Shown here: piece after piece, positions 1 to 64,000 of the stretch
How positions within the stretch are numbered: position 1 is the stretch's first letter
Layout: every line of letters starts with the position of its first letter
Source of the DNA: Kiritimatiellia bacterium
GTDB lineage: Bacteria > Verrucomicrobiota > Kiritimatiellia > RFP12 > JBMNHG01
NCBI GenBank assembly: GCA_050950285.1
Contig: JBMNHG010000006.1
Span: 105,167-169,166, forward strand
Reading direction: 5' to 3'
Length of the DNA stretch: 64,000 nt
The notes under the pieces: generated by a model
What the model was told of the DNA's origin: nothing
What the model saw: only the letters and a program-made list of their open reading frames with translations
Database searches by the model: none
Program-made: the position numbers and the translations under genes

Positions 1-602
1 CGCTCGTCGAGGAAGTATTTCGCGAGGTCGAGGAAGGCGCGCTCGCCGGTGGTCTCGAAGAGTTTCACGAGCGCGAGTTCGATCTCCTCGTGGCCGGGGT
101 ATCCGCGCTTCTGGCCTTTCTTGCGGCCGAAGACGCTCGCGATCAGGCGGGCATAGCCCCGTGAGGCATCGAGAAGGGTTTCGTCGCCCGTGACGCGGGC
201 GAGGGCGACGGCGGCTTCGAAGAGGTGGCCCGCGCAGTACAGTTCGTGCCAGTCGCGCAGGTTCGTCCATCGCTTCTCCGGCTCCACCACGGTGAAATGG
301 GTGTTCAGGTAGCCGTCGGGCTGCTGGGCGGAGGCGACGAGGGCGGCAATGTCCCGGAGCTGCCGTTCCAGCTCGGGGTCGGGGGTGTCGCGCAGCGAAA
401 GGGCGCCGGCCTCCAGCCACTTCGCGACGTCCGAGTCCCAAAAGATGTGGGGCGGGTTGGGGTCGCCCGGCCGCCAGTCGAGACGGAAGGCGTCGATGCG
501 GCCGGTCTTCCGGCAGAGGTCGAGCCCTGCGGGAATCGTGACCGTGCGGTTCGTGTCGAGTTTCTTTCGCCAGAATCCGGATCGGATGCGGTGGTTGGAC
601 AT
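1..602 (-). CDS. Glycoside hydrolase family 127 / DUF1680-like (beta-L-arabinofuranosidase-like), N-terminal 200 aa. The gene runs off the window start.
   Basis: Own minus-strand translation from the ATG at 600-602 gives MSNHRIRSGFWRKKLDTNRTVTIPAGLDLCRKTGRIDAFRLDW...WHELYCAGHLFEAAVALARVTGDE...GYPGHEEIELALVKLF. It is absent from the ORF track because there is no stop in the window. Confidence 0.6.
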   Translation of the reverse strand, partial: MSNHRIRSGFWRKKLDTNRTVTIPAGLDLCRKTGRIDAFRLDWRPGDPNPPHIFWDSDVAKWLEAGALSLRDTPDPELERQLRDIAALVASAQQPDGYLNTHFTVVEPEKRWTNLRDWHELYCAGHLFEAAVALARVTGDETLLDASRGYARLIASVFGRKKGQKRGYPGHEEIELALVKLFETTGERAFLDLAKYFLDE

Positions 603-642
603 GCGTTCCTCTGTTGCGGCACGTGGGGAGGGATGGCGGGAA

Positions 643-1590
643 TCAGCGGATGGGCTCGACCTTCGTGAGGCGTGTGAGCCGCCGGACCTGCTCGAGGGTG
701 AAGTCGGCTGGGCGGAGGTTGAGCGCGTTCGCGGAGCCACAGGCGGTGGCAAAGCGGGCGACGGAGGGCATGGGGTGGCCGCGCAGCCAGGCGTCGGCGA
801 GGCCGGCGGTAGCCGAATCCCCGCTGCCGATGGGGTTCACGACCGTATCGAGGCGGGCGGGGATGACGCGCCATGCCCGGCCGTCCGCCGCGAGCAGCCA
901 TCCGGGGTCGGCGCCGTTGGTGATGAAGGCCCAGGTGGCGCCGCCGCGGGTGAGGCGGGCGGCGGAGTCGAGGGTGGTCTTCTCCGTGGTGCAGGCATCC
1001 CCGAAGGTCAGCCGCAACTCGTGGAGGTTCATCTTGGCCACAAGCGGATGGAAGGGCAGCGTCGCAAGGATGCCTCCCCGGTTCGAATCGATCACGAGCG
1101 GCACGCCGCGTTCCTCCGCGGCCCGCGCGAAGCGGGCGTGGAGGTCGTCCTGCACGCCCGGAGGGAGCGTTCCGCTGATGACGAGGAGGCGGGCGCGCGC
1201 GAGCTCGCGGAGGTTCACCGTCGCGAAGCGGCGCCAGGCGGCTTCGTCGGGCTCCGGGGCCTCCTCGACCAGCTCGGTGGCTTCGCCGCCCTTCGAAAGG
1301 TCGAGAACGGTCGTGCAGATGCGCGTGGGCGCCTTCGTCCGGCAGAAGGCCGTGCGGACGCCGTGACTCGCCAAGTCGTCCGCGACCATGCGGCCCGTGG
1401 AACCGCCGTTGAATCCGGTCACCACCGGCTCGTTGCCGAGCGTGGCGAGGGCGAGGCCCACGTTCACGGCCTTGCCGGCGGCGGAGAAGACAACGGATTT
1501 CGCCCGATTCACCGCGCCCGGCACGAAGGATTCGAAGACCATCGTCCGTTGCAGCGCGGGCGCGACACCCAGGGAAAGAATCGTGTCCAT
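643..1590 (-). CDS. PfkB-family carbohydrate kinase (1-phosphofructokinase / tagatose-6-phosphate kinase type)
   Basis: 315-aa ORF: MDTILSLGVAPALQRTMVF...GKAVNVGLALATLG...NPIGSGDSATAGLADAWLRG. This shows the ribokinase-like fold signature including the GSGD motif. Confidence 0.8.
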   Translation of the reverse strand: MDTILSLGVAPALQRTMVFESFVPGAVNRAKSVVFSAAGKAVNVGLALATLGNEPVVTGFNGGSTGRMVADDLASHGVRTAFCRTKAPTRICTTVLDLSKGGEATELVEEAPEPDEAAWRRFATVNLRELARARLLVISGTLPPGVQDDLHARFARAAEERGVPLVIDSNRGGILATLPFHPLVAKMNLHELRLTFGDACTTEKTTLDSAARLTRGGATWAFITNGADPGWLLAADGRAWRVIPARLDTVVNPIGSGDSATAGLADAWLRGHPMPSVARFATACGSANALNLRPADFTLEQVRRLTRLTKVEPIR

Positions 1591-1606
1591 CGGCCGGATT
1601 GCGGGA

Positions 1607-2656
1607 TCAGCGTTCTTGATAGATCATGTCCACGATCTGTCCGGTCGCCGAACTCTTCGTGATCTGGGCGATGAGTTCGTCGACCACATAGCCGTCCCAG
1701 GCGCTGGGCATGGGGGGTTCGTCGGCTTCGAAGCGGCGGATCATTTCGGCCATTTCGATGTGGAAGGCGTTCACGGCGGGATAGCGGTATTCGGTGGCAA
1801 CGCCGGTGGCGGCGTCCTGGTGCACGAGCAGCGCGCCGTTGTTCTCGGGGTGGTCCCAGAGCGGGGTGAAGAGGTCGAGGCGGCCCTTGGCGGTGTTGAT
1901 CTCCATGCGCTCGTCCCAGCCGTTGCGCTCGTAGCCGACGTTGCGGAAGGGGTGCCAGAGGCATTCGAGGTGGGCGATGCCGCCGTCGGGGAGCCAGAGC
2001 ATGGCGTTGGCCTGGTGGTCGACGTCCACGCCATCGCGGGAGGCGAGCCGGCCGCAGACGCGCGTGGGACGTCCGGCGAAGCCGCAGATGAGGTTGAGGA
2101 TGTGGCTGCCGCCGCAGACGAGCACGCCGCCGCCGTAGCTGCGCTTGGTGGGCGAAGGCTGCTCGAGGAGGAAGCCGGGAAGCGGATCCTCCCAGAAGGC
2201 GCCGAAGGGCTGCCAGGTGCGGGCATGGATGCTCGCGACGGGGCCCATGCCGGCGAGCAGTTTCTTGGCCTGGACCACGGCCGGGAAGAAGTTCTTCATG
2301 AAGGCGGTGGCGCAGAAGAGGCCCGCGCGTTCGGCGGCGCGCGCGATGTTGGCGGAATCGGCGGGAGAGTCGGTAAGGGTCTTTTCACAGACGACGCCTT
2401 TGCCGGCGGCAAGCGCGGCGAGGCAGATTTCCTTGTGGGCGGACGCGATGGTGCAGACGCTCACGAGATCGATCTCGGGGTCGGCCATCACGGTGCGGTA
2501 GTCGTCGCTGGCGCGCGCCCCGTAGAGGTCGGCAACCTTCTGGGCGGCTTCCAGGCGGATGTCGCAGACGTGCGCGACGCGGGCGCCGGCCTTCGCGTAG
2601 CCTTCGTGATGGAAGCGGGAGATGGCGCCGCAACCGATGATACCGACTTTCGTCAT
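1607..2656 (-). CDS. Gfo/Idh/MocA family oxidoreductase
   Basis: Start chosen at MTKVGIIGCGAISRFHHEGY (Rossmann GxGxxG) at 2654-2656. The ORF-track start at 2737 adds an unlikely leader. Confidence 0.8.
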   Translation of the reverse strand: MTKVGIIGCGAISRFHHEGYAKAGARVAHVCDIRLEAAQKVADLYGARASDDYRTVMADPEIDLVSVCTIASAHKEICLAALAAGKGVVCEKTLTDSPADSANIARAAERAGLFCATAFMKNFFPAVVQAKKLLAGMGPVASIHARTWQPFGAFWEDPLPGFLLEQPSPTKRSYGGGVLVCGGSHILNLICGFAGRPTRVCGRLASRDGVDVDHQANAMLWLPDGGIAHLECLWHPFRNVGYERNGWDERMEINTAKGRLDLFTPLWDHPENNGALLVHQDAATGVATEYRYPAVNAFHIEMAEMIRRFEADEPPMPSAWDGYVVDELIAQITKSSATGQIVDMIYQER

Positions 2657-2919
2657 GGGAATGCTCCTTGGTATGGAAAAGGAAGGACAGGGGAAAGAAT
2701 AGCGAAACCGTCGTCCGGCCTCAATCCGGAGTCGCACGATGCAGACGCCCCGGCGTTGCCGGATGATGAATCCATAGGATAGGACAAATCCGGGGTCGTT
2801 TCAATCTCCGATCGCAAGCGCGAAGGCGGAATCGCGCAGGTGACGGGGAGCGGGGGCGTCCCGGCCCGCGCGGCGCGCCGCGATGTGCGCTCCGGGGGCG
2901 GGACTCTCTCGCGGGGCCT

Positions 2920-5655
2920 TCAGCGGAGGAAGATCGCCGTGCCGGTCGACTGGGTCTCGTAGCATCCGAGATCAACGACACGGACGATCCGGCTGTTGCC
3001 GTCGAGGTCGACCGTCGCGGCGACGAGATCGTTGGTGCCCGCATTCCGGCAGGGCGAATCCTGCGTGAGGCGGAAGTCGCCGCCGGCCAGCGCCGTGCCG
3101 ACGCCCGTGCCGCCATCCACGAAGAGCGGATTGACGTCGATGCAATCGACCGCGGTATAGCCATCGATGGCATGGGTGTCGCAGTGGACGAGCACCACGT
3201 TGTTGCGGCGCCTTTCGGCATTGCCGCTGTCGAAATGGATGTCGGGGAGGATGCCGTCGCCATTGCCGAACAGAATGCTGTTGACCGCATGGAAGGTCGC
3301 GCCGCCGTCGCCATTCAGGATGATCGCGGCGGGGCCCTTGCCCCCCATCCAGTTGTTCGGATCGGCGCGGTTGCCGGTGACGGTGCAGTTTTCGAGCCTG
3401 GCATGGCCGGCCTCGATGCCGATTGCGCCGCCGGCGTTGGTGCTTTCGTTGCCGTAGAGCAGGCAGTTCTCGAGGATCACGGTGCCCCAGTTGTTGATGC
3501 CTACTGCGCCGCCACGGTCGTCGGCGTAGTTGTGGTGGAGGATGCATCGCCGCAGTGTCGCGGTGCAGCCGTCGATCTGGATGGCGCCGCCGTAGCCCTG
3601 GGATTTGCCGGTGATCCAATGGTTGAAGCCGGCGATCGTGATGCCTTCGATCTCGCTGCCGTTCGCCGCCGATGGCAGGTAGAAGCCGCGGTAGTGGTCG
3701 CTGGATGGAGAGAATACGATCGTTTCGGGCGCGCCCTCGCCGACGATGCGCAACGGCTTCGAGAGCGTGATCGTCGACGCCGCGGCGTACGTGCCGGGGA
3801 AGACGTGGATCGTGGACATGCCGTTCGTGTCGCCATACGCGGCTCCCATGGCGGCCGCAAGATCCGTGGCGGCCTTCGCGGGGGTGTCGTAGGGGGAGAT
3901 CGCCGCCCCGTTGGTCGCCACGTAGATGTCGCGCGGCGAGACGGTGAAGGCGGGGAGGAGATTCGTAAAGACCTCGCCGCCGCTGTTGCGGACGACGGCC
4001 TGGCAGGCGTAGGTGCCGGGGACCGCGTAGAGGTTCGTGGCGGACCGGGCGCCGGAGAAGGGCTCCTGCGTGCCGTCGCCGAAGTCCCAGGCGATCTCGA
4101 TCCCGTTGGTGTTCGCGCCGGTGACGGACGAGAGGGAGAAGACGACCTCGAGGGGCGCGAGCCCGGCGTCCGGCGTCTGGGAGAAGCCGGCGGCGAGGGG
4201 GCCGAACTTGGCGTCGGGGGCCTCGTAGCAGCCCATGTCGCAGGCCGCGACATCGTCGCCGTCGCCGTCCAGGGGGCGCGCGGTGCCGTCCAGGTCGGTG
4301 GCGGGCGCGCCGTCTGCCGTGGCGGTGTCGATGCAGGGGGAGCCGGGGCGGAGATGGTAGTCGCCGGCCGCGGCGTCCGCGAAGAGGGCCGGTCCGGCCA
4401 CGTTGCCGTTGCCCGAGGCGAGCGGAAGGGTGCAGGAATAGGCCAGCGACTGCCCATGGCCCAGGTTGAAGTTGTCCTGGTCGGACGAAGACGACGCATT
4501 GTTGCAGGAGATGCAGTTCACCAGGGAAATCCCGCCGCCGAAGATGCCGCCGGGGCTGTTCGGCGCATAGTTGCCGGCGATGGTGCAGTTCCGCAGGACG
4601 ACGGAGCCGCTTTCGCGGGTGAAGGCGCCGCCGTAGTTGCTGGTCCAGTTGCCGACGATCAGGCAGTTCTCCAGGAGGCAGTCCTCGCCGCGCACGCAGA
4701 CGCCGCCGCCGCGGTCGGTGGTGGAGCCGCCCGTGATCCGGCAGGCGAGGACCTTTCCGCGGGCGCCGTCCAGGCAGAGGTTTCCGCCGAAGTTGCCGCC
4801 CGCTCCGCCGGTGGCCACGCCGTTGGTGAAGGTGAAGCCCCGGAGGGTCGCGTCCGTGCCATACACGTATGCGCAACGCTGGCCGTTCCCGGCCAGGATG
4901 GTGGTGGCTTCGGCGCCCTCGACCGATTCCAGGACGAGGGGCTTCCCGATCATCAGCATCGAGGAAAGCTGGTAGACGCCGTTGGTCACACGGATCACCG
5001 ACGAGGTGGAGGCGCTGCCGAAGGCCGTGTCGATCGCGGGCTGGATCGAGGTGGCGGCCTTCTCCCAGGTGTCGTAGGGGGCGGTGTCGCTCCCGTCGGG
5101 CGAGACATACAGGATGGCCGGCGCGACGCCCACCGCCATGTCGCCGCTCTTGGCGCCGTCGCCGACGGAGTTCGTGGCGGAGAGGGTCGCGACGTAGGTG
5201 CCGGGGACCGTGTAGGTGTGGGCCGTGGAGGCAAGGTCGGCTCCGGACTGTTTTTCGCCGTCGCCGAAGTCCCAATAGTAGACGACGCCCGTCTGCATGG
5301 CGCCGGCGATGGACGAGGAGAAGGTGACGGGCACGGGGACGAGCCCGCCATCGGTACTCGCGGACGCAGCGCAGCGGAAGGGGCCTGCGAAGGGGCCGTC
5401 GGCCTCGTAGGCGCCGATGTCGGGGAGGGCGATTCCGTCGTCGTCGCCGTCGATCGGCCGGGCGGCGCCGGCGAAGTCCCCGGCGGGGGCATGCTCGGGG
5501 GCCGCAGCGTCGAGGCACGGGGAAGCAGGACCGAGCCGCAGGTCGCCGTCCCAGGCGTACGCCGTGCCGTAGCCGGTGCCGGGGTTCAGGAATTCGGGGG
5601 GATCGAGCAGCAGTTCGCCGCGCTGGAGGGCTGGGGCGTCACGCAGCAGTTCGAG
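2920..5655 (-). CDS. Secreted right-handed beta-helix / PKD-domain surface protein, C-terminal two modules. This is the downstream part of a frameshift-interrupted gene.
   Basis: Repeated modules of the type YVSPDGSDTAPYDTWEKAATSIQPAIDTA, then beta-helix repeats (NCxxxGN), then DPLFxD..GDYxLxPGSPCID. There are two PKD-like segments (WDFGDG...YTVPGTY / YAVPGTY). Protein-like sequence in this frame only begins near 5650. Confidence 0.75.
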   Translation of the reverse strand, partial: LELLRDAPALQRGELLLDPPEFLNPGTGYGTAYAWDGDLRLGPASPCLDAAAPEHAPAGDFAGAARPIDGDDDGIALPDIGAYEADGPFAGPFRCAASASTDGGLVPVPVTFSSSIAGAMQTGVVYYWDFGDGEKQSGADLASTAHTYTVPGTYVATLSATNSVGDGAKSGDMAVGVAPAILYVSPDGSDTAPYDTWEKAATSIQPAIDTAFGSASTSSVIRVTNGVYQLSSMLMIGKPLVLESVEGAEATTILAGNGQRCAYVYGTDATLRGFTFTNGVATGGAGGNFGGNLCLDGARGKVLACRITGGSTTDRGGGVCVRGEDCLLENCLIVGNWTSNYGGAFTRESGSVVLRNCTIAGNYAPNSPGGIFGGGISLVNCISCNNASSSSDQDNFNLGHGQSLAYSCTLPLASGNGNVAGPALFADAAAGDYHLRPGSPCIDTATADGAPATDLDGTARPLDGDGDDVAACDMGCYEAPDAKFGPLAAGFSQTPDAGLAPLEVVFSLSSVTGANTNGIEIAWDFGDGTQEPFSGARSATNLYAVPGTYACQAVVRNSGGEVFTNLLPAFTVSPRDIYVATNGAAISPYDTPAKAATDLAAAMGAAYGDTNGMSTIHVFPGTYAAASTITLSKPLRIVGEGAPETIVFSPSSDHYRGFYLPSAANGSEIEGITIAGFNHWITGKSQGYGGAIQIDGCTATLRRCILHHNYADDRGGAVGINNWGTVILENCLLYGNESTNAGGAIGIEAGHARLENCTVTGNRADPNNWMGGKGPAAIILNGDGGATFHAVNSILFGNGDGILPDIHFDSGNAERRRNNVVLVHCDTHAIDGYTAVDCIDVNPLFVDGGTGVGTALAGGDFRLTQDSPCRNAGTNDLVAATVDLDGNSRIVRVVDLGCYETQSTGTAIFLR

Positions 5656-6425
5656 AAGGTCAACCCGCCGCCCCAATCGGCGAAGTTGGCCACGCCGGTG
5701 GAACTCCGGTTGTCCACGACGATCGAGTTCAGCACCTCCAGGGCGGAGCCGTGGCTCACGAGGATTCCCGCACCCGCATTCGACTGGTCGTTGCGGGTGA
5801 CGGTGCAGTTGCGGAGCGTCATCCGGGCGTCGTTCCTTTCGGTGGAGAGGACGGCATAGTTCCAGGAGGAGTTCCCGGCGACGAGGCAGTTCTCCAGGGT
5901 GGCGCGGGAATAGGGGCCAGCCCAGACGGCGGCGCCGCGGTCGCGGCTGATGTTGCGGGTCAGGATGCACCGGCGGAAGGTCGCCCGCGCATGGTGGTCG
6001 GCGTCGGACCCCTGGAGACGGACGCCGCCGCCGAAGTGGTTTTCATCGCTGGCGTAGCCGTCCGCGATGGTGAGGTCCTCGAAGGTCGCGTCGCCGCCGG
6101 CCGCGACCGCGAACACACGGCGCCGGCCCGCGCCGCCGCCGGAAACGATCGTGTCGAAAGCCGAATTCGCGCCTCGGATCGCGAGCGTCTTGTCGATCGT
6201 CACATGGTAGCCGACCGTATAGGTCCCGCTGGCGAGGGTGATGGTGTCGCCGGAAGCGGCTTTCGTAACGGCGGCCTGCGGGGTGGCGAGGGCGGTCGCC
6301 CACGAGTCCCCGGTGTTTGCGTCGTCGCCGTCGGGCGAGACGAACAGTTCCGCCGCCGCGCACCGTGCCAGGGGGATCGCTGCGAGCGAGGAAAAGAGGA
6401 AGAGGGACAGGAGTTGTCGTTTCAT
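5586..6425 (-). CDS. N-terminal module of the same beta-helix surface protein (signal peptide plus first beta-helix module), ending at a premature stop after a frame change
   Basis: MKRQLLSLFLFSSLAAIPLARCAAAELFVSPDGDDANTGDSWATALATPQAAV... The start is at 6423-6425. The sequence continues naturally in the frame of 2920-5655. Confidence 0.7.
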   Translation of the reverse strand: MKRQLLSLFLFSSLAAIPLARCAAAELFVSPDGDDANTGDSWATALATPQAAVTKAASGDTITLASGTYTVGYHVTIDKTLAIRGANSAFDTIVSGGGAGRRRVFAVAAGGDATFEDLTIADGYASDENHFGGGVRLQGSDADHHARATFRRCILTRNISRDRGAAVWAGPYSRATLENCLVAGNSSWNYAVLSTERNDARMTLRNCTVTRNDQSNAGAGILVSHGSALEVLNSIVVDNRSSTGVANFADWGGGLTFSNCCVTPQPSSAANCCSIPPNS

Positions 6426-6798
6426 GTTCGTGGCCTCATGTGCAGGGTGCAATTGCGGAAAAATCGTCCGGACGGACAGGGGCGGCAGCCCCGCCATCGA
6501 AAGATGGTCATAGTGTACGTTTCAAGAAAAGCACCGTCAAGGAATTCCCGTACCCGGGCACCTCGCTTGTCAAAGTGCGGCCTGCCGTTCGCTTGTGTTC
6601 CAATAACGCGGCATGCTATTCTGCGACGATGGCAACTGGATGCTGGCGGCTTGACGCGACGCCGAGAAGCCGAAAGTCCCCGCACCCGCCGAACCGCAAC
6701 AGACAACGATCTGTCCCAAGTGCGGGGCCGGGATGGTCCTGCGCACGGCAAAACGCGGCTCGTGACTCTTCAACTGGATTCGTGAAAGGTTTGGGGTT

Positions 6799-7173
6799 AT
6801 GCAAAAAGCCTTCTCGTTATCATCGCGCCTGAGGAGTTTCCGGCACGCCTTCGCCGGCATCGGGATGCTGTTGAAGTCGCAACACAATGCACGGGTTCAC
6901 CTGATGGCGACCGTCATCGTGACGGGTGCGGGATTTTGGTTCAAGGTTGCCGCTGGCGACTGGTGCTGCCTGGTGCTCGCCATCATGGCGGTCTGGAGCG
7001 CCGAAGCGATGAATACGGCCTTCGAGTTTCTGGCCGATGCGGCGTCTCCCGGTTTTCATCCGCTGGTAAAACATGCCAAAGACGTGGCGGCGGGCGCCGT
7101 CCTGCTGGCGGCAATCGGAGCCGCAGCGATCGGGGTGCTGGTTTTCACGCCCTGCTTGATGGGACGGACATAG
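6799..7173 (+). CDS. dgkA: Diacylglycerol kinase / undecaprenol kinase family membrane protein
   Basis: 124 aa with three TM segments. SAEAMNTAFEFLADAASPGFHPLVKHAKDVAAGAVL matches the DgkA E..NTA.E..D...H...K..KD.AAGAV signature. Confidence 0.8.
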   Translation: MQKAFSLSSRLRSFRHAFAGIGMLLKSQHNARVHLMATVIVTGAGFWFKVAAGDWCCLVLAIMAVWSAEAMNTAFEFLADAASPGFHPLVKHAKDVAAGAVLLAAIGAAAIGVLVFTPCLMGRT

Positions 7174-7295
7174 GGCCAAACGCACGTCTTCTTCTCATCC
7201 TTCAGCATCGCCATCGCCTTGTTTCCGGTGTCACGAATTGTGAGGCAACGCGCTCGCGGTCCCATGGGAAATCGATTTCCCCCTTCGGACGCATA

Positions 7296-7304
7296 TGATA
7301 TAAT
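7296..7304 (+). promoter_or_regulatory. Possible extended -10 element (TGaTATAAT) upstream of htpG
   Basis: The sequence atatgatataatgg lies 34 nt upstream of the htpG ATG. No convincing -35 box and no sigma-32 consensus was seen. Confidence 0.3.
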
Positions 7305-7337
7305 GGAGCACTCTCTTTTAGAAAGGAATCCCCTGCC

Positions 7338-9221
7338 ATGTCCAAACCGCGTACCCGCGCTTTCAAGACCGAGGTGAGCGACCTGCTCCACCTCGTCATC
7401 CATTCGCTCTATTCCAAGAAGGAGATTTTCCTCCGCGAACTCGTCTCCAATGCCTCCGACGCCATCGACCGGGCACACTACGAGGGGCTCACCGACAAGT
7501 CGCTCGTGAGCGATTCCCCCGACTGGGCGATCGACCTCATTGCCGACAAGGAGAAGAAGACCCTCGTGATCGAGGACAACGGCATTGGAATGTCCGCCGA
7601 CGACCTCGAGAAGAACCTGGGCACCATCGCCTCTTCCGGCACGCGCGCCTTCCTCGAATCGCTGAAGGGCTCCTCCGACGCCAAACCCGACATCCCCGAG
7701 ATGATCGGGCAATTCGGCGTGGGCTTCTATGCGGCCTTCATGGTGGCGGAGTCGGTGGTGGTCGACTCCCTCCGCCGCGGCGAGGGGCAGACCGCCGTCC
7801 GATGGTCCTCGAAGGGCGAAGGCACCTATACCCTGTCCGAATCCGACCGCACCGTCCCCGGCACGCGCATCACCCTCCACATCCGCGAGGACTCGCTGGA
7901 GTTCCTCGACGAATGGCGCATCCGCGAAATCATCCGCCGCTACTCCGATTTCATCGTCTATCCGATCCGCCTCGCAACGGAAGGCAAGGAGATCGACCGC
8001 GCGCTGCCCGCCCTCAATACCATGCGGGCCCTGTGGCGCCGCCCGAAGGCCGAGGTGAAGCCCGAGGAGTACAAGGAATTCTACCAGCACCTCGCCCACG
8101 ACTACCAGGAGCCCCTCAAGACCATCCACCTTTCCGTCGAGGGGCAGCTCGAATTCTACGCGCTCCTCTTCATCCCCAAGACCGCCACGCAGGACCTCTT
8201 CATCCCCGGACGCAGGCACGGCCTCCAGCTCTACGTGCGGAACGTCTTCATCGGATCCGACTTCGAGGCGCTCCTGCCCGAGAACCTCCGCTTCGTGCGG
8301 GGCGTGGTCGATTCCTCCGACCTGCCCCTCAACGTCTCCCGCGAGATGCTGCAGGACGAGGCCGTCATTCGCAAAATCCGCTCGAATCTCGCCGGGAAGA
8401 TCCTCTCCACCCTCAAGGAGATGCGCGAGACGGAGCCGGACGACTACCTCGTGTTCTTCCGCACCTTCGGACGCATTCTCAAGGAAGGCCTCCACTCCGA
8501 CATCGGGAACAGCGACAAGCTCAAGGAACTCTTCCTCTACGAGTCCGCCGTCCACGGCAACATGATTTCCCTGCGCGAATACCGCGACGCCATGCCCGAA
8601 TCGCAAAAGGCCATCTACCACCTCTGCGCCGAGACGATCGAGGACGCCCGCCGGTCCCCCCACCTCGAGGCTTTCCGGTCGCGCGGCATCGACGTGCTGC
8701 TCATGGGAGACCCCATTGACGAATGGATCCTGCCCGCGCTGGACGAATACGACGGCGTCCCCTTCCACGCCATCGACAAGGGCGACGTCGACCTCTCCGC
8801 CGCCGAAGAGAAGGAGGCTGTCGAACAGGAGCGCGAAGAAGCCACCCGGCGCTTCCAGCCGCTGATGGACTTTATGCAGGCCCACCTCTCCGAATTCGTG
8901 AAGGAGACCCGCATCGGCAAGACCCTCGTCGACTCGCCCGCCGTCCTCGCCCGCGACACGCAGGCCATCAACCCCGCCGTCGCCCGCATGCTGCGCTCCA
9001 TGGGGCAGGACGTGCCCGTGCCGCTCCGCATCCTTGAAATCAACCCCGCCCACCCCCTCATCGTCCGTCTGGCCGAGCGGCTCGCCGCGAACCGCGACGA
9101 CCCCGCCCTCGTGGACCTGGTCGACCTCCTCTACGACCAGTCGCTCGTGGCCGAGGGCTCCCCCCCGCGCGACCCGGCGGCCTTCTCCCGCAACCTCACC
9201 AGGCTGATGGTCGGCGAATAG
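7338..9221 (+). CDS. htpG: Molecular chaperone HtpG (Hsp90)
   Basis: 627 aa: FKTEVSDLLHLVIHSLYSKKEIFLRELVSNASDAIDR...IGQFGVGFYAAFMVA, the canonical Hsp90 N-terminal ATPase motifs. Confidence 0.95.
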   Translation: MSKPRTRAFKTEVSDLLHLVIHSLYSKKEIFLRELVSNASDAIDRAHYEGLTDKSLVSDSPDWAIDLIADKEKKTLVIEDNGIGMSADDLEKNLGTIASSGTRAFLESLKGSSDAKPDIPEMIGQFGVGFYAAFMVAESVVVDSLRRGEGQTAVRWSSKGEGTYTLSESDRTVPGTRITLHIREDSLEFLDEWRIREIIRRYSDFIVYPIRLATEGKEIDRALPALNTMRALWRRPKAEVKPEEYKEFYQHLAHDYQEPLKTIHLSVEGQLEFYALLFIPKTATQDLFIPGRRHGLQLYVRNVFIGSDFEALLPENLRFVRGVVDSSDLPLNVSREMLQDEAVIRKIRSNLAGKILSTLKEMRETEPDDYLVFFRTFGRILKEGLHSDIGNSDKLKELFLYESAVHGNMISLREYRDAMPESQKAIYHLCAETIEDARRSPHLEAFRSRGIDVLLMGDPIDEWILPALDEYDGVPFHAIDKGDVDLSAAEEKEAVEQEREEATRRFQPLMDFMQAHLSEFVKETRIGKTLVDSPAVLARDTQAINPAVARMLRSMGQDVPVPLRILEINPAHPLIVRLAERLAANRDDPALVDLVDLLYDQSLVAEGSPPRDPAAFSRNLTRLMVGE

Positions 9222-9232
9222 GCGGCGCCGCG

Positions 9233-9257
9233 GCCCGCCGCCTCGCCGGCGGCGGGC
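9233..9257. terminator. GC-rich hairpin between the convergent htpG and MTHFR-fusion genes; candidate bidirectional terminator
   Basis: gcccgccgcc-tcgcc-ggcggcgggc is a perfect 10-bp stem with a 5-nt loop. There is no clear U-tract. Confidence 0.4.
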
Positions 9258-11096
9258 TCACGGGGCGAGCACGCGCAGGGCCATCGCGACGTTGCCGAGG
9301 GGCGCGGACACCTGGAAGCCCGCGACGCGGTCGCGAAGCGCGGCCGCGACGCCGCGCGCCAGCTCCACGCCGGCGGCCTGCGCCTCTTCCCTCCCGTCGC
9401 AGGCCGCCATGCGTTGCAGGACGGCGTCGGGGACGACCACGCCCGGCACTTCGTTGCGCATGAATTCCGCGTTGCGGTAGCTCACAAGAGGCCAAAGGCC
9501 CGCCAGCACGGGCAGGGAGATGCCGCGGGCCTCCATGCGGTCGAAGAAGCGCAGGACGGCCTCCGCGTCGAAGGCGGGCTGCGTGATCGCGAACATCGCG
9601 CCGGCCTCCTCCTTGCGCGCCAGGCGGTCGAGTTCGTTCTCGAGGTTGACCGCGTTGGGGTCGCACCCCACGCCAATGCAGAACCCCGTCGGCGGCTCCA
9701 CCCGGGCTCCCGCGAGGTCGACCCCGGCGTTGAGCCCGCTGGCCAGCACGGCCAGTCCGATGGAATCGGTGTCGAAGACGCCCGAGACGGGCACGTCGGC
9801 ATTCCCCGCCTTGACGGGGTCGCCCGTGATGAAGAGCAGGTTGCGGATGTGCGCGGCCTCGGCGGCGAGCAGGTCGGACTGCAGGCCGAGCAGGTTGCGG
9901 TCGCGGCAGCAGAAGTGCGGGATGACCTCGATGCCGTCGACCTCGCGGGCGATGAGGATGGCGGTGGCCAGCGGCGAAACGCGCGAGGTGGCGCGGGGGC
10001 CGTCGGGGAGGTTCACCGCCGTGACCCCCGCGTCGCGGCAGAGGCGGACTTTGTCGAGGAGCGCCGAAAGGTCCGGGGTGCGGGGCGGGGCGATCTCCAC
10101 GCTCGTGACCCATTCCCCTGCCGCCAGGCGGCGCGCGAAAACGGTATCCGGCGCGGGAGGCGGCACAGGGGCGGCGGGGCGCGCCGCGATCCGTTCCGCC
10201 CGCGACTGGACCAGCCGGGAGGAGCCGAGCATCGTGCGGGCCGCTTCCCGGATGTGGGCGGGGGTTGTCCCGCAACACCCGCCGAAGCCGCGCACGCCGA
10301 TGGCCACGTGGCGGCGCGCGTATTCCATGAAGTACTCCGGGCTGTTCATGTAGAGCAGCCGGCCGTCGACAACCTTGGGCAGCCCCGCATTGGGCTTGGC
10401 GACGCACGGCTTCGACAGGGTCGGCAGCAAGGGCTGGAGGAGCGCGAACAGTTCCGCCGGCCCGACGGTGCAGTTGACCCCCAGCGTGTCCACGCCGGGA
10501 TGGCCATCGAGGGCGCGGAGCATCTCTTCCAGGCGGCTCCCCGTGGAGGAAATCCCCCGCTCGTCGACCGTGACGGAGGCATGGACGGGAAGCCCTGTCG
10601 CGCGGGCGGCGGCGGCGGCGAGGCCGAGTTCCGCGACGTCGGAGAAGGTTTCGAGGAAGAGAAAGTCGGCCCCGGCGTCACGAAGCGCCTCGCACTGCTC
10701 CGCGAAAACGGCGGAAATCCTGCCCTCGTCCGCAGCTTGGAGCCTCTTCCCTCGCGGAAGGACCGGACCGACGTCGCCGGCGACGATCACCTCGCGCTCC
10801 TGCGATTCCGCGGCCTCGCGCACGAGCCGCACGCCCGCCTCCGCGATGGCGCCCACGCGGTCGCCCAGGTTGGAGCCCCGCAACTTCTCGCGGTTGGCCC
10901 CGAAGGTGTTGGTAAGGATCACGTCCGCGCCGGCGGCGACGTAGTCCGCATGGATCCCGCGCACGAGGGCGGGGCGGGAGAGGCAGAGCTCGTCGTAGCA
11001 GACGTTCACGAACACGCCTCGCTCGAAGAGGAGGCTGCCGGTGGCGCCGTCGAAAACGACGGGACGCTCGCGGAGAAGCTGCAGGTAGGGAGTCAT
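9258..11096 (-). CDS. Bifunctional homocysteine S-methyltransferase domain / 5,10-methylenetetrahydrofolate reductase (YitJ-like)
   Basis: Start at MTPYLQLLRERPVVFDGATGSLLFERG...ILTNTFGAN (Hcy-binding S-methyltransferase domain). The C-terminal half has the MTHFR fold (FAITQPAFDAEAVLRFFDRM). Confidence 0.8.
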   Translation of the reverse strand: MTPYLQLLRERPVVFDGATGSLLFERGVFVNVCYDELCLSRPALVRGIHADYVAAGADVILTNTFGANREKLRGSNLGDRVGAIAEAGVRLVREAAESQEREVIVAGDVGPVLPRGKRLQAADEGRISAVFAEQCEALRDAGADFLFLETFSDVAELGLAAAAARATGLPVHASVTVDERGISSTGSRLEEMLRALDGHPGVDTLGVNCTVGPAELFALLQPLLPTLSKPCVAKPNAGLPKVVDGRLLYMNSPEYFMEYARRHVAIGVRGFGGCCGTTPAHIREAARTMLGSSRLVQSRAERIAARPAAPVPPPAPDTVFARRLAAGEWVTSVEIAPPRTPDLSALLDKVRLCRDAGVTAVNLPDGPRATSRVSPLATAILIAREVDGIEVIPHFCCRDRNLLGLQSDLLAAEAAHIRNLLFITGDPVKAGNADVPVSGVFDTDSIGLAVLASGLNAGVDLAGARVEPPTGFCIGVGCDPNAVNLENELDRLARKEEAGAMFAITQPAFDAEAVLRFFDRMEARGISLPVLAGLWPLVSYRNAEFMRNEVPGVVVPDAVLQRMAACDGREEAQAAGVELARGVAAALRDRVAGFQVSAPLGNVAMALRVLAP

Positions 11097-11121
11097 GGTT
11101 CGGATGTCCTGTGCAAGCATG

Positions 11122-12147
11122 TCATGCCCGAGGCTGCCCCGTGCGCTGGGACTCCAGGTAGTCGAGGCAGTCTTCGTCCTCGCCGCGCAGGGCGCGGAGG
11201 GCGGCCGCCGCCGCGGGGTCGTCGGGACGGAAGGCGTCCAATGCCGCGGTATGGATGGAGCGCGGGTCGGCGATGGCGCCGTCGCATCCCGCCTCGCGGG
11301 CAAGCCAGGCGAAGGCGAGGTTGAGCAGCGGGCGGTTGGGGAGGCCGAAGGAAACATTGCTCAGCCCCGGCGCGAAGTGGATGGCGGGACCGAAGGCGTC
11401 GCGGAGCCGCCGCACGAGGGAGAGGACGGAGGCTCCGTTCGTCCGTCCGACGCACACGGGCAGCACGAGCGGATCGAGGAAAAGGGCGTCGGGCGGGAAG
11501 CCGGACGAACGCAGGCGCCCGACCAGTTCCGAGAGGTTCCGGAAGCGGGCGTCGGGGTCCGTCGGGACGGATCCGTCGGAGTCGTTCGCCGCCGCGACCA
11601 CGCGGAGGCGCGCGGAGCGGGCGGAGAGGAGCGGTTCCAGTTCGGCGAAGCGCGAAAGCGAGACGGAGTTGAGCAGAGGCGCCGGGCGGGCGGGATCCAC
11701 CAGGGAAAGCCCCAGGGCGAGGAGATCGCCGGAGGAGGAGTCGATGCACAGCGGCAGGTCCACGCTCTCCTGCACCGCCGCCACGAGCGCACGGAGCGCC
11801 GCGCCGTTGGCGGCGGGGTCGGAAGAGAAGCCGTCGACGTTGAGATCCAGCGCAAAGGCGCCGGCGGACTGCTGGACGCGCGCGAGGTCGCGGAGATAGG
11901 CGCGGCCCGCCGCGGCGTCGGGCGGCGCGCCGTTCAGAAGCTGCCAGAGGGCGGCCCCGACCGGCGGCACGCGACGGGTGTCGCGCCACCGCGCGCACTC
12001 CACCAGCGGCTCCGGGACGGGAAGCGGCGGAGACCCCTCGGCCAGCGGGGCCAAAGCGGGGCGCCCTTCTGCGTCCTGGCGGACCTGCGCGCCATCGGTG
12101 CGGAAAAGGCGGGAGCAATGGAGAAGTTCTCCGATGACATAGTTCAT
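11122..12147 (-). CDS. Pterin-binding (dihydropteroate synthase-like / methyltetrahydrofolate methyltransferase) domain protein
   Basis: MNYVIGELLHCSRLF...AFALDLNVDGFSS...PLCIDSS...LLNSVSL...FAPGLSNVSFGLPNRPLLN, typical of the MetH/MeTr pterin-binding barrel. Only the last 342 codons of the 1539-aa track ORF look real. Confidence 0.7.
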   Translation of the reverse strand: MNYVIGELLHCSRLFRTDGAQVRQDAEGRPALAPLAEGSPPLPVPEPLVECARWRDTRRVPPVGAALWQLLNGAPPDAAAGRAYLRDLARVQQSAGAFALDLNVDGFSSDPAANGAALRALVAAVQESVDLPLCIDSSSGDLLALGLSLVDPARPAPLLNSVSLSRFAELEPLLSARSARLRVVAAANDSDGSVPTDPDARFRNLSELVGRLRSSGFPPDALFLDPLVLPVCVGRTNGASVLSLVRRLRDAFGPAIHFAPGLSNVSFGLPNRPLLNLAFAWLAREAGCDGAIADPRSIHTAALDAFRPDDPAAAAALRALRGEDEDCLDYLESQRTGQPRA

Positions 12148-12351
12148 GGGGAAGGACCATACCACACTCCGGTTCAAAGCGCCATTTCCGCCCGCCATTC
12201 CTGCCCGTGCCGGAACTGCGAGCGTTTTTGGATTGTCAATCCCGCGGGCAACCTGTACAAATGGCTTGTACGGGACGTTCCCCTTGACCTCCTTTCCCCG
12301 AAAGCGGCGGACTTCCTCCGCCCCACGCCAACCCGAAACGATCGAGACACC

Positions 12352-13593
12352 ATGCGCTGCTGGTGGGCCAACCAAGACAAGACCTACGCCGAAGAGACTG
12401 CCGGCGGCTTCCTCTGGTGTCCCCAGAGGCGCTCGAACGGCACCCGGAACCCCTTCTACGAGAACGTGCGCCTCACCCGCCCCGGCGACATCCTCTTCGC
12501 CTTCGCGCGCGGCGCCATCCGCGCCGTGGGCATCGTGCTCGAACGCTCCCGCGAAGCCGTGCACCCCGGCGCCCTCCCGCCCGCCCCCGGCGGGCAGGCC
12601 GGATCCGCGCCCCTCGGATGGCTCCTTCCCGTCGCCTGGATCGAGATCAAGCATCCCCTCGAACCCCGAAACGTGATGGACGTCCTCGCCCCGCTCCTGC
12701 CATCCGTCCATTCCCCCCTCACTCCGGAAGGCAGGGGGATCCAGGGCGGACGCCTGCTCAAGCTCCCCGATCCCCTCGCCAACGCCCTCCTGCAGCTCGT
12801 CGGCGGAGCCAGCCCCGACCAACTCCTCCACCCCGTCTGGCGGCCGCGCCAGCTCATCCTCCCCCATCTCGACCTCCCCTCCCCCGCCGCGGGCACGACC
12901 GCCGAAGAGGCGGCCGACGCCGCCGCCGCCCGGGAGGAGATCCCGATGGACGCCCCCGTGCCCCGCGACCCCGCCGCGCCGCTGGCCGGACGGACGCCCG
13001 ACTCGCGCATGATCGCGGTGGACGTGACCAAGCCCTTCCCCTTCTACGACTGCTTCGACCCCTCCCGCCGCGTGGAGGTGGACGTCGGCTGCGGAAAGGG
13101 ACGTTTCCTCATCGCCCGCGCCACCGCCTATCCCGACATCCAATTCCTTGGCATCGAACGCCAGCTCGTCCGCATCCGGAAGATCGACAAGAAGCTCTGC
13201 CGCATCGGCCTCTCGAACGTCCGCCTGCTGCGCCTCGAAGCCTCCTACGCCATCGAGTACCTGTTGCCCGACGACGCGATCGACCGCTTCTACGTGCTCT
13301 TCCCCGACCCGTGGCCCAAGCGCCGCCACCACAAGCACCGCCTCTTCCGGCCCGCCTTCCTCGACACCGTGTGGAAGCGCCTCCGCGATGGCGGCGACAT
13401 CCAGGTGGCCACCGACAACGCCGACTACTTCCAGCAGATCGTCAACGTCTTCGCCGCCGATTCGCGCTTCCTCCCCGCCACCCCCTTCGACCGCCCGCCC
13501 GAAGAGCAGACCGATTTCGAAATCCTCTTCCGGTCCAAAGATTTCCCCATCCATGCCGCCGCGTGGTCCGTGAGGAAGCCCGCCGCGCCATGA
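12352..13593 (+). CDS. trmB: tRNA (guanine-N7)-methyltransferase TrmB with a ~220-aa N-terminal extension (globular domain plus Pro/Ala-rich linker)
   Basis: C-terminal half: VDVGCGKGRFLIARATAYPDIQFLGIE...FPDPWPKRRHHKHRL (TrmB signature). N-terminus: MRCWWANQDKTYAEETAGGFLWCPQRRSNGTRNPFYENVRLTRPGDILFAFARGAIRAVGIV. There is no stop between the two parts. Confidence 0.75.
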   Translation: MRCWWANQDKTYAEETAGGFLWCPQRRSNGTRNPFYENVRLTRPGDILFAFARGAIRAVGIVLERSREAVHPGALPPAPGGQAGSAPLGWLLPVAWIEIKHPLEPRNVMDVLAPLLPSVHSPLTPEGRGIQGGRLLKLPDPLANALLQLVGGASPDQLLHPVWRPRQLILPHLDLPSPAAGTTAEEAADAAAAREEIPMDAPVPRDPAAPLAGRTPDSRMIAVDVTKPFPFYDCFDPSRRVEVDVGCGKGRFLIARATAYPDIQFLGIERQLVRIRKIDKKLCRIGLSNVRLLRLEASYAIEYLLPDDAIDRFYVLFPDPWPKRRHHKHRLFRPAFLDTVWKRLRDGGDIQVATDNADYFQQIVNVFAADSRFLPATPFDRPPEEQTDFEILFRSKDFPIHAAAWSVRKPAAP

Positions 13594-13734
13594 CCTTCGA
13601 AGGACCGAACCTCCCGAAGGAGGGAGGGCGGCCCTGGAAGGATGCGCTGCAATCGAATTCTTGATGAGGAGGCTGCCGTAGTGTATCTTCTCGTCCGTCA
13701 TCCTTGTTTTCGTATGCAACCGAGAGGAGAACCC

Positions 13735-15318
13735 ATGCGCCTCCATCCTATCCTTCCCCTGGCCCTGTTGACCTTCGCCTGCCTGTTCGCGGGTTGCGGG
13801 GCGTCGTCGAAAGAACGCCCCGAAGGCGTCGAGCCGGAAGCGGACGCCGGAGAACTCGGCGTTCCCGCCCCTGATCCCGTCGAAGTCCTGGCGAACGAGA
13901 CGGACGAACTTTTCTTCCGCGGCGAGACCAACGCGGTGATCGAGCGCTTCACGGCCGCACTGGACGAAGAGGAGTTCGCCGCACACCGCCCGCGCGTCTT
14001 CAACGCGCTCATGCGCTTCCTCCTCTCCACGGCGAACGTGGACGAGGCGAAAGCCCGCATGACGGCCGCCTATGACGCCCGGGATTTCGAACTCGCCAAC
14101 GAGGGATTCGGGCACATCTTCTTCTACCTTGTCCACCAGGGCCGTTCCGAAGAGGCGGACGCCTGGCTCGATCGCACGCTCGCCGTGGCAGACCTTCCCG
14201 CCGGGATGCGCCGCCAGGCCATCGACTGGTCGATGTCCATCCGCCTCGAACGTGGCGACGCCGAGGGAGCCTGCGACCGGGCCATGGAGCTGGCGGTGGA
14301 ATTCCCCGCGATTGCCGCGGAGCAAATCGAGAGGGCCTGCGACCGTCTTTTCGCGGAAGACAAGCTGGATCTGGCGGATGCGCTCCTGTCCACGCTGATC
14401 AACGCGCAGCCCCAGCCCGCCATGGCGGGGGAAGTCGCCCTCGGCCTCAAGATCCGCCTCCTTGCCGCGCGCGGGGAATGGGATCTGGCCCGCGAGACCT
14501 TCCTCGCGGTGTGCGAGACCCTTCCGGACGCCCGGCTTACGAGGCTCCTGCGCCATCTCGCGCAACGGGGGACGAAGGCCCGTCAGGCGGAGTTCGTCGA
14601 TGCCCTCTGCGAAAAGGTGCTCGACATGTCCGCCAGCCACCCGCAGAGCTTCCCCCTCGCGGCGCGCCTCTGGGTGGAGAACATCGCGGCCTCGCAACCG
14701 GAACTCCTTCCCGATCGCCTGGAAAAACTGCTCGAGCTCGATGCCGCGCCCACGCAGGTGTGCACGCTCTTCACGCGCACCTTCTACCGCACCACGCGCC
14801 TGCCCGACACGCTCGTCCGCATGCTCGATCTGGGCACGCGGCTCGACGCGCTGAACGACGACGAAGACCTTCGGACCCTTCTCCGCACCTCGGTGCTCGA
14901 CGGCAGCTTCCTGCTCGGGAAGTACGACACCGCCATCGAGATGCTGGAACGAGGCATCCCCGGCCGCGACGCGGCCTGGAACCGGATGGCTCTCTGCAAA
15001 GTGCGCGCCCACAAGGCCCTCTACGACGAGGAATGGCTGGACGCGGTGAAGTACTTCCGCGAGTTCATGGCCACCGTCGCGACCGCGAAAGACGAGGACA
15101 TGACCGATCCGGAGAGCGACATCCGCCACACGAAGAACATGGTGCTCGGCTTCAACGCCAAGCGCATCGGCGACATTTTCCGCAAGATCCCCGACGAAGC
15201 CGCCGCGCGGGAATCCTATGCCCAGGCCCGCGAATACTACGCCAAGGCCCGCGAGGAATGCGCGGGGAATCCCGAGGCGCTGGAGATCATCGAGGAAGAA
15301 GAAGCCACCATCCCGTGA
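13735..15318 (+). CDS. Lipoprotein with helical-repeat (TPR-like) character, function unknown
   Basis: MRLHPILPLALLTFACLFAGCGASS contains a lipobox (LFAGC). The RBS gagaggaga lies just upstream. Confidence 0.6.
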   Translation: MRLHPILPLALLTFACLFAGCGASSKERPEGVEPEADAGELGVPAPDPVEVLANETDELFFRGETNAVIERFTAALDEEEFAAHRPRVFNALMRFLLSTANVDEAKARMTAAYDARDFELANEGFGHIFFYLVHQGRSEEADAWLDRTLAVADLPAGMRRQAIDWSMSIRLERGDAEGACDRAMELAVEFPAIAAEQIERACDRLFAEDKLDLADALLSTLINAQPQPAMAGEVALGLKIRLLAARGEWDLARETFLAVCETLPDARLTRLLRHLAQRGTKARQAEFVDALCEKVLDMSASHPQSFPLAARLWVENIAASQPELLPDRLEKLLELDAAPTQVCTLFTRTFYRTTRLPDTLVRMLDLGTRLDALNDDEDLRTLLRTSVLDGSFLLGKYDTAIEMLERGIPGRDAAWNRMALCKVRAHKALYDEEWLDAVKYFREFMATVATAKDEDMTDPESDIRHTKNMVLGFNAKRIGDIFRKIPDEAAARESYAQAREYYAKAREECAGNPEALEIIEEEEATIP

Positions 15319-15343
15319 GGATGGGCGCGGGGCGCCGCGCGCC

Positions 15344-16540
15344 TCACGCGGAAGGCGTGGCACGCGCCTTCGAATAGAGGGGATAGAGGACGGATGCGTC
15401 CTCGATGGCGCGGTCGAAGGACTGCAGCATGGCCCGTGCGGTTGCATCCCAGGTGAAGCGGCTTGCGCGGGCGCGGGCCTTTCCGGCATAGGCGGCGCGC
15501 TGTCCGGGCGTCCATCCGAGGATGTCGCGGGCGGCGGCGGCGAGGGCGTCCACGTCGTCCGGCGGAACGAACGGTATCGCGTCGCCGCCCACTTCGGGCA
15601 CAGAGGCCGCCCGCGCCGCCACCACCGGCAGTCCCGACGCCATGGCTTCGGCCACAGGCAGGCCGAAGCCCTCGTACGCCGAAGGGAACAGCAGGAGGGT
15701 CGCGGCCTGGTAGAGCACCTTGAGGTCGCGGTCGTCCACATAGGTCAACCGCTTCACGCGCGCGGGGTCGGAGAGCGCGGCAATGGCGGCCTCCACCTTC
15801 GCTTCGCCCAGGCGGGGGCGCCCCAGCAGGACGAGCTTGTGGGGAATGTCGGCCTGGATCTTCCCGAAGGCCTCCACGGCCAGTTCGATGCGCTTGTGCG
15901 GGTAGGTGTTCGAGACGGCGAGGAGGAACGGCTCCGCGCCGCCCACCAGTGCGAGGCACCGTTCGGCGAGCACGGCGGGCGGAAGCGCCTCCGAGAAGCC
16001 GGCGTCGACGCCCTGGAGCACGACGTCGATGCGGTCCGCCGGAATGTCGGTGAACCGCAGCAGCTCCTGCCGGACGAATTCGGAGATGGCCACGACGCGC
16101 TCGCTGCGGCGGCACGTCCCGCCAACGAGGAATCGCGTGGCCTGCAGCGCCAGCCAGGAAAAGTCCTCGGGATGATGGCGGTACTGCAGGTCGAGCACGT
16201 TCGTCACGCGCGGGCAGGGACAGCGCAGGGGCATCGTGTAGCCGGGCGACCAAAGCACCTCCACGCCGGTACGCTTCACCAGGCCGGGAAGCTGGAACTG
16301 CTCGGCCAGGATGCGCGCGGCGCGCCGCGAGGCGCGGACGTGGGTGTCCACGAGGCAGACGTTCCCGGCGCGCGCAAGCTTGAGGTCGCGCGCGAGCACG
16401 GGGAGGTTCTCGCGGTTGCAGAAGACGGTGAACTCGTTCCCGGGGATGACCGCCATCGCCTCGAGCGTGCGGCGGAGGCAGGTTTCCGCTCCGCCGACCT
16501 GCCCGGGAATGAGGAAGAGGGCGTTGATGCCGATTTTCAT
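15344..16540 (-). CDS. Glycosyltransferase family 4 (GT-B fold)
   Basis: MKIGINALFLIPGQVGGAETCLRR...LLLFPSAYEGFGLPVAEAMASGLPVV (the EX7E region). Confidence 0.85.
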   Translation of the reverse strand: MKIGINALFLIPGQVGGAETCLRRTLEAMAVIPGNEFTVFCNRENLPVLARDLKLARAGNVCLVDTHVRASRRAARILAEQFQLPGLVKRTGVEVLWSPGYTMPLRCPCPRVTNVLDLQYRHHPEDFSWLALQATRFLVGGTCRRSERVVAISEFVRQELLRFTDIPADRIDVVLQGVDAGFSEALPPAVLAERCLALVGGAEPFLLAVSNTYPHKRIELAVEAFGKIQADIPHKLVLLGRPRLGEAKVEAAIAALSDPARVKRLTYVDDRDLKVLYQAATLLLFPSAYEGFGLPVAEAMASGLPVVAARAASVPEVGGDAIPFVPPDDVDALAAAARDILGWTPGQRAAYAGKARARASRFTWDATARAMLQSFDRAIEDASVLYPLYSKARATPSA

Positions 16541-17343
16541 GGGGACGATTTCTCCTGGGCGGCACGGGTGCGTGCCATGCGGTCGTAGACGGCCACGATC
16601 CCCCATCGCACGCAACGGTGCAGCAGGGCTTGCGGCGAGAAGCGCCCGGCGTCCGCCTCGGCGGCGGCAAGCTCTTCGTCGAACTGCCGGTGGTAGTTCG
16701 CGCCACTGATGGAGCCGGGGGTCCAGCGGAAGGCCGAAAGCGGCGCGCCGCCAAGGGCCCGCACGGGGCCTTGCCTCCAGGCGCGAAGCAGGAACTCGTA
16801 GTCCCAGGCGGCCCGGAGGTCGAGCCGCAGCGGTCCGGAGGCCTCGACGGTTTCGCGCCGCAGGAAGAGGGCGGGCTGCGACACGTAGTTCAACATCTGG
16901 ATGGTGAAGCGACAGGCGAAGGGATACCAGGCATGCTTGAAGCGCGAAATGGCGGTACGGATGGGGGCGCCGTCCGCGTCGATGATGTCGCACCGCCCGA
17001 AGCACGTCGCAAGGTCCGGATGCCGCCGGAAGCAGGCGGCGACCCGCGAGAGGGCGCCCGGACGATAGAGGTCGTCCGCGTTCAGCCACGCCAGCACGTC
17101 CCCCGTGGAACGCGCGAACCCCTTGTTGATCGCGTCGGCGGGGCCGCGATCCGGCTCGCTCGCGACGAAGGCGAGGGAATCGCGCCGGCGGGCGAGGATG
17201 TCCAGCGAACCGTCGTCGCTCCCGCCGTCCATCACGATGTGCTCGACCTCCACGCCGTCGCACGCTTGGGCGCGAACGCTCTCGAGGCACTCCTCGAGGT
17301 GGGTGGCCCCGTTGAAGTTCGGGGTGACGATGGAGAACTTCAC
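16537..17343 (-). CDS. Glycosyltransferase family 2
   Basis: A GTG start gives VKFSIVTPNFNGATHLEECLESVRAQ...HIVMDGGSDDGS...WLNADD. It has 4-nt overlaps with both neighbours. Confidence 0.8.
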   Translation of the reverse strand: MKFSIVTPNFNGATHLEECLESVRAQACDGVEVEHIVMDGGSDDGSLDILARRRDSLAFVASEPDRGPADAINKGFARSTGDVLAWLNADDLYRPGALSRVAACFRRHPDLATCFGRCDIIDADGAPIRTAISRFKHAWYPFACRFTIQMLNYVSQPALFLRRETVEASGPLRLDLRAAWDYEFLLRAWRQGPVRALGGAPLSAFRWTPGSISGANYHRQFDEELAAAEADAGRFSPQALLHRCVRWGIVAVYDRMARTRAAQEKSSP

Positions 17344-18215
17344 GGCGCGCCCCCCTCCCCTGCCCCGTCGGCCGAACCGGGAGAAGCGTCGCCCAGGAAA
17401 GTGGCGGGGTCTTCCACGGGATAGACGCCGCCGTGCGAATCGATCCAAACCCCCGGGAGGCGCGCAGGGCCGCTCACCCAGCCATTGGTCCAGTCGGTCC
17501 CGACATCGAATGCGGCGGGGTCGGGGAAGAGGTCGTCCTCGGTCCCGGCGCGTTTGTCGGGTCCGCAGGAGAAGAGCGTCGGCCGCATCCGCGGCGCGTC
17601 CTCCGGGCGATCGCCGGATGCTTCGGGAGCCGGCGGGACGCTTTCGGGAGCCGGGAGTTCGTAGGCGTACGGCGTGCCCCAGGGGTCGGGGCGGATCCTG
17701 TTCACGTAGGGTCCGATCCATCCGGCGATGCGCGGCGTGCCCTCGGAGTCGAGCGGGTTCTTCTCCCCGCCCAGCCAGAGGTCGTCGCGCACCAGCGCCA
17801 GGAGGCCGCCTTCGTCCGTGCGCGGGTAGCGCCCCACGTGGAAGTGGAAGCGTCCGAGCGCAGTGGCCAGCGCGTCCAGTTCATGGACGGCGCGCAGGTG
17901 GGGTTCGGGGCGTATCCGGGCGGCGGCGCGGCGGCTTGCCGCGACCAGCGAACCGCCGAGGACAGCCATCCCGGCGAGGACGAGCAGGAGGATGCGCGGG
18001 CTGTGGACGCCGCGCGCGTCGGGGGTCGCGCCGATGTCCATGCGCAGGCGGTCCGCCTCGCGGTGGATGCGCTCGAAGGCGCGGCGACGGGCGAGTCGTG
18101 CCTCCTGCTTCGCGGGGTCTGGCGGAAGGAGCATCGTACGGCCGCAGGCGGGACACAGCCCCTTGGGCGGACGCTCCGCCAGGTCGGCCTGGCAGTATGG
18201 GCAGCGATAGGGCAT
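17340..18215 (-). CDS. Zinc-ribbon / single-TM protein with a type II secretion GspG-like (T2SSG) C-terminal domain
   Basis: MPYRCPYCQADLAERPPKGLCPACGRTM is a CxxC...CxxC zinc ribbon, followed by the TM segment ILLLVLAGMAVLGGSLV. The C-terminal region LDALATALGRFHFHVGRYPRTDEGGLLALV...GPYVNRIRPDPWGTPYAYE...SCGPDKRAGTEDD is pseudopilin-G-like. No prepilin cleavage motif is present. Confidence 0.6.
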   Translation of the reverse strand: MPYRCPYCQADLAERPPKGLCPACGRTMLLPPDPAKQEARLARRRAFERIHREADRLRMDIGATPDARGVHSPRILLLVLAGMAVLGGSLVAASRRAAARIRPEPHLRAVHELDALATALGRFHFHVGRYPRTDEGGLLALVRDDLWLGGEKNPLDSEGTPRIAGWIGPYVNRIRPDPWGTPYAYELPAPESVPPAPEASGDRPEDAPRMRPTLFSCGPDKRAGTEDDLFPDPAAFDVGTDWTNGWVSGPARLPGVWIDSHGGVYPVEDPATFLGDASPGSADGAGEGGAP

Positions 18216-18247
18216 CGCGGGGGATTCAAGGGCGCGGGGAAGCGGAC

Positions 18248-19366
18248 TCAGCCGGCGCGTTCGGCGGCCCACTCGCGCATGGCGGCGACCTTCCCGTCCC
18301 ATTGCGCGGCGTCGGCACGTTCCTCGAGGAAGCCATCGTACAGCGCGAACAAGAGACTCCAAAGCTCCTCGATGGCGAGCATGCGCTCCTGGAAACAACC
18401 GACGGGATCGACCGGCTCGCACTTCGGGAGCTTCAGGGAACGGAAGGCGAATTCGGAATCGAGCGCAAGCGACCACAACCGGTTGTCGTTCGCGACGTTG
18501 ATTTTGACGCGGCGAAGCTGCTTGCCGCAGACCACGGCGGTGCCCGCCTCGCGGCTCGCGAGGGGGGCGCCTTTGCGCAGCACCGTCTCAAGGGCGCCGG
18601 AACCGGCGTCCGAGCCATCGTCGGCGGGCGCGCCGAAGAAGACGACCGGCCCTTCCATCAGGAGACCGTACTGGGTGCCGTCGTCGAGTTCGACGTCGCC
18701 GCCTTCGGTCTCCAGACGATGCCAGAGCCACGTCAGGAACTCCATGCCAAGATCCGCTTCGCCGGGCGCCATGACCTCCGGGTCGGGCGAGAAGGAGGTG
18801 GGCGCAAGGTTGCGGGCATCGAGCTGGCGGCGCTGGACGGCGAGGGTGGCGGGGGTCAGCAGGATGGGCGTATCGCCCGTGGTGTCGCGGAAGGCCCCGG
18901 TGAACCTGTCGATTCCTTTGTCGGACATCGCGCTCGCAAGGAGCAGGTTGTTCCGAAGGTCCACCACGGCCGGCATCCCCGTGAGGGTCGGCGGCATGCC
19001 CGGAAGAAGGTCTTCGATGACCCGGGCCTTGATTTCGGCGCGCACCTGGCGGGGAAGCACCACGGTGTCGCGGGCCTGCATCTCGGCCTGCTCTTCGAGC
19101 TTGCAGGTGGCCCGGAGCAGGGCCTCCGGGATTTTCCGCTCGGCCTGCATCAGCTGCACGTGGACGTAGCCGCCGGAAAGGCAGCTTTCCTCGGTGATGG
19201 CGCGATCGAGGAGATGCCGCCCGGTGACCCATCCGCGGATGGGATCGCGAACGAGTGCGCCGATGGGCGGCGCCGCGCGCGCGGCAAAACGGCCGACGAT
19301 GGAGCGGTCGTGCTCTTTCGGAAGGTGGAAGATGCGAAAACTTACGGAGCCGGTGTCAAAGGGCAT
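18248..19366 (-). CDS. rdgC: Recombination-associated protein RdgC family
   Basis: MPFDTGSVSFRIFHLPKEHDRSIVGRFAARAAPPIGAL...GYVHVQLMQAERKIPEALLRA... matches the RdgC-like N-terminus and overall length. Confidence 0.6.
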   Translation of the reverse strand: MPFDTGSVSFRIFHLPKEHDRSIVGRFAARAAPPIGALVRDPIRGWVTGRHLLDRAITEESCLSGGYVHVQLMQAERKIPEALLRATCKLEEQAEMQARDTVVLPRQVRAEIKARVIEDLLPGMPPTLTGMPAVVDLRNNLLLASAMSDKGIDRFTGAFRDTTGDTPILLTPATLAVQRRQLDARNLAPTSFSPDPEVMAPGEADLGMEFLTWLWHRLETEGGDVELDDGTQYGLLMEGPVVFFGAPADDGSDAGSGALETVLRKGAPLASREAGTAVVCGKQLRRVKINVANDNRLWSLALDSEFAFRSLKLPKCEPVDPVGCFQERMLAIEELWSLLFALYDGFLEERADAAQWDGKVAAMREWAAERAG

Positions 19367-19422
19367 GGGTTGTCTCGTGGAGGGTTTGATGTGGAATGAC
19401 AGGGAAGGGAAACGGGAGGAAA

Positions 19423-20499
19423 TCAGGCGCGACGGGCAACCTCGGCGGAATAGTCGAGGTAGAGCTTGATGGCTTCCGGCGGCACGTTGAAGGGGATGTG
19501 GTTCCCGATGCACATCATGTAGCCGCCGGACATGTTGCCCGTCTCGGCCATCGACCGCACCATCGCCTTGATTTCGCCGGGGTCGTTGCGCATCAGCACG
19601 CGGTTGTCGCCCTCGCCCGCGAGCACGCAGTTCTCGTGGCGGCGGGCGATGGCCTTGAAGTCGGTGTAGGGCTCGGTGATGAAGCCGCGCGCGCCGCAGG
19701 CCATCACGTCGTCCACGAAGGCATCCATGCAGCCGTCCACCATGAAGATCACCTCCTTGCCGGCGGCCTTGAGAAGACTCCAGTACTCCTCGTAGCGCGG
19801 GAAGACGAACTTCCGCATCCAGGCGGGGCTGCAGCAGGGGCCGCTGGTGAGAACGATGTCGTCGTGGCAAATCACGAAGTTCACTGGAAGCCGCGCGAAG
19901 GCGCGGAAGACGCGCCGGTTGATTTCCGCGAACTCGTCCATGATGCGCTCGAAATCGGGGTCGAGGCTCATCTCGAGGAAGTTCTGGTAGCCGAAGACAA
20001 GCATGGGCCACTGGAAGGTCGTGTTGTAGAAGCTCGTGGACACGCTGGAACCTTCGGGCGCCTTGTCGCCCCATTCCGCGGGGAAACGCGCGCGGTAGCG
20101 CCGGTAGATGACCTCCTCGGAGCTGTAGTCGCCATCCTCGACGATGTTCCAGCCGGTGAAATCCCCTTGCTCCAGCGGGCTGAAGGCCATCCGCTCCTCG
20201 TAGGTCTTGAAGCGGTGCGAGGCGACCTCCTGCTGCCAGTGCTCGCGATAGGCGTCGCCCCAGCGGCCATGGCTCTTGTCCGTCGCGAGCTCGGGGCGCG
20301 GAATCGGATCGTCCGTCTCGGGGATCCACAGGTTGAGTTGCGGGTAGAGTTCCTTCAACTTCAGGCGGCACTGGCGCGGATGCTCGTAGTAGTCGATGCC
20401 GGAAAGGAAGGTCTCGGCATCGGGATTCGACCAATGCTCGAAGTGCGCGATCTGCTTCGGGCCGCGCCCCATGTAGGTGTCGAAATAGATGTCGCCCAT
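19423..20499 (-). CDS. Uroporphyrinogen decarboxylase (URO-D)-like family protein
   Basis: 358 aa beginning MGDIYFDTYMGRGPKQ, with ...FVICHDDIVLTSGPCCSPAWMRKFVFPRYEEYW...VIFMVDGCMDAFVDDVMACGARGF. This resembles the URO-D/MtaA-like TIM barrel; the assignment is tentative. Confidence 0.5.
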   Translation of the reverse strand: MGDIYFDTYMGRGPKQIAHFEHWSNPDAETFLSGIDYYEHPRQCRLKLKELYPQLNLWIPETDDPIPRPELATDKSHGRWGDAYREHWQQEVASHRFKTYEERMAFSPLEQGDFTGWNIVEDGDYSSEEVIYRRYRARFPAEWGDKAPEGSSVSTSFYNTTFQWPMLVFGYQNFLEMSLDPDFERIMDEFAEINRRVFRAFARLPVNFVICHDDIVLTSGPCCSPAWMRKFVFPRYEEYWSLLKAAGKEVIFMVDGCMDAFVDDVMACGARGFITEPYTDFKAIARRHENCVLAGEGDNRVLMRNDPGEIKAMVRSMAETGNMSGGYMMCIGNHIPFNVPPEAIKLYLDYSAEVARRA

Positions 20500-20843
20500 G
20501 AGGATCTCCCCGGTCGGCGTCCGGGTCGGCGAGGTTCGATGAGGGAAAGGACGTGCAACGGAATGCCAGGGATCATAGCAGATGTCGCCTCCGGACAACA
20601 GCCGAAACGCGGCCTGTCCGAAGCGACCGGCAGGCATTCCCTTATGGGATCGCGAACGGTTGCAGGAACCGCGGGTTTCGTGTATGGTTTCCGTGCCTGG
20701 CGCACCTTCCGCGCTTCCACATCCACACCGAGGCCGTCACCCCACACGCGGCCGAAGAGCCGTGCGCCGGGCCTTGCAGGTCCGACGTGAATTCCTCCCC
20801 CGCCCATTCCGATCTCTCCTCCGCCCGGTCGCTCCGCGTGCGC

Positions 20844-21845
20844 ATGGACGAGGACGATGCCCAAATCTATACCGCCGGCTCCCTGGCCGACCTCCAGGCA
20901 TGGGCCCGGGACGGCCGCGTGGCGCCCACCAGCGAATTGTCCGTCGATGACGGGCCGTGGTGTCCGATCGCGACCTTCCGGGAACTCGCCATGGACTGGG
21001 TGGCCATCCTCCCCGACGGCGGCCTCTATGGTCCCGTCCACCGTTCCGCCCTGGAGGCGCTCCTGGCCGAAGGCTCCCTTCCCGCCGGGACCCCGCTCTT
21101 CCGCCGTTCGAGCAATGCGGCGGATTCCCGCGCCGCCCTGGAGCGCAAGGCCCGCGCCGACAGCGAAGCGCGCGTGCGCGAACTCGAAGCCGCCCTGGCC
21201 GAGGCCCGGCAGGCCCTTCGCACCGCCCGCGCCGAAGCCGAGGAAGCCCGCGGTTCCGTCCAGGCCCGCGACATCGAGGCCGGAGCCGAACGACAGGAAC
21301 ACGAGGCCGCCGTCGCCCGCCTCAACGCCGAAGCCGTGAAGCGGGACGCCCGCGCCAATGCCCTGGAACGCAAGGCGAAGGAACTCGAGGAAATCCTCCT
21401 GCAGCGCGACCGCGACGCCTCGGACCGCGAACGCCAGGTCTTCGAGGCCCGGCAGGCCCGTGCCGCCGCCGAGGAGCAGCTTTCCGGCATCCGCGAGGAA
21501 CTCGAAGCCGTCCGTGCATCCCTCGCCACGGCCCGTGGCGACGTCGCCCGGGCGCGCCGTCAGGCCAATGCCGCAAAAACCGGCTCCAAGCGCCTTCGTC
21601 TCCGCGAGGAATCCGCGCGAAAGCTCCTGCAGCAGGCCCTCTCCGCCCTCGGCGGCGACGACAAGGCCGCAGACGACGACATCCTCGACGTCGAAGTGGA
21701 CGTCGACAATGGCGACGCACCCCAGCCGGCGAACCCGTCCGCGAACGGCATCGCCATCGACGCCCTCGAGGCGCAGGCCCGCAAGGAACTCCGCCAATTC
21801 GGCGCCACCCCCTCCCACCCCACCGCCACCCCAGAAGACACCTGA
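20844..21845 (+). CDS. GYF_2 (DUF4339)-like domain protein with a long Ala/Glu/Arg coiled coil
   Basis: MDEDDAQIYTAGSLADLQAWARDGRVAPTSELSVDDGPWCPIATFRELAMDWVAILPDGGLYGPV, followed by about 200 aa of heptad-like EAR-rich sequence. Confidence 0.6.
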   Translation: MDEDDAQIYTAGSLADLQAWARDGRVAPTSELSVDDGPWCPIATFRELAMDWVAILPDGGLYGPVHRSALEALLAEGSLPAGTPLFRRSSNAADSRAALERKARADSEARVRELEAALAEARQALRTARAEAEEARGSVQARDIEAGAERQEHEAAVARLNAEAVKRDARANALERKAKELEEILLQRDRDASDRERQVFEARQARAAAEEQLSGIREELEAVRASLATARGDVARARRQANAAKTGSKRLRLREESARKLLQQALSALGGDDKAADDDILDVEVDVDNGDAPQPANPSANGIAIDALEAQARKELRQFGATPSHPTATPEDT

Positions 21846-21847
21846 CC

Positions 21848-23635
21848 ATGGATTCCGCTCCCTCCGCGCATCCCGTCCCCGGCGGCCAGAAAACCTGGTA
21901 TCTGCGACTCGCCAGCGGCGGAGTCTTCGGCCCCGTCTCGCTCGTCACCCTCGTGGACTGGGCGAAGCAAGGCCGTGTCGCCGCCGCGAACGAGGTCTCC
22001 AACGACAATGCCGCCTGGCGCCCCGCCCACAGCGTTCCCGAACTCGGCATGTCCTGGTACATCGAGGCCGCCGACGGCACCCTCCACGGCCCCTTCCACC
22101 GCGACGCCGCCGAACTCCTTGCCCAAGGAGGCCGCCTTGGCGAGAACCCGCGCGTCCTTCCCGCCGACGAGGCCGACCTCTCGAAGCTCCATCGGCCCTC
22201 CCCCGCATCCCGCAAGCCTGCGTCCTCGGACCCGCAGGACGAACTCGATTTCGGCGGCCGTCCCGCCGCCGCCGCAAAGGAAGACCCCTCCGCCCTCCTC
22301 GAGGAACGCGAATCCCTCCGCCTCCGCGTGAACGACCTCGAGGAACAGATCCGCCAGATGGTCCGCTCCGCCGAGAAGGAGGCCCGCACCCAGGAGCGCC
22401 AGAAGGAGGCTCTCCGGAAGACCATCGCCGAGCTCCGGCGCGAGCACGAGGATTTGAAGGTCGCCACCGGAACAGACGACCCCGCCTCCACCGCCGCAGC
22501 CCTCGACGAGGCCCTGGAAACGGCACGCCGCGAATTCGACGACGAAAAGGCCATGCTCGTCCAGGAAACCGACGCCCTCCGCGCGCGCATCGCCGAACTC
22601 GAAGCCGCCGCCACCGCTTCCGATGCCGCCGACAACACGCGCATCGCCGAACTCGAAGGCGAAATGGCCGCCGCAAAGGAAGAGGCCGCCGCCGCCCGCG
22701 ACGCCGCGGCGACCGCCGAGTCCGCCGTCGCCGCCGCCCGGGGCGACGCCTCCGCGCTCCGGGCGCGCATCACGGAACTCGAAGACGAGCACGGGAGACT
22801 CCGCCGGGAGTTCGCGGAACTCCTCGCCGCTTCGAACGAACGGGATTCCACCTTCCAGCGTCAACTCGAAGAAGCGAAGTCGGAAATCGAACAGACGGGC
22901 GCCGGCGAAGCCGGGCGGCAGCCCGCCCCGGCGGACCCAGGAGCGGGCCCCGCCTTGTCCGGCCGCTTCTCGATCGAACTCGCCGAATTCATCGCCGTCT
23001 TCGAGCGCGTGATCGAGGCCGAGCACGAGGAGTTCACCGCCTTCCAGGACGCGCATCTCCAGCGCCAGAGCCTCCTCCGCGAACGCATTGCCGCCTTGCA
23101 TGCCCTCCTGGATAGCGAGAGGACGGGGCAGGGCGGGGATGCGGCCGAGGCCGCGCCCGTGATCGTCAGTTCGCATGAAGCCGCGCGCCTCCGCGACGAA
23201 CTCTCGAGCCTGCGCCTCCTCCACCGGCGCGCCATGCGCGAGACGGGCGAACGCGAACGCGAACTCTCCCGCCGCGTCCGCACCCTCGAATCCAGCGAGG
23301 CCCGGCTGCAGGAGCGTCTCAACGAAAGCGAAGGAATGCGCCGCCGTGTGCAGGAACTCTCCGACCAGCTCCGCCAGAGCGAGCAGGAACTCGACCAGGA
23401 GCGACGCATGCGCAAGTTCGAGCAGGAGCAGGCCCAGCAGCACCAGGCCGAGATGGCGCGCCAGATCGAAAGCCTCCAGCGCCACAACATCGCCTCCGAG
23501 TCCATCGTGGTGAACACCGTCGACTCCGCCCTCGCCACGCCCCCCTCCGAAGCACCGCCGCCCGAGCCGACGGTCCCCCCTCCCCCGCGCCGCTTCGTCG
23601 CACCCCCCTGGATGTCGCGCCTCCGCAAAAACTAG
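21848..23635 (+). CDS. GYF_2 (DUF4339)-like tandem-domain protein with a ~450-aa coiled coil (paralog of the upstream gene)
   Basis: WYLRLASGGVFGPVSLVTLVDWAKQGRVAAANEVSNDNAAWRPAHSVPELGMSWYIEAADGTLHGPF, followed by an extended coiled coil. Confidence 0.6.
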   Translation: MDSAPSAHPVPGGQKTWYLRLASGGVFGPVSLVTLVDWAKQGRVAAANEVSNDNAAWRPAHSVPELGMSWYIEAADGTLHGPFHRDAAELLAQGGRLGENPRVLPADEADLSKLHRPSPASRKPASSDPQDELDFGGRPAAAAKEDPSALLEERESLRLRVNDLEEQIRQMVRSAEKEARTQERQKEALRKTIAELRREHEDLKVATGTDDPASTAAALDEALETARREFDDEKAMLVQETDALRARIAELEAAATASDAADNTRIAELEGEMAAAKEEAAAARDAAATAESAVAAARGDASALRARITELEDEHGRLRREFAELLAASNERDSTFQRQLEEAKSEIEQTGAGEAGRQPAPADPGAGPALSGRFSIELAEFIAVFERVIEAEHEEFTAFQDAHLQRQSLLRERIAALHALLDSERTGQGGDAAEAAPVIVSSHEAARLRDELSSLRLLHRRAMRETGERERELSRRVRTLESSEARLQERLNESEGMRRRVQELSDQLRQSEQELDQERRMRKFEQEQAQQHQAEMARQIESLQRHNIASESIVVNTVDSALATPPSEAPPPEPTVPPPPRRFVAPPWMSRLRKN

Positions 23636-23643
23636 CCACGCCC

Positions 23644-24201
23644 ATGCAAGCGAACCTCCTCTCCTACTCCGCTTCCCTCCGCGAAGCGCTCCAGGCCACC
23701 GACTACGCGATCCTCGCGCGTATCGGCGAACGCCTCCTCGCCGCCAAGGCCGCCGGAAACACCATCTACCTCATCGGGAATGGCGGAAGCGCCGCCACCG
23801 CGTCGCATGTCTGCAACGATCTCGTGAAGGGCTGCCGCGTCGATGGCCGCCCCGGCTTCAAGGCAATCTGCCTGGCCGATTCGAGCACGCTCCTCACCTG
23901 CCTGGCCAACGACTTCTCCTACGCGGACGTCTACGCCATCCTCCTGCAAACCTACGCGCGGCCCGGCGACGTCCTCATCGCCTTCAGCGGAAGCGGGAAC
24001 TCCCCGAACATCCTCGAAGGCCTCAAGGCCGCGCGGGCGCTCGGCCTCGCCACCCTGGGCTTCGGCGGCCGCGACGGCGGAAAGATGAAGGATCTTTGCG
24101 ACGAAATCCTCATCGCCCCCACGCCATCGATGGAAATGATCGAGGATCTCCACCTCGCCTGCTTCCACAACCTCGTCTGCTCGATGCGCACACGACTCTG
24201 A
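23644..24201 (+). CDS. gmhA: D-sedoheptulose-7-phosphate isomerase (SIS domain)
   Basis: YLIGNGGSAATASHVCNDL...ANDFSYADVYAILLQTYARPGDVLIAFSGSGNSPNILEGL...GRDGGKM matches conserved GmhA blocks. Confidence 0.75.
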   Translation: MQANLLSYSASLREALQATDYAILARIGERLLAAKAAGNTIYLIGNGGSAATASHVCNDLVKGCRVDGRPGFKAICLADSSTLLTCLANDFSYADVYAILLQTYARPGDVLIAFSGSGNSPNILEGLKAARALGLATLGFGGRDGGKMKDLCDEILIAPTPSMEMIEDLHLACFHNLVCSMRTRL

Positions 24202-24213
24202 GGCCCGCCCGCC

Positions 24214-25482
24214 ATGATCCAGAACACCGGCGTCGAATCGCGGCGCGCCGCGATTTTCGCACTCTCGCGCTGGCTGGCCACCGGCGAATTCCCCGACCGC
24301 CTCATCGCCGCTTCCAGCGACCACGGCTTCGTGATGGATCTGGTCTACGGCTGCGCGCGCCGCCGCCGCGAACTGGAGTGGATGCTCGCGCAGTGCGTGA
24401 AGCGGATGCCGTCCGGCGAAACCCGAGCCGCCCTCCTGGTGGGCGCCCTGCAGATCCTCCACCGGCCCTCCATCCCCGGCTACGCCGCCATCTTCGCCAC
24501 CGTCGAAGCCGCGAAACTCGCCTCCCGGCGCTCCGCAGGCTTCGTGAACGGCGTGCTCCGCTCGCTCCTCCGGCGCCGCGAGGAACTTCGCCAGGAGCTG
24601 GAAAAGCAATCGCTGGGCATCCGCACGTCCCACCCGGACGTCCTCGTGAAACGATGGGTCGAGCGCTTCGGCGGAGACGAGGCGGCACGCCTCTGCGCAT
24701 GGAACAACGAGCCCGCCTCCACCTGCCTCGCCTGCCTCCCCGGCCGCGACGCGCCGGACGCCGTGCTGGCCGCACTCGACGCCGCAGGCGTCCAGGCCGT
24801 CCCCCACTCCGCGCGGCCCGATTGCCTCGTCCTCCCCCACGGCGTCCCCCCCACCTCCCTCCCCGGCTTCGCCGAAGGCCGCTTCGTCGTGCAGGACCCC
24901 GCCACCCTCGACGCCATCGGCCTGCTCGACCTCGCCCCCGGACAGAACGTGCTCGACGCATGCGCCGCACCCGGCGGGAAGACCGTCCAAATCGCCGCCC
25001 GGCTCCGCAACTCCGGCTCGCTCCTCGCCCTCGACGTGCACGGGGATCGCCTGGCCCTCCTGCACGAAAACCTCGCGCGCTTCGGCTTCGAAAGCTTCGT
25101 CCGCTGCGGTGTCGGCGACGCCGCCGACCCGCGCTGCGAGGCCCTGGAAGACCACGCCTTCGACCGCATCCTCCTCGACGTCCCCTGCTCGAACACCGGC
25201 GTGCTGTGCCGCCGCCCCGACGCCCGCTGGCGCTTCTCCCTGCCACGCCTGGCCAAACTCCGTGCCGTCCAATCCGCCCTCCTCCGCGCCAACTTCGCAC
25301 GGCTCCGCCCCGGCGGACGCCTCGTCTATTCCACCTGCAGCCTGGAACCCGAGGAGAACCGCCTCCTCGTCGACGAGTTCCTCGCCGGCGAACCCGCCGC
25401 CCGCCTTGTCGGAACGACGGAACGCATTCCCACCCGCGACGACACCGACGGCGCCTTCGCCGCCGCAATCATACGAGACTGA
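24214..25482 (+). CDS. rsmB: 16S rRNA (cytosine-C5)-methyltransferase RsmB/Sun family
   Basis: A NusB-like N-terminus (SRRAAIFALSRWL) followed by the methyltransferase core VLDACAAPGGKT...DRILLDVPCSNTGVLCRRPD...VYSTCSLEPEEN. Confidence 0.85.
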   Translation: MIQNTGVESRRAAIFALSRWLATGEFPDRLIAASSDHGFVMDLVYGCARRRRELEWMLAQCVKRMPSGETRAALLVGALQILHRPSIPGYAAIFATVEAAKLASRRSAGFVNGVLRSLLRRREELRQELEKQSLGIRTSHPDVLVKRWVERFGGDEAARLCAWNNEPASTCLACLPGRDAPDAVLAALDAAGVQAVPHSARPDCLVLPHGVPPTSLPGFAEGRFVVQDPATLDAIGLLDLAPGQNVLDACAAPGGKTVQIAARLRNSGSLLALDVHGDRLALLHENLARFGFESFVRCGVGDAADPRCEALEDHAFDRILLDVPCSNTGVLCRRPDARWRFSLPRLAKLRAVQSALLRANFARLRPGGRLVYSTCSLEPEENRLLVDEFLAGEPAARLVGTTERIPTRDDTDGAFAAAIIRD

Positions 25483-25524
25483 CCCTTGCGCCGAACCGCT
25501 CCACCTCGCACGGAATCGAACGGC

Positions 25525-26067
25525 ATGGCGACCTCCCTCCCCCGCCCCGCCCACTCGCGGGCGGGCTTCTCGCTCGTCGAGACGCTGGTCGCGGTCGCCG
25601 TCCTGGCAGTGGTCGGAGCCATCGCCGCCAGCGCCCTCTTCGCGGTCCAACACGTCTGGGAACGCAGCGCGAGGCCCGACACCGCCGAAGGGGCCCGCGC
25701 CCTTCTCGATGCCGTCGAAGCGGACCTTTCCGCCTGCCCCGGCGGAGACGGTTTCGAAGGGGACGCCCGCTCCTGCGCCTTCCCCGTGCTACGCCCGCAA
25801 GCCGCCTTTCGCGCCCCACCCCGCCTCCGTCTCGTGCGCTACCACCTCCTGCCCGACGCCTTTGTCCGCACCGAATCGGACCTCGACGGGGAAACCGGCC
25901 TCCAATCGCGCCGCGAACCGCTCCCCGGACCCGCGCGCTTCGACTACGGTTCGCAGGGATCGGACGGAACCCTCGCCTGGACCGGCGAACTCCCCGCCGG
26001 AACCGCTGCCCCCGACGTGTTGCGGGTGGCGATCGGAAGCGTCGAGCGCCTGATTTCGCGGAGATGA
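25525..26067 (+). CDS. Prepilin-type N-terminal cleavage/methylation domain protein (minor pseudopilin)
   Basis: AHSRAGFSLVETLVAVAVLAVVGAIAASALF is the G|FSLVE class III signal. The start could alternatively be 25486. Confidence 0.7.
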   Translation: MATSLPRPAHSRAGFSLVETLVAVAVLAVVGAIAASALFAVQHVWERSARPDTAEGARALLDAVEADLSACPGGDGFEGDARSCAFPVLRPQAAFRAPPRLRLVRYHLLPDAFVRTESDLDGETGLQSRREPLPGPARFDYGSQGSDGTLAWTGELPAGTAAPDVLRVAIGSVERLISRR

Positions 26068-26071
26068 CCCG

Positions 26072-27061
26072 ATGAATCGATTGTCCAGAAACGAGGGAAG
26101 CGTCCTCCTGATCGCGGTGGTCGCGGTGGCGACCGCCGCCGCATTGGCCGTGGCCGCAGGCTTCGCCGTGCGCGGGAAGGCGCGCGCCGCCGCCGGACGA
26201 GCGCGCCGCCGGGATGGCCTGCGCCACGCGGAGGAGGCCGCTGTGCGAGCGCTGTTCGAGCGTGTCGCGGCGGACACCAACGCCTTCGACTCGCTCGACG
26301 AACCGTGGGCGCGCGAACCGTGGGAAGTCCGCGACGAAGGCTGGATTTTGCGCGTCTCCGGCGACGGATGGCGCCCGGGCGTCGGCGAGACGACCGGCTT
26401 GCGCGATGCGGAATCCCTCCTCCCGCTGAACACGGCGGACGAAAAACTGCTCCAAACGGCGGGCGTCCGCCTCGCCGGGCTGGAGCGCGCCGCCGCCGTC
26501 GCGGCGGCGCGCTCCATCGCGGCCTATCGGATCGAGCGGCGCGCCGCGATTTCCAACCGCCTGGAACGCGCAGGCGAAGAGGTCGCGCCGGCCACCAACG
26601 CACCCCCCTTCCGTGCCATGGCGGAACTGGCGTGCGTGGAAGGACTGCCCGAAGGAGCAGGGATAGCCCTGGAGCCCTGGTTCACCGCGCATGGAAGCGG
26701 AAAGCTCAACCCGAACACCGCACCAGACGCATTGCTGGAGTGCGCACTGGTTGCGGCGGGTGGCGGAGACATCGCCGCAGCCCTGCGCCTGCGCGACCGC
26801 ATCCGCAGCTTCCGCGCCGCAGGCGGAGTCTTTACCGCAGCGGACGCACCTTCCGTCGCCCGCGCCCTCGGTGGAATCCCGCCCGACGAAACCCTCCTCC
26901 TCGCCCGCGCCTGCGAAGGCTTCGAGGTGGTCTCAACCGTGTACGAAGGCGTCGCCGAAGCCCTCTCCGCTGCCGACTACCAGGCAGGCCGCCCCCCCTT
27001 CCGGCTCCGCTTCGCATGGGACAAAACCGCGGCACGCTTCCTCTGGACCATCGAGGAGTAG
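26072..27061 (+). CDS. GspK-like minor pseudopilin
   Basis: NEGSVLLIAVVAVATAAALA...DSLDEPWAREPW...GKLNPNTAPDALLECAL shows GspK hallmarks. Confidence 0.6.
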   Translation: MNRLSRNEGSVLLIAVVAVATAAALAVAAGFAVRGKARAAAGRARRRDGLRHAEEAAVRALFERVAADTNAFDSLDEPWAREPWEVRDEGWILRVSGDGWRPGVGETTGLRDAESLLPLNTADEKLLQTAGVRLAGLERAAAVAAARSIAAYRIERRAAISNRLERAGEEVAPATNAPPFRAMAELACVEGLPEGAGIALEPWFTAHGSGKLNPNTAPDALLECALVAAGGGDIAAALRLRDRIRSFRAAGGVFTAADAPSVARALGGIPPDETLLLARACEGFEVVSTVYEGVAEALSAADYQAGRPPFRLRFAWDKTAARFLWTIEE

Positions 27062-27085
27062 CACGCGCGCGAATCCGGACGCGGG

Positions 27086-28015
27086 CTACAGCTCGTCCAG
27101 GGCGAGAATCGCAAAGGCCGTCTCCGGAACGGCCCCGGCCGCCCAATCCGCAGCCCGCGCGTCCTCCCCGCCCTGCCAATAGCCTGCCCCCGGATGTTCC
27201 GGATCCACCCGCTGCTCCGCCACAAGGCGGCCCGCCACCTCTTCGCGCCATGGCAACCGCATGGCGGTGTCAGCGTCAACAAGGATGCCGTTGCAACAGA
27301 CGTTCAGAAAGTGCGCAAGGAACCAACGCTGCCGGCACGCCCCGTATCCGGAGTCGACGGGCATCCCCCCTTTTTGGAAGGCAGAGGCCAGTTCCGCAGC
27401 CAGCGCCTCCCGCACGGAGGGGCGTTGCCCAGCCTCCGCCGGGAGGGAAAGCGAAAAGGCGAGACGCTCCAGCCACCCTTCCGGCAAAACCCCCTCCGAA
27501 GGCGACCGCAGCGGCGCGCCGTTTTCGATGCGGGAGAGATTCTCCACCGCCCATGCCGGCAGGGGAAGGTCTTCCTCCACATCGGCCGGTTCCTCCTCGG
27601 GCACGGCCTCCCCGGACACGACAAGCGCCAGGCGACGCCAGGCCCGCTCTTCCGGCAAGGCCGCCGCAAGGGTTTCGTCGGGCAAGCCGCGCAACCAGGC
27701 GATCGCTCGCATGGACGCCGCGACATCGGCCTCCCCTCCCCCGCCCAGCGCCAGTGCGGCGAGCGCCGTGGCGCCACACGCGTTGGTCGACTCCCACGCG
27801 CCATTTTCAAGCTGCGTCGCCACCAGCCAACGGCGCGCCCTCGCGGAAGCCGCATCCATCTCGTTCCGGACCGAAAGCCCCACCCGCCCGTCCGGCTGAT
27901 AGCGGAAGGAACCCACCAGCTGCGCCCCGGCCCAGCCGCAGGCAAGCCACAGGCCGACCCCCGCGGAGAGGGCGGTCAGGGGAAGGCGATGACGAGAAGG
28001 CAGTGAGCGGTTCAT
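27086..28015 (-). CDS. Prenyltransferase / squalene-oxidase-repeat-like protein with an N-terminal TM or signal segment
   Basis: MNRSLPSRHRLPLTALSAGVGLWLACGWA...RWLVATQLENGAWESTNACGATALAALAL has the Q..nGaW repeat. Confidence 0.5.
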   Translation of the reverse strand: MNRSLPSRHRLPLTALSAGVGLWLACGWAGAQLVGSFRYQPDGRVGLSVRNEMDAASARARRWLVATQLENGAWESTNACGATALAALALGGGGEADVAASMRAIAWLRGLPDETLAAALPEERAWRRLALVVSGEAVPEEEPADVEEDLPLPAWAVENLSRIENGAPLRSPSEGVLPEGWLERLAFSLSLPAEAGQRPSVREALAAELASAFQKGGMPVDSGYGACRQRWFLAHFLNVCCNGILVDADTAMRLPWREEVAGRLVAEQRVDPEHPGAGYWQGGEDARAADWAAGAVPETAFAILALDEL

Positions 28016-28220
28016 CCATGCGATTGAACCAGCGTATCGCCGGAATGGAAAGTCTTTTTTGGCCATTCCCCACTTTCGGATGGACCGCAAGCGGGAGTTC
28101 CCGTTTCGCAATCCCCGTTTGACACCGTCGGCGTCCGTGGAGTATGCTCGCCGTCGTTGCCGGGCGGCGCCTGCGTCGCCCGGCGGAGTGGCGACGGAGA
28201 CCGCGAAAAGGAAGTACGAC

Positions 28221-29402
28221 ATGCTGCGACGACTGGGACGATTGCGACGGGGCCTGTGTGCGGCAGGGTGTCTGGAATGGTTCTTCCTTGCGCCGGCGGC
28301 GGGCGCCGGGACGCACTTGTCCGGCTGGGCCGACTTCGACGCGCTCGTCGCCGCGGAATACGGCGCGCTCTCGGCTTCGGCGCTCTGCTATCCGCCCGGC
28401 GGAATCCGTTTCGGCATCTCGCATCCGCCGGTTTCCTTCGATCCCGCCGCCTTTGCCGCCTTGACCAACGCGTCGCCGCCCCGGACGCTTGCCGGCGTCC
28501 CGGCCTGGCCGCTGCGCATCGTCGAGACCCAAAGCGCCTCCCGCGTCTGGATCGCAACCGCCGGCGGCCTTCCGGTGCGCACGAGCGCCGTGCCGGCCTA
28601 CGACCCGGAGGCGTGGTCGCGCGCGGCCTACGGGGATCCGCCCGGATGGCTGTCCGGCGCGGACCTGGAACGCTGGTACCGCGAACGCGCCCGCGACCGG
28701 ATCGAACTGGGGCTGACCCTGATTCCCGCCGACCGCTTCGACGAGTACCTGGAGAACCTCCGCTCGGCGGCCACCAACGGGCCGGCCGGCCCCTCCGCCC
28801 CCGTGCCCCCCGCCGACACCAACCGTGTCGCCTTCGCCCTCGTCGCGCCGTCGGATCCGGGCCGCTTCGGCTTCACCCTCTACACCCCCGGCGACCTGCC
28901 GGTGGACATCTTCACGCGGACGAACCCCGCCGCCGGGCCGCTCTGGAACTACGCCGGGACGGTGCAGGCCTCCGCCCCGTTCACCCCCGCCGCCGTGGCC
29001 GCGCCGCACGCCGCCCTCTTCCTCCTCTCCGCGCGCGGCGACATCGACACCGACGGCGACGGCATCCCCGACGGCATGGAACTGCTCCACTTCGGCACGG
29101 ATCCCCTGCTGTGGGACACCAGCGGCGGCGGCCTCTCCGACTGGGTCAAGATCTACCGCTACGGCCTCGACCCGCTCCTGCGCGACAGCGACGGCGACGG
29201 CTACCCCGACGACGAGGAACTGCTGGCCGGCACCGACCCCGCGCAGGCCACGCCCGGGGCGGCCTCCGGCGCCATCCGCTACTACCGCGACGCCGACGAC
29301 CGCCTCACGGCGGTCCATACAGGCATGGACGGCGGGGCGGCCACCGCCGCGCCCACCCCCGCCGGCAACCCCGCCGTGCTGCAGGAGAGGAGCGCGCCAT
29401 GA
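28221..29402 (+). CDS. RHS-associated accessory protein with thrombospondin type-3-like Ca-binding repeats and a terminal YD-like motif
   Basis: The ATG at 28221 follows the RBS aaaaggaag. The sequence contains DIDTDGDGIPDGMELLHFGTDPLLWDTSGGGLSDWVKIYRYGLDPLLRDSDGDGYPDDEELLAGTDP and ends in IRYYRDADDRLTAV. The stop overlaps the RHS start (ATGA). Confidence 0.6.
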   Translation: MLRRLGRLRRGLCAAGCLEWFFLAPAAGAGTHLSGWADFDALVAAEYGALSASALCYPPGGIRFGISHPPVSFDPAAFAALTNASPPRTLAGVPAWPLRIVETQSASRVWIATAGGLPVRTSAVPAYDPEAWSRAAYGDPPGWLSGADLERWYRERARDRIELGLTLIPADRFDEYLENLRSAATNGPAGPSAPVPPADTNRVAFALVAPSDPGRFGFTLYTPGDLPVDIFTRTNPAAGPLWNYAGTVQASAPFTPAAVAAPHAALFLLSARGDIDTDGDGIPDGMELLHFGTDPLLWDTSGGGLSDWVKIYRYGLDPLLRDSDGDGYPDDEELLAGTDPAQATPGAASGAIRYYRDADDRLTAVHTGMDGGAATAAPTPAGNPAVLQERSAP

Positions 29403-32400
29403 AGCTGAGACCGGCACCGCTCCTCGCCCTCCTGCTGCCGCTGGCCGTTGCGACTTCCGCAACCGGAACACCGGAATGGACCGGCTGGCGCGTCAGTGGT
29501 CCCCCGGCCGTGCCGCCGCCGACGACCGGCCCCGTCGTGCGCCCCCTGGCCATGCCGCCCTCCGCGCAACCACCCCTCGCCGTGGCTCCGGATGCGGTCG
29601 TCCCCTGCGGCGCGCCGCAGCCCGTGCCCGCCTCGGGCTGGACGCCGGAACTGCCGCAGAGCGTCCCGCCCGGCGACGGGGAGCTGATCGCCGAGACGGC
29701 GCGCGGCCTCGACTACAATTGGGCACGCTGCTACCTCTTCGTCCGCGACCACATCCGCTTCGCCCCCTCCCCCGGCATCCTGCGGGGCGCCGGGCGCACG
29801 CTGCTCGACCGCGAGGGCAACGCCGCCGACCAGGCGCTGCTGCTCGTGGCGCTGCTGCGCGCCTCGGGATACACCGCCACCCTGATGCACGTCGCGCCCC
29901 CCGCCAATGAATTCGACGGCGGCTTCCGCATCCCGCTCGGCGGCACGGCGGACGGCTACGACGCCGCCGCCTGGCTCGGCTGCGCCACCGGTTCCGCCAC
30001 CGGGACCTGGAGCGACGTGAGCGGGCTGCTCGCCGCCGCCGGCCTGAAGGCCTACTGCGTCGGCTCCGGCGACTCTCCCGCCGGCTACGACGTGCGGCTG
30101 GAGCACTACTGGGCCGGGATCGTGCTCGATGGCTACCTCTACTATCTCGACCCCTGCTTCAAGCCCCGCCGGATCACGCCTCACCGCGACATCCTCGCCG
30201 ATGCCGGATACAGCCGGAGCAGCCTGCTGGCCGCCGCCGGCGGCAGCATCGGCCCCAGCCATGTGCAGGGACTCTCGGCCGGCGCCCTCGGCGCGGCCCT
30301 CGACCAGCTCGCCGCCCGGCTCGCATCCACCTGGCACGCCGCCAACCCAGTGGCCGCGCCACGGGCCTTCATCGGCGGCGACTCGGTCGTGCCGCAGGAC
30401 ATCCACGAGGACGCCTACCCGTTCCACGGAACCGTGGAGGGAGAACCCATCGACTTCCTGACGCAGCCTGACTCCTGGAAGAACGACCGGCGCACGGCGC
30501 TGACCGTCACGCATGGCACGGCCTCGAAAACCCTCTGGCTCGACGAGGTCGCCACGCGGCACGTCTGGATATCCTACACCGACTCCCCCGGCCACGCCTA
30601 TCCCGGGGCCGTCCTGCACGTGGACGACGAGACCGTGCTGGCCGAGTCCGCCGGCTCCGCGCAGGCCGCCGTGACCCTGACCCTGGCCGTCGACCATGCG
30701 TACCCGGACGCCAGCATGTCGGCCCCCTACGACCTCGTCCGCGCCACCACCAACACCTACGTCATCGTCCTCGGCATGGGCGGCGACCATCCCGGCGGCA
30801 TGCGCGCCTGGGCCGCCACCGAACTGGCGCGGGCCCGCGCCGCGGACGGAACCGGCGTGGCAACGCGCGCCCGCGCCCTCCAGTCCGTGGGCCAGCAGTG
30901 GCTGGCGCAGACCGCCCTTGTCAGCGACCTCGCCGGCCGCCTCGGCGGGGTACGCCGGGGCTTCTTCTACAACATCGGCATCGCCGGACAGTCCGGCTCG
31001 CCCTATGTCGACCTCAAGAACTGCTTCACCTACACGGCCGGCGATGCCTCGCGTTTCGGCGGCTACATGCTCTTCGGCAGCGCGCTCGAGCACGCCGTGC
31101 TCGACCAGGTCAACGCCCCGGACGCGCCCGCCGTCTCCACCGTGCGCATCCTCGCCCTGGCCAACGCCGCCGGCACGCCCGTCCACTTCGCCAACCACGG
31201 CAACTACGCCGCGACCGTGCGCCCGCTCCTCGCCAACTACCCGGCCGCGCAGCTCGACGCCTTCGCCACCGCCCTGGCGGCGGGCGGCACACTGCTGCTG
31301 CCCCGTGACGGCACCACCGTCCTCAACCAGTGGCAGGGCACGGGCTGGATCGAGCACGGCCCCTCCGGAGACACCTGGTCCACCGGCATGATCATCTCCG
31401 GCGGTCTGGCGGGCGGCTTCACCTCCAGACCCGGCGATGTCGATCCCGACGCCGTGGACAACGCCCACCAGCCCGCCCGCAACGACAACGCCGCCACCGC
31501 CAAGGAAAGAGCCGCCGACCCCGTCGAGCAGCCCTCCGGAGCCTACGTCTCCGAACACGCCGATCTCGTCATGGCGGGCCCCGCGCCGCTGGCCTGGACG
31601 CGCCACTACGACTCCCGCCGCCGCTTCGACGACGGCCCGCTCGGGCGCGGCTGGACACACGGCCTCGACGCCGCCGTCGTGCGCCACGCCGACCCCGACG
31701 CCCGCTTCGGGCGCGCCGCGCCCGAAGCCGCCGCCCCGACCGCCCTGGCCGTCGCCGTGGCCGACGACCTGCTCGCGGAGCAGGGCACGCTCCCCGCCGG
31801 GGAGGAGGCCCGCCGCCGCACCCTCGCGGCGCTGGTCGCGCAGTGGTGGACGGAACGGCTCACCGGCGGCACGGCCTCGGTACGCCTCGGCGCGCGCGCC
31901 CTGGCCTTCCAGCGCCGCCCCGGCGGCACCTACGCCGCCGCCCCCGGCGTCACCGCCACCCTCGCCGAGACCAACGGCCTCTTCACCCTCGCGGAGCGCC
32001 TCGGCGACACCTACGCCTTCGACGCCGCCGGACGCCTGGCGTCGGTCACCGACCGCTCCGGCAACGCCGTCACGCTGCACTACGGCGCGCAGGGTCGCCT
32101 CGCCGCCGTCTCCAACAGCTTCGGGCGCGCCCTCTCCGTGGGGTGGACCGGCGACCGCATCACTTCAGTCTCCGACAGCGCCGGACGTGCCGTCGCCTAC
32201 GCCTACGACGCCTCCGGACACCTCACCCGCGCCACCGACGCCGCCGGGTTCGCATGGACCGCCTCATACGCGCCCGACGGCGCGCTCCTCTCGCAGACCG
32301 CCCCCGGCGGACACACCACCATCCGCAACTTCTACAACGGCCTCGGCCAGGTCGTCCACCAGATCTCCGCCGCCGGACAGCCGTGGGTCTTCGGCTACGC

Positions 32401-35400
32401 CGCCGGAACCCGCTCATGGGACGCCGACCCCCACGGCCGCCGCGAGGTGCGCGGGCACGACGACGAGGGACGTGTCGTCACCCGCCTCCGCCGCGACGGC
32501 ACGCAGCACGACTACCTCCACGACGGCCACGGACGCCTGACCGCCCACATCGATCCCCTCTCCCGCATCAACCTCTTCGAGTACGACGCCCACGACCGCC
32601 TCGTCCGCTCCGTCCTGGCCGCCAACACGCCCGAGGCCCGCGCCACCGCCTTCGCCCACGACCACCTCCACCGCGTCACCGCCGTCACCAACGCCCTCGG
32701 CCTTGCGACCACCTTCGCCTACGACGACCGCGACCGCCTGATCCTGACGACCTTCCCAGACGGGAGCGCCCTCTCCGGCACCTGGACCGCCGCCGGCCTG
32801 CGCGCCACCGAGACGCTCCTCGACGCCGCCGGACGCACCCTGCGCCACACCACCTTCGCATACGACGGCGGCGGGCGTCCCGCCACACAGACCACGCAGG
32901 GCCGCGGCCTGCCGTCCCCCGTCACCACGGCCACCGGATTCGACGCCGCCGGCAACCTCGTGCGCGCCGAGGACGCCAACGGGCATGTCACCCGCTTCCG
33001 GTACGACGCCCGCGGCCTTCTCACCAACACCACCGATGCCGCCGGACACACTGTCCGCCGCACCTACGGCCCGCGCGGGATGCCCGCCGCCGTCACCGAC
33101 CCCCTCGGGCGCACCACCAGCCTCCTCTGGACGCCATCCGGCGAGCCCGCCGCCGTCCAACTGCCGGACGGCTCGCTCACGACCAACACGTACGACGCCG
33201 TCGACCGCCTGGCCTCCTTCACCGACACGCGCGGCACATGCGTCAGCCTCGACCGCGACGCCGCCGGGCGCATCACGCGCCGCCACACCCCCCGCTGGGA
33301 GGAGCGGACGTGGTACGACACCGCCGGCTGCGCCACCTCCGTCCTCGATGCCGCCGCCGTGCGCACGGACTACGGCCACGACTGGCTCGACCGCCCGGTG
33401 CTGGCGGTAGACGGACTGGACCGCGGCTGGTGGACGGCCTACGACGCCCTGGACCGCGTCACCGCCACCACCGATCCGCGCGGGCGCAGCCGCCAATACA
33501 CCCACGATGCCCTCGGACGCCGCACCGCCGCCATCCGCCCATCCGGCGCGACCGATTCCTTCGGCTACGACGCTCTCGGCAACTGGACCACCCACACCAA
33601 CGCCGAGGGGCGCGTCTATACCATGTCCTACGACGCCCTGTCGCGCCCCCTCGCCGCCACCAACGCCCTCGGTCAGCAGGCCTTTCTCAACGCCTACGAC
33701 CCCGCCGGCAACCTCACCAACCGCGCCGACGGCGCGGGCAACACCGTCCGCTACACCTACGACGCCCTCGACCGGCTGGTGGCGCGGGATGCCTTCAACC
33801 ACGAAGGGCACGAAAAACACGAAACCTTTACCTACGATGCGGTCGGTAATCTCCTGACCGCCTCGAACGAAACGGCATGCCTCTCATTCACCTACGACGT
33901 GATGGACAGGCTGGCCACCGCCACGACCGTCCTCTCAAATGCCACCTTCACCGCCGCCTACGCCCGCGACGCGGGCGGGCTGGTCACCAACCTGGTCTAT
34001 GCCCCCGGCAAAAGCGTTGCGCGCAGCTACGATGCCGACGGGCTGCTCGCGACGGTCAGCGACTGGCTCGGCCACACGTGGCACTTCGCGTGGGACGGCG
34101 CGGGCAAGCCTACCGGCGGCACGTCGCCCGGCGGCATCGCCGCCACCAACCGCTACGACGCGGCGGGGCGTCTCGCATCGTGGTCGGTCGGCACACTGGC
34201 CGGACGCACCGTCACCCGCGACGCGGCGGGACTCAAGACCCGCGAGGATATCACCGCCGGGCCGCACCCCGCGCCTGCCTTCGTGCGCTACGCCACCAAC
34301 ACCTTCGACGCCGCCGACCGCCTGGTGTCGGCCTCTGTGCGCTACGGCTCGCACACCAACGCCCCCGTTGCGGAGACCTACCTCTACGACGGCAACGGCG
34401 CCCTGACCAGCCTCGTATCCGGTTCAAACAGCGTCTTCACCGCCGCCTACTCCCCCCTCGGCCAGCTCTCCTCTCTGCGTCTCTGCGCCTCTGCGTTAAA
34501 CCACTCCTACGATCCCCTCGGCAACCGCCTCATCTCCGGCGAACGCCTCTTCATCCCCGACCATGCCGACCCCCTCAAGCGTCCGCTGATGGAGTGTGAC
34601 CTGTCCGGCAACGTCCTGCGCTACTACCTCTGGGCACCCGGACGGCTGCTCGGCTTCATAGACGCCGCTTCCGGCGCCCTCACCGTGGCCCACTGCGACG
34701 AGTACGGCTCCGTCGTGGCCCTCACCGACGAGGCCGGCAATACGCTCCACACCGCCTGCTACGGCCCGAATGGTCAGGACTGGGGCGCCACCGGCGCCAA
34801 TCCCACGCCCTTCGCCTGGCTTGGCGGGCATGGTGTTCAATGTGTCGCCGTTTCAGAACACCTCGGCCCGCTCTATCTCACCCGTCACCGTCTCTACAGT
34901 GCCAGTCTCCAGCGCTTCCTCTCGCCCGACCCCCTCGGCCTTGCCGGCGGTCTCAACCTCTACGCCTACGCCGAGGGCGACCCGCTCAGCTACATCGACC
35001 CGCTGGGGTTGTGCGGGGAGAGTGTTCTGGGCGCGGCGGCAAGAGGGTTTCTTGAGGGTTTGGGTGGCGGTTTGTCCATCATCGCCAACACGTTTAGTTT
35101 CGGCATGACGGATAGGCTCGGCTTGACGGATTCGGCGTCCTACGAGGGCAGCGAATACACGGTCTCGCGCGTCGCTTCAACAATCGCCCGCGAAAGCGCG
35201 ATCACCGCCGCGACGCTCGGTATCGGCACAGCGGCGCGCAGTGGCTCCGCCGCCGCCCAGACCGCCTACAAGGGCATTCTGGCGGTAGAGGCGGCAACGG
35301 GCGGCTGGCAGTTCGGAACCGGCGCATGGCAACTCTCCGAGGGCGATTACGAGGCGGGCGCCCTGAACATGGCTGCCGGCGGCCTTCGCGTCGGGGGCAG

Positions 35401-35707
35401 CGTCGCAAGCGCGAGGGCGTTTGCGCCGAAGAGCGAAACAACGGTTATAGGCCGTGTTAAAGACCTCCAGAATCTTAGGCCAGGGGAAAAATCGCTTCTG
35501 GATCGGCTGCCAAACCTAGGCAATCCCAAGGCTAATTGGAAGCAAAATTCCGGTGTACTTCGTCAAGAGATGAACCGTGGATTGCCGATTCGAGATGCAT
35601 CTCCGGGTGACACAGGCGGTCAGTTCTTGAATGCAGAGCGGTATCTGCTCAGGGACAGAGGATGGACATTTGATTCGGCGACAAGTAAATGGATGCCTCC
35701 GCAATGA
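29399..35707 (+). CDS. RHS-repeat polymorphic toxin (2102 aa): Sec signal peptide, transglutaminase-like domain, YD-repeat shell, RHS core, C-terminal toxin domain
   Basis: MKLRPAPLLALLLPLAVATSATG is the signal peptide. The shell starts at DPVEQPSGAYVSEHADLVMAGPAPLAWTRHYDS. Dozens of YD repeats follow (YxYDxxGRL/N). The core ends at LYAYAEGDPLSYIDPLGL (about 35010), followed by a 231-aa variable C-terminus. Confidence 0.9.
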   Translation: MKLRPAPLLALLLPLAVATSATGTPEWTGWRVSGPPAVPPPTTGPVVRPLAMPPSAQPPLAVAPDAVVPCGAPQPVPASGWTPELPQSVPPGDGELIAETARGLDYNWARCYLFVRDHIRFAPSPGILRGAGRTLLDREGNAADQALLLVALLRASGYTATLMHVAPPANEFDGGFRIPLGGTADGYDAAAWLGCATGSATGTWSDVSGLLAAAGLKAYCVGSGDSPAGYDVRLEHYWAGIVLDGYLYYLDPCFKPRRITPHRDILADAGYSRSSLLAAAGGSIGPSHVQGLSAGALGAALDQLAARLASTWHAANPVAAPRAFIGGDSVVPQDIHEDAYPFHGTVEGEPIDFLTQPDSWKNDRRTALTVTHGTASKTLWLDEVATRHVWISYTDSPGHAYPGAVLHVDDETVLAESAGSAQAAVTLTLAVDHAYPDASMSAPYDLVRATTNTYVIVLGMGGDHPGGMRAWAATELARARAADGTGVATRARALQSVGQQWLAQTALVSDLAGRLGGVRRGFFYNIGIAGQSGSPYVDLKNCFTYTAGDASRFGGYMLFGSALEHAVLDQVNAPDAPAVSTVRILALANAAGTPVHFANHGNYAATVRPLLANYPAAQLDAFATALAAGGTLLLPRDGTTVLNQWQGTGWIEHGPSGDTWSTGMIISGGLAGGFTSRPGDVDPDAVDNAHQPARNDNAATAKERAADPVEQPSGAYVSEHADLVMAGPAPLAWTRHYDSRRRFDDGPLGRGWTHGLDAAVVRHADPDARFGRAAPEAAAPTALAVAVADDLLAEQGTLPAGEEARRRTLAALVAQWWTERLTGGTASVRLGARALAFQRRPGGTYAAAPGVTATLAETNGLFTLAERLGDTYAFDAAGRLASVTDRSGNAVTLHYGAQGRLAAVSNSFGRALSVGWTGDRITSVSDSAGRAVAYAYDASGHLTRATDAAGFAWTASYAPDGALLSQTAPGGHTTIRNFYNGLGQVVHQISAAGQPWVFGYAAGTRSWDADPHGRREVRGHDDEGRVVTRLRRDGTQHDYLHDGHGRLTAHIDPLSRINLFEYDAHDRLVRSVLAANTPEARATAFAHDHLHRVTAVTNALGLATTFAYDDRDRLILTTFPDGSALSGTWTAAGLRATETLLDAAGRTLRHTTFAYDGGGRPATQTTQGRGLPSPVTTATGFDAAGNLVRAEDANGHVTRFRYDARGLLTNTTDAAGHTVRRTYGPRGMPAAVTDPLGRTTSLLWTPSGEPAAVQLPDGSLTTNTYDAVDRLASFTDTRGTCVSLDRDAAGRITRRHTPRWEERTWYDTAGCATSVLDAAAVRTDYGHDWLDRPVLAVDGLDRGWWTAYDALDRVTATTDPRGRSRQYTHDALGRRTAAIRPSGATDSFGYDALGNWTTHTNAEGRVYTMSYDALSRPLAATNALGQQAFLNAYDPAGNLTNRADGAGNTVRYTYDALDRLVARDAFNHEGHEKHETFTYDAVGNLLTASNETACLSFTYDVMDRLATATTVLSNATFTAAYARDAGGLVTNLVYAPGKSVARSYDADGLLATVSDWLGHTWHFAWDGAGKPTGGTSPGGIAATNRYDAAGRLASWSVGTLAGRTVTRDAAGLKTREDITAGPHPAPAFVRYATNTFDAADRLVSASVRYGSHTNAPVAETYLYDGNGALTSLVSGSNSVFTAAYSPLGQLSSLRLCASALNHSYDPLGNRLISGERLFIPDHADPLKRPLMECDLSGNVLRYYLWAPGRLLGFIDAASGALTVAHCDEYGSVVALTDEAGNTLHTACYGPNGQDWGATGANPTPFAWLGGHGVQCVAVSEHLGPLYLTRHRLYSASLQRFLSPDPLGLAGGLNLYAYAEGDPLSYIDPLGLCGESVLGAAARGFLEGLGGGLSIIANTFSFGMTDRLGLTDSASYEGSEYTVSRVASTIARESAITAATLGIGTAARSGSAAAQTAYKGILAVEAATGGWQFGTGAWQLSEGDYEAGALNMAAGGLRVGGSVASARAFAPKSETTVIGRVKDLQNLRPGEKSLLDRLPNLGNPKANWKQNSGVLRQEMNRGLPIRDASPGDTGGQFLNAERYLLRDRGWTFDSATSKWMPPQ
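33794..33826 (+). repeat. In-frame short tandem element (cacgaaNNg-type, reverse orientation) inside the main RHS gene
   Basis: ttcaaccacgaagggcacgaaaaacacgaaacc encodes FNHEGHEKHET. Confidence 0.7.
34473..34504 (+). repeat. In-frame triple-tandem element (ctctgcg x3 + ttaaa) inside the main RHS gene
   Basis: ctctgcgtctctgcgcctctgcgttaaaccac encodes LRLCASALNH. It matches the intergenic copy at 44127-44158 at 29 of 32 positions. Confidence 0.75.
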
Positions 35708-36285
35708 GCAAGAAACGAGTTACCGACCGAGCTCTTCTTCGCTTTACTGATGAAGTTAAAGCCCGTTTTGCCTTTCTAGAAGCACGAGGCTTTAACTGTG
35801 TCAGCACCGACGTAACGCTTGTGCGATTCGAGTCGCCAGAACTCGGCGTCAACATTTTCCATGGGCGGCAATCATACGAGATTGGACTTGAACTTGAATC
35901 ATTAGTGTCGAAGACTGAGAAATATTCCTTCTCTGAACTTCTTCGCCTTGTCGATCAGGAGCGAGCCGAGTGCTACAGATCGTTTGCCGCGACGAACGCC
36001 GAGGGAGTAGCCGAAGGAGTGCGTCAGTTGGCGGATAGTGTTCAACAGTGTATCGCTGCCGGTCTCTTGGATGATACCGAACTCTTTTCACGTCTCAAAC
36101 GGCAACGTCATGATCTAACCAAAAAACTCTCTCTGGATGTCCAACTCCAGCACGCTCGACGAAAAACTGAAGCTGCCTGGCATACCAAAGACTACGCAAC
36201 AATAGTAAGAATCATGAAACCTCTGCGTACGTATCTTTCGGCGTCTGAAGTTGCAAAGCTGGAGTTTGCCGAGAAGCATATCTGA
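35704..36285 (+). CDS. Putative cognate immunity protein of the main RHS toxin
   Basis: The ATG overlaps the RHS stop (ATGA). It has no signal peptide, is AT-richer than the genome, and occupies the position typical of an immunity gene. Sequence starts MSKKRVTDRALLRFTDEVKARFAFLEARGF... Confidence 0.6.
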   Translation: MSKKRVTDRALLRFTDEVKARFAFLEARGFNCVSTDVTLVRFESPELGVNIFHGRQSYEIGLELESLVSKTEKYSFSELLRLVDQERAECYRSFAATNAEGVAEGVRQLADSVQQCIAAGLLDDTELFSRLKRQRHDLTKKLSLDVQLQHARRKTEAAWHTKDYATIVRIMKPLRTYLSASEVAKLEFAEKHI

Positions 36286-36400
36286 ACCCTCTGTTTTAAT
36301 CGTTCGCCGGAATTAAATGTTGTCATCTTGCCGCAATCATTTAGATGAAGCGAGTGCCTCGCATCACGCTTCGTCACTCGCTGATGACTTTAGTATGATG

Positions 36401-36690
36401 ACAGATATGCAGCAGGTATCGCATAGGCATGTTACGCATCACATCGCAGCATTAGTTGCTGCGATAGTGCTGCCTTTTGCTGTGCTGGCCTATGCGCCTT
36501 TGCCATCCGATGCTTCGGTTTCACCGGCTCGCGTCACTGTAAGCACAGCACCAGTTAGTGATGGTTTCACCTACGACCCTGTCGGCAACCTCACCAACCG
36601 CGCCGACGGCGCGGGCAACACGGTACGCTACGCCTACGACGCGCTCGACCGGCTGGTGGCGCGGGACGCCTTCGGCCACGATGGGCACCA
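36401..36690 (+). repeat. Dispersed repeat copy A (orphan leader plus first YD repeats)
   Basis: About 90 percent identical by eye to 42141-42430, including an exact 78-bp run (36501-36578 = 42241-42318). Confidence 0.9.
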
Positions 36691-36712
36691 AGCTAGCAGA
36701 GAGGAATTATGA
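36407..36712 (+). CDS. Truncated orphan RHS fragment 1: signal-peptide leader plus about two YD repeats, then a premature end
   Basis: MQQVSHRHVTHHIAALVAAIVLPFAVLAYAPLPSDASV...FTYDPVGNLTNRADGAGNTVRYAYDALDRLVARDAFGHDGHQ. It is homologous to the main RHS at about 33700-33800. Alternative in-frame ATGs lie at 36395 and 36398. Confidence 0.6.
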   Translation: MQQVSHRHVTHHIAALVAAIVLPFAVLAYAPLPSDASVSPARVTVSTAPVSDGFTYDPVGNLTNRADGAGNTVRYAYDALDRLVARDAFGHDGHQASREEL

Positions 36713-37344
36713 AGGAAATCGCCCGATTGGAACAAAACGCGCTCTTCAAGGGAAAGCGCCTGTTCATTTTGCAGGACGATGGACACTTGAAAGTCTACTC
36801 GTCATACGGGGGGCGAAAGCAGGAGTTCTTGGTCGATATTGGCCGCCTCAACCCGGAGCCCTTCCGTGATTCGATGTCGGCCAGGCTTTTTATTGCAATC
36901 TTATGTTTTTTTGCGTTGTTGTCGATCTTGTTTGCTGTTCTCATTATCTTGCGTTGGCCAGAACTGGATGCGGATGCCAAGCTAGTTCTTTTTTTGGCTT
37001 TAGGTGTGTTCGGCTTTGGAGCTTTGCTATGCTGGCGCGAGTATCTGCGACAGAGCTACGACACCTATGCTTTTCACGACGTATTCACGGGACAAAGCAT
37101 CATTTTTCTGGCAAATATTCCGTCGGAAGACCTCTTCATGGATTTTGTCAGCAAGCTGCAAGCCGAAATTCGTTCTATACAGAAGCGAAACGCATCTGCC
37201 GCAAGGCTGTCGCTGGTGGAACAGATCGAAGAGCTCGGAAGGCTGAAAGCAGAAGGCTTACTGGATGACGAGGAGTTTGCCAGGGCTAAAAGCAACCTCA
37301 TTGAAGCCTCGCGACTGCCAGCGGCCATAGGGTTCAAACCTTAA
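36709..37344 (+). CDS. Membrane protein with a C-terminal SHOCT-like domain (possible orphan immunity protein)
   Basis: Two TM helices (LFIAILCFFALLSILFAVLIIL, LVLFLALGVFGFGALLCW) and the C-terminal LVEQIEELGRLKAEGLLDDEEFARAKSNLI. ATGA overlap with the upstream fragment. Confidence 0.6.
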   Translation: MKEIARLEQNALFKGKRLFILQDDGHLKVYSSYGGRKQEFLVDIGRLNPEPFRDSMSARLFIAILCFFALLSILFAVLIILRWPELDADAKLVLFLALGVFGFGALLCWREYLRQSYDTYAFHDVFTGQSIIFLANIPSEDLFMDFVSKLQAEIRSIQKRNASAARLSLVEQIEELGRLKAEGLLDDEEFARAKSNLIEASRLPAAIGFKP

Positions 37345-37408
37345 TTGCATTGCTGATTGAACTGTAACAGAAGAATAGAACCATGAAGAACAATCTAGCA
37401 CGGAATTA

Positions 37409-39541
37409 ATGAGGACTTTCGCATACGTCAACAAGGCGAGATATTCCGCGCTAGCCATAATGCTAGTTGCGGTCTTTCCGGTATTTGCTTCTCTTCCGAG
37501 ATACGGCTTTCTAGACACCGATGCCGAGGTCGTCCGTTCCCACAGCGCGGGTAACACGGTACGCTACGCCTACGACGCGCTCGACCGGCTGGTGGCGCGG
37601 GATGCCTTCAACCACGAAGGGCACGGAAAACACGAAACCTTCGCCTACGATGCCGTCGGCAACCTGCTCGCTGCCTCCAATGAAGTGGCGCGCCTGTCGT
37701 TCAGCTACGACGTGATGGACCGGCTGGCCACCGCCACGACCGTTGTTTCAAACGCCACCTTCACCGCCGCCTACGCCCGCGACACGGGCGGGCTGGTTAC
37801 CAACCTCGTCTATGCCCCCGGCAAAAGCATCGCGCGCACCTACGACGCCGACGGGCGGCTCGCGACCGTCTCCGACTGGCTCGGCCACACGTGGCACTTC
37901 GCGTGGGATGGCGCGGGCAAGCCCACCGGCGGCACGTCGCCCGGCGGCATCGCCGCCACCAACCGCTACGACGCGGCGGGGCGTCTCGAATCGTGGTCGG
38001 TCGGTACGCTGGCCGGACGTACCGTCACCCGCGACGCGGCGGGGCGTCTCGAATCGTGGTCGGTCGGTACGCTGGCCGGACGTACCGTCACCCGCGACGC
38101 GGCGGGGCTCAAGACCCGCGAGGATATCACCGCCGGACCGCACCCGGCCCCTGCCTTCGTGCGCTACGCCACCAACACCTTCGACGCCGCCGACCGCCTG
38201 GTGTCGGCGCAGGTGCGGTACGGCTCGCACACCAACGCCGCCGTCTCCGAGACCTACCTCTACGACGGCAACGGCGCTTTAACAAGCCTCGTATCAGGCT
38301 CAAACACCATCTTCACCGCCACCTACTCCCCCCTCGGCCAGCTCTCCTCACTTTTCGTGCCTTTCGTGCCTTTCGTGGTTGAATGCACCTACGATCCCCT
38401 CGGCAACCGCCTCATCTCCGGCGACCGCCTCTTCATCCCCGACCATGCCGATCCCCTCAAGCGCCCGCTGATCGAGGCCGACGCCGCCACCGGCGCGCCG
38501 CTGCGCTACTACCTCTGGGCGCCCGGACGCCTGCTCGGCTTCATAGACGCCGCTTCCGGCGCGCTCACCGTGGCCCACTGCGACGAATACGGCTCCGTCG
38601 TGGCCCTCACCGACGAGGCCGGCAACACGTTACACACCGCCTGCTACGGCCCCAACGGTCAGGACTGGGGCGCCACCGGCGCCAACCCCACCCCCTTCGC
38701 CTGGCTCGGCGGGCATGGTGTGCAGCAGGTCGCCGTTTCAGAACACCTCGGCCCGCTCTACCTCACGCGCCACCGCCTCTACAGCGCCAGTCTCCAGCGC
38801 TTCCTCTCACCCGACCCCCTCGGTCTCGCAGGCGGTTTGAACCTCTACGCCTACGCCGAGGGCGACCCGCTGAGCTACATCGACCCGCTGGGATTGTGTC
38901 CTGAAAACAACTATTGGGAGACAGGCAGTTACCTCGGAGACGTCGGGCAGTTCGTTGCGGGTTACGGTGATGCTATTGCAGGTACGGTCGGTGGTCTCTA
39001 CAATGTTGTGCGCCATCCGATACAGACGGCGGCGGGATTGTTCAACGCTGTTGCTCATCCCGTACAGACAGCCCAGGCTATGGCCGATGGCATAGCCGAA
39101 ACATGGGACAGCGGGAACAGGGGGCGCGGCCAGATCGTCGGCAACACCTTGATCATAGCCGCAACCATCGCCGCACCGCATGCAAAGACAAGTAGCATAG
39201 CGAAAACAGCAAATGCTGCGAAAAGCGGACAAACGTTTGAAATTATTGATGGCGTTCGTAGAGCGAAAGCAGCACAGTCTCTTGGAAAACAGAGTGTGGC
39301 CGCTAATATCTTTAATGCAGATGGCCAGCTTATCGGTCAAGGCAACATTCCAATTAGAGCTTTGACTTCGCCAAACAAGTCGGTAATTGATATGTCCACG
39401 CAAGCCCAATTCGACCGATACATGAGTATCCAGCGTGGTTTGCAAGAGGGTGCAAGTTTACCGCCAATTTCAGTAACGCCTGGTAGTCGTGGCATTCCTG
39501 TCTCAGATGTCATTTTCGACGCAATTGGAGCAGCACAGTGA
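37409..39541 (+). CDS. Orphan RHS C-terminal module 2: own signal-peptide leader, ~450 aa of YD-repeat shell plus RHS core, alternative toxin tip with a ParB/Srx-fold motif
   Basis: MRTFAYVNKARYSALAIMLVAVFPVFASLPR is the leader. Positions 37540-38895 are about 90 percent identical by eye to the main RHS at 33735-35010, including DPLSYIDPLGL. The sequence then diverges, and the tip contains FEIIDGVRRAKAAQSLGKQSVAANIF. Confidence 0.85.
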   Translation: MRTFAYVNKARYSALAIMLVAVFPVFASLPRYGFLDTDAEVVRSHSAGNTVRYAYDALDRLVARDAFNHEGHGKHETFAYDAVGNLLAASNEVARLSFSYDVMDRLATATTVVSNATFTAAYARDTGGLVTNLVYAPGKSIARTYDADGRLATVSDWLGHTWHFAWDGAGKPTGGTSPGGIAATNRYDAAGRLESWSVGTLAGRTVTRDAAGRLESWSVGTLAGRTVTRDAAGLKTREDITAGPHPAPAFVRYATNTFDAADRLVSAQVRYGSHTNAAVSETYLYDGNGALTSLVSGSNTIFTATYSPLGQLSSLFVPFVPFVVECTYDPLGNRLISGDRLFIPDHADPLKRPLIEADAATGAPLRYYLWAPGRLLGFIDAASGALTVAHCDEYGSVVALTDEAGNTLHTACYGPNGQDWGATGANPTPFAWLGGHGVQQVAVSEHLGPLYLTRHRLYSASLQRFLSPDPLGLAGGLNLYAYAEGDPLSYIDPLGLCPENNYWETGSYLGDVGQFVAGYGDAIAGTVGGLYNVVRHPIQTAAGLFNAVAHPVQTAQAMADGIAETWDSGNRGRGQIVGNTLIIAATIAAPHAKTSSIAKTANAAKSGQTFEIIDGVRRAKAAQSLGKQSVAANIFNADGQLIGQGNIPIRALTSPNKSVIDMSTQAQFDRYMSIQRGLQEGASLPPISVTPGSRGIPVSDVIFDAIGAAQ
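37607..37639 (+). repeat. In-frame cacgaa-type element in orphan module 2
   Basis: ttcaaccacgaagggcacggaaaacacgaaacc. Confidence 0.7.
37970..38095 (+). repeat. Perfect 63-bp tandem duplication (2 copies) inside orphan RHS module 2
   Basis: gacgcggcggggcgtctcgaatcgtggtcggtcggtacgctggccggacgtaccgtcacccgc occurs at 37970-38032 and again, identically, at 38033-38095. It duplicates DAAGRLESWSVGTLAGRTVTR. The main RHS has a single copy. Confidence 0.95.
38351..38383 (+). repeat. In-frame triple-tandem element (ctttcgtgc x3 + gttgaa) in orphan module 2. It is the inverted counterpart of the cacgaa-type element.
   Basis: cttttcgtgcctttcgtgcctttcgtggttgaa encodes LFVPFVPFVVE. Its reverse complement matches 37607-37639 at 27 of 33 positions. 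It occupies the position where the main RHS carries the ctctgcg element. Confidence 0.75.
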
Positions 39542-39786
39542 TTATTGAACAGAAGAAGATTGCGGCTATGAAAGCACTGCAATCCGTCATTATCCATGGT
39601 CGTATTATGGCTTACGAGAAGGCGGACTACAATAGAATAGCCGACCTGCTGGATCGCGCTGAATACTTAGCGGGTATGTTTTACGAGAATCGGGATATGA
39701 CGGTGACATTTCGAGAGAACTTGGTTGAAATTGCTGAACTTCACAATTGTGGAATCGCATTAACGCAATTTGACACAAATTGTTGA
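39538..39786 (+). CDS. Putative immunity protein for the ParB-fold toxin tip
   Basis: 82 aa. The GTG start overlaps the toxin stop (GTGA). It is AT-rich and has no signal peptide. Confidence 0.55.
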   Translation: MIIEQKKIAAMKALQSVIIHGRIMAYEKADYNRIADLLDRAEYLAGMFYENRDMTVTFRENLVEIAELHNCGIALTQFDTNC

Positions 39787-40119
39787 TTTTTCGGCAATTA
39801 CGATGAAAGCCTTGTTTTACGAGCTTTACGGGACTTTGACAATTCTGCCCTTCAAGGATCATTTTTCCAAGACGCATCTGTTTGGTATTGCACCCACAAT
39901 TGGACGAGTCGCGGCCAGAATTCATCGGTCTTGCGAAAGGCATTGCGTGACGGTTTCGAGATACACGATGCTTCCGCTCATAGACCGAATTGGTTCCCCA
40001 ATCCTACGTTGCTACGCCCTGATCGGACAGTTGGGCAGAGTTTCTTGGGCGCAGAGCGAAACATCTTGGACAATAAGGGTTTGATTTTGAGTTCCGACGG
40101 AATATATGTACCTAAGTGA
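39787..40119 (+). pseudogene. Start-less relic of a toxin tip homologous to the main RHS C-terminal domain
   Basis: The open frame directly after the stop at 39784-39786 reads FGNYDESLVLRALRDFDNSALQGSFFQDASVWYCTHNWTSRGQNSSVLRKALRDGFEIHDAS...VGQSFLGAERNILDNKGL. The main toxin reads KANWKQNSGVLRQEMNRGLPIRDAS...GGQFLNAERYLLRDRGW. There is no ATG before 39931. Confidence 0.6.
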
Positions 40120-40517
40120 AACCAATGAGCACAACCACGCAGAACGAGTTTGAATACCAGGTTCTCGCCTGTTTTCGGAAACACGCAAACACATTGCGTT
40201 TGTGTGAACCCACATTCAGGAGAGAGGGTTATGTCATTACCGCGACAATGTCGGCAGGGCCATCCGGGAAAGTAGAGCTTCGATATGGTCCTGCCGAGTA
40301 TGTTACTGAAATCTTTATCTACACATCGGCGGACAATAAACGATGGAGTTTGACTGACCTATTGAATAATGAGCAAATTCGCACTTGGATACTTAAAAAC
40401 AAACCGGATATGTCAGGTAGATCTCGTCTTGAGACAGAGATAACCTTTGCGTTTTCTCTTCTGAACGAAGGACTGGTAGATATTCCTGATTTCCACTGGT
40501 TGGCCAGTAAGGCGTGA
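40116..40517 (+). CDS. Putative immunity protein paired with the relic toxin tip (weakly resembles the 35704-36285 product)
   Basis: The GTG at 40116 overlaps the relic stop; an alternative ATG is at 40125. VELRYGPAEYVTEIFIYTSADNKRWSLTDLL compares with VNIFHGRQSYEIGLELESLVSKTEKYSFSELL in the first immunity protein. Confidence 0.55.
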   Translation: MKPMSTTTQNEFEYQVLACFRKHANTLRLCEPTFRREGYVITATMSAGPSGKVELRYGPAEYVTEIFIYTSADNKRWSLTDLLNNEQIRTWILKNKPDMSGRSRLETEITFAFSLLNEGLVDIPDFHWLASKA

Positions 40518-41290
40518 AGATGCAACGTGTTATCGCAGTTTGGCAACAGCTTGCGGCTACAACGATACAGGTCATCGCCGCGTTGTCTCTTTGCGCTACG
40601 ACACCTATGGTTCGTACTGCGGACTGCGGCGTGCATGATTGCTACCACAAATACACGTTCGCCGCCAGCCGGCCATCCGGCGCGGACAACAGCGTCGCCT
40701 ACCGGCCACCGCCATATACCCATCAGCCAAGCGGCGAACTGTACGACACGCTCCTCGATCCGCGCTCCCGCGCCCTGATGCATCAAAACATGCTGCTTCC
40801 CGAAGGCGCCATCGGCACCCCGCTTGGCGACCACATGGCCAAGAGCATGGTAGTGAACACGTTCACAGCTCCAGGCCTCGCCATCATCGGCGAAGGCATA
40901 TCAACAGCAGTGGGAAGGCTTTTCGGCGCGCCAAAGATAAACACTCCTCATGGCGTTGCCATTCAGTCTGGGACGCCGGAAGCTCAAGCCGCATTGCGAC
41001 AAGTCCAAAGTGGCACGACGGTCTATAGGCAGGGGCAACTTGGTTTTCAAAACACAGGGAATGCACAATACTGGTCTTTACAGAACCCCGCATCCACCCC
41101 CAATTACGCCAACCAAATGGGGATGCCTTCTGCCGCCGGTGGAGAGACGTGGATTATGGGGGGACAATTGAAACCCGGGAGTCCTGTCATCACGCGTCCT
41201 GCTCCAGCTATTCCCCCAAATGCTGGTGGAACCATTGAAGCTGTCACTCAACCCGGCGGGGTCAGCATTAACTGGTTCCATATGCCCTGA
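40514..41290 (+). CDS. Free-standing toxin-like protein (no RHS repeats) with an N-terminal hydrophobic segment; family unassigned
   Basis: GTGA overlap with the upstream gene; alternative ATG at 40520. The N-terminus is QQLAATTIQVIAALSLCATTP. The C-terminal ~110 aa read GTTVYRQGQLGFQNTGNAQYWSLQNPASTPNYANQMGMPSAAGGETWIMGGQLKPGSPVITRPAPAIPPNAGGTIEAV. Confidence 0.5.
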   Translation: MKMQRVIAVWQQLAATTIQVIAALSLCATTPMVRTADCGVHDCYHKYTFAASRPSGADNSVAYRPPPYTHQPSGELYDTLLDPRSRALMHQNMLLPEGAIGTPLGDHMAKSMVVNTFTAPGLAIIGEGISTAVGRLFGAPKINTPHGVAIQSGTPEAQAALRQVQSGTTVYRQGQLGFQNTGNAQYWSLQNPASTPNYANQMGMPSAAGGETWIMGGQLKPGSPVITRPAPAIPPNAGGTIEAVTQPGGVSINWFHMP

Positions 41291-41299
41291 GGAGTCAAA

Positions 41300-41689
41300 A
41301 TGCGTATGCCGTCGCAGATAATTACTAGATTGCTTGAAGGCGAACACTTCAATATGGATCAACGAAAGGCTTTAGGTCTTCTTCCTGCAGAGACTTTGAG
41401 CTATGCCGAGGTTCGAGACCATTTAGCACTTCTGCTTGCCGACCGAGAATGGTTCCCTGCTAAGCCTTCTGATTCACACAACACGGATGCGATTCACGAG
41501 GGCATCTTTATTCACCATGTCTCTCCAAACAGGTTCATTTGCTACGCCCGCCGAGCATCAACTGAAAATCCTCTTGTCCTAGCCGAGCAGTCAGCTTGCG
41601 AATTCGGATCGGCACGGGAAGCTGCGGATTACTATCTAAGATGGGAATTGAATCTTCCCGGCCGTTTGGATGGATGGGTCGTTGAGTAG
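41300..41689 (+). CDS. Small cytoplasmic protein, candidate immunity protein
   Basis: 129 aa. The RBS gaggag lies 6-11 nt upstream of the ATG. It is AT-rich and sits directly downstream of the toxin-like ORF. Confidence 0.5.
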   Translation: MRMPSQIITRLLEGEHFNMDQRKALGLLPAETLSYAEVRDHLALLLADREWFPAKPSDSHNTDAIHEGIFIHHVSPNRFICYARRASTENPLVLAEQSACEFGSAREAADYYLRWELNLPGRLDGWVVE

Positions 41690-41697
41690 GCGAACAT

Positions 41698-42057
41698 ATG
41701 ATGAGAAAAATTATGTATCACCCTTCTGATTTGCGCGGCGAAGAAATATCCGCCGTGTGTTTCGTGCGTGATTACGTGGAATTCCATTTTGATGGCGCGA
41801 TACTTCGCAGTCTATCGAATCCGATCATCTTGATTCAGGGCGTAGAACATCGCTTTCCTGAACCTGGTTCGCGTGATGCACTTTGTAAGCTTATCGGTTC
41901 AACGGTTGTAGATGTGACGTTGGAAGAGTTCCAAGCGTTGAAGGTGACTACGACAGACGGCTGCAAAATCACAATTCCACTTGACAACAGGCATCTTCGT
42001 GGTTCGGAAGCTATGCACTTCGTTCCCTACCTTAACGGGCCAATTCAAGTGTGGTAG
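41698..42057 (+). CDS. Small cytoplasmic protein, second candidate (orphan) immunity protein
   Basis: 119 aa, beginning 8 nt after the previous stop, with the same AT-rich composition. Confidence 0.45.
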   Translation: MMRKIMYHPSDLRGEEISAVCFVRDYVEFHFDGAILRSLSNPIILIQGVEHRFPEPGSRDALCKLIGSTVVDVTLEEFQALKVTTTDGCKITIPLDNRHLRGSEAMHFVPYLNGPIQVW

Positions 42058-42140
42058 CTCGCTGACACCCATAGTTCGACAAATGATATTGTCGGTTATG
42101 ATTGGAAGTTTTGCTATTCATTGAGTCTCTAACAGTTTAT

Positions 42141-42430
42141 ACAGATATGCAACAGGCATCGCATAGGCATGTAAAGCATTGCGTCGCAGCATTTGTTGCG
42201 ACGATAGTGCTGCCTTTTGCCGTTCGAGCCTATGCACCTTTGCCATCCGATGCTTCGGTTTCACCGGCTCGCGTCACTGTAAGCACAGCACCAGTTAGTG
42301 ATGGTTTCACCTACGACCTCGCCGGCAACCTCACCAACCGCGCCGACGGCGCGGGCAACACGGTACGGTACGCCTACGACGCCCTCGACCGGCTGGTGGC
42401 GCGGGACGCCTTCAACCACGAAGGGCACGA
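42141..42430 (+). repeat. Dispersed repeat copy B (orphan leader plus first YD repeats)
   Basis: See copy A. Both begin acagatatgca(g/a)cagg. Confidence 0.9.
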
Positions 42431-42761
42431 AAAACACGAAACCTTTACCTACGACGCGGTGGGGAATCTGCTGACCGCCTCTAATGATGCGGCGCGCCTC
42501 TCGTTCAGCTACGACGTGATGGACAGGCTGGTCACCGCCACGACCGCCGTTTCCAACGCCACTTTCTCCGCCGCCTACGCCCGCGACGCGGGCGGGCTGG
42601 TCACCAACCTGATGTACGCCCTCGGCAAAAGCGTCACGCGCACCTACGATGCCGACGGGCGGCTCGCGACGGTCAGCGACTGGCTCAAACGCCCGCTTGC
42701 AAAATCACCACAAAAAGGCCACCATTTCACCGTGATTCAGAGAAATAGTTGGGGGCACTGA
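42147..42761 (+). CDS. Truncated orphan RHS fragment 3: same leader as fragment 1 plus ~150 aa of YD repeats. Homology is broken at 42686/42687.
   Basis: MQQASHRHVKHCVAAFVATIVLPFAVRAYAPLPSDASV...NHEGHEKHETFTYDAVGNLL...RTYDADGRLATVSDWL, followed by the unrelated tail KRPLAKSPQKGHHFTVIQRNSWGH. The ORF-track start at 42102 is a TTG. Confidence 0.6.
   Translation: MQQASHRHVKHCVAAFVATIVLPFAVRAYAPLPSDASVSPARVTVSTAPVSDGFTYDLAGNLTNRADGAGNTVRYAYDALDRLVARDAFNHEGHEKHETFTYDAVGNLLTASNDAARLSFSYDVMDRLVTATTAVSNATFSAAYARDAGGLVTNLMYALGKSVTRTYDADGRLATVSDWLKRPLAKSPQKGHHFTVIQRNSWGH
42411..42443 (+). repeat. In-frame cacgaa-type element in orphan fragment 3
   Basis: ttcaaccacgaagggcacgaaaaacacgaaacc, identical to 33794-33826. 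Confidence 0.7.
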
Positions 42762-42885
42762 AGAGTTGCGGGAGCAACTCGGCAAGAGGTTCATCACCGG
42801 GGTGGTGCTCTACACCGGCAACAATCTGATCCCGTTTGGCGACCAACTCTGGCTCGTGCCCCTGCCGGTCCTGTGGGCGCCGTAA
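42736..42885 (+). pseudogene. C-terminal stub of a DUF4143-type AAA+ ATPase (COG1373-like)
   Basis: FREIVGGTEELREQLGKRFITGVVLYTGNNLIPFGDQLWLVPLPVLWAP resembles the conserved C-terminus of that family. It has no start codon, and a stop lies immediately upstream in frame. Confidence 0.5.
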
Positions 42886-42914
42886 TCTTCCTTCATCCTG
42901 TTATACGAAAATCT

Positions 42915-42952
42915 CGAAAAGGCACCGCCCTGCTTTTTCGTTTGTTCAGTGT
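42915..42952 (+). repeat. 38-bp direct repeat, left copy (upstream of abiEi)
   Basis: cgaaaaggcaccgccctgctttttcgtttgttcagtgt. It differs from the copy at 44000-44037 at about 4 positions. Confidence 0.8.
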
Positions 42953-42992
42953 AATAGTTGCTTTTAATCAGCAAATACGATAACTTGAGGCA

Positions 42993-43628
42993 ATGAATTT
43001 TGAGAAATTGGTAGCATTGGTTGCTGACGAGCCGGTTTTTTCGTCCAGCCTTTTGTTGTCCGGGATGGCGGATCCGCAGCGGCTGCGGTTGCAGTTGTCG
43101 CGCTGGGTGAAGGCCGGGCGGCTGCATCAGATCCGCCGCGGACTGTATGCCCTGGCACCGCCGTGGCGCAAGGTCGAGCCGCACCCGTTCCTGGTTGCCA
43201 ACAGCCTCCGGCGCGGAAGCTATGTGAGCCTGCAATCCGCACTGGCATGGCATGGGGTCATTCCCGAACAGGTGCCGGTGGTCACCAGCGTGGGGCCCGG
43301 GCGTCCCGGAACGACGACCACCCCGCTCGGCGCTTTTCAGTACCGCTATCTTGCCGAGGAGTTGCGGTTCGGTTTTACGCGAATCGAGGTTGCTCCCCGC
43401 CAGTTCGCCTTTATGGCATCGCCGGAGAAGGCGCTGCTCGATTTGGTTCACCTGACCCCCGGTGCGGACTCGGAAGCATTTCTCCGGGAGCTGCGTCTAC
43501 AAAACCCGGGGGTATTCCAGCCTGCGGAGCTTGGGGAACTGGCCCGGCGCAGCGGGAAACCCAAGCTCGTGAGGGCATCCCGAATGATCCGCACGTTGCT
43601 GGCCGAAGAGGAGGGGGTGCCCTTGTGA
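42993..43628 (+). CDS. AbiEi-family type IV toxin-antitoxin antitoxin / transcriptional regulator
   Basis: LRLQLSRWVKAGRLHQIRRGLYALAP...PFLVANSLRRGSYVSLQSALAWHGVIPEQV is typical of AbiEi_4. Confidence 0.75.
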   Translation: MNFEKLVALVADEPVFSSSLLLSGMADPQRLRLQLSRWVKAGRLHQIRRGLYALAPPWRKVEPHPFLVANSLRRGSYVSLQSALAWHGVIPEQVPVVTSVGPGRPGTTTTPLGAFQYRYLAEELRFGFTRIEVAPRQFAFMASPEKALLDLVHLTPGADSEAFLRELRLQNPGVFQPAELGELARRSGKPKLVRASRMIRTLLAEEEGVPL

Positions 43629-43631
43629 AGG

Positions 43632-43967
43632 ATGGTTTACGACAAGGCTTCGCTTTTCGCAGGCAAGCTGCATGCCGTACTGAGCCGCAAATGGACCAAA
43701 GGGCGCGATCTTTACGACCTTGCCTGGTACTTGGCGGACCGCCACTGGCCCGCGCCGAATCTCGACCAGCTCAATGCCGCCCTGGCCCAGACCAGCTGGG
43801 AAGGGCCGACGCTGACCGCTGCCAACTGGCGGAGCGAATTGGCCCGGCGGCTTGAAGCCGTTGAGTGGGAGCGCGCACGCGCGGACGTCAGTCCCTTCCT
43901 GGAACGGACTTCCGACATCGACTTGGTTTCGGCCGAAACATTGGGCAAGTTGCTGGAAGCCCCCTGA
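43632..43967 (+). CDS. AbiEii/AbiGii nucleotidyltransferase toxin, C-terminal 111 aa only (N-terminal catalytic half missing)
   Basis: ASLFAGKLHAVLSRKWTKGRDLYDLAWYL matches the C-terminal region of AbiEii. The gene begins 3 nt after the abiEi stop and is far shorter than the family norm. Confidence 0.6.
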   Translation: MVYDKASLFAGKLHAVLSRKWTKGRDLYDLAWYLADRHWPAPNLDQLNAALAQTSWEGPTLTAANWRSELARRLEAVEWERARADVSPFLERTSDIDLVSAETLGKLLEAP

Positions 43968-43999
43968 AGGAGTAAATGAGTGCCTTACGGATCGACAAG

Positions 44000-44037
44000 C
44001 GAAAAGACGCCGCCCCGCTTTTTTGTTTGTTCAGTGT
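44000..44037 (+). repeat. 38-bp direct repeat, right copy (downstream of the truncated abiEii)
   Basis: cgaaaagacgccgccccgcttttttgtttgttcagtgt. Confidence 0.8.
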
Positions 44038-44158
44038 GTTTCGTGGTTCATACGAACCCCAAAAACCCTTGGCGTTCTTGGCGTCTCGGCAGTTCAAAAA
44101 AAACCGATCCATGCCACTCAAAAAACCTCTACGTCTCTGCGCCTCTGCGTTAAATTAC
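44027..44158 (+). repeat. Intergenic cluster of three short tandem-repeat elements of the same style
   Basis: The three elements are gtgtgtttcgtggttca, ccttggcgttcttggcgtctcggcagttcaaaaaaaa, and ctctacgtctctgcgcctctgcgttaaattac. Confidence 0.7.
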
Positions 44159-44337
44159 TAACTCGGCCACAATTCATACTGCAACACAGGGAACGGTTTT
44201 CCAACCCGTGACACGGACAGGAATGTCCGTGCCCCTTTCCCGACTCCAAATTCCAGCTCCTCATGCCTGAATCTCCGTGAGCAGCGCTATTTGTGGCCGG
44301 GTTCGTAAACCGCCTGGGATCTCGATGGCCGTCGTGG

Positions 44338-45363
44338 CTAGACGCGGACCGTGCGTCCCTTGCGGATGCTTGCGACCTCGGCCTCGACGATTTTCACGGA
44401 CCGGGCCGCGTCCGCGATGGTCACGGTCCGGGGCGGCGTGCCCCGTTCGATGCAGTCCAGGAAGTAGTGGATCTCGTGCGTGTAGCCCAGACCCTCGGCG
44501 AGGGGGACGGCCTCGGTTCGGCCGTCGCGGTAGACTTTGAGCGCGGGGGATGCGGCGGCGTCGAAGGCGATCGACGCCCGCTCGCAATTGACCGTGAACT
44601 GCATGGTGAACGGATAGCCATTCGACATGGCCCATCCCCCTTCGGCGGTGACCATCGGACCATCGTCGCCGAAGCCGTACCGGGTGTAGACATGGTCGAT
44701 GGCGCTGGTGTTCTTGCTGTAGCCGTGGCTGGTCACGGTCTGCGGCATGCCGAAGCACCACTGCACGAAATCGGTGTCGTGGATGTGAAGGTCGAGAATC
44801 GCGCCGCCGCATTCGTCGCCCGAGTTGTAGAACCCGGTGCCGGGGTGGGAGGAGAGGCGGCGGAAGTGGGCCGACACGACGCGGCCGTAGCGCCCGTCGT
44901 CGATCGCTCCCTTCAGCCAGTCCCAACCCGGCCAGAAGCGCATGCACATGGCCGGCATGGCCATTTGGCCGGCCGCCGCGGCCTCCTCCGCGGCGCGGGC
45001 CAGCCGGTCGGCCTCGCGCGCGGTCCGCGCCAGCGGCTTTTCGACCATGACGTGCTTGCCGGCCTTGAGGGCGGCGCGGGCGTATTTCAGGTGAAGCGGC
45101 GTGGGGAGGCAGATGTCGACCAGTTGGACGTCGCGGTCGCGGATCAGTTTCATCCCCTCGTCGTACTGCCGTGCCGTGCCCAGGTCGAACTGCCCCTTGG
45201 CCTGGCCCTCGATGTTGCCCTGCACCCGCGCGCGGCCGCTGAGGCGTTCGGGGTCGATGTCGCTGACGGCGACGATCTTCGCCAGCGGATGCTTCGCATA
45301 CTCATCGAGATGGGTGCTGCCCATCGTGCCGATGCCGATAACGCCAACCTTGACCATTTTCAA
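44338..45363 (-). CDS. Gfo/Idh/MocA family oxidoreductase
   Basis: MKMVKVGVIGIGTMGSTHLDEY...HVMVEKPLART. Confidence 0.85.
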   Translation of the reverse strand: MKMVKVGVIGIGTMGSTHLDEYAKHPLAKIVAVSDIDPERLSGRARVQGNIEGQAKGQFDLGTARQYDEGMKLIRDRDVQLVDICLPTPLHLKYARAALKAGKHVMVEKPLARTAREADRLARAAEEAAAAGQMAMPAMCMRFWPGWDWLKGAIDDGRYGRVVSAHFRRLSSHPGTGFYNSGDECGGAILDLHIHDTDFVQWCFGMPQTVTSHGYSKNTSAIDHVYTRYGFGDDGPMVTAEGGWAMSNGYPFTMQFTVNCERASIAFDAAASPALKVYRDGRTEAVPLAEGLGYTHEIHYFLDCIERGTPPRTVTIADAARSVKIVEAEVASIRKGRTVRV

Positions 45364-45372
45364 CTCCTTGAA

Positions 45373-46215
45373 TCAGACGGGAATGAGTTTCTTGAGCGCG
45401 GTGGCCGTCCGCTTGATCAGCCCCGGTTTCCAGGGGAGCATTTCGGCGATCACCGTGCGCGAATAGCGGGTGGCCTTGAGCGCCGCCGCCACGTCGGGCC
45501 AAGGCACGTCGCCGCGGCCGAGGTCGCAGAAGCCGTCCAGGTTGCCGACGCTCCGCTTGAAATCCTTGGCATGCACGCGGCCGATCCGTTTGCCGAGGAT
45601 TTTGATCCAGTCGGCCGGGTTCTGATGGTAGCCGAGCACGTTGCCGATGTCGAAGTAGATTCTCACCAGGGGGCTTTCGAAGAAATCGACAAACGCGCAC
45701 AGCTCGAGCGGGGAATAAAACAGTCCGTTCCAGACGTTCTCCACGCAGATTTCCACGCCGGTCGTCTCGGCGACCGGCTGCAGGGCGAGCACCGCCTGGG
45801 CCGCGCGCTTGACAGCCTGGTCATACGGAACGGGCGGGTAGTCGGGCATCCAGGGAATCCGCACGGCTCCCGGAACGAAGAGCAGCGATTTGCAGCCGAG
45901 CCAGGCGCAGCGCTTCAGGGCGGCCTTGTGCAGGGCGATCGACTTGCGGCGGACCGCGGCATCGGGATGCGAGGGCGAGAAGTCCCAGCTCATGCCCGAG
46001 GCGACCGAGTCGACGACGAGCCCCGAACGCTCGATCAGGTTGCGGATCGCGGTGCATTCCTTTTCGGTGGTCGTCACCGAAAGCACGCCGGTTTGGCCGA
46101 TGCAGAGTTCAAGCGCCTCGAAGCCGGCCTGTTTGGCCTCCCGGAGCGCGTCCGCGATCGGATGTGTTCCCGCCTGTCCGTCTTTGAATGACCAATAGCT
46201 GATTCCCCGTTGCAT
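45373..46215 (-). CDS. Sugar phosphate isomerase/epimerase (xylose isomerase-like TIM barrel)
   Basis: Start at MQRGISYWSFKDGQAG...AKQAGFEALELCIG...ICVENVWNGLFYSP...YFDIGNV. Confidence 0.8.
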   Translation of the reverse strand: MQRGISYWSFKDGQAGTHPIADALREAKQAGFEALELCIGQTGVLSVTTTEKECTAIRNLIERSGLVVDSVASGMSWDFSPSHPDAAVRRKSIALHKAALKRCAWLGCKSLLFVPGAVRIPWMPDYPPVPYDQAVKRAAQAVLALQPVAETTGVEICVENVWNGLFYSPLELCAFVDFFESPLVRIYFDIGNVLGYHQNPADWIKILGKRIGRVHAKDFKRSVGNLDGFCDLGRGDVPWPDVAAALKATRYSRTVIAEMLPWKPGLIKRTATALKKLIPV

Positions 46216-46447
46216 CGATTGCGCCTTTCTCAACTCTGCCGCTAATCCAGCATCGCGTATGCGCATACCGTATCATTTCGGCATCGGAATTGCAATCACC
46301 CAAGGCGCTTGCAAAACCTTTTTGGGAGAAGGGGGGAGGGCGATGGACCAACCCGACGGGGGACGGCGGTCCCCAGGCAGGTGGCTTCACCGTCATCTTT
46401 TCCGCTCATTGAAACATACGGGGATGCCATGATAAGATTCCCGGCAT

Positions 46448-49400
46448 ATGAAATCACCCCCTCTCCTTCGCTCCCCTCTCCGTCGGCGTTGTCCGCTGGG
46501 AATGCTGATTGGCGGCGGGGTTTTGATCCTTGCAGTCAGGATTGCCTTCGCCTGGTTGTACCGGTGTGACGTCAACCCCGACGGCGCCATCGTCCACCTG
46601 ATGGTGCAACACATGGTGTCGGGCGATCATCCTTGGCCTGTCTTTTTCTATGGCCAAGCGTACATGGGGTCATTCGAGCCGATGGTGAGCGCTCTTCTCG
46701 CGAAGCTTTTCGGCTATTCCTTCTTCACGGTCTGCTGCGGGACTGCCCTGTTCGGTGCGGCGACGGTCGCATGCGCGGCGCTATGGGCGGGCCATGTGGG
46801 GGGGCGCAGGGCAGGATGGATTGCCGTCTCGCTTCTCGTCCTGGGTCTTCAACCCTACATCCACTATTTCGCGTCGCCCCGCGGAGGCTATGGGGCGCTG
46901 CTGTTCTTCACCACGGCCACGCTGGCCTGGGGCGCCCATCTTCTCGAGCGTGAAATGCGGGACGCCCCGCGCGGTTTCGCAGCCTATTTTCTTCTTGGCC
47001 TCGGTGCGGGGCTGGGCTTCTGGAGCAACTTCCTCACCTTCCCCGCTGTCGCGGCGGTGGGTCTTGCCTTCCTGCTCTGGCGCGGGTGGCGGGCCGTGCG
47101 CCGGCGGATCCTGCTTCCGGCGGCCGGCGGCTTCGTGCTTGGAGCGCTCCCGCTGTGGGCATGGAATCTTCGCCATGACTGGGCTTCGCTGGACATGTCG
47201 GGCTCGGTGGGTTTCACGGTTGCCGGTGCCGCGAAGAGCCTCGCATTGATTGCGGGACCGCGGCTGCGCGAGCTTCTCGGCGTGAACCAAGGGTACAGCC
47301 GTCCGGTTGCCATCCTCGTGGTAGTCGTGCATCTGCTGCTTCTTCCCGGGGCCCTGGCCTTGCTCGCGAAGGTTCCGAGCCGATCCCGCACGAAGGACGG
47401 CGATCGTTCGGAAGCCTCCTCCCCGCTTCTTCGCATGCACGTCTCCGTGGCGGCACTTTGGCTGGGCGTCTTCCTGCTCTGCTTTGCCGCCTCGCCCCAA
47501 TACACCAACTTCCACACCCCGCGCTACCTCCTGCCTGCGGTGCCGATCGCCGCGTGGCTTGCGGCCATCGGCGCCACACGGGCCCCCTGGCGCTCCGTCC
47601 GCCTGGCGACACTCGCGTGTGCCGCGCTTTCGCTGGCGTGGCAACTGCACATGCTGCCGAATTCCGTTCGGTTCCATCGGAAGCACATGGCGGCCCTCGA
47701 AGCGTTCACCGACGTCGGCGAGACGCTTGTCGAAAACGGAATCCGCACCGCCTATGCGTCCTACCTCAGCTATCTCGTCAATCCGATCACCAAGGGAGAG
47801 GCCGTCTGCTCCGACCCTCGGATGGAGCGCTATCGGCCCTATGCAAGGCGGCTGGAGTTCGACCCCTCGCCCGCCGTGCTCGATGATTTCGGGGGTCTCT
47901 CGCGCTGGATCCACGCAACGGGCGGGAGCATGAAGACCCTGACCGCATCCGATCGGCCCATCTTCCACGACCTTCAACCGCCGCCTCTGCCGCTCGTCGA
48001 TGTTTCGCTGGCGGAAGCCCGAATGACGGATGGGAATGGGAATGCATTCGGCGATTCCCTCCGCGACCTCCATTGCCGCACCCACTTCCTGGACACCCAT
48101 TCCGTACATACGCCTGAAGACGTGTTCATCGCCTTCCCCGAGCCCACCGCCGTTTCCTGCGTACGCCTGTGGGGCGTTGCCCTCCCGCCGAGCTTCTGGG
48201 AAGTTGCCGTGCGCGAAGCCGATTCCGCCGAATTCCGGACACTGGCCACCCAAGTCGGCGCAACCGACCTTTTCTGGTCGGGGCCCCGGGTCTACTGGTC
48301 GGGGCCGCAGCATCGCCACGAATGCCGCTTCCCGGAAACGACGGCCCGTGAATTCCGGATCCGCTTCGTCACCGATCCGACGCGTCGCCACGTCCACATC
48401 CCGGAGATCCAGCTCCTCCGGGAGGATGCGGGCGTCGGCGAAGAACTGGCGCCGCCCATCGAGCCTCTCGTGGATGCGCTTCGTGCGCGAGGCGTCGAAC
48501 GGCTCTATGCAGACCGCTGGATTGCGAACCGGGTCTTCGAGCGGACCGGCGGGGAAATCTGGACCTCGCGCGCCCGGGATGCCCTGTTGCACATGGACCG
48601 GCAAACGGATCCCGCCGCGGACGTCACGCTCGCTCCGGGCACCGCCATCCTCTCCCCCTTGTGCGGCGTGCCGTCCTTGCGCAAGGCCCTGGCGATGCGT
48701 TGCGTCCCCTTCACGGAAGAGGCGCTTCCTCCGTATGGGACGCTTTTCCATCCCGAGCCCCGATCGGATGCGAAGGGACTCCCCGTCCACACCGGCATCC
48801 GCTTCGCCGGAGCGTACGCACTCCTCGTCCAGGATGCGGAATGGGCCCGGGCGCGCCTGGAGCAACTGGGCGAGACGATCCGCCTCGAAGACGCCCGTGA
48901 ACTGGCGGAGCTGGCGCCGGATTCCCTCCCCGTGCTGCGGACATACGCGGATCTTCTCGCCCGCGGTGGCGCGCCGGACGAGGCGGCGGCCGTAACGGCG
49001 CGCATCGACAGCCTGCGGAACCTGCAGGTGCAAGGTCCGGCGACCTTCCTGAAGAGCGCGACCTGGATGGGGTGCTCCGCCGAGCCCCGGGAAGTCCGGC
49101 CGGGCGGACGCATCGTCCTCACGCACCGGTGGCATGGCGATTTGCGCCGTCTCTCCCATTCTGTCGTATTCGTCCATCTCACCGGTCCGGACGGCTATCG
49201 GTTCCAGGATGACCATCCGTTTCCATTCCACGCGATGATGGACGCCGAGCCCCATACCGAAGCGTCGCCCTTCGCGGACATCCGCACCGTCCATGTGCCC
49301 GAAGACGCGCCGCCCGGCGCGTACCGGCTCTCCATCGGGCTTTACCCCGCCGCAGGCGGCGCGCGCCTTCGTCCGGACACCGGACTCCCCACCCGCCGCC

Positions 49401-49465
49401 ATGCCGTCGTCGCGCGCGATTTCCTCACGATCCTTCCATCCGAACCGAGTCCTTCCACACCATGA
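46448..49465 (+). CDS. Large polytopic membrane protein, ArnT/PMT-like (GT-C, family 39-like) glycosyltransferase with a ~500-aa extracytoplasmic C-terminal region
   Basis: About 11 predicted hydrophobic helices in the first 450 aa (FFYGQAYMGSFEPMVSALLAKLFG...). The family assignment is tentative. Confidence 0.55.
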   Translation: MKSPPLLRSPLRRRCPLGMLIGGGVLILAVRIAFAWLYRCDVNPDGAIVHLMVQHMVSGDHPWPVFFYGQAYMGSFEPMVSALLAKLFGYSFFTVCCGTALFGAATVACAALWAGHVGGRRAGWIAVSLLVLGLQPYIHYFASPRGGYGALLFFTTATLAWGAHLLEREMRDAPRGFAAYFLLGLGAGLGFWSNFLTFPAVAAVGLAFLLWRGWRAVRRRILLPAAGGFVLGALPLWAWNLRHDWASLDMSGSVGFTVAGAAKSLALIAGPRLRELLGVNQGYSRPVAILVVVVHLLLLPGALALLAKVPSRSRTKDGDRSEASSPLLRMHVSVAALWLGVFLLCFAASPQYTNFHTPRYLLPAVPIAAWLAAIGATRAPWRSVRLATLACAALSLAWQLHMLPNSVRFHRKHMAALEAFTDVGETLVENGIRTAYASYLSYLVNPITKGEAVCSDPRMERYRPYARRLEFDPSPAVLDDFGGLSRWIHATGGSMKTLTASDRPIFHDLQPPPLPLVDVSLAEARMTDGNGNAFGDSLRDLHCRTHFLDTHSVHTPEDVFIAFPEPTAVSCVRLWGVALPPSFWEVAVREADSAEFRTLATQVGATDLFWSGPRVYWSGPQHRHECRFPETTAREFRIRFVTDPTRRHVHIPEIQLLREDAGVGEELAPPIEPLVDALRARGVERLYADRWIANRVFERTGGEIWTSRARDALLHMDRQTDPAADVTLAPGTAILSPLCGVPSLRKALAMRCVPFTEEALPPYGTLFHPEPRSDAKGLPVHTGIRFAGAYALLVQDAEWARARLEQLGETIRLEDARELAELAPDSLPVLRTYADLLARGGAPDEAAAVTARIDSLRNLQVQGPATFLKSATWMGCSAEPREVRPGGRIVLTHRWHGDLRRLSHSVVFVHLTGPDGYRFQDDHPFPFHAMMDAEPHTEASPFADIRTVHVPEDAPPGAYRLSIGLYPAAGGARLRPDTGLPTRRHAVVARDFLTILPSEPSPSTP

Positions 49466-50646
49466 GTTCGACCCCGTCCAAGCGTGTTTTGTTCATTGCC
49501 TCGCAGCCCTTCTTCGAGTGGAGGGGGTCGCCCATCCGTCTCGGGTTCGACGTGATGGCCCTTTCCCAGCTCGGCTACGAAGTGGATTTTCTCACGCTTC
49601 CGCTGGGCCAGCGCCGCGAGGTTCCCGGCGTTCGGATTGTCCGGGCGCCCAATCTCTTCTTCGCGAAGAAGATCGCCATCGGGCCATCCCTGCTCAAGCT
49701 CGCCTTCGACGGCGTGCTGCTCGTCATGGCGCTCGGAATGGCGCTGCGGCGTCGCTATGCCGTCGTGCACGGGGTTGAAGACGCCGGGATCGTGGCGTGG
49801 GCCGCATCGCGCGTGGGCCGTGCGGGGCTGGTCTTCGAAAAGCATTCGGATCCCTCCAGCTACAAGAAAGGGAGGGTCCGCAACTTCGTGATGCGCCTGT
49901 ACACGGCCGTCGAACGCTTCGTGATTCGCCGCGCGGACGCCGTCATCGGCACGGGGCCCGCGCTGGTCGAGCAGGCGCGGGCGGCGGGCTGCGGAGGGCG
50001 GGCCTGCCACATTCCGGACATCCCCTCCTCGCTCGCCGAACCCACCCCCGAGGCCACCGCGGCCGCCCGCCTCCGCTACACGGGGGGCGAAGACTGCACG
50101 CTCTGCGCCTACGTCGGCTCCTTCGCCGTGTACCAGGGCATCGACCTTCTCTTCGAATCGATCTGCAAGGCCGCCGCGCAGGAGCCGCGCGCCCGTTTCC
50201 TCATCGTCGGCGGCACGCCGGACGAAATCGCGGCGCGCCGCGAACAGCTTTCGGAAGCGGGCGTGGAGCACGCCGTGCACTTCGCCGGATTCATTCCGCC
50301 GGACGAACTGCCCGACTCGCTGGCCGCGGCGGACGTGCTTCTCTCGCCGCGCATCGCCGGCGCGAACACCCCCCTGAAACTGCTCGACTACCTCAAGGCG
50401 GGAGGGGCCATCGTGGCGACCGACTGCCAGGCGAACCGCCTCATCCTGGACGAACAGTCCGCCCTGCTGGTCCAGCCCGAGCCGGACGAGTTCGCGAAGG
50501 CCATCGTGCTCCTCTGCCGCGACGAGGCCCTGCGGCGGCGCATCGCCTCGGGCGGCGCAGGGCTGCTCGAAGAGAAATACAACTTCCGGGCCTTCAAAGA
50601 AGGCCTCCGGGATTGCTACCGCTACGTCATCGGACGGCGGCGCTGA
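49462..50646 (+). CDS. Glycosyltransferase family 4 (GT-B)
   Basis: KRVLFIASQPFFEWRGSPIR...HFAGFIPPDELPDSLAAADVLLSPR. ATGA overlap with the upstream gene. Confidence 0.8.
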   Translation: MSSTPSKRVLFIASQPFFEWRGSPIRLGFDVMALSQLGYEVDFLTLPLGQRREVPGVRIVRAPNLFFAKKIAIGPSLLKLAFDGVLLVMALGMALRRRYAVVHGVEDAGIVAWAASRVGRAGLVFEKHSDPSSYKKGRVRNFVMRLYTAVERFVIRRADAVIGTGPALVEQARAAGCGGRACHIPDIPSSLAEPTPEATAAARLRYTGGEDCTLCAYVGSFAVYQGIDLLFESICKAAAQEPRARFLIVGGTPDEIAARREQLSEAGVEHAVHFAGFIPPDELPDSLAAADVLLSPRIAGANTPLKLLDYLKAGGAIVATDCQANRLILDEQSALLVQPEPDEFAKAIVLLCRDEALRRRIASGGAGLLEEKYNFRAFKEGLRDCYRYVIGRRR

Positions 50647-50692
50647 CGCCGTCCGACGGCCGACGGCGGCGCGCCGCCCGCCGCGCCTGCCG

Positions 50693-53638
50693 CTATCGAA
50701 GGACAAGCGACTTCCGGACGGCTTCGACGGCCTCCCCGGACGCAGCGAGATCCGCGGCGCCGGCGGCCTCCGCGGAGAAGAACAGGAGCCCGTCCGCCAG
50801 CGGCGCAATCCAGCTTTCGCGGGCGAGGCGCTTCGCGCCGGGGTGCATCGCGGGGTCGAGGTCGAGGCGGATGCGCCATGCCGGGAAGCCGTTCCATTCC
50901 GCCACGGCAATCTCATGGCGATCGGACGCGGCGAGCGCGGGGAGCAGGCCTTGCGCGGCGTCGGCGTCGGCGGCTCCCGGCACGATCTTCGCGGAAATCG
51001 CGGCGCGCCCCGCCTTGGAGGGCAGCGGGTCCGGAAGGACGGCGGATGCGGCACGGTTCTCCGCAGGCAGCCCGGGCAGGAGGCGGAGGGGAGGACGCGA
51101 CGCGGGGATGTCCACCGCGGGCGTGGGGGAGAGGCCGTCGAGGGCGAACTGGAGAATGCCGCGAAGGTCGTGATCCCACTGCGGCCACGTCATCTCGAGA
51201 TCGTTCGCCTCGTACTCGAGCTTCACGGCGTCGGTCCCGACGTCCGCCCCGTCCAGGCGGACCTTGGCCGGCACGCCCGGCTTGACCTTCACGGTGCGGG
51301 GAGAGGCGCCGTTGTCCCCGGTGCCGCCGCGGGCGGGGAAAGCGCCGCAGGCGACCTCGACCGTGCCCCTCACGTTTCCGGTGAAGGCGACGACGGGCAC
51401 GCCGTCCGTGTCGCGGGAGAAGGAAACATTGGAAAGCATGGGGCCTTCGCGGTTTTCGACAACGCGAAGGAAGCGCGGATAGTCGGTGCTTTCCACGCGG
51501 ACGACGAGCTCGTCGCTGCCGCGCTCCAGCACCTGCACGGGCACCCCGGCGTCGGTGATGGGGTCCCAGGCGGAAACCCTGGCGCCCTTCCCGCGGAGGT
51601 TTTCGAAGGTGATGTCGAAGGTCTGGGGGGGCATCGAATAGCGGGCGGGATCGAGGGGGTCCGCGGAGTCGTCCCAGACCTTCGTGATGTCGTGGGTGAC
51701 GACGTAGTAGCCGATGGCGAAGGTCCGCTCGTCGAGCTGGAAGGGCAGGATGGCGAAATCGTCGCGATGGAAGCGGTCGGGATTGCCGGGCGTGCCGTCG
51801 CCCTTCCAGAAGAGGCGGGGGTCGTGTTCGACGAGGGCGGCGACCCCGAGTTTCCGCGCGACGTCGATGGGCTTGCCCTCGCGGAACATGCGGGTGACCC
51901 GTCCGACGGCCTCGACTTGCGGGCCCACGGCGGCGCGGACCTCGTCGGTGAGCTGGCCGCCCGCCTTCTCGAGGGCGTCGAAGTAGGTGGAAGGAAGGAC
52001 GCCGAAGGCGGCGTCGTCGCGGCCTTGGGCGTGGAAGACGTTGTGGGTGGTCTCGCCCTTGTGCCCGCAGAAGAGGAGTTCGCGGAGAAGCCAGCGGGCG
52101 GCGAGGCCGTGCATCATCGAGACGAGGCGCGGGTCGTCGCCCTCGCAACCGGCCTCGCGCATGACCTTGCCGTGGAAGTCGGCGCGGAAGGTGTTCACCT
52201 CCGTGCGCCACACCTGGCCGGGGCGGCCGTCGCCATTGTGGCCGTAGCGATGGTGCCGGGTGAACGGGACGGGGCCGCCGCGGGTGGACGGGAAGGGAAG
52301 CGTGTCGCGCGTGATGTACTCGGTGGCGATCGCATAGTGCCACCATTCGGGGAGCGCCCAGCTCTGGGAGGGGATGAAGAACGAACCGGGCTCGACGGTG
52401 TGCCAGTCGCGTCCGTCCGGCTTCCCCTCGCGTTCGCCGAGGGCGTTGACGGGGCCGTTGCCGGGCTGGTCGGGGTGGTCGGCATCGATGACGCGCGGCG
52501 TCGCGCCGGAATAGTAATGGCGGGAGATCGCGTCGAGGCCGGGCCAGCGCTCGGTGAGGTTGTCCCAGGGACGCTGGTTTGCGAAGCCGTTGATGAGGAC
52601 GACGCCCGGACAGTGGTTCGCGGGGTCGCGCACGAAGTCCACCACCATCGGGAGCAGGGCTTCCGCGCCGCGCGCCTCGAGGCCGGCGGCGTTTCGATAG
52701 ACGAGCGGCTCCTGGAACTCGATGCGGGGATCGTAGTAGTTGTTGATGTCGAGGAAGCAGCTGCCGAAGGTGTATTCGTTCCAGACTTCGATGTCGAAAC
52801 CCGCGTCGGACGGATCCTCCCCGGTGCCGAGGCCTTCCTTGGCGACGCGGCATGCCGTGGCCACGTAGTCCATCCAGTGGGCGATGGATTCGGCGCAGTC
52901 GGGATTGGGGGTGCCGTCGGGATTGACGGAGCCGGAGAGGGGGCGGACCTTCGTCTCGCTGAGCGTGATGTCGCCGGCCTCGAGGTCCACGGGCAGCGGG
53001 GCGGAGAGTTCGCAGCGCCCGGTGGCGGGGTCGGCGGAGACGAGGATGGGATAGATGGCGCGGTAGTCGTTCAAGTTCGTGAGCCCGGTATAGCCCGTGC
53101 GGACGCCATCGAGGTTTTCGAGCACGATGAAGCGCTGCCCGGCGGGGGCGTCCTCGGCCAGCTTTGCGGGGAACCAGCGGGTGGCGCAGGGCACGCCGTG
53201 GTGGGCGTTGAGGAGGATGAGCGGGCGGAGTCCGGCGGCGCGGAGGGCGCGGAGCGTGCGCTTCATCCCCTCTTCGTTGCCGAAGCGTCCGCCTTCCCAG
53301 GCCATGTTGCCCCAGCCCCATTCGATCCGGGCGGAGCGGAAGCCGGCCTCGGCAAGCAGCCGCGCGGTGGTCTCGGCGCCGTCGCCGAAGTTCACGCCCG
53401 GCATCTCGAACCAGCGGGAGGCGGGCCAGGTGTCCATGTACGCCCGCCATGGGGTGAGGTAGTAGGAGCGCTGCCCGAAGTTCACCTCCGACTGGCGCGG
53501 GTCCTCATAGGGACCGGCAAGCCTGGCCGTGGTGGCGCCGGCTGCCGGGACGGACGCCGCGCGCGAAGCGAGGGGCGGCCCGAGCGCGAGCGCGAGAAGG
53601 GCTGCGAACGAGAGAGGCGCCGAAGTTTTCATGCTCAT
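50693..53638 (-). CDS. Secreted large protein with an N-terminal clan GH-A-like (beta/alpha)8 glycoside hydrolase domain
   Basis: Signal peptide MSMKTSAPLSFAALLALALGPPLASRA, then RIEWGWGNMAWEGG...LLNAHHG...FDIEVWNEYTF (WNE acid/base-like motif). Confidence 0.5.
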   Translation of the reverse strand: MSMKTSAPLSFAALLALALGPPLASRAASVPAAGATTARLAGPYEDPRQSEVNFGQRSYYLTPWRAYMDTWPASRWFEMPGVNFGDGAETTARLLAEAGFRSARIEWGWGNMAWEGGRFGNEEGMKRTLRALRAAGLRPLILLNAHHGVPCATRWFPAKLAEDAPAGQRFIVLENLDGVRTGYTGLTNLNDYRAIYPILVSADPATGRCELSAPLPVDLEAGDITLSETKVRPLSGSVNPDGTPNPDCAESIAHWMDYVATACRVAKEGLGTGEDPSDAGFDIEVWNEYTFGSCFLDINNYYDPRIEFQEPLVYRNAAGLEARGAEALLPMVVDFVRDPANHCPGVVLINGFANQRPWDNLTERWPGLDAISRHYYSGATPRVIDADHPDQPGNGPVNALGEREGKPDGRDWHTVEPGSFFIPSQSWALPEWWHYAIATEYITRDTLPFPSTRGGPVPFTRHHRYGHNGDGRPGQVWRTEVNTFRADFHGKVMREAGCEGDDPRLVSMMHGLAARWLLRELLFCGHKGETTHNVFHAQGRDDAAFGVLPSTYFDALEKAGGQLTDEVRAAVGPQVEAVGRVTRMFREGKPIDVARKLGVAALVEHDPRLFWKGDGTPGNPDRFHRDDFAILPFQLDERTFAIGYYVVTHDITKVWDDSADPLDPARYSMPPQTFDITFENLRGKGARVSAWDPITDAGVPVQVLERGSDELVVRVESTDYPRFLRVVENREGPMLSNVSFSRDTDGVPVVAFTGNVRGTVEVACGAFPARGGTGDNGASPRTVKVKPGVPAKVRLDGADVGTDAVKLEYEANDLEMTWPQWDHDLRGILQFALDGLSPTPAVDIPASRPPLRLLPGLPAENRAASAVLPDPLPSKAGRAAISAKIVPGAADADAAQGLLPALAASDRHEIAVAEWNGFPAWRIRLDLDPAMHPGAKRLARESWIAPLADGLLFFSAEAAGAADLAASGEAVEAVRKSLVLR

Positions 53639-53801
53639 GTCGCCATGGTATCGACCCGGGCCTGCGAATGCAAACGGAATCGGGGGCGAATCGGGAAGGC
53701 AGGCCGGGAGGGCCGGACGGGCAAATCGTCTTTACTTGGACTGCGTCCGAGCCTATCTTGCGCCTACCGCTCCCCCACCCTTCCGCGAAAGGATTCCTCC
53801 C

Positions 53802-54458
53802 ATGACCGTCCATCGGCTCCTTCAGGTTTTCTGCGCTTTCCTCGCCGCGACCGCCTGCGCCACCGCGGCGGACCGCATGCACCACCGTTCCGGCGACGCA
53901 GGCCGCCCCGCACCCGGGAGCCGGACCTATTCCATGGCCTTCTTCCGCGGCAGCCACCACGACGACGTGGATGGAATCGGCCTCGGCTTCTTCCCGATGC
54001 ACCGGAACGTCTCCGGCGTCGAAATCGGACTCCTGGGCGAAGTGCTGGACGGCGACCTCCGCGGCTTCGGCTGGGGGACGCTTTGGTCGGTTGTCGGGGG
54101 CGGACTCCGCGGCGGACAATTCGCGCTCCTCACGTGCATCGCGGACGAGCCCTCCGCCGGATGCCAGATTTCGGGGGTGGCCAGTTCCGCCGGCGAGTTT
54201 TCGGGCGTCCAGCTCGCCCTTCTCCACAACAAGGCGAAAGCGATGGAAGGCGTCCAGTTGAGCCTCCTTGCGAACACCGTCGGCGGGGACTTGTCGGGCG
54301 TCCAGATGGCCATCGTGAACCGTGCCGCGAAGGTCCGCGGCGTGCAGTTTGGGCTTCTCAACTTCGCGGACAGCCTGTACGGTGTGCAAATCGGCCTGGG
54401 CAACTCCGTGAACGATTCGCCGTTGCCCTGGATGCCGATCCTGAACGCTTCCTTCTGA
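53802..54458 (+). CDS. Secreted repeat protein with GxQxxLxN repeats (LA_2272-like surface repeat type)
   Basis: MTVHRLLQVFCAFLAATACATA is the signal sequence. Repeats follow: SGVEIGLLGEV, GVQLALLHN, GVQLSLLAN, GVQMAIVN, GVQFGLLN, GVQIGLGN. Confidence 0.55.
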   Translation: MTVHRLLQVFCAFLAATACATAADRMHHRSGDAGRPAPGSRTYSMAFFRGSHHDDVDGIGLGFFPMHRNVSGVEIGLLGEVLDGDLRGFGWGTLWSVVGGGLRGGQFALLTCIADEPSAGCQISGVASSAGEFSGVQLALLHNKAKAMEGVQLSLLANTVGGDLSGVQMAIVNRAAKVRGVQFGLLNFADSLYGVQIGLGNSVNDSPLPWMPILNASF

Positions 54459-54486
54459 TCCCGAATTCGCGGGAGGGCCTTTCCCG

Positions 54487-56091
54487 ATGATGATGAACCG
54501 ACTTGCGGGCACACGGTGTCTTCTTTCCTTTTCCTGCGCGGCGTTTGCGCTGGCCTTGGCGCTTCCGCCTCGCGCCGGCGGTGCGGATGCGGATGCGTTG
54601 TTCGCCAATCCCGGCCTGGAGGAACTCGACGAGGCCGGAACCTGGCCGGCCGGATGGCCGAAGGGCGGCGAGGCCGTGACCTTCCACGAGGAAGACGGCA
54701 ACCGCTTCCTCCGCATCACGTCGGGCGGCGTGGAGACGATGGACATGCTGTACCTGCGGGCCGCCGTTCCCGGCGACGCGCGGACGCTGGCGCTCACCGT
54801 CCGCGTGCGGCATGCCGACGTCCGAAGCGGCCGCGAAAACTGGAACGACGCCCGGATCATCGTCAACGCGCTCGACGACACCGGAAAGAAGACCGACCTC
54901 GGCGGGCCGCGTTTCCTGGGCACCTCCGGAGGCTGGGTCCAGTCCGCCACGCGCCTGGCGCTCCCCGCCGGGACGGTCGCCGTGGAGATGATCCCGTGCC
55001 TGTTCCATGCGGAATCCGGAACGATGGACATCGACGACGTTTCCCTCGCGGTCGTCGGCGTCCGGCGGCAGGCCGCGCCTCCGCTGGAAGAGGCGGACAC
55101 GCCCGTCGTCCGCGGGAACGCGATCGAAACCCTCGACGGCCGCCCCCTCCTCCTCCGCGGCTTGAACATCCCGAGCCTGGAATGGAACGTCCGGGGCGAG
55201 CGGGTCCTGGAGTCCGCGCAGGTGGCGGTGGACGACTGGAGGGCGAATCTGATCCGCCTGGCGGTGAGTCCGCTTTTCTGGTTCGGGCGCGGGGGCGAAC
55301 AGAACGACTGGAACGCGCAGGACGACGGCGGCGAAGCCTATCGCGCGCTGGTGGACGACGTGGTCGCATACGCCAACCGGCGCGGGTGCTACGTGCTCCT
55401 CGACCTCCATGTCTACCGTTCGCCCACGGAAGAGCACGCCGCGTTCTGGCGCGACGCGGCGAAGCGCTACGCCAACCGGCCCGGCGTCCTCTTCGACCTC
55501 ATGAACGAGCCGCACGACACGAGCTGGAAGATCTGGCGCGACGGCGGCGTCTACACCGAGGACGGGAAGGATGCCGACCCCGCGGGGAAGACGGCCGCCG
55601 GCGCCGTCCTCCACCGTTCGATCGGGATGCAGGCCCTCGTCGATGCCGTGCGGGAGAGCGGCGCGAAGAACATCGTCGTCTGCGGAGGCCTGGACTGGGC
55701 CTACGACCTCACGGGCGTCATGAACGGCTATGGGCTTCGCGACCCGGACGGGAACGGCATCGTCTACTCGGCGCACATCTACCCCTGGAAGAGCGGGTGG
55801 GACGAGAAGGTGCTTGTGGCGGCGAAGGCGCATCCCGTCCTCGTGGGCGAAGTGGGATGCCAGGAGCAGCCGATGCCGTGGGAGGCCGTCGCCCAGAATC
55901 CCTACAAGTGGGCGCCGGACATCCTCGCCTACCTGGGGAAGCACCGGCTGCATTGGGCGGCATGGAGCTTCCATCCCTCCGCCTCGCCCTGCGTCGTCTC
56001 CGATTGGGACTACCATCCCACGCCGGCCTGGGGGGCCTTCGTCCGCGCGGCGCTGGAAGGGGCCGTCTTCCAAAGCGACCGGACGCGGTAG
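54487..56091 (+). CDS. Glycoside hydrolase family 5 (cellulase/mannanase-type) with an N-terminal CBM-like beta-sandwich
   Basis: Signal peptide, then LLLRGLNIPSLEW...NLIRL...YVLLDLH...VLFDLMNEPH (acid/base) ...PVLVGEVG (nucleophile). Confidence 0.75.
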   Translation: MMMNRLAGTRCLLSFSCAAFALALALPPRAGGADADALFANPGLEELDEAGTWPAGWPKGGEAVTFHEEDGNRFLRITSGGVETMDMLYLRAAVPGDARTLALTVRVRHADVRSGRENWNDARIIVNALDDTGKKTDLGGPRFLGTSGGWVQSATRLALPAGTVAVEMIPCLFHAESGTMDIDDVSLAVVGVRRQAAPPLEEADTPVVRGNAIETLDGRPLLLRGLNIPSLEWNVRGERVLESAQVAVDDWRANLIRLAVSPLFWFGRGGEQNDWNAQDDGGEAYRALVDDVVAYANRRGCYVLLDLHVYRSPTEEHAAFWRDAAKRYANRPGVLFDLMNEPHDTSWKIWRDGGVYTEDGKDADPAGKTAAGAVLHRSIGMQALVDAVRESGAKNIVVCGGLDWAYDLTGVMNGYGLRDPDGNGIVYSAHIYPWKSGWDEKVLVAAKAHPVLVGEVGCQEQPMPWEAVAQNPYKWAPDILAYLGKHRLHWAAWSFHPSASPCVVSDWDYHPTPAWGAFVRAALEGAVFQSDRTR

Positions 56092-56102
56092 CCGCCCGCG
56101 GG

Positions 56103-57503
56103 TCAGGACGCGCGCGTCAGGTTCCGGATCCAGGTGAAGCGGTTGATTTTCACGGCGGCCACGAAACACTTGGCGACCTGGTCCGACAGCAGGATGGCGT
56201 AGACGGCCCAATCCGGCGCATGGAAGACGAAACGCGCGAGGAGGGCGCCGGGGAGGACCCAGCAGAAGACCCAGAACGCGTCGTTCTTGAAGACGAACGA
56301 AGTGTCGCCCCCGGCCTTCACGAGGCCCATCAGGCAGGGGGCCTGGTAGGCGCGGCCCATCACCGAGAAGGCGAGCACGAGGAGGAAGACGCGCGCCGCA
56401 TCGACGGTTTCGGGTTCGAGGGTGTAGAAGGACACGAAGAAATCGCCCGCGAAAAGGACGATGAGGAAGCTCGCTGCGCCGATGGCGGCGAAGACGCCCT
56501 GCATGCGCCGCGCGTAGGACCGGATGGTGGCGAGGCCCGCGCCCGCGCCGATCAACGTGCCGGTAAGGATCCCCATCGCGGAGGCCAGGCCGACGGTGCC
56601 GGTCCAAAGGAGGCCGTCGAGGTTCTCGGCGACGCTCACCGCGGCGGAGGACGAGGCGTCGAAATGCCCCACGATGGCGCGCATGGAAAACTTGTTGACG
56701 ACCCACACGATCTGGCCGAGCATCAGCGGCGTGCCGTAGCGGACGAGATCCCGGAGGAGCGCGCGGTCGCGCCGCAGGAAGTCGCGGGGGCGGAAGCGGA
56801 GGCGGGTGTCGATGCGGAGCACGAAGACCAGCGCGATCGCGAACTCGGCCAGGCGGGAGACCACCGTGGCCCAGGCGGCGCCCTCCACCCCCAGCGCGGG
56901 CGCGCCCCAGTTGCCGAAGATGAGCGCGTAGTTCAGCGCCACGTTCACCCCGAGGGCGGCCAGTGAATTGACCAGCCCGATGGACACGACCTCCACGGTC
57001 CGCATGGCGGACACGAGGATGGTCGTTCCGCCGAAGAAGAGGTACGACACGCTCACGACGCGCAGATAGGCCGCGCCCGTGTCGATGGCGGGGGCGGAGT
57101 CGGTCAAGATGCCGAGAATCTGCCGCGGGCAGAGGAACGCCGCGGCGAAGACCGCGACGGCGATGGCGAGGGCGCCGCGCAGGCAGATGGCGACGATCGT
57201 CTTGATGCGCCCGGTGTCGCGGCGCCCCCAGTACTGCGCGCAGAGGACCGTCATGGCGCTTCCCACGCCGAAGAGGAGCATGGAGAGCACGAACTGGACG
57301 ATCGCCGCCATGAAGAGGCCGTTGATGGCCGCCTCGCCCAGCCGGCCGATCATCAGATTGTCCGCCAGCGTCACGCCATAGGTGACGAGGTTCTGGCCCA
57401 CGATCGGGAGGGCCAGGCGAACCATGCGCCGATAGATGCCCGCCAGAGGCGCGTCAACGGGCTTCCCGGCGTCCATGGGCGCAGCGGCTAGCGAAGCGTC
57501 CAC
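56103..57503 (-). CDS. MATE family efflux transporter
   Basis: YRRMVRLALPIVGQNLVTYGVTLADNLMIGRLGEAAINGL with 12 hydrophobic segments. The exact start is uncertain. Confidence 0.8.
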   Translation of the reverse strand: MDASLAAAPMDAGKPVDAPLAGIYRRMVRLALPIVGQNLVTYGVTLADNLMIGRLGEAAINGLFMAAIVQFVLSMLLFGVGSAMTVLCAQYWGRRDTGRIKTIVAICLRGALAIAVAVFAAAFLCPRQILGILTDSAPAIDTGAAYLRVVSVSYLFFGGTTILVSAMRTVEVVSIGLVNSLAALGVNVALNYALIFGNWGAPALGVEGAAWATVVSRLAEFAIALVFVLRIDTRLRFRPRDFLRRDRALLRDLVRYGTPLMLGQIVWVVNKFSMRAIVGHFDASSSAAVSVAENLDGLLWTGTVGLASAMGILTGTLIGAGAGLATIRSYARRMQGVFAAIGAASFLIVLFAGDFFVSFYTLEPETVDAARVFLLVLAFSVMGRAYQAPCLMGLVKAGGDTSFVFKNDAFWVFCWVLPGALLARFVFHAPDWAVYAILLSDQVAKCFVAAVKINRFTWIRNLTRAS

Positions 57504-58561
57504 TGGTAGAGGAGGCGGGGGGAACGCGCGCCTTCCAGAATCCCCGCCAGGGCGGACAGGTCGAAAAAGGAGGGGCTGCCGCGGAAGACGTGCCAGAAGG
57601 AGAACTTCTCCTCGTAGCGGATCACCTCGAGATCGTCGGCGCTTTCGAGCCCCAGAAGGTTCGCCGCGGCGTCCAGCGCGTCGATTTCATAGCCGATGCC
57701 GTCGATGAAACCCCTCTCCAGCGCGGCCGGCGCGAGGAAGACGCGGCCGTCGGCGAACTGGCGGACGACGTCGGCGGGGAGATCGCGGTTTTCCGCGACC
57801 AGGGCGACAAAGCGGCCGTGGAGCCGGTCGACCACCTCCCGGAGGAGGGCCTCCTGCGCGGGGGTCATTTCGAGGAGGGGGTTGAGCAGCGCCTTGTTCT
57901 CGCCGGACATGATGGAGGCGTCCTTCACGCCGAGCTTCTCGGCGAGGGCGTGGACGTCGTAGGCCTGGACGATCACGCCGATGGAGCCGGTGAGCGTGGT
58001 GGGGTGCGCGTAGATGCGGTCGGCGGCGAGGGAGACGTAGTAGGCCCCCGACGCGGCGGTGTCGCCGAAGTGGGCGACCACCACGCGATTCGGGCGGGCG
58101 TTCCGGAACTGGACGAGGGCGTTGTACAGGATGTCGCTGGCGGTGATCCCGCCGCCGCCGCTGTCGACATCGAGGAAGATGCCGGAAATGGACTCGTCGA
58201 GGGTGGCGCGGCGGATGGATCGGAGCGTCGTCTCGGTGGAGCCGATCGCGGCGGGCGTGGCGGAGCCCTGCTTGAAGTGGATGGTCCCCATGAGCGGGAT
58301 GCGCACCACGCGGGTGGTCCCGCTCCCGGACGACCAAACCTCCGCCATCTCCGGGCATTCGTCTTGGCCGACATCGCCGGGCATGCCGCCTTGACCCTCG
58401 AGTATCGCGCCGAGGAGCCCCACGGCGAGAAGGGCCGGGATCCCCAGGACAAAGGCGACGCCGAGGGCGATCAGGCCGGCCACGAGGCAACCGCAGCCCT
58501 TGCGGTTCCTGGGTTCGGGGGCCGGTTGACACGGGAATTGCGAAGCATCGGATTCATTCAT
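57488..58561 (-). CDS. sppA: Signal peptide peptidase SppA (S49, 36K type)
   Basis: N-terminal TM segment, then VVAHFGDTAASGAYYVSLAADRIYAHPTTLTGSIGV (catalytic Ser region). Confidence 0.8.
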   Translation of the reverse strand: MNESDASQFPCQPAPEPRNRKGCGCLVAGLIALGVAFVLGIPALLAVGLLGAILEGQGGMPGDVGQDECPEMAEVWSSGSGTTRVVRIPLMGTIHFKQGSATPAAIGSTETTLRSIRRATLDESISGIFLDVDSGGGGITASDILYNALVQFRNARPNRVVVAHFGDTAASGAYYVSLAADRIYAHPTTLTGSIGVIVQAYDVHALAEKLGVKDASIMSGENKALLNPLLEMTPAQEALLREVVDRLHGRFVALVAENRDLPADVVRQFADGRVFLAPAALERGFIDGIGYEIDALDAAANLLGLESADDLEVIRYEEKFSFWHVFRGSPSFFDLSALAGILEGARSPRLLYQWTLR

Positions 58562-58702
58562 GGCGGGGATATCGTACCACCCTCCTGCCGCGTCCGTCGA
58601 GCCCCCGTGTCGATCTCCTGTTTGGGACCGGTTGCTTCTTGGAATCGCGCGGCCGGTCTGGTATGTTTTTTCTTTTCACCCGCGATCCCCCCCTGTGACC
58701 CC

Positions 58703-61003
58703 ATGAAAGAAAATCCGCTCCAGCAGATTGGCCGCCGCATCCGCGAGACACGCACCGTCCTTGGCATCCCGCCTTCGGAGATGGCGAAGGTGGCCGGCGT
58801 CTCCGAAGACGAGTACCTCCGCCACGAGGAAGGCCTGGTCGATTCCTCCTTCTCCTTCCTCTACCACTGCGCCGAGCGCTTTGGCGTGGACATCGGCGTG
58901 CTGGTCACCGGCGAATCCCCCAAGCTTTCGCACTACGACCTCACCCGGGCCGGCGGCGGCATGCCCATCCGGCGGCGCGTCGGCTTCGAGTACCGCCACC
59001 TCGCGCCCCTCCTGAAGCATCGCCAGGCCGAGCCGTTCGTGGTGACCGCCCCTCCCGGCGACGAATCCGCCCCGATCACCCTCACCACCCATGCGGGCCA
59101 GGAGTTCGACTACGTCTTCTCCGGGCGCCTCAAGATCCAGCTGGGCGACCGCGTGGAGGTGCTCGAACCCGGCGACAGCGTCTTCTACGACTCCTCGCGG
59201 CCGCACGGCATGGTCGCCATCGGCGGCCGGCCCTGCGAGTTCCTGGCGCTCGTGGTCAAAGGCGGCCTCGACGCCCCGGAAATCGTCCCGGCCGCCGCCC
59301 CGGCGGGCAAGGCCCCGATCGCCTCGGCCCGCGAGGGCTTGGTCTGCGCGCGCTTCGCCGATGAAACGCTCGACGAACACGGCCGTCTCGCTTCCATCCG
59401 CTTCCGGGTCCCCGGGAACTACAACTTCGCCTTCGACGTGGTGGACGCCCTCGAGGCGAAGTCCCCCGACCGCACCGCGATGGTGTGGATGGATTCGCTC
59501 CGTCGCGAACGCATCTTCTCCTTCGGCGAGATCGCCCGCGAATCGCGGCGCGCCGCGAACTACCTCGCATCGCTCGGCATCGGCCGGGGCGACCGCGTGA
59601 TGCTCGTCCTGCGCCGCCACTACCAGTTCTGGATCGTGCTCAACGCCCTCCACCGCCTCGGCGCCGTGGCCATCCCCGCGACCCATCTCCTCATGGCCGG
59701 GGACTACGAATACCGCTTCCGGCGCGGCCGCGTGAAGGCCATCGTCTGCGTCGACACGGACGGCGTCCCCGACCACGTGGACGAGGCGGAGGCCCCGGCG
59801 GGCCTCCTGAAGATCCTCGCGGGCGGCACGCGCCCCGGCTGGCGCGACTACGACGCCGAGTGCCCCGCCTTCGGAACCCGCTTCGAGCGTCCCGCCGGAC
59901 AGCGCGCCGCCGACATCGCCCTCATGTTCTTCTCGTCCGGCACCACCGGGCACCCGAAGCTGGTCGCCCACGACCACACCTACTCCCTGGGACACCTGAT
60001 CACGGCGCGCTGGTGGCAGAACGTCGATCCCGACGGCCTGCACCTGACCGTCGCGGACACCGGCTGGGGCAAGGCGCTCTGGGGCAAGATCTATGGGCAG
60101 TGGCTCTGCGAGAGCGCGGTCCTCACCTACGACTTCGACGCCTTCAAGGCCGAGGACCTCCTTTCCGTGATGGAGTCCAAGCGCATCACCTCCTTCTGCG
60201 CCCCCCCCACCATCTACCGCTTCTTCATCAAGGAGGACCTTTCGCGCTTCGACCTCTCCTCCATCCAGCACGCCTCCACCGCGGGCGAAGCCCTCAACCC
60301 GGAGGTCTTCGAGCAGTTCCGCAAGGCCACCGGGCTGACCATCATGGAGGCCTTCGGCCAGACCGAATCGACCCTCCTCCTCGGCAACCTCGCCGGCACC
60401 GCGCCGAAGGTCGGCTCGATGGGACTGCCCTCGCCCGCCTACCACGTCGATCTCGTGGACGAGGACGGCGGCTCCGTCCCCCCCGGCAAGGTCGGCGAAA
60501 TCGTGGTGCGCGGATCTCCCGGCTCCGCCTGCGGCCTCTTCCTGGGGTATTGCGGCGACGACGGCGAAGTCGGCGCCGACGCCTGGAAGGGCGGCCTCTA
60601 CCGCACGGGCGACACCGCCTGGCGCGACGAGGACGGCTACTATTGGTTCGTCGGCCGCATCGACGACGTCATCAAGTCCTCGGGCTATCGCATCGGCCCC
60701 TTCGAGATCGAGAGCGTCCTGATGGAACTGCCCTACGTGCTCGAATGCGCGGTGACCGGTGTGCCCGACCCCGTCCGCGGGCAGATCGTCAAGGCCTCCA
60801 TCGTCCTCAGGGGCCGCGAACCCTCCGACGAACTCCGCCGCGAGATCCAGGACTACGTGAAGCACCGCACCGCGCCCTACAAGTACCCGCGCGCGATCGA
60901 CTTCCTCGATGCGCTGCCCAAGACCATCAGCGGCAAGATCCGCCGCACCGAACTCCGGAAGGCCGACGAAACGGAGGCGCGCCGCCCCGCCGCGGAAGGA
61001 TGA
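58703..61003 (+). CDS. XRE-HTH + cupin domain fused to an AMP-forming acyl-CoA synthetase (medium-chain/ACSM-like)
   Basis: HTH: IGRRIRETRTVLGIPPSEMAKVAGVSEDEYLRHEEG. Cupin: THAGQEFDYVFSGRLKIQLGD...GDSVFYDSSRPHG. Synthetase: MFFSSGTTGHPKLV...YRTGD...SSGYRIGPFEIE...PKTISGKIRR. Confidence 0.85.
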   Translation: MKENPLQQIGRRIRETRTVLGIPPSEMAKVAGVSEDEYLRHEEGLVDSSFSFLYHCAERFGVDIGVLVTGESPKLSHYDLTRAGGGMPIRRRVGFEYRHLAPLLKHRQAEPFVVTAPPGDESAPITLTTHAGQEFDYVFSGRLKIQLGDRVEVLEPGDSVFYDSSRPHGMVAIGGRPCEFLALVVKGGLDAPEIVPAAAPAGKAPIASAREGLVCARFADETLDEHGRLASIRFRVPGNYNFAFDVVDALEAKSPDRTAMVWMDSLRRERIFSFGEIARESRRAANYLASLGIGRGDRVMLVLRRHYQFWIVLNALHRLGAVAIPATHLLMAGDYEYRFRRGRVKAIVCVDTDGVPDHVDEAEAPAGLLKILAGGTRPGWRDYDAECPAFGTRFERPAGQRAADIALMFFSSGTTGHPKLVAHDHTYSLGHLITARWWQNVDPDGLHLTVADTGWGKALWGKIYGQWLCESAVLTYDFDAFKAEDLLSVMESKRITSFCAPPTIYRFFIKEDLSRFDLSSIQHASTAGEALNPEVFEQFRKATGLTIMEAFGQTESTLLLGNLAGTAPKVGSMGLPSPAYHVDLVDEDGGSVPPGKVGEIVVRGSPGSACGLFLGYCGDDGEVGADAWKGGLYRTGDTAWRDEDGYYWFVGRIDDVIKSSGYRIGPFEIESVLMELPYVLECAVTGVPDPVRGQIVKASIVLRGREPSDELRREIQDYVKHRTAPYKYPRAIDFLDALPKTISGKIRRTELRKADETEARRPAAEG

Positions 61004-61007
61004 CCCC

Positions 61008-61418
61008 ATGAGGGATGCGACCGCCACTTTCGCCTGGAGCGTCCTGCTCGCCTGCGGCACCCTCTTCACCGCCTGCGCCAGGACCCCCCCGGACGTCGCC
61101 GGCGCGCGGGACCTCCGCGCCATCGCCTCCGCCCGCGCCCGGGTGGTCTGGGCGCGGGACATGGGCGACGGCTCCGATGTCTGGGCGGAACGCGGGAACA
61201 TCGCCCTGATGGGGCTGGACACCGACGACGGCCGGGGCGCGCGCGCGATCCTCCCCGCGCCCGGAAGCCGGCACCTCCCGCTCCTCACGAAAGACGGCTC
61301 GCGCGTGGTCTTCACCGACAACGCCGAAGACGCCGTCTTCGTGGTCGGCTTCGACGGCGCGAACCTCCGCAAGGTCGCCGGACACGGTGTCGCGGTCGAG
61401 CTCTGGGCCGACCCCCGC
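61008..61418 (+). CDS. Lipoprotein, N-terminal fragment. The upstream part of a frameshift-interrupted gene.
   Basis: MRDATATFAWSVLLACGTLFTACART contains a lipobox. Protein-like sequence runs until ...GHGVAVELWADP, then continues in the frame of 61387-63129. Confidence 0.6.
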
Positions 61419-63129
61419 CGACGGCCGCGAATGGGTCTATTGCTGGATCCCCGCGAACCGGCACGGGATCATCCGGCGCGTCCCGCTCGACGGCGGCGGC
61501 GTGGCCGACGCCCGCAAGGGCGAACTCGTCTGGGACCGTTCGCCCGCGGACAAGCACAACTTCGATCTCTCCCGCGACGGCACCCGCGCCGCCGGCCTCC
61601 TCCCCTGGCCCGACGCCCACGTCGCGGAACTGCCCAACCAGGGCTCGCAGCGCTTCGGCGGCGGGTGCTGCACGTCGATGGCCCCGGACGACAGCTACTA
61701 CGCCTGGGTCTTCGACGGCTCCCACCGGGGCGTGAACCTGCGCGGCCCCGGCGGAATCTCGCGCCATGTGGACATCCATGGCGCGCCCGGGGTCGACGGA
61801 TGGGAGGTCTACCACCCGCGCTGGTCGAACCACCCGCGCTTCATCGGAATGACCGGCCCCTACAAGAAGGGGTCGATGGGCGGCAACAACATCCGCGCCG
61901 GCGGAAAGGGCGTGGAGGTGTACGTCGGCCGCTTCGATCCCGACTACACGCGCATCGAGGCCTGGGCGCGCGTCACCAACGACGCCGAGGCGGACTTCAT
62001 CCCCGCCGTCTGGATCGAAGGCGGCGAGACGGTCTCGGTGATGGACACGGTGGGCGAGGCCGACCGCAAACTCCGCGAAACGGCCTTCCGGCCCGCCGCC
62101 GACAGGGAGGGCGCCTGGCCCGGAAGCCATGACGGCCTCGTCTACCTCTGGGAAGGCTGGAACCGCCCCAACCGCATCCGCGACGAAGGGGCGGGCGTCG
62201 ACCGCTCCTGCCGCGCCACGCTGCGCGGGAAGGCGGTTCCGGCGGAGGGCGGCGCGGTCGATCTCGCGGGCGGCGCCCTCGTGGCGCAGGCCATCGCGGA
62301 CGAACTGCTCGCGGCATGCCGCGCCTCGTCCCAGCTGGCGCTGGAGGCCGTCTTCACCCCCGACACGCTGGACCAGCGCGGCCCCGCGCGCATCGTCTCC
62401 TTCTCGTCGGGAAGCGCCTCGAGGAACTTCACCCTGGGGCAGGAGGGGGATCGCCTGATCCTCCGCCTCCGCACCCCGAGCACCGGCGACAACGGCGTCG
62501 ACCCCGAGACCACCCTGTGCACCCTCGAGGCCGGCCGCACGGTGCACCTGCTGGCGAGCTACGCGCCGGGCGACCTGCGCGTCTTCGCCGACGGGAAGCC
62601 CATCCTCCGCTCGGATGCCGTGCAAGGGGACTTCTCCAACTGGTCGGAGCAGACGCTGCTTTTCGGCGACGAAGTGGCCGATCCCCGCGACTGGTCGGGC
62701 CGCCTGCACGCCGTGGCGCTGTACGCGCGGTCGATCGGGGCCGAAGAGGCCGCCCTCAAGCACGGCCAGTGGACCGCGCGCGAAGCCGCGCGGCCGACGC
62801 GGCGGACGGTCAAGGTCGAGGCGCGCCTGGCGACGCTCCCTCCCGCGCCGTCGCCCGAGGAGATGGGCGCCTACCGCCGTGCGCTGAACCTCTGCGAATA
62901 CGACGTGATCCGCGTGCTGGAGGGCGAGTGCGACGAACCGCGCATCGCCGTGGCCCACTGGGCGCTCCTCGACAACCAGCCCGTGGAGTCCTACGGGAAA
63001 CGCACGGTCGGCGGCGCCTTCGAGCTCGAGATCGTCCCTCTCGAGGAATGCCCCGAACTCGAAGGCGAACGGCGATTCGACGACCTGTCCGATCCGACCC
63101 TGCCGCTCTTCTACGACGACACCCGGTAG
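61387..63129 (+). CDS. C-terminal part of the same lipoprotein: beta-propeller-like region plus a LamG/concanavalin-like domain
   Basis: ADGREWVYCWIP... continues the upstream fragment. The LamG-like block reads RIVSFSSGSASRNFTLGQEGDRLILRLRT...LLFGDEVADPRDWSGRLHAVALYARSIGAEEA. Confidence 0.65.
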   Translation: MSRSSSGPTPADGREWVYCWIPANRHGIIRRVPLDGGGVADARKGELVWDRSPADKHNFDLSRDGTRAAGLLPWPDAHVAELPNQGSQRFGGGCCTSMAPDDSYYAWVFDGSHRGVNLRGPGGISRHVDIHGAPGVDGWEVYHPRWSNHPRFIGMTGPYKKGSMGGNNIRAGGKGVEVYVGRFDPDYTRIEAWARVTNDAEADFIPAVWIEGGETVSVMDTVGEADRKLRETAFRPAADREGAWPGSHDGLVYLWEGWNRPNRIRDEGAGVDRSCRATLRGKAVPAEGGAVDLAGGALVAQAIADELLAACRASSQLALEAVFTPDTLDQRGPARIVSFSSGSASRNFTLGQEGDRLILRLRTPSTGDNGVDPETTLCTLEAGRTVHLLASYAPGDLRVFADGKPILRSDAVQGDFSNWSEQTLLFGDEVADPRDWSGRLHAVALYARSIGAEEAALKHGQWTAREAARPTRRTVKVEARLATLPPAPSPEEMGAYRRALNLCEYDVIRVLEGECDEPRIAVAHWALLDNQPVESYGKRTVGGAFELEIVPLEECPELEGERRFDDLSDPTLPLFYDDTR

Positions 63130-63141
63130 CCGTGCGTACGG

Positions 63142-64000
63142 CTACGGCATGACGAGGCCGGCTCCCACCTTGAAGAAGCGGCGGGGCACTTCCGGGTCGC
63201 GGGGCGTCGTGAAGGCGAGGGGGCCGGGCTTCGTCGCGTAGATGCGCGCGGCTTCCATCCAGGGGCCGACGAGGTCGTCCGCGGCGTAGAGCGTGTACCA
63301 GACGCCGCCCTGGGCGTTGGCGATCGTGATGGCGAGTGCCGCGTCGCCGACGACGAGCGCCGTGCCGTCCGCGGCGAAGTCCGGCCTTTCGGGATAGCCG
63401 GGCGCGTCGAGGTAGTACGTGGCGCCGACCTCCGGGGCGCCCTGGAAGGTGCCGCCCGTGCCGGCGAACATGCCGGTGTTCCAGCCTGTTGCGGGCGTCG
63501 CGCAGGCGGGGATGGCCCACCGCGTTCCGGGGCCCGCGGCGTTCAGTTCGATGCCGGTGCAGCCCTGGAACATGGAGTTGTAGCAGGAGGGGGCCAGCGT
63601 CGTGGCGGGCAGCGCCGGCAGCCTCGCCAGCCCCGTGCAGCCGGAGAACATGGACTGGTAGCAGTTGTCGGCCAGATTCGTGGCGGGCAGCGCCGGCACC
63701 TCGGCCAGTCCCGTGCAGCCGGAGAACATGGACTGGTAGCAGCGGTCGGCCACCGCCGTGGCGGGCAGCGCCGGCGCCTCCGTCAGCCCCGTGCAGCCGG
63801 AGAACATGGACTGGTAGCAGCCCGCCGCCAGATTCGTGGCGGGCAGCGCCGGCGCGACGGCGAGCGCCGCGCAGTCCTGGAACAGGTTGGCGAAGCAGTC
63901 GGCGGCCATCGCCGGATGCCCGCCCCCGGACACCTCCACGTGGTCGAGGAGGGTTCCGATGTCGCCGGAGCAGGCGACCATCCCGCCATCGGCGTCGATC
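63142..64000 (-). CDS. BspA-type leucine-rich-repeat surface protein, C-terminal part. The frame stays open to the window end.
   Basis: Four 26-aa repeats PALPATNLAxxCYQSMFSGCTGLxEx. The upstream frame reads ..IDADGGMVACSG.. without a stop at position 64000. Confidence 0.65.
   Translation of the reverse strand, partial: IDADGGMVACSGDIGTLLDHVEVSGGGHPAMAADCFANLFQDCAALAVAPALPATNLAAGCYQSMFSGCTGLTEAPALPATAVADRCYQSMFSGCTGLAEVPALPATNLADNCYQSMFSGCTGLARLPALPATTLAPSCYNSMFQGCTGIELNAAGPGTRWAIPACATPATGWNTGMFAGTGGTFQGAPEVGATYYLDAPGYPERPDFAADGTALVVGDAALAITIANAQGGVWYTLYAADDLVGPWMEAARIYATKPGPLAFTTPRDPEVPRRFFKVGAGLVMP
63541..63852 (-). repeat. Four tandem 78-bp coding repeats (BspA-type LRR units)
   Basis: gtgcagccggagaacatggactggtagcag recurs at 63635, 63713 and 63791, giving a period of 78 bp. 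Confidence 0.85.

Follow-up and report, generated by a model that had tools for sequence, protein, structure and literature searches.

The window, which is the whole 64-kb stretch of DNA analysed here, contains an rhs locus. It is predicted to encode one intact, giant, shell-forming RHS toxin, followed by what appear to be spare toxin and antidote genes. A sequence-only reading had proposed an RHS polymorphic-toxin locus with a Sec signal and downstream orphan toxin/immunity cassettes, and the ORFs, profile matches and DNA identities support that description. Its ORF coordinates hold, with the main gene (29399-35707, 2102 aa) an intact frame. The downstream modules were all found, all on the + strand, and the 4-nt overlaps are present at 29399, 35704, 36709, 39538, 40116 and 40514. 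Its limits need revision. In the range given for one rhs locus (28221-44260), the last 1.5 kb (42762-44260) carries no rhs sequence, holding instead AbiEi, an AbiEii fragment and repeat debris, and the rhs-derived part of the downstream array, put at ~9 kb, spans about 7 kb. The interval 28221-29402 had been placed within the locus but left undescribed; it is a separate TSP3-repeat gene, the conserved upstream partner of the RHS gene.

28119..28148, +, promoter-like site (TTGACA, 18 nt, TATGCT; 10/12 matches), about 70 nt upstream of the partner gene
28221..29402, +, TSP3 partner gene, 393 aa (Pfam TSP3_bac, E 3.2e-14)
29399..35707, +, main RHS toxin gene, 2102 aa (RHS_repeat, DUF6531 and Rhs_assc_core matches)
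35012..35704, +, tip 1, 231 aa, following the Rhs core of the main gene
35704..36285, +, putative immunity gene for tip 1 (imm1), 193 aa, ATGA overlap with the RHS stop
36317..36712, +, truncated rhs fragment A (RHS_repeat, E 1.3e-8)
36709..37344, +, SHOCT-domain membrane protein, 211 aa (Pfam SHOCT, E 1.8e-6, aa 171-197)
37409..39541, +, orphan rhs-CT, 710 aa, with its own ATG, a signal-peptide-like leader, shell/core homology and tip 2
39538..39786, +, candidate immunity gene for tip 2, 82 aa, from position; GTGA overlap
39787..40119, +, relic toxin domain, 110 codons open by frame check, no ATG and no upstream rhs part
40116..40517, +, candidate immunity gene for the relic, 133 aa, from position
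40514..41290, +, putative free-standing small polymorphic toxin (ORF258), 258 aa, GTGA overlap with the preceding gene
41300..41689, +, putative immunity gene for the free-standing toxin (imm4), 129 aa; the toxin/imm4 pair recurs in contig L031
41698..42057, +, putative orphan immunity gene, 119 aa, no cognate toxin in the window
42102..42761, +, truncated rhs fragment B, pseudogene (RHS_repeat, E 3.3e-19)
42993-43628, +, AbiEi antitoxin gene (Pfam AbiEi_4, E 8.2e-7)
43632-43967, +, AbiEii toxin, C-terminal fragment (Pfam AbiEii, E 1.8e-10, profile positions 135-229 of 238 only)

The main RHS protein and its upstream partner

The main protein matches Pfam RHS_repeat in 10 stretches (E 6.6e-92), Pfam DUF6531 at aa 707-765 (31517-31693; E 1.6e-14) and NCBIfam Rhs_assc_core at aa 1825-1871 (E 6.1e-16). 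In Rhs proteins, the N-terminal plug is formed by DUF6531, and the protease motif is DPxG-X19-DPxG (PMC10684867). Here the core reads SPDPLGL-X-YIDPLGL, that is DPxG-X19-DPxG, and ends at aa 1871 (35011), with 231 aa after it. The YD shell, the plug and the aspartyl-protease core are each of the standard Rhs type.

The N-terminal region extends to about aa 700. It opens with MKLRPAPLLALLLPLAVATSA followed by TG, the signal peptide being aa 1-21; this reads as a cleavable-looking Sec signal and is kept, with few exceptions, in 25 homologous loci, which come from GTDB genomes, mostly PVC. A transglutaminase-like domain occupies about aa 100-251 (29696-30151). Pfam Transglut_core matches it weakly (E 0.004 and 0.0015; 19.3 bits against a cut-off of 23) and matches six of 10 RHS family members, at best with E 4.7e-17. 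In the family alignment (A1), G-N-x-x-DQA stands in place of the catalytic Cys, and EH.W and D are retained. Lacking this Cys, the domain is predicted to be inactive.

Zhang, de Souza, Anantharaman, Iyer and Aravind (2012) described inactive transglutaminase domains that directly adjoin a signal peptide on one side and precede RHS repeats on the other, put these transglutaminase-RHS proteins in a T2SS/Sec class, and proposed a role in cell-surface anchoring (PMC3482391). The sequence-only reading had implied that RHS proteins combining a Sec signal with a transglutaminase-like N-terminus are unexplored; since the arrangement had been described in silico in 2012, that novelty claim was overstated. 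The likeness covers the signal peptide, a transglutaminase-like domain with a broken triad (here the Cys is lost), RHS repeats, a variable C-terminal toxin, downstream immunity genes and solo cassettes, with Verrucomicrobia among the hosts (PMC3482391). In addition, L031 has an Ntox10 and Imm27 pair, which the paper ties to transglutaminase-RHS proteins (PMC3482391). The class is known in silico only, and the toxin domains of the present locus are not among its named families.

The partner begins with a signal-peptide-like stretch, continues with an N-domain (about 270 aa) that matches no family and with TSP3 calcium-binding repeats, and closes with a C-terminal tail (about 29264-29399) that is conserved. 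An ATGA overlap joins its stop codon to the start of the RHS gene. A partner homolog lies directly upstream of an RHS homolog in 15 loci, at least nine of which repeat the ATGA overlap, and across the 25 related loci compared the partner is the sole conserved neighbor of RHS. The partner and the intact RHS protein are encoded in one operon, and the partner is predicted to be secreted. The promoter-like site at 28119..28148 is a candidate operon promoter but only a lead, because the regional total of such sites is not above that in shuffles.

The partner tail, '...IRYYYDxDDRLxG...sPAGN.....ERSAP*', is conserved among homologs and seems to resemble one YD repeat. Compared by hhalign with the YD repeats of the present RHS protein, the tails gave a probability of 82% (E 1e-5, 34 columns) in one profile comparison of low-diversity alignments; Pfam RHS_repeat gave sub-threshold matches on two of 10 tails. 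Neither 'thrombospondin' nor 'TSP3' occurs in PMC3482391, and so the upstream partner is apparently not described there. A TSP3-repeat gene directly upstream of RHS, mostly ATGA-coupled and with a conserved YD-repeat-like tail, is possibly new.

Toxin tips and the downstream cassettes

Tip 1 is bipartite. A Gly-rich N-part (aa 1-137), also present on other RHS tips, is followed by an exchangeable toxin domain, the C-terminal 94 aa (35423-35704); the tip in contig L001 equals tip 1 up to 35427 only and diverges beyond. More than 100 homologs share 60-86% identity with the toxin domain, which is C-terminal in every one, and 951 50%-identity clusters are matched at E<=1e-3. It has no match in Pfam, and its AF2 model (pLDDT 82.8) has no fold match in the PDB. 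What appears to be new is that the main toxin domain comes from so widespread a family, one for which Pfam has no model and solved structures offer no similar fold. At least three toxin tips had been called unassigned, and none of the tips obtained a Pfam, NCBIfam or PDB assignment. The imm1 product, which has no family match in Pfam or NCBIfam, is 38% identical over its full length (E 4e-39) to the ORF directly 3' of a tip1-type RHS-CT in Pseudoxanthomonas (L029).

Fragments A and B and the 710-aa orphan all match RHS_repeat and share 87-93% DNA identity with the 3' part of the main gene. The orphan comprises the last ~450 aa of the shell plus the core (87-93% nt identity to 33721-35011), with a perfect 63-nt tandem duplication at 37969-38094. 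Its tip 2 (38897-39538) has a weakly ParB-like toxin domain (ParB_N, E 0.13) that also occurs on the RHS-associated protein P0029, and an N-part that also occurs on the main RHS of contig L002. For the 82-aa ORF after it, no homolog or family was found. Fragment A has a signal-peptide-like, 170-nt non-rhs leader (36401-36570; hydrophobic maximum 2.88) and about 120 nt of rhs homology ending at an 'NHEGHEKHE' repeat site; it is probably a pseudogene. Fragment B has the same leader, then about 375 nt of shell homology with a break at about 42686. Their shared part is 92% identical (36401-36691 versus 42141-42431, repeat family D6), and 42338-42637 in fragment B is 90% identical to 33721-34020 in the main gene. 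The SHOCT protein has a strongly hydrophobic segment from aa 67.

The relic is matched by an HMM of tip 1 homologs (E 8.9e-6, HMM positions 43-89) and belongs to the tip 1 toxin family, as a divergent representative. Its candidate immunity protein has no family match and is 97% identical to an ORF of L002, where only 30 nt of the relic are left. ORF258 joins a hydrophobic N-terminal leader module (aa 1-135) to a C-terminal toxin domain (40913-41287) that is also C-terminal on the RHS proteins P0068, P0086 and P0095, and that an rhs orphan of L001 carries as well. In the L002 version, aa 1-144 are retained and joined to a Pfam TNT domain (E 1e-12). The best fold match of the ORF258 AF2 model (pLDDT 77), Tne2 NADase, is not significant. 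In L031 the toxin (89% identical) and imm4 (85% identical) are again adjacent, and imm4 is 99% identical in L001. Two small ORFs had been listed after the free-standing toxin. Both exist, but the second (41698-42057) is an orphan immunity gene with its cognate toxin elsewhere: in L002, the gene for a protein 91% identical to its product comes after the main RHS tip and overlaps it by 4 nt. This product matches DUF6188 weakly (E 0.019).

Across the downstream array (35-43 kb), GC content falls from about 72% to about 50%; the cassettes are of foreign base composition. The AbiE remnants (42993..43967), bracketed by a 38-nt direct repeat (family D15; 42915-42952 and 44000-44037), are the edge of this low-GC island and lie outside the rhs system.

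It is useful to compare this array with the rhs loci of Enterobacteria (Salmonella, Dickeya, Serratia, Enterobacter), in which the main rhs gene and its immunity gene are likewise followed by orphan modules (PMC4436062). Those modules are homologous to the 3' core, and therefore recombination can swap tips (PMC4436062). Foreign-GC cassettes, the DUF6531 plug and the aspartyl-protease core are also common to both. Here, repeat families D1, D4, D5 and D10 form a recombination substrate. Through homologous recombination with the orphan, the main gene would exchange tip 1 and its immunity gene for tip 2 and the matching immunity gene, and the two short rhs fragments and the relic may be decay products of earlier swaps. 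A cross-genome comparison for cassette turnover, as the sequence-only reading had advised, showed that the window, L001 and L002 have cassettes in common, but in differing positions and on differing carriers. Since the same cassettes recur on related contigs with their order and attachment changed, turnover is shown.

The likening to an Enterobacterial array holds in that orphan cassettes are present. However, regarding them as silent overlooks their start codons and signal-peptide-like leaders, and such leaders on orphans appear to be a new observation. Unlike in Enterobacteria, the orphans have their own start codons and hydrophobic leaders, and one cassette is free-standing and not rhs-derived. 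The orphans and the free-standing ORF could therefore be separately expressed, small Sec-exported toxins rather than a silent reserve. Indeed, the orphan, both truncated fragments and ORF258 each open with a start codon followed by basic residues and a hydrophobic stretch, as do the L001 orphan and three tandem rhs-CT ORFs of Pseudoxanthomonas, which start 'MAALLWLGISLAAHAQ'. Such leaders also occur on five of 23 short rhs-CT proteins among the database matches; yet the majority of the short rhs-CT ORFs sampled have none. The N-module of ORF258 is constant while its C-domain differs between genomes. Weak promoter-like hexamers precede both copies of the leader shared by fragments A and B, but these are no commoner than in shuffles. 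Moreover, neither fragment A nor fragment B has a tip, and a partial shell would be unable to enclose a toxin. We regard separate expression as possible but rather doubtful.

Delivery and target cells

We put the probability at roughly three in four that a PVC bacterium of Kiritimatiellia or Lentisphaerae type here carries a polymorphic-toxin locus for use between bacteria, one that belongs to the Sec-dependent RHS class with an inactive transglutaminase. A GC-rich PVC host had been predicted; cluster mates are named Kiritimatiellia, and the best genome match is a Lentisphaerae MAG. Secretion, surface display, toxicity and protection are all putative, deduced from homology and gene order.

Most characterized Rhs toxins of diderms are T6SS effectors (PMC4436062), and the plug is of the DUF6531 type known from T6SS Rhs proteins. 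A conventional T6SS effector, with PAAR, VgrG and chaperone genes outside the window, is nevertheless extremely unlikely. Enterobacterial Rhs proteins have no signal peptide and exit through the T6SS with PAAR, VgrG and chaperones, whereas here both the RHS protein and its partner have a cleavable-looking Sec signal, in nearly all homologs. T6SS effectors are loaded in the cytoplasm; conservation of the signal peptide across relatives therefore argues for Sec export. The RHS protein contains no PAAR, prePAAR, VgrG, DUF1795 or DUF4123, and these families are absent from the long ORFs sampled within 28 kb upstream and 20 kb downstream. Among 25 related loci, the TSP3 partner is the only neighbor that is conserved. 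As the sequence-only reading had stated, the window shows no T6SS or Tc genes: none of PAAR, VgrG, TcA and TcB was found among long ORFs sampled across its 64 kb, which are part of a 536-kb contig.

Sec-exported YD-shell toxins are known, namely WapA and, since 2026, bacterial teneurin-like proteins (PMC13018210). As is predicted for the present RHS, WapA (Bacillus/Streptococcus) and the teneurin-like proteins are Sec-dependent surface YD-shell toxins that cleave themselves near the C-terminus and have immunity genes next to them, and N-terminal adhesion-type modules decide their display (PMC13018210; PMC12704120). WapA acts in monoderms, whereas the present RHS must also pass through, or be lodged in, an outer membrane. 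The defining parts of teneurin-like proteins are an FN-plug, an NHL propeller and a YD shell, with none reported from PVC phyla (PMC13018210; PMC12704120); the present RHS instead has a DUF6531 plug and no NHL match. In ABC (Tc) toxins, TcB/TcC likewise form a YD cocoon with an aspartyl-protease core around a variable C-terminal toxin, encoded by two adjacent genes that each have YD-type sequence.

These likenesses raise the alternative of a split Tc-toxin-like or teneurin-like cocoon, directed at eukaryotic cells or serving adhesion, with the partner in the TcB role. YD-type sequence in both genes, TSP3 repeats and transglutaminase-like domains as typical adhesion modules, the Sec-exported YD shells of teneurin-like proteins, and a tip1-type toxin domain on the SpvB/TcdB/FG-GAP protein P0173 would all agree with it. 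However, neither the RHS nor its partner has a Pfam match to SpvB, TcdB_mid, FG-GAP, NHL or FN-plug, and the stretch between the plug and the first YD repeats, only about 100 aa, is too short for a propeller. TcB builds half of the shell, whereas the partner supplies one YD unit at most. Tc components have no Sec signal, and here no TcA is seen in the window and immunity genes are present. A small cognate ORF after every toxin, together with retained orphan immunity genes, is a signature of self-protection against a toxin active on bacteria. We judge a Tc- or teneurin-like role very unlikely.

For an interbacterial toxin of the Sec-dependent class, we propose the following route. The RHS protein and its partner would both cross the inner membrane through Sec, and the RHS protein would fold as a cocoon enclosing its own autocleaved tip. 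The two might reach the surface by type II secretion or another outer-membrane route, where the Cys-less transglutaminase-like N-domain and the calcium-binding partner, which may dock through its terminal YD hairpin, would hold or present the cocoon. Contact would then release the tip, whose N-part would bring the toxin domain into a neighboring bacterium, while the immunity protein would shield sister cells. No outer-membrane export component linked to the RHS locus was found. Pseudopilin-like genes are common in PVC genomes, and one lies at 25486-26067 in the window, with a minus-strand gene between it and the RHS locus.

The RHS protein and its TSP3-repeat partner

The main RHS gene is a single unbroken ORF of 2102 codons on the + strand (29399-35707). 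Its product matches Pfam RHS_repeat in 10 stretches (E = 6.6e-92), NCBIfam YD_repeat_2x (TIGR01643; E = 8.3e-72), DUF6531 at aa 707-765 (E = 1.6e-14), and Rhs_assc_core (TIGR03696) at aa 1825-1871 (E = 6.1e-16). DUF6531 is the N-terminal plug of Rhs shells, and DPxG-X18/19-DPxG is their aspartyl-protease motif (PMC10684867). The core found here, SPDPLG-X19-DPLGL, is followed by a 231-aa tip and is a predicted aspartyl protease of this type, with its two motif aspartates, by our count, at D1845 and D1868. The features of the RHS class are present, namely multiple YD repeats, a protease-motif core ahead of a variable tip, a downstream immunity ORF, and orphan cassettes that share the core. A longer, TTG-initiated RHS frame from 28157 was rejected as non-coding because its extra 414 codons are Arg/Pro-rich, run out of phase, and overlap the well-formed gene upstream.

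Signal peptides were judged throughout from residue pattern. The N-terminus of the main RHS protein (MKLRPAPLLALLLPLAVATSA|TG) has the charge, hydrophobic core, and small residues of a Sec signal, and leaders like it begin almost all of the 25 homologs. The N-terminal 700-aa region is seldom seen, with 12 matches in a word-indexed search. It occurs in 25 GTDB genomes from Lentisphaerae (best match, 87%), Kiritimatiellia, and Verrucomicrobia, with more distant copies in Defluviicoccus, Desulfobacterales, Methylococcaceae, Fibrobacter, and Phycisphaerae. Transglut_core is matched by 6 of the 10 aligned family members (best E = 4.7e-17) and weakly by the main RHS protein itself (E = 0.004; 19.3 bits versus a cut-off of 23). 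At the position of the catalytic Cys, all aligned members have A or D, while H236 and D251 are kept. Zhang et al. 2012 (PMC3482391) described Sec-class RHS proteins with a transglutaminase-core fold in which at least one catalytic residue (C, H, D) is lost. The signal peptide, broken triad, and RHS repeats of that class all recur here, and the N-domain is predicted to be an inactive transglutaminase-like domain of exactly this class. The architecture, which the sequence-only reading had implied to be unexplored, has been in the literature since 2012.

The gene immediately upstream (28221-29402) is a separate gene with a signal-peptide-like start and TSP3 calcium-binding repeats (E = 3.2e-14), and its stop codon overlaps the ATG of the main RHS gene. 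In 15 loci, the gene just before the RHS homolog is a homolog of this partner, which is the sole neighbor conserved across the set; judged by coordinates, the 4-nt overlap is retained in at least 9 of the 15. The best-conserved part of the partner is its last ∼45 aa ('...IRYYYDxDDRLxG...sPAGN.....ERSAP*'). A profile of 10 partner tails aligned to the YD-repeat profile of the main RHS protein with an hhalign probability of 82% (E = 1e-5, 34 of 38 columns), and Pfam RHS_repeat reached no better than E = 0.03-0.04, in two of these tails. At low to moderate confidence, we infer that the tail hairpin of the partner binds the main RHS protein and that the partner adds calcium-dependent surface attachment or target binding. 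The words "thrombospondin" and "TSP3" are absent from the text of Zhang et al. 2012 (PMC3482391), and a literature search for Rhs with "thrombospondin type 3" returned no paper linking the two.

A broader reading, to which we give about one chance in five, is that PVC bacteria have an undescribed two-component delivery module, independent of T6SS and made up of the TSP3 gene and the signal-peptide/inactive-transglutaminase RHS gene. The partner's YD hairpin would complete or clamp the shell, its calcium repeats and N-domain would act in displaying the toxin on the surface or in recognizing a target, and the leader-bearing orphans downstream would be expressed as independent small toxins rather than silent spares. 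Clamping of this kind would be a minimal analogue of the TcB/TcC split. True docking of the partner on the shell would add a new means of mounting an Rhs toxin. Without such docking, the locus would be an ordinary, though well-preserved, case of cassette turnover.

It is useful to contrast the locus with known delivery systems. T6SS Rhs effectors have a PAAR-type N-terminus or an adjacent VgrG or chaperone gene and no Sec signal, whereas the main RHS protein has a predicted Sec signal. Neither this protein nor the long ORFs sampled in the window contained PAAR, prePAAR, VgrG, EagR/DUF1795, or DUF4123. Since T6SS loading happens in the cytoplasm, a conserved Sec signal fits poorly with that route. 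An ABC (Tc) BC component is defined by TcB-type SpvB/TcdB_mid/FG-GAP domains plus TcA, none of which was found here; Pfam gave no match to SpvB, TcdB_mid, or FG-GAP in the main RHS protein, the partner, or their neighbors. Bacterial teneurin-like proteins combine an FN-plug, an NHL propeller, and a YD shell. By comparison, Pfam finds a DUF6531 plug and no NHL match in the main RHS protein, in which ∼100 aa separate the plug from the first YD repeats. The long ORFs sampled across the window are housekeeping or envelope genes (HtpG, MetH-like, RsmB, glycosyltransferases, GH5, MatE, acyl-CoA ligase-like). No T6SS or Tc component was among them, in agreement with the earlier claim that the window lacks such genes.

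Judged from sequence, the locus has every testable feature of RHS polymorphic toxins and of their Sec-class inactive-transglutaminase subgroup, and appears to lack the defining features of T6SS Rhs effectors, Tc BC components, and teneurin-like proteins. Because it fits the first two definitions, the locus is not categorically new. Three features go beyond the literature searched, namely the conserved TSP3/YD partner, the leader-bearing orphans, and a widespread toxin domain without a structural match. A literature search for Kiritimatiellae and Rhs found nothing, and exact-sequence look-ups of the main RHS protein, the orphan, and a Kiritimatiellia partner homolog returned nothing on record. 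To our knowledge, the way in which an Rhs cocoon arrives at its target cell is understood only for T6SS, Tc toxins, and, in part, monoderm WapA. The Sec-dependent RHS class of diderm bacteria was catalogued in 2012, and we know of no experimental study of it. The partner and RHS genes together offer a compact two-gene module, with relatives in ∼25 PVC and other genomes, that is open to testing delivery.

Upstream of the rhs operon lie a pseudopilin-like gene of the prepilin-type N-methylation kind (25486-26067) and an unassigned ORF (26072-27061), both on the + strand. The former was not accepted as a sign of a linked secretion system. Between this pair and the operon, on the - strand, a gene at 27086-28171 encodes a secreted protein with no family match; its start region abuts that of the partner, so that the two genes have a very short common divergent control region.

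The downstream array

From a window level of ∼70%, GC content falls to 48-58% at 35-43 kb. ORF calls bore out the array described by the sequence-only reading: all of its ORFs exist and lie on the same strand, with 4-nt overlaps at 35704, 36709, 39538, 40116, and 40514. Its rhs-related and SHOCT members are as follows.

Features of the downstream array
36317-36712, + strand: truncated rhs fragment A (RHS_repeat, E = 1.3e-8)
36709-37344, + strand: SHOCT-domain protein
37409-39541, + strand: orphan rhs-CT of 710 aa with its own core
42102-42761, + strand: truncated rhs fragment B (RHS_repeat, E = 3.3e-19)

The orphan is 87-93% identical in DNA to the main gene (37534-38896 versus 33721-35011). 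Repeats at the same level join the 3' part of the main gene (33721-34020, 34156-34455, and 34616-34915) to the orphan and fragments (from 37534, 38032, and 38501). This 3' homology is a likely substrate for tip displacement.

The orphan, both fragments, and ORF258, a free-standing putative toxin gene, each have a start codon followed by basic residues and then a hydrophobic stretch. Over 15 residues, the Kyte-Doolittle maximum of these leaders is 1.9-2.9, compared with 2.0 for the main RHS signal peptide, and the two fragments have a common 170-nt non-rhs leader. The pattern recurs in the orphan of the related contig L001, in three tandem Pseudoxanthomonas rhs-CT ORFs, and in five of the 23 short rhs-CT proteins that the database searches returned. 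Enterobacterial rhs orphans are start-less, whereas those described here have start codons and signal-peptide-like leaders. This difference raises the possibility that leader-bearing orphans may be independently expressed. Promoter-like hexamers upstream of the leaders were within the number expected by chance.

Several smaller features mark the rhs coding sequence. The orphan contains a perfect 63-nt tandem duplication (37969-38094) that doubles one 21-aa YD strand (AAGRLESWSVGTLAGRTVTRD), and its main-gene counterpart is a single copy (34156-34218). Scraps of an intergenic repeat also occur in frame. At 34478-34500, the main gene carries 'CGTCTCTGCGCCTCTGCGTTAAA' (LRLCASALN), identical to an intergenic copy at 44132-44154; the same codon position in the orphan (38354-38380) and in the main gene of L002, a second related contig, has 'TTCGTGCCTTTCGTGCCTTTCGTGGTT' (FVPFVPFVV) instead. 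The reverse complement of the latter motif encodes 'NHEGHEKHE' (minus-strand sense) at 33797-33814, 37610-37627, and 42414-42431, and this site is the exact point at which fragment A ceases to resemble rhs. One possibility is that such scraps are traces of hot spots for recombination or insertion within a shell loop.

The range assigned to the rhs array holds up to 42761, but not for its last 1.5 kb, which contains AbiEi, a C-terminal fragment of AbiEii, and repeats. Directly after fragment B, the frame at 42762-42885 reads '...EELREQLGKRFITGVVLYTGNNLIPFGDQLWLVPLPVLWAP*', which by eye may be the C-terminal end of a DUF4143-type ATPase gene and hence another putative gene remnant. A search for a tRNA gene found none, and hence no integration landmark. 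A 38-nt direct repeat (42915-42952 and 44000-44037; 89% identical) can form a stem-loop followed by a T-run. One copy lies on either side of the AbiEi gene plus AbiEii fragment, a layout that suggests a small mobile unit inserted or retained at the island edge.

Predicted toxin domains and immunity genes

The three toxin tips had been called unassigned, and they remain so in Pfam, NCBIfam, and PDB sequence searches, none of which matched any of the three domains. Single-sequence PDB searches with the three regions found nothing, and profile searches with two family alignments (A2 and A4) hit the Rhs core of full-length members only, leaving the toxin domains unmatched. The locus supplies three putative toxin/immunity pairs without a name in any family database.

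Tip 1 ends the main RHS protein (35012-35704). Its last 94 aa, encoded at 35423-35704, have more than 100 homologs at 60-86% identity, and an exhaustive search recovered 951 clusters (50% identity) at E ≤ 1e-3. All homologs sit C-terminally, on carriers of the RHS, PT-HINT, and other kinds from Proteobacteria and other groups; among these carriers are plain RHS, Peptidase_C39-RHS, and SpvB/TcdB/FG-GAP-RHS proteins. This places the domain among the more widespread uncharacterised C-terminal toxin domains. Its AlphaFold2 model is a confident small alpha/beta fold (pLDDT 82.8, pTM 0.71), for which Foldseek found no structural neighbor in the PDB (best E = 0.7). The domain is without histidine and has near-invariant polar residues at R22, D25, E33, N53, R58, D69, S71, and N81-A-E-R84. 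The 193-aa immunity gene imm1 (35704-36285) overlaps the stop codon of the main RHS gene. A full-length homolog, 38% identical (E = 4e-39), directly follows a tip 1-type rhs-CT in Pseudoxanthomonas. The putative toxin and immunity proteins thus appear to be a genuine pair family.

A related toxin survives as a relic at 39787-40119, an open, start-less frame of 110 codons that is hit by a tip 1 family HMM (E = 8.9e-6). BLASTP of the relic against tip 1 was not significant, and the relationship is visible by the family HMM only. The next gene, imm3 (40116-40517), is by its position and its 97% conservation in L002 a candidate immunity gene, an assignment we hold among our weakest. No similarity to imm1 was detectable, although the cognate toxins are related.

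Tip 2 ends the orphan (38897-39538) and contains 'EIIDGVRRAKAA'. Its ParB_N match, at aa 111-141 and including 'IIDGVRRAKAA', is far below threshold (E = 0.13; 12.7 bits versus a cut-off of 26.3) and gives only a hint that the domain may be ParB-like. By position, 39538-39786 is a candidate immunity gene for tip 2, again at our lowest grade. A chimeric query joining tip 2 to four immunity proteins returned three proteins; its 8000 word-sharing candidates were swamped by noise.

ORF258 (40514-41290) ends in a 125-aa domain, ORF258C, which lies at 40913-41287 and also ends RHS proteins elsewhere, such as one in Luteolibacter (P0086), and a domain of this type is found on an rhs orphan in L001. 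The next gene is the putative immunity gene imm4 (41300-41689), and the two recur side by side in the metagenomic contig L031, where the toxin domain is 89% identical and imm4 85% identical; the ORFs that follow more distant toxins of this type in the comparison contigs L030 and L032 are unrelated to imm4. The predicted pairing with imm4 holds only within a close subfamily. In L002, the N-terminal 144 aa of ORF258 are kept, and a frame shift then leads into a TNT NADase domain (Pfam, E = 1e-12), so ORF258 is itself polymorphic. The ORF258C model (pLDDT 77, pTM 0.72) is nearest by Foldseek to the T6SS NADase Tne2 (6b12), a match that is not significant (E = 1.1, TM 0.47-0.49). Further matches, all at E > 1, are fungal TNT-like NADases and pertussis-like ARTs (PltA). 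The domain has one invariant R, one invariant E, and the motif WFHMP. The Foldseek matches weakly hint at a possible NAD-directed enzyme. Finally, 41698-42057 has a 91%-identical counterpart in L002 that lies just after the main RHS tip, overlapping it by 4 nt; the window copy is probably an immunity gene without its toxin.

Cassette turnover among relatives

Comparison across genomes, proposed earlier as a way to see cassette turnover, did reveal it: L001, L002, and L031 carry shuffled cassettes, and in L001 and L002 the tip is replaced. L001, a JGI contig from a close relative, is 92.6% identical in DNA to the window over 28107-35427. In its main gene, the match to tip 1 stops at 35427, where the N-part of the tip ends, and a different toxin follows; its array holds Imm32, DUF4304, an orphan with the ORF258C-type toxin, and a transposase. 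In L002, an ENA contig also from a close relative, the main gene closes with the N-part of tip 2 from the window, joined to a third toxin domain. These tips indicate exchange at two kinds of site: the core, and the junction of the tip's N-part with the toxin domain.

The L002 gene also differs internally. Contig position 10438 joins window positions 30292 and 32692, and the encoded RHS protein is 1138 aa long. Relative to the window, ∼2.4 kb are absent, spanning the second half of the N-domain, the plug (DUF6531), and the initial YD repeats. The gap reflects either a true deletion or a collapsed assembly; masked N runs are present in the locus.

On the small contig L031 (1-1232), an rhs-CT ends in Pfam Ntox10 (E = 4.2e-42) and is followed by Imm27, and the free-standing ORF258C-type toxin with its immunity gene comes immediately after. 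Ntox10 and Imm27 are listed as a pair for Bacteroidetes/Verrucomicrobia RHS toxins with transglutaminase domains (Zhang et al. 2012, PMC3482391).

In the window, a GYF_2-domain gene (20957-23635, + strand) precedes the rhs operon by ∼5 kb; in L002 (18056-19090) such a gene lies downstream of the array. Its position on opposite sides places the rhs locus in a rearranged or different chromosomal context in the two relatives.

What the first reader, a model, noticed from the sequence alone, without database searches (positions are those of the whole stretch)
33794..44158. Intergenic-type triple-tandem mini-repeats sit in frame inside the RHS genes at the points where the copies diverge
**Element style.** Three short element types share one design: an 8-9-mer repeated about three times, followed by gtt(c/g)aa or ttaaa.
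- cttttcgtg cctttcgtg cctttcgtg gttgaa (38351);
- ctctgcgt ctctgcgc ctctgcgt taaa (34473);
- ccttggcgt tcttggcgt ctcggca gttcaaaa (44067).

All three styles are clustered in the non-coding stretch 44027-44158.

**In-frame copies in RHS coding sequence.**
- The reverse-oriented cacgaa form encodes NHEGHEKHET at 33794, 37607 and 42411. Orphan fragment 1 loses homology at exactly this point.
- At the equivalent downstream site, the main gene carries the ctctgcg form (LRLCASALN), while orphan 2 carries the ttcgtg form (LFVPFVPFVVE). The flanks are otherwise about 90 percent identical.

Repeat-element insertion or exchange inside an ORF that keeps the reading frame is unusual. The elements could be tolerated insertions in surface loops of the RHS shell, or recombination and breakpoint hot spots that shape cassette exchange.
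Basis: seen in the sequence. Interest (0 to 1): 0.65.

Follow-up and report, generated by a model that had tools for sequence, protein, structure and literature searches.

The report
Intergenic mini-repeats built into RHS toxin genes
Short (~30 base) triple-repeat DNA elements that normally lie between genes in many bacterial phyla are built, in frame, into two fixed positions of a family of RHS toxin genes. Those two positions are also where the exchangeable toxin-carrying gene ends most often begin or break.

Summary
All listed motifs are at the stated coordinates.

**What the elements are.** Each is about 30 nt: almost always exactly three 8-9 nt units plus a short G(T)TnAA-like tail. The class is widespread. 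A TTCGTG scan hit more than 120 loci in each of genomes (many phyla) and viral contigs. A CTCTGCG scan hit more than 120 metagenome loci. TTCGTG arrays are 64% intergenic, although only 12% of the scanned sequence is intergenic. Rfam has no matching family, and no paper in the library holds the sequences.

**What happens in the RHS genes.** In this Kiritimatiellia RHS clade, two codon positions carry such an element in nearly every close homolog. The type, orientation and unit number differ between close relatives. Distant homologs have ordinary YD-repeat sequence there.

**Link to cassette boundaries.**
- 23 of 52 orphan-type homologs begin their homology exactly at the downstream edge of site 1.
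- Several truncated copies end at site 2.
- Two junctions were confirmed at DNA level.

**Structure.** An AlphaFold model places both peptides in regular beta-hairpins of the shell.

**Most likely reading.** These are selfish or neutral extragenic repeats captured at cassette junctions and tolerated in the protein. They mark, and perhaps promote, rearrangement. Their molecular function and the way they spread remain unknown.

The parts
29399..35707 (+). Main RHS gene. It has a signal peptide, DUF6531, a YD-repeat shell, a core ending in DPLGLC and a C-terminal toxin tip.
   Evidence: The ORF and its translation are, with the ATG at 29399. Pfam finds RHS_repeat (E = 6.5e-92) and DUF6531. The model of residues encoded by 33650-35050 matches solved Rhs shells (8qjc, TM 0.79).
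33794..33826 (-). Site-1 element in the main gene. It is the reverse orientation of (TTCGTGnnn)3 plus the GGTTGAA tail, and reads FNHEGHEKHET.
   Evidence: Seen. The same core and tail are seen in other genomes. The peptide is modelled as strand, turn (NHEGH), strand.
34473..34500 (+). Site-2 element in the main gene: (CTCTGCGy)3 plus TTAAA, reading LRLCASALN.
   Evidence: Seen. It is 27 of 28 identical to the intergenic copy at 44127-44154. Word depth is about 100 times that of the flanks in four metagenomes. The peptide is modelled as a hairpin with its turn at C279-A280.
36317..36712 (+). Orphan fragment 1. It is a truncated copy of the 5' part of orphan 3. Homology ends inside a decayed site-1 element (36671-36693).
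   Evidence: Translation and sequence are. Repeat family D4 (36401-36691 against 42141-42431, 92%) ends inside the element.
37409..39541 (+). Orphan 2 (710 aa). It has a signal-peptide-like leader, the RHS C-terminal third and a different toxin tip.
   Evidence: Translation is and Pfam RHS_repeat.
37607..37639 (-). Site-1 element in orphan 2 (reverse TTCGTG type, with one substitution).
38351..38383 (+). Site-2 element in orphan 2: (CTTTCGTGc)3 plus GTTGAA, reading LFVPFVPFVVE.
42102..42761 (+). Orphan 3. It is truncated at about 42697, and an AbiEi/AbiEii module follows it.
42411..42443 (-). Site-1 element in orphan 3, identical to the copy in the main gene.
44034..44154 (+). Intergenic cluster of three forward-oriented elements at the far edge of the RHS locus. 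It holds a partial TTCGTG type (44034-44050), a TTGGCG type plus GTTCAAAA (44067-44099) and a CTCTGCG type plus TTAAA (44126-44154).
   Evidence: Seen. The fold is no better than shuffles (z = -1.1 and -0.3) and there is no terminator-like site. Depth at 44105-44158 is about 2400 times the flank depth in X1 (7382 against about 3) and above about 1000 times in all four metagenomes. A like cluster lies at the edge of the RHS locus in L244.

Best explanation
**What it is.** The motifs are copies of a widespread class of small extragenic repeat elements for which I found no published description. Each element is about 30 nt: exactly three 8-9 nt units with a conserved core, followed by a short tail. 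The cores include TTCGTG, TCTGCG, TCTGTG, TTGGCG and TTCGCG. The tail is G(T)TnAA, GTGAA, CGAGA and the like.

**Where it normally lies.** Between genes, with the tail towards the nearest gene. Elements often occur as tail-outward pairs or as clusters of mixed types.

**What happened in this RHS family.** In this Kiritimatiellia RHS family, such elements have been taken into the reading frame at two fixed places in the last third of the gene. Those places are the junctions of the modular C-terminal cassettes.
- Site 1 is the usual 5' limit of the orphan cassettes.
- Site 2 is a second limit.

**Most likely history (inferred, not shown).**
1. Elements that flank incoming or displaced cassettes were fused into the gene when cassettes were joined.
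2. Alternatively, elements landed next to an older element already at the junction.
3. They persist because three units keep the frame and the peptide can stand in for one YD hairpin of the shell.
4. Once there, they act as blocks of non-homology and as break points in later rearrangements.
5. This is why paralogs that are about 90% alike differ just there.
For: **A real element class**
- A TTCGTG scan hit more than 120 genome loci across many phyla, with the same core, period and tail. A scan for the same motif with a following G also hit more than 120 viral contigs. A CTCTGCG scan hit more than 120 metagenome loci.
- TTCGTG arrays are 64% intergenic against 12% intergenic sequence.
- Arrays almost always have exactly three units: 143 of 149 TTCGTG arrays and 133 of 145 CTCTGCG arrays.
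- Neighbouring elements: 80 tail-outward pairs, 76 tandem pairs, only 10 tail-inward pairs.

**The RHS copies belong to that class**
- They have the same cores and the same tails, in both orientations.
- The site-2 copy is 27 of 28 identical to the nearby intergenic copy.
- Site-2 word depth is about 100 times that of its flanks in four metagenomes.

**Fixed positions, changing types**
- The alignment of 84 sequences and the DNA of five further loci show different types at the same codons.
- Site 1 carries two to four units in different homologs.
- Homologs below about 55% identity have no element at site 2.

**Junctions**
- 23 of 52 orphan-type homologs start their homology at main-gene residues 1470-1479, the downstream edge of site 1.
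- 3' ends cluster at residues 1689-1699, at site 2.
- DNA junctions lie inside the site-1 element at 36691 and at the left edge of site 2 in L244. Sixteen contigs carry that protein, and the same junction appears in run X9.

**Tolerated in the protein**
- Both peptides are modelled as strand-turn-strand.
- The model matches solved Rhs shells.

**General behaviour**
- One orthologous intergenic spot in two related viral contigs holds two different types.
Against: - No insertion event with clean ends or a target-site duplication was seen.
- At site 2 the net gain over element-free homologs is only 4-6 codons, so the event is not a simple insertion of 24-34 nt.
- At site 1 the ATCTGCG type could have grown in place from native codons (SRSA-D).
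- In the Kiritimatiellia DNA at hand, the elements are rarer outside RHS genes than inside them. This fits selection for them in RHS, or a site-directed process, better than passive capture.
- Many homologs keep 12-75 residues of RHS homology upstream of site 1. The element is therefore not always the junction itself.
- Gene context in the scanned loci rests on crude ORF calls.
Confidence: 0.45

Rival explanations
1. The elements are working recombination signals. A dedicated enzyme cuts or joins at them. This would resemble integron attC sites or shufflon sfx sites, which vary in sequence but keep one architecture. C-terminal cassettes would then be swapped at site 1 or site 2.
For: - Homology boundaries pile up at the very edge of site 1: 23 of 52.
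- Breaks lie exactly at the element edges.
- The architecture is conserved while the sequence varies.
- Both sites are kept throughout the clade.
Against: - Pfam found no recombinase, integrase or transposase in the ORFs scanned between 35.7 and 46.2 kb of the window. None appears among the precomputed Pfam hits for the called genes of L121, L122, L244 or L367.
- Site-1 types differ between cassettes of one locus in L121.
- The same elements lie beside ordinary housekeeping genes.
- About 1.3 kb of 85-98% identity already allows ordinary homologous recombination.
Confidence: 0.15
2. The elements are cis-acting signals read on DNA or RNA by a conserved factor that recognises three sites at 8-9 nt spacing. 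Possible roles are a transcription roadblock, a pause site, or control of RNA stability or translation. Selection would keep them in the RHS genes to tune expression of the toxin end, the immunity genes or the orphans.
For: - The fixed number of three units and the conserved 6-7 nt cores across phyla and phages point to recognition by a factor.
- Tail-outward pairs are depleted between divergent genes: 2 of 34.
- Both RHS sites always hold some element.
- The elements are present in RNA-derived contigs.
Against: - Many unrelated cores stand in for one another at the same place.
- The elements have no stable fold, no terminator features and no Rfam family.
- Spacers of paired arms are only weakly complementary, 55% against 45% for shuffled partners.
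- There is no clear bias of orientation relative to transcription.
- No factor is known.
Confidence: 0.15
3. The RHS peptides are ordinary low-complexity coding repeats. They arose in place by slippage of 8-9 nt native units, and resemble intergenic elements only by convergence.
For: - Unit number varies from 2 to 4 at site 1 (SRSAQSAD, SRSVSSVD, SRSVPSVPSVD, SRSAESVSSVPSVD).
- The first ATCTGCG unit overlaps codons that look native.
- The element-free L366 sequence at site 2 (CCTCGCCGCTAAC) loosely resembles one unit plus a tail.
Against: - The tails (GTTGAA, TTAAA, CGAGA, GTT, GAT) match the commonest intergenic tails.
- The TTCGTG type occurs in reverse orientation, with its tail, at site 1, and in forward orientation at site 2.
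- The site-2 copy is 27 of 28 identical to a nearby intergenic copy.
- Close homologs carry unrelated cores at one site.
Confidence: 0.1
4. The pattern is an assembly artefact. Metagenome assemblers join unrelated contigs at a high-copy 30-mer.
For: - The CTCTGCG element has 100 to 2400 times the flank depth.
- Unitigs break there.
Against: - The same in-frame layout with matching flanks appears in independent assemblies from JGI, ENA and NCBI.
- The CACGAA element has no excess depth.
- The reading frames stay open for more than 2000 codons.
Confidence: 0.03

Closest known systems
Rickettsia palindromic elements (RPEs): repeat elements inserted in frame in protein-coding genes
   Same: A dispersed non-coding repeat family is found inside ORFs. 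The frame is kept, and the element is translated into a peptide that the fold tolerates (review PMC10969869).
   Different: - RPEs are about 150 bp, palindromic, and scattered over many unrelated genes.
- The elements here are about 30 nt and made of three direct repeats.
- They are confined to two fixed positions of one gene family.
- Their type changes between close relatives, and they coincide with recombination boundaries.
REP / BIME / REPIN extragenic repeats of Proteobacteria (from my own knowledge)
   Same: - Both are short (20-40 nt), high-copy and extragenic.
- Families are specific to lineages.
- Both are frequent as inverted doublets with a variable spacer, with many singletons.
- Both are rare between divergent genes.
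   Different: - A REP is itself an imperfect palindrome with a conserved GTAG end, and is tied to RAYT transposases.
- These elements have no self-complementarity.
- Their arms are only weakly complementary.
- No transposase is linked to them.
Short tandem intergenic repeats: cyanobacterial STRR heptamers and the TAACTGA repeats of Beggiatoaceae, Cyanobacteria and Bacteroidetes (PMC4679880)
   Same: - Both are short direct repeats that are mostly intergenic.
- Both are shared by distant phyla with no evident means of transfer.
- Both occasionally lie inside ORFs, mostly at the periphery of proteins.
- Period-7 arrays of this kind abound in the same loci.
   Different: - Those have period 7, a variable copy number (2-43) and no tail.
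- In the Guaymas Basin 'Maribeggiatoa' (BOGUAY) genome, most TAACTGA repeats lie just upstream of start codons.
- The elements here have period 8-9, a fixed count of three units and a defined tail.
- They show no steady link to start codons.
Rhs main gene plus orphan cassette arrays (for example Salmonella; PMC3967940, seen in the listing only)
   Same: A full-length rhs gene is followed by immunity genes and by C-terminal 'orphan' fragments. The orphans share a conserved stretch with the main gene, so homologous recombination can swap the toxin ends.
   Different: - The orphans here are long (450-760 aa).
- All of them have signal-peptide-like leaders.
- Their 5' limits cluster at a repeat element inside the shell region, far upstream of the usual PxxxxDPxGL boundary.

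Membership tests
REP / REPIN | Each unit is an imperfect palindrome able to form a hairpin | tested here: not met
   The units are direct repeats. The intergenic cluster folds no better than shuffles (z = -1.1 and -0.3).
REP / REPIN | Extragenic, high copy, often as inverted doublets | tested here: met
   - 64% intergenic against 12% of sequence.
- 57 of 141 have an inverted partner upstream.
- 80 tail-outward pairs against 10 tail-inward pairs.
- Depth excess of 100 to 2400 times.
REP / REPIN | A cognate RAYT (Y1 transposase) in the genome | not testable with these tools
   No whole genome of a carrier could be scanned.
MITE | Terminal inverted repeats around an internal sequence that is conserved between copies, with target-site duplications | tested here: not met
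   Paired arms exist, but the spacers between them (19-183 nt) are unrelated between loci. I saw no duplication at the outer ends on inspection.
RPE-like in-frame repeat insertion | A dispersed repeat lies inside an ORF, keeps the frame and is structurally tolerated | tested here: met
   The frames are open. The peptides are modelled as hairpins with pLDDT 81-91. Homologs differ at the sites.
Contingency locus (phase variation by simple-sequence repeats) | Unit-number changes within a population that shift the frame | tested here: inconclusive
   No 8-nt gain or loss appears at 34473-34500 in contigs of four metagenomes. However, contigs drop rare variants.
Integron attC / shufflon sfx sites | A site-specific recombinase encoded nearby, and recombination products joined at the sites | tested here: not met
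   Pfam found no recombinase in the ORFs scanned between 35.7 and 46.2 kb of the window, and none appears among the precomputed Pfam hits for the called genes of the related loci. Junctions at the sites do exist.
Intrinsic terminator | A GC-rich hairpin followed by a run of U | tested here: not met
   No terminator-like site lies in 43800-44400. In pairs, T-rich tails lie 5' and A-rich tails 3' of the arms.
Diversity-generating retroelement variable region | A template repeat, a reverse transcriptase, and changes specific to adenines | not tested
   Only the Pfam scans bear on it, and they found no reverse transcriptase. The differences between copies are whole-element replacements, not A-to-N changes.
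Rhs main and orphan cassette array | A full rhs gene with a YD shell and a core ending in DPxGL, followed by immunity genes and homologous C-terminal fragments | tested here: met
   The same layout is seen in L121, L122 and L367.

The most novel reading that the evidence does not exclude
The triple-repeat elements are an undescribed, cross-phylum kind of genetic element. They would be written or replaced at fixed positions by a directed process, such as homing to an existing element or copying from a short host-specific template. In this RHS family they would serve as the junction signals that define and mobilise modular toxin cassettes. That would amount to a sequence-variable, architecture-conserved recombination site lying inside a coding region.
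Probability: 0.15. Interest if true: 0.85.

Novelty: new variant of a known kind. Interest (0 to 1): 0.62.

Why it matters
**For RHS biology.** RHS and other polymorphic toxins evolve by swapping C-terminal cassettes. What fixes the swap points is poorly understood. Here the swap points of one large family coincide with copies of a dispersed repeat element that is translated as part of the shell. If the elements cause the breaks, they are a simple and testable determinant of toxin modularity.

**For the element class.** The class is abundant in Verrucomicrobiota, Planctomycetota, Acidobacteriota, Desulfobacterota, methanotrophs, Bacteroidota, Chloroflexota and their viruses. It has a strict three-unit design, and types replace one another at fixed positions. 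It is absent from Rfam, and no paper in the library holds the sequences. Its function and its way of spreading are open questions that could be studied in cultured carriers.

**A practical point.** Gene callers translate these elements into spurious peptides, and assemblers break contigs at them.

Tried and rejected
- **Rfam.** A search of 33000-45000 with E up to 10, and of 16 loci with paired elements, found nothing but one tRNA.
- **Literature.** A search for six element sequences found no paper. A search for TTCGTG, tandem and intergenic gave only unrelated papers.
- **Terminator or hairpin idea.** Rejected. The cluster has no significant fold, there is no U tract, the arm spacers are barely complementary, and tail-inward pairs are eight times rarer than tail-outward pairs. 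A plain hairpin would not predict that asymmetry.
- **Promoter idea.** No sigma-70-like site is present, and pairs are depleted between divergent genes.
- **SD or anti-SD idea.** Dropped, because Bacteroidota copies keep the TTCGTG core but have A/T-rich spacers.
- **Gene function.** Genes next to the elements are assorted housekeeping genes, with no pattern. The planned Pfam census was dropped because many crude ORFs were spurious.
- **Start and stop distances.** Not conclusive. The A/T-rich tail itself ends spurious ORFs in GC-rich DNA.
- **RNA evidence.**
  - Only two low-share metatranscriptome runs hold the RHS region, and contig data showed no splice-like joint at the elements.
  - The supposed Akkermansia locus turned out to be a freshwater MAG with contig data only.
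- **Plasmid collection.** No convincing match.
- **First BLAST boundary analysis.** Misled by off-diagonal YD-repeat matches. It was redone with local alignment to the last 520 residues.
- **P0039.** Its contig could not be fetched.

Full report
**1. The observation**

The window is about 70% G+C. It holds a 2102-codon RHS gene (29399-35707) with a signal peptide, DUF6531, a YD-repeat shell and a DPLGLC core end. Downstream lies a lower-GC region with small ORFs and three RHS C-terminal fragments:
- fragment 1 (36317-36712);
- orphan 2 (37409-39541);
- truncated orphan 3 (42102-42761).

- Tandem Repeats Finder reports the arrays at 34472, 38353 and 44126.
- The TTCGTG pattern is far above chance: 11 matches against 1.36 expected.
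- The CTCTGCG count alone is weak: 4 against 1.72 expected, and 9 of 100 shuffles reach 4. The matches are two three-unit arrays, each followed by TTAAA.
- One caveat: the TTCGTG style in the non-coding cluster is only about 1.5 units.

Flanks of the main gene and orphan 2 are 85-98% identical in 60-nt windows. Identity falls to 60-72% at site 2. Fragment 1 loses homology inside the site-1 element.

**2. What the motifs are in general**

*Distribution.* A scan of one genome per species for TTCGTGN3TTCGTGN3TTCGTG stopped at its 120-locus limit. The hits spanned Verrucomicrobiota, Planctomycetota, Acidobacteriota, Desulfobacterota, Methylococcales, Burkholderiales, Chloroflexota, Bacteroidota, Spirochaetota and others. 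The contexts share one design: three units of period 9, then G, then mostly T and an A-rich tail such as GTTAAA, GTAAAA or GTGAAT. A metagenome scan for (CTCTGCGN)3 gave the same picture, with tails GTGAA, GTAAA, TTAAA, CGAGA and TGAGA. Viral contigs also carry the TTCGTG type, up to six copies in 14 kb.

*Position.* With crude ORF calls covering 88% of the sequence, 99 of 154 arrays were intergenic. Most of the 'coding' ones lay in spurious antisense ORFs or at ORF ends.

*Unit number.* It is almost always three: 143 of 149 and 133 of 145 arrays. Arrays of four or more are rare even among arrays that did not seed the search. This is unlike slippage-driven microsatellites.

*Types and genomes.* Types are specific to genomes. 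TTCGTG arrays are nearly absent from CTCTGCG-seeded loci, and the reverse is also true.

*Arrangement of neighbours.*
- 57 of 141 arrays have an inverted partner 19-183 nt upstream, and only 7 have one downstream.
- Over all period 8-10 triple repeats, neighbours within 250 nt are tail-outward 80 times, tandem 76 times and tail-inward 10 times.
- Spacers between paired arms are unrelated between loci.
- The variable bases of the two arms are only weakly complementary: 55% against 45% for shuffled partners for TTCGTG, and 66% against 37% for CTCTGCG.
- Pairs lie between convergent genes (11) or co-directional genes (21), and almost never between divergent genes (2).

*Function.* The local cluster has no significant fold, no terminator and no promoter match. 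Rfam has no family for these elements, and no paper in the library contains the sequences. I therefore treat them as an apparently undescribed class of extragenic repeat of unknown function. The nearest known things are REP/REPIN elements and the short intergenic direct repeats of Cyanobacteria and Beggiatoaceae (PMC4679880). In four digester metagenomes the CTCTGCG element has 100 to 2400 times the word depth of its single-copy flanks, so it is a very common sequence in that community. The CACGAA element has no such excess.

**3. What is special in the RHS genes**

The organism is a Kiritimatiellia from anaerobic digesters. I aligned the three window copies with 81 homologs and read the two sites.

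*Site 1.* Close homologs carry FNHEGHEKHET, HHEEHEGREG, SAESVSSVPSVD, SAGSAQSAV, SAQSAD, SVSSVD and others.

*Site 2.* They carry LRLCASALN, LFVPFVPFVVE, NLRTSAPSAV, NLRESVPSVD, WRSLASLAVD, SQPSTLNPQ, LRLSASARD and others.

*DNA check.* DNA of five further loci shows that these peptides are true elements with their tails:
- TTCAAC(CACGAAnnn)3, reverse;
- (ATCTGCGnn)3GTTC;
- (ATCTGTGnn)4GAT;
- (CTCTGCGy)3TTAAA or CGAGA;
- (CTTGGCGTn)3GTTGA;
- (CTCAACC)3;
- (CCAGTTT)4.

*Absence in distant homologs.* Homologs below about 55% identity have ordinary YD-repeat sequence at site 2, for example GQVSSLAANSYSYD. The net gain at site 2 is only 4-6 codons. Site 1 carries two to four units in different homologs.

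*Density.* In the Kiritimatiellia DNA I could read, these elements are rarer outside RHS genes than inside them. Outside RHS, the window has only the cluster at 44034-44154. L244 has a like cluster at the far edge of its RHS locus.

*Mixture of types.* One RHS locus mixes several types (L121), although single genomes elsewhere favour one type.

**4. Link to cassette boundaries**

I aligned 120 homologs locally to the last 520 residues of the main protein.
- 23 of 52 orphan-type proteins begin their homology at residues 1470-1479, the downstream edge of the site-1 element (1465-1475).
- 21 begin 12-75 residues upstream of site 1.
- Three begin 17 residues upstream of site 2.
- Among copies that end early, four end at residues 1689-1699, at site 2.

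At DNA level, fragment 1 breaks inside the site-1 element. The terminal orphan of L244 breaks exactly at the left edge of site 2. Sixteen contigs carry that protein, and the same junction appears as a loose end in run X9.

All orphans have hydrophobic, signal-peptide-like leaders. One leader family is joined to three different RHS positions.

No recombinase, integrase or transposase appears in the Pfam scans of the window ORFs or in the precomputed Pfam hits for the related loci.

**5. Structure**

An AlphaFold2 model of the residues encoded by 33650-35050 has mean pLDDT 86.6 and pTM 0.86. It matches solved Rhs shells (8qjc, TM 0.79).
- Site 1 is strand 43-49, turn N50-H54, strand 55-62.
- Site 2 is strand 273-278, turn C279-A280, strand 281-287.
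- Block pLDDT over the two sites is 81-91, against 93-97 in well-modelled blocks nearby.

The elements therefore replace one YD hairpin each. They do not form loose loops.

**6. A general property**

Two related viral contigs share a short intergenic spot between the same two genes. One holds a TTCGTG-type element and the other an ATCTGTG-type element in the same orientation. Change of type at a fixed position is thus not peculiar to RHS. Mixed-type clusters in one orientation are common. This fits new elements landing beside old ones, but that is an inference.

**7. Explanation and rivals**

*Shown.*
- The RHS motifs are members of a widespread extragenic element class.
- They occupy two fixed in-frame positions.
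- Their type and number change between close relatives.
- These positions are the commonest homology boundaries of the cassettes.
- The peptides fit the fold.

*Inferred.* The elements entered at cassette junctions. They were carried in as flanks of joined cassettes, or they landed next to an older element. They persist because they are harmless, and they then act as blocks of non-homology and as break points (confidence 0.45).

*Rivals.*
- A dedicated recombination signal (0.15).
- A cis-acting signal kept by selection (0.15).
- Growth in place by slippage (0.10).
- An assembly artefact (0.03).

*What weighs against simple passive capture.* The elements are denser in RHS genes than in nearby intergenic DNA, and both sites are held throughout the clade.

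**8. Novelty**

In-frame repeat elements are known from Rickettsia (RPEs; PMC10969869). Rhs orphan arrays are known too (PMC3967940, seen only in the listing). Four things are new here:
- the element class itself;
- its strict three-unit design;
- the change of type at fixed positions;
- its coincidence with RHS module boundaries.

I rate it a new variant of a known kind, with interest 0.62.

Noticed in passing
window 44159-44320: The stretch just after the mini-repeat cluster has about 100-150 times the depth of single-copy flanks in four metagenomes. It holds a hairpin (gacacggacaggaatgtccgtgcc). It is another high-copy element, of a different kind; hairpin-type sequences of similar style lie at 14030-14110 in L244.
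   Followed up: partly
window 37969-38094: A perfect 63-nt tandem duplication lies inside orphan 2. It is in frame and doubles a 21-residue stretch of one YD repeat. The main gene has a single copy.
   Followed up: partly
window 37409, 36317 and 42102; proteins P0017, P0036, P0041, P0052, P0100, P0105, P0112, P0116: Every RHS 'orphan' starts with a hydrophobic, signal-peptide-like leader. One conserved leader (MKK..IVISLFV..HTTGLCFAS..ILET.N..LETD) is joined to three different RHS positions in different contigs. The orphans may therefore be expressed, secreted short RHS proteins rather than silent spares.
   Followed up: partly
window 42697-43967: Orphan 3 is cut at about 42697, not at an element. 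An AbiEi/AbiEii toxin-antitoxin pair follows it (42993-43628 and 43632-43967). The AbiEii ORF matches only the last part of the family profile.
   Followed up: partly
L244 10803-10835 and 13880-13912: A 33-bp direct repeat (ATTACCTCGCGCCCTTGCGGCGGTTGCATTCGC) brackets a GmrSD/HNH gene and an EcoRI-type methylase gene. The pair looks like an inserted defence island next to the truncated RHS orphan.
   Followed up: no
loci L005, L021, L032, L044, L072, L120 and others: The loci that carry the 9-nt triple repeats are also full of period-7 tandem arrays (GATGTCA, TCTGACT, GGGTTCA, GTGAATA and others). These often form long arrays and resemble cyanobacterial STRR repeats.
   Followed up: partly
window 63557-63914: A 78-nt (or 156-nt) tandem repeat of about four copies, 83-86% matching, lies near the end of the window.
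   Followed up: no
window 36709-37344: A 211-aa ORF with a C-terminal SHOCT domain directly follows the truncated fragment 1.
   Followed up: no
L052 about 4046-4070; L045 about 6393-6435: Outside RHS, the TTCGTG element is occasionally read through by real genes. One case is the C-terminal tail of a GyrA-like protein in an Anaerolineae MAG. Another is an eight-unit array inside a 922-aa ORF in a Chloroflexota MAG.
   Followed up: partly

Follow-up and report, generated by a model that had tools for sequence, protein, structure and literature searches.

The short RHS cassettes located 3′ of a full-length RHS toxin gene in the window (the whole 64-kb stretch of DNA analysed here) each possess an ATG start codon followed by a signal-peptide-like leader. 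Judged from sequence, the cassettes of this lineage are probably translated and targeted to the Sec pathway as short RHS toxins rather than held as silent spares. This reading builds on the anatomy of the cassettes, the conservation and statistics of their leaders and the presence of the core domain, all of which were observed directly. Classical orphan rhs-CT modules have signals neither for translation initiation nor for export (Koskiniemi et al. 2014, PMC3967940), and the original prediction correctly took as its baseline that such modules are thought to be silent until recombined (PMC3967940). All cassettes of the window fall outside that definition.

In this high-G+C bacterium, a member of the Kiritimatiellia/Lentisphaerae group, the locus would represent an island of polymorphic RHS toxins that depend on the Sec pathway. 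Its 5′ part contains the following features:

28221..29402, + strand: accessory gene, 393 aa, with TSP3 repeats (PF18884 TSP3_bac, E = 2e-14) and a hydrophobic, Sec-like leader at the N-terminus
29399..35707, + strand: main RHS toxin gene, 2102 aa, with a Sec-like leader (MKLRPAPLLALLLPLAVATSATG)
33693..35013, + strand: shared core, or recombination handle, with ~90–92% nucleotide identity to the cassettes (repeat families D1, D3, D4 and D8; BLAST of L005, L004 and L001)
35689..36285, + strand: presumed main-toxin immunity gene, 198 aa, leaderless, called in all JGI contigs

The stop codon of the accessory gene overlaps the ATG of the main gene (ATGA); it is 67% identical to L009 87-1283, and the same gene precedes the main RHS gene in the related locus L096. 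The main gene starts at ATG 29399 and not at the beginning of the long open frame. It encodes a weak transglutaminase-like match, DUF6531, YD repeats (PF05593, E = 6e-92), the DPLGL core end and a C-terminal tip, and G+C falls from ~0.75 to ~0.65 at the start of the shared core (33693). A PAAR domain was absent from the main protein and from orphan 2 (below), and T6SS genes were absent among the flanking genes scanned (part of the window), which are housekeeping genes and include those for HtpG, a homocysteine S-methyltransferase/MTHFR fusion and RsmB. The gene at 35689..36285 had no family match. An intact version of this architecture is found in L096, with the accessory gene, a 2109-aa main gene, immunity genes and three short RHS genes (675–761 aa), each followed by a small gene.

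The 3′ part of the locus contains the cassettes and their associated small genes:

36345..36406, + strand: type-1 leader unit, 5′ element; conserved between species (7-copy alignment, promoter scan)
36407..36712, + strand: orphan 1, a type-1 leader and ~45 aa of RHS, then truncated (ending …GHDGHQASREEL and a stop codon); toxin absent
36709..37344, + strand: SHOCT gene, 211 aa; the product is a membrane protein whose C-terminus holds a SHOCT domain (PF09851, E = 1.8e-6)
37409..39541, + strand: orphan 2, 710 aa, the only intact capped RHS cassette of the window
39538..39786, + strand: presumed orphan-2 immunity gene, 82 aa, with a GTG start codon that overlaps the stop of orphan 2 (GTGA)
40125..40517, + strand: immunity-like gene, 130 aa, conserved beside the tip-only cassette in L006
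40520..41290, + strand: tip-only cassette, RHS shell absent, headed by a hydrophobic leader of its own (MQRVIAVWQQLAATTIQVIAALSLCA…)
41300..42057, + strand: two immunity-like genes (ORFs 41300-41689 and 41698-42057)
42147..42761, + strand: orphan 3, a type-1 leader and ~150 aa of RHS, with core homology ending at ~42690; toxin absent

Three hydrophobic leaders beginning with ATG had been proposed at 36407, 37409 and 42147, and all three are present and in frame with RHS repeats. In main-gene coordinates they join the core at ~33693 (orphans 1 and 3) and ~33726 (orphan 2). Signal-peptide likeness was scored with a home-made heuristic that looks for a positively charged n-region, an uncharged h-region of ~10–18 aa and small residues at −3 and −1. 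The heuristic was passed by orphans 1, 2 and 3, the 40514/40520 ORF and the main RHS protein, and failed by a cytoplasmic control (the first immunity gene) and by the accessory TSP3 protein. Across related loci, 36 orphan-like cassettes were collected, 26 of them with non-identical leaders; 22 of these 26 combine an ATG with a signal-peptide-like N-terminus by the same heuristic, against 0.33 expected from dinucleotide shuffles (1.3% passing per leader). In 31 non-identical leaders a hydrophobic stretch leads into A/[SHYFPV][ILV]P (here and below, a slash marks the predicted cut), a pattern found in 0.9% of control windows. At least 10 unrelated leader families share the charged, hydrophobic and small-residue layout on short RHS cassettes, examples being MNSFLNRATIVLAAVVVSSVAPSIHA/Y (L008), the MRIALT…AAHLAPW group, the MKK…LCFA group and MKCPLIAAFLFSLSAFA. 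The view that signal-peptide-like leaders are the rule on cassettes of the Kiritimatiellia/Lentisphaerae clade is supported by these predicted N-termini.

In several type-1 copies, among them the two of the window, the AYA/P site has proline at +1. Proline at this position blocks E. coli signal peptidase I; an alternative VxA/YAP site two residues earlier would avoid the problem. A lipoprotein signal was considered for leaders with a cysteine near the end (LSLC/A, PLC/A) and rejected, as these do not match the canonical lipobox. The type-1 and type-2 starts of the window have no Shine-Dalgarno sequence, which the neighbouring immunity genes do have; other leaders are preceded by a GGAG-type ribosome-binding site or are coupled through ATGA to the gene before them.

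Relatives of the type-1 leader were identified in L007 (two intact cassettes of 707–729 aa), L015, L037/L039, P0011-P0014, P0018, P0025, P0027 and P0028, and relatives of the type-2 leader, which caps orphan 2, in L017/L018, L007 8699, L033/L034, P0059 and P0063. The relatives carrying capped cassettes come from Kiritimatiellia/Lentisphaerae MAGs and digester metagenomes. Both leader types of the window recur in another species at ~25% nucleotide divergence, with open frames, no indels and signal-like character. In neutral simulations at 25% divergence, the ATG, the open frame and signal-peptide likeness were kept together by 10–12% of sequences, while all diverged leader copies observed keep them. 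For type-2 leaders, pN/pS in the RHS frame was 0.29–0.46 for appreciably different pairs and 0.65 for the near-identical L007/L033 pair, compared with 0.6–3.5 in the other frames. Type-1 leaders gave pN/pS values of 0.4–1.0, representing weak codon-level constraint.

The leaders could instead have been left over from the start of a further full-length rhs gene, a possibility that the original prediction had named as fatal to its claim; such a parent was not found. A phmmer search of the type-1 leader against 1.84 billion representatives returned four cassette fragments only and no full-length protein, and a word-indexed search of 5.8 billion proteins gave no match for the type-2 leader and, for the type-1 leader, no match beyond the fragment in the window itself. 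A full-length parent for the type-1 leader was rejected on the phmmer result, and an origin in another gene holds only for L010, whose leader consists of the accessory-gene signal peptide and first residues (cf. L009 87-1283) joined to the core at DALDRL. Exact and wobble DNA patterns of the type-1 leader were absent from the GTDB representative genomes, a set of which the source genome is not a member, and the 64-kb window holds only two type-1 copies. It had also been suggested that the leader unit is a mobile capping module. This stands in part, for the type-1 unit only, which consists of a ~55-nt conserved upstream element and the leader and is found with at least four different toxin tips and at three fusion points in the core; the same distribution could also result from cassette duplication followed by tip swapping.

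Orphan 2 opens with a type-2 leader (MRTFAYVNKARYSALAIMLVAVFPVFA/SLPR, about 37409-37489), whose removal would leave a mature N-terminus of SLPRYGFLDTDAEV…. The RHS half-shell (~460 aa) extends from about 37539 to 38896 and ends in YIDPLGL; the C-terminal tip (38897-39538) has no family assignment. YD repeats were detected by PF05593 (E = 1e-17) and TIGR01643, and TIGR03696 (Rhs_assc_core) matched aa 450–496, followed by the predicted autoproteolysis motif YIDPLGL/C. The AF2 model of orphan 2 is confident over aa 35–470, comprising beta RHS repeats, and its fold matches Rhs cores. Orphan 2 aligns with the last ~430 residues of RhsP (8h8a). Its model matches the C-terminal third of single-chain Rhs cores and also the TcC chains 4igl_B, 5kis_B and 6l7i_G (TM about 0.41–0.44, normalised to the target, over a large share of the TcC length). 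In database searches, nearly all top-ranking relatives of orphan 2 were RHS proteins 550–840 aa in length. The order of orphan 2 and the 82-aa gene, together with their stop/start overlap, would fit a toxin-immunity pair.

The 40514 ORF was also said to start with a hydrophobic segment, and it does, the more likely start being ATG 40520. We regard this ORF as a fourth cassette consisting of a tip only. Its body matches the linker that follows DPxGL in P0028 and the toxin ends of P0036 and P0052, and its leader is conserved in L006 3944-4471. An earlier assignment as a short RHS remnant (AASRPSGADNSVAY, repeat family D9) was dropped, since the comparison with P0028, P0036 and P0052 identifies post-DPxGL linker and toxin. 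A homologue of the 41698-42057 gene lies directly 3′ of a main RHS gene in L006. The toxin tips and small immunity-like genes yielded zero family matches in Pfam, NCBIfam and PADLOC; Rfam families were absent from 35.0–43.5 kb and tRNA genes from the 64-kb window.

The two type-1 leaders of the window belong to a direct repeat that had been put at ~290 bp and about 90% identity. The repeat (36401-36691 versus 42141-42431, + strand) measures 291 bp with 24 mismatches (91.8% identity) and contains the leader and the first YD repeats; its longest exact run is 82 nt (36497-36578), not the 78 bp proposed. Homology between the two copies begins sharply 6 nt before the ATG, and the 150 nt upstream are 22% identical, as expected at random. 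The conserved upstream element holds a sigma-70-like pair, TCGTCA-17 nt-TATGAT (36371-36399), with the −10 hexamer ending 7 nt before ATG 36407 and reading TAnnAT in five of six distinct copies; orphan 3 has lost this promoter-like element. Orphan 1 (PF05593, E = 7.5e-9) and orphan 3 are truncated before the DPxGL core end and so lack a complete core. Cut short and without a toxin, neither of them can be a mini-RHS toxin. The idea that the orphans are exported mini-RHS toxins therefore survives in that the leaders are real, conserved and signal-peptide-like and orphan 2 is eligible, and is abandoned for orphans 1 and 3, which are best read as truncated, toxin-less relics of type-1 cassettes. 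As direct repeats flanking a 5.7-kb block, these two relics could bring about its deletion. The stop of orphan 1 overlaps the start of the translationally coupled SHOCT gene (ATGA, 36709), whose product is the sole member of its own 90% cluster and possibly has an immunity role. With its promoter-like element and this coupling retained, orphan 1 may now serve mainly as an expression platform for downstream genes.

We propose that the trafficking module in this lineage is a Sec-type signal peptide alone, so short that displaced or alternative C-terminal cassettes can each bear one. A complete cassette would open with a start codon and a ~25–30-aa leader, often with an A/S-[IL]-P motif; then would come the final 40–45% of the RHS shell, with the autoproteolytic DPxGL core as part of it, a toxin tip that varies between cassettes, and a translationally coupled immunity gene. 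Such capped cassettes would reach the Sec translocon as short RHS toxins with no prior recombination into the main gene, and the common core would still permit recombination with the main gene and among cassettes, producing both tip shuffling and debris. In the window, orphan 2 would be the intact capped cassette and the 40520 ORF a capped tip-only cassette. Translation, Sec targeting, signal cleavage, toxicity and all steps after arrival in the periplasm are what we infer from these features. Unlike full RHS cocoons, a half-shell cannot enclose its toxin, which makes the stability of such a protein, its harmlessness to the producer and its delivery hard to explain, and the cassette core could owe its conservation to gene conversion by the main gene instead of to selection acting on the short proteins. 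A more far-reaching version of this model, which we offer only tentatively and think somewhat doubtful, holds that the orphan array is a battery of toxins deployed all at once, in which a portable cap makes any displaced half-shell or even a bare tip an autonomous exported toxin and the half-shell may, like TcC, be completed in trans. Such a cap may unite three parts: a promoter whose position suits leaderless transcription, a start codon, and a Sec signal peptide carrying a common A/S-[IL]-P-R motif for cleavage or sorting. If so, recombination would diversify active genes and would not be a prerequisite for the use of orphan toxins.

The same arrangement might arise if the cassettes were silent recombination spares and their leaders scars of deletions or illegitimate joins with secreted-protein genes, carried along unused by duplication or gene conversion. 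Joins of this type do occur, as L010 demonstrates for the accessory-gene signal peptide, and P0034 is an in-frame internal deletion that connects the main-gene N-terminus to the late core. The type-1 pN/pS values near 1 in some pairs, the leaders still present on the dead orphans 1 and 3 and the lack of a Shine-Dalgarno sequence at the window's type-1 and type-2 starts point in the same direction. Scars would not, however, be expected to keep one layout in at least 10 unrelated families with 22 of 26 leaders passing, to remain intact in both types at ~25% divergence when neutral drift preserves ~10%, or to show the pN/pS of 0.3–0.45 of type 2; the type-1 upstream element is conserved as well, and its leader has no parent gene among the sequences searched. 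We therefore consider silent spares unlikely. Chance is a very improbable source of the leaders. Low G+C favours hydrophobic codons, and the leader DNA is low in G+C (~47%), so junction DNA might happen to encode an ATG and a hydrophobic peptide; yet composition-preserving shuffles do so at the low rate given above, and homologues in other species keep the feature.

Another reading gives the cap the main task of expressing the downstream immunity genes, which its promoter, start codon and translational coupling would keep on as protection from neighbours, with the signal peptide removing an unshielded toxin fragment by export or degradation and the short RHS proteins not being weapons. The stop/start overlaps of orphan 1 with the SHOCT gene (ATGA 36709) and of orphan 2 with the 82-aa gene (GTGA 39538) suit this role, as do the promoter-like element and coupling retained by the toxin-less orphan 1, and in bee-gut Gilliamella, orphan toxin domains devoid of secretion domains have been read as a means to gain linked immunity genes for defence (PMC8125069). 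This too seems unlikely to us, as it leaves unexplained why a ~460-aa shell, the DPxGL core and full tips are retained in dozens of short RHS proteins and why tip-only cassettes have leaders, and plain promoters before the immunity genes would suffice. Lastly, the half-shell cassettes could be split-cocoon subunits like TcC, paired after export with an N-terminal-half partner such that one chassis serves several toxins. The TM scores of the orphan-2 model against TcC chains fit this idea, and in Yersinia entomophaga the same shell partner packages a TcC-type protein whose gene lies at an "orphan" locus (PMC11067744). Furthermore, the junctions fall into two tight clusters within the core, as expected of a structural boundary, although the boundary of a recombination handle also accounts for the clustering. 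An RHS gene comprising only the N-terminal half was absent from the window, where the main gene is complete, and from L096 (local DNA inspected); tip-only cassettes bear leaders too, and Tc proteins, TcC included, are not known to have a Sec leader. We consider split-cocoon subunits quite improbable. Short, Sec-targeted RHS toxins remain the preferred explanation for the capped cassettes.

Like the classical orphan rhs-CT/rhsI modules of Salmonella and E. coli (PMC3967940, PMC4436062), the cassettes lie 3′ of a full-length rhs gene and have a core fragment highly similar to it, a variable tip and an adjacent immunity gene, and their common core allows recombination and deletion (cf. the L005 hybrid). 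They differ in their cap: almost all start with an ATG and a conserved leader resembling a signal peptide, and type 1 has a promoter-like element in addition. WapA-type RHS toxins of B. subtilis and S. suis similarly use an N-terminal Sec signal peptide, which is predicted for the proteins described here, rather than PAAR/VgrG and a T6SS, and likewise combine an RHS shell, a polymorphic tip and an immunity gene; WapA, however, is full length with a wall-binding region (PMC12704120). The S. suis orphan CT2, with no signal peptide and an incomplete core, was inactive in competition (PMC12704120). TcC of the ABC toxins resembles the cassettes in that a separate gene encodes part of an RHS shell together with an aspartyl autoprotease core and a toxin that varies, and in that a genome can have several alternatives (PMC11067744). 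It differs in needing a TcB partner to close the cocoon, a partner not seen here (window, L096), and in having a shell of ~660 aa versus ~435–460 aa in the cassettes. In the parts of Zhang et al. 2012 (PMC3482391) consulted, the signal peptide is one trafficking mode and cassette arrays with adjacent immunity genes are described; those parts separate cassettes from "complete active toxins", recognised by secretion markers, and do not describe arrays of cassettes systematically bearing signal peptides on half-shells.

If the capped cassettes are expressed, one cell would field several toxins simultaneously and a partial RHS shell would suffice for some useful step, which makes these cassettes a testable system for what the RHS shell is needed for. 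Downstream cassettes of RHS, CDI and Maf loci are regarded in the standard model as silent stock, useful only once recombined into the main gene. That model was built on T6SS- and T5SS-linked systems, which have large trafficking modules; here a ~25-aa signal peptide would suffice, and many independent leader families are kept across species. The present organisms belong to the PVC group, whose members are mostly diderm, so a further outer-membrane step would be needed, unlike in the Gram-positive WapA systems, and the finding raises the question of how Sec-exported RHS toxins exit a cell that probably has an outer membrane. Expression of capped cassettes would also mean that annotation pipelines mis-start or discard real toxin genes. 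JGI called an alternative start for orphan 1 at 36395 (MMTDMQQ), and the NCBI annotation places shorter internal starts in all three orphans, cutting into the leaders.

All three N-termini quoted in the original prediction were present in the window, at ATG 36407, 37409 and 42147, each in frame with the YD repeats of an RHS fragment downstream of the main RHS toxin gene (orphans 1, 2 and 3). The genes of this island are listed below, where a tip-only cassette is a toxin tip with its own leader, lacking an RHS shell.

Genes of the RHS island (window coordinates)
28221-29402: TSP3 accessory gene, 393 aa; hydrophobic leader, bacterial TSP3 repeats
29399-35707: main RHS gene, 2102 aa; begins MKLRPAPLLALLLPLAVATSATG; DUF6531, YD repeats, DPLGL core end
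35689-36285: presumed immunity gene of the main RHS
36407-36712: orphan 1; leader and only ~45 aa of RHS, no toxin
36709-37344: SHOCT-domain membrane protein gene, adjoining orphan 1 via an ATGA overlap
37409-39541: orphan 2, intact, 710 aa; leader, ~460-aa shell, ~214-aa tip
Start overlapping the orphan 2 stop (GTGA at 39538): 82-aa gene
40125-40517: immunity-like gene
40520-41290: tip-only cassette beginning with a hydrophobic segment of its own
41300-42057: two immunity-like genes
42147-42761: orphan 3; leader and ~150 aa of RHS, cut at ~42690, no toxin
43632-43967 and 42993-43628: AbiEi and truncated AbiEii, downstream of orphan 3

Three 4-nt stop/start overlaps join the accessory gene to the main RHS (ATGA 29399-29402), orphan 1 to the SHOCT gene (ATGA 36709-36712) and orphan 2 to the 82-aa gene (GTGA 39538-39541), which suggests translational coupling along the island. 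A 2516-aa ORF reading of the main gene was rejected; its upstream part (28157-29398) is a high-G+C artefact, where the real genes are the accessory gene, read in a different frame, and the main gene, which begins at ATG 29399. A family scan found no PAAR domain in the main gene, and the flanking genes scanned were housekeeping genes with no T6SS parts among them. AbiEi is full length, while the adjoining AbiEii is N-terminally truncated, matching only profile positions 159-264 of 270. Just upstream of these genes and directly adjoining the truncation point of orphan 3, an open frame at ~42762-42885 ending ...GVVLYTGNNLIPFGDQLWLVPLPVLWAP* resembles the 3' end of a further truncated gene.

The leaders are concealed by automatic annotation, because NCBI starts all three orphans internally (81 aa, MLPFAV; 693 aa, MLVAVF; 173 aa, MPSDAS) and so cuts them; the JGI calls (105 aa and 710 aa) contain them. 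JGI metagenome contigs also represent the window's 536-kb contig, at 99.7-99.9% identity. In main-gene coordinates the leader-core junction lies at ~33693 for orphans 1 and 3, which carry the type-1 leader, and at ~33726 for orphan 2, which carries the type-2 leader.

When the leaders were sought in relatives, as originally proposed, homologues of both types were recovered. Among named relatives, MAGs assigned to Kiritimatiellia and 'Lentisphaerae' are closest. One Kiritimatiellia MAG locus, L007, belongs to a different species (~78% amino acid identity in the core) and holds two intact cassettes of 707-729 aa that start with type-1 homologues (e.g. M..MQKTWHRRVVHRIATFVATLVLPFSVRAYAPSPFDGSALPARVTVSTSPIREGFTYD), fused at the same core position as in the window, and a third that begins with a type-2 homologue, MKALAHIDKLRCSVLAIMVVTAFPVFASLPRHRF; both types are therefore older than the divergence of these species. 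Every stop-to-stop ORF in the relatives' fetched loci was scanned with a cassette-core profile, which yielded 15 main-like genes, 36 orphan-like cassettes with 26 non-identical leaders, and three ORFs truncated at a contig end. A home-made heuristic (ATG, positively charged stretch, uncharged hydrophobic run, small residues at -3 and -1) found a signal-peptide-like N-terminus in 22 of these 26. A chance origin would predict far fewer, since dinucleotide shuffling of the corresponding upstream DNA gave a 1.3% pass rate, equivalent to 0.33 passes in a set of 26. Counting database matches, there are at least 10 unrelated leader families: type 1; type 2 with a related 'PL[CFY]A|SIP[RN]' group; MNSFLNRATIVLAAVVVSSVAPSIHA|Y; MRTRSLHS…WPSCG; MRIALT…AAHLAPW; MKK…LCFA; MKCPLIAAFLFSLSAFA; and others.

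In a search of 5.8 billion proteins, nearly every one of the best relatives of orphan 2 was an RHS protein 550-840 aa long. Of 78 inspected, 32 passed a strict leader test and 44 a relaxed one, many failures being partial or mis-started gene calls. An undamaged architecture is seen in locus L096, where three short RHS genes (733, 761 and 675 aa), with a small gene after each, come after a TSP3 gene, a main gene of 2109 aa and immunity genes.

Hydrophobic leaders were also found on tip-only cassettes, at 40520 in the window (conserved in relative L006) and at 6658 and 7581 in L007. The body of L007 6658-7293 matches the main RHS tip of the window, and the body of 7581-8276 matches the tip carried by L007 cassette 3993-6116; leaders thus sit on bare toxin tips too. 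Directly after the hydrophobic run, many otherwise dissimilar leaders carry A|[SHYFPV][ILV]P (31 non-identical cases; 0.9% of control windows have a motif of this type). It is absent from the leaders of the main RHS, L009 and the window's accessory gene; among accessory-gene leaders only the L010/P0043 copy has it (VSA|SLPV). Either a cleavage or sorting function specific to the clade or a deep common ancestry could account for it. The form A|[SH][IL]P[RN] occurs at 37481-37501, 36488-36508 and 42228-42248, in L007, L019, L028, L029, L031 and L038, and in many database proteins.

The original prediction had allowed that the leaders might be remnants of a second full-length rhs gene. Within public data this was not borne out: a phmmer scan of 1.84 billion representatives placed the type-1 leader on no full-length RHS or other protein, and its only matches were four cassette fragments. 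Leader acquisition by a cassette is visible in L010, in which the TSP3 accessory gene signal peptide is fused to the core. At L010 9866-10822, in a 'Lentisphaerae' MAG, that signal peptide plus the initial ~10 mature residues (reference, accessory gene L009 87-1283) are joined in frame at DALDRL, and the entire front of the main gene is missing.

That the leaders are scars of past fusions, now out of use, has to be weighed against their coding signals. In the RHS frame, type-2 leaders gave pN/pS of 0.29-0.46 for appreciably differing pairs and 0.65 for the near-identical pair L007/L033, with 0.6-3.5 in the two other frames; type-1 leaders gave a weaker signal (0.41-1.0). In neutral simulations at 25% divergence, an ATG, open frame and signal-peptide likeness were retained in 10-12% of trials; all diverged copies observed retain them, with zero indels. 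Another reading, that the caps serve immunity-gene expression, bears on the upstream DNA. Type-1 copies have in common a ~55-nt conserved element upstream of the ATG, in which a promoter scan found TCGTCA-17 nt-TATGAT (36371-36399). In 5/6 distinct copies the -10 hexamer is TAnnAT; its end lies 7 nt upstream of ATG 36407, a position that would fit a leaderless transcript. Orphan 3 lacks the element, no conserved upstream DNA was found for type-2 leaders, and among the remaining leaders some show a GGAG site or are coupled to the gene before them through ATGA.

A third alternative is TcC-like trans-assembly of half-shell cassettes. AF2 modelled aa 35-470 of orphan 2 confidently as RHS beta repeats, the leader as a low-confidence helix, and did not predict the tip; the Rhs-associated core (TIGR03696) occupies aa 450-496, ending YIDPLGL. 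The model resembles TcC subunits of ABC toxins (TM ~0.41-0.44, target-normalised). It spans ~1/3 of single-chain Rhs cores, and the sequence aligns with the last ~430 residues of RhsP (8h8a); the cassette is therefore a partial shell unable to close alone.

On balance we lean towards intact cassettes being translated, Sec-targeted short RHS toxins. The proposal that the orphans are independently expressed and exported mini-RHS toxins is possible for orphan 2 and fails for orphans 1 and 3, which are toxin-less relics; the window's only other candidate for such a role is the tip-only cassette. Orphan 1 may now provide promoter and coupling functions to the genes that follow. Classical orphan rhs modules, by contrast, have no signals for translation initiation or export (PMC3967940), and in the Sec-dependent WapA system of S. 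suis the orphan lacks a signal peptide and was inactive in competition (PMC12704120). Against this baseline the present lineage is a variant with capped cassettes, capped, we think, because trafficking needs only a short Sec leader that is easily gained and kept. In the literature searched, coverage of which was incomplete, no previous account of orphan arrays capped with signal peptides came to light.

Fragments 1 and 3 do share a repeat of about the size and identity predicted (36401-36691 versus 42141-42431; 291 bp, 24 mismatches, 91.8%), its longest exact run being 82 nt (36497-36578) rather than 78. Homology starts 6 nt before the ATG, and sequences further upstream are unrelated. In L005 4207-4833 (JGI 3300061563) the 5' orphan-1 leader is joined to the orphan-3 body with the crossover inside the 82-nt run, equal to loss of 5.74 kb between the direct repeats (36401-42431). 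The join may reflect either a genuine deletion variant or an assembly path, the latter being possible because L004, from the same sample, begins inside that run. P0034 (582 aa, 3.9-kb ENA contig) is an in-frame internal deletion variant of a main RHS, its signal peptide and ~145 N-terminal residues being fused to the late core at …LLDRD|AAGRITRR…; the deletion may be real or an assembly artefact. Orphan 2 itself contains a perfect 63-bp tandem duplication (37969-38094), which repeats a 21-aa YD unit (DAAGRLESWSVGTLAGRTVTR twice); AF2 confidence is low at ~aa 191-210, and the main gene has a single copy (34156-34218, 94% identical).
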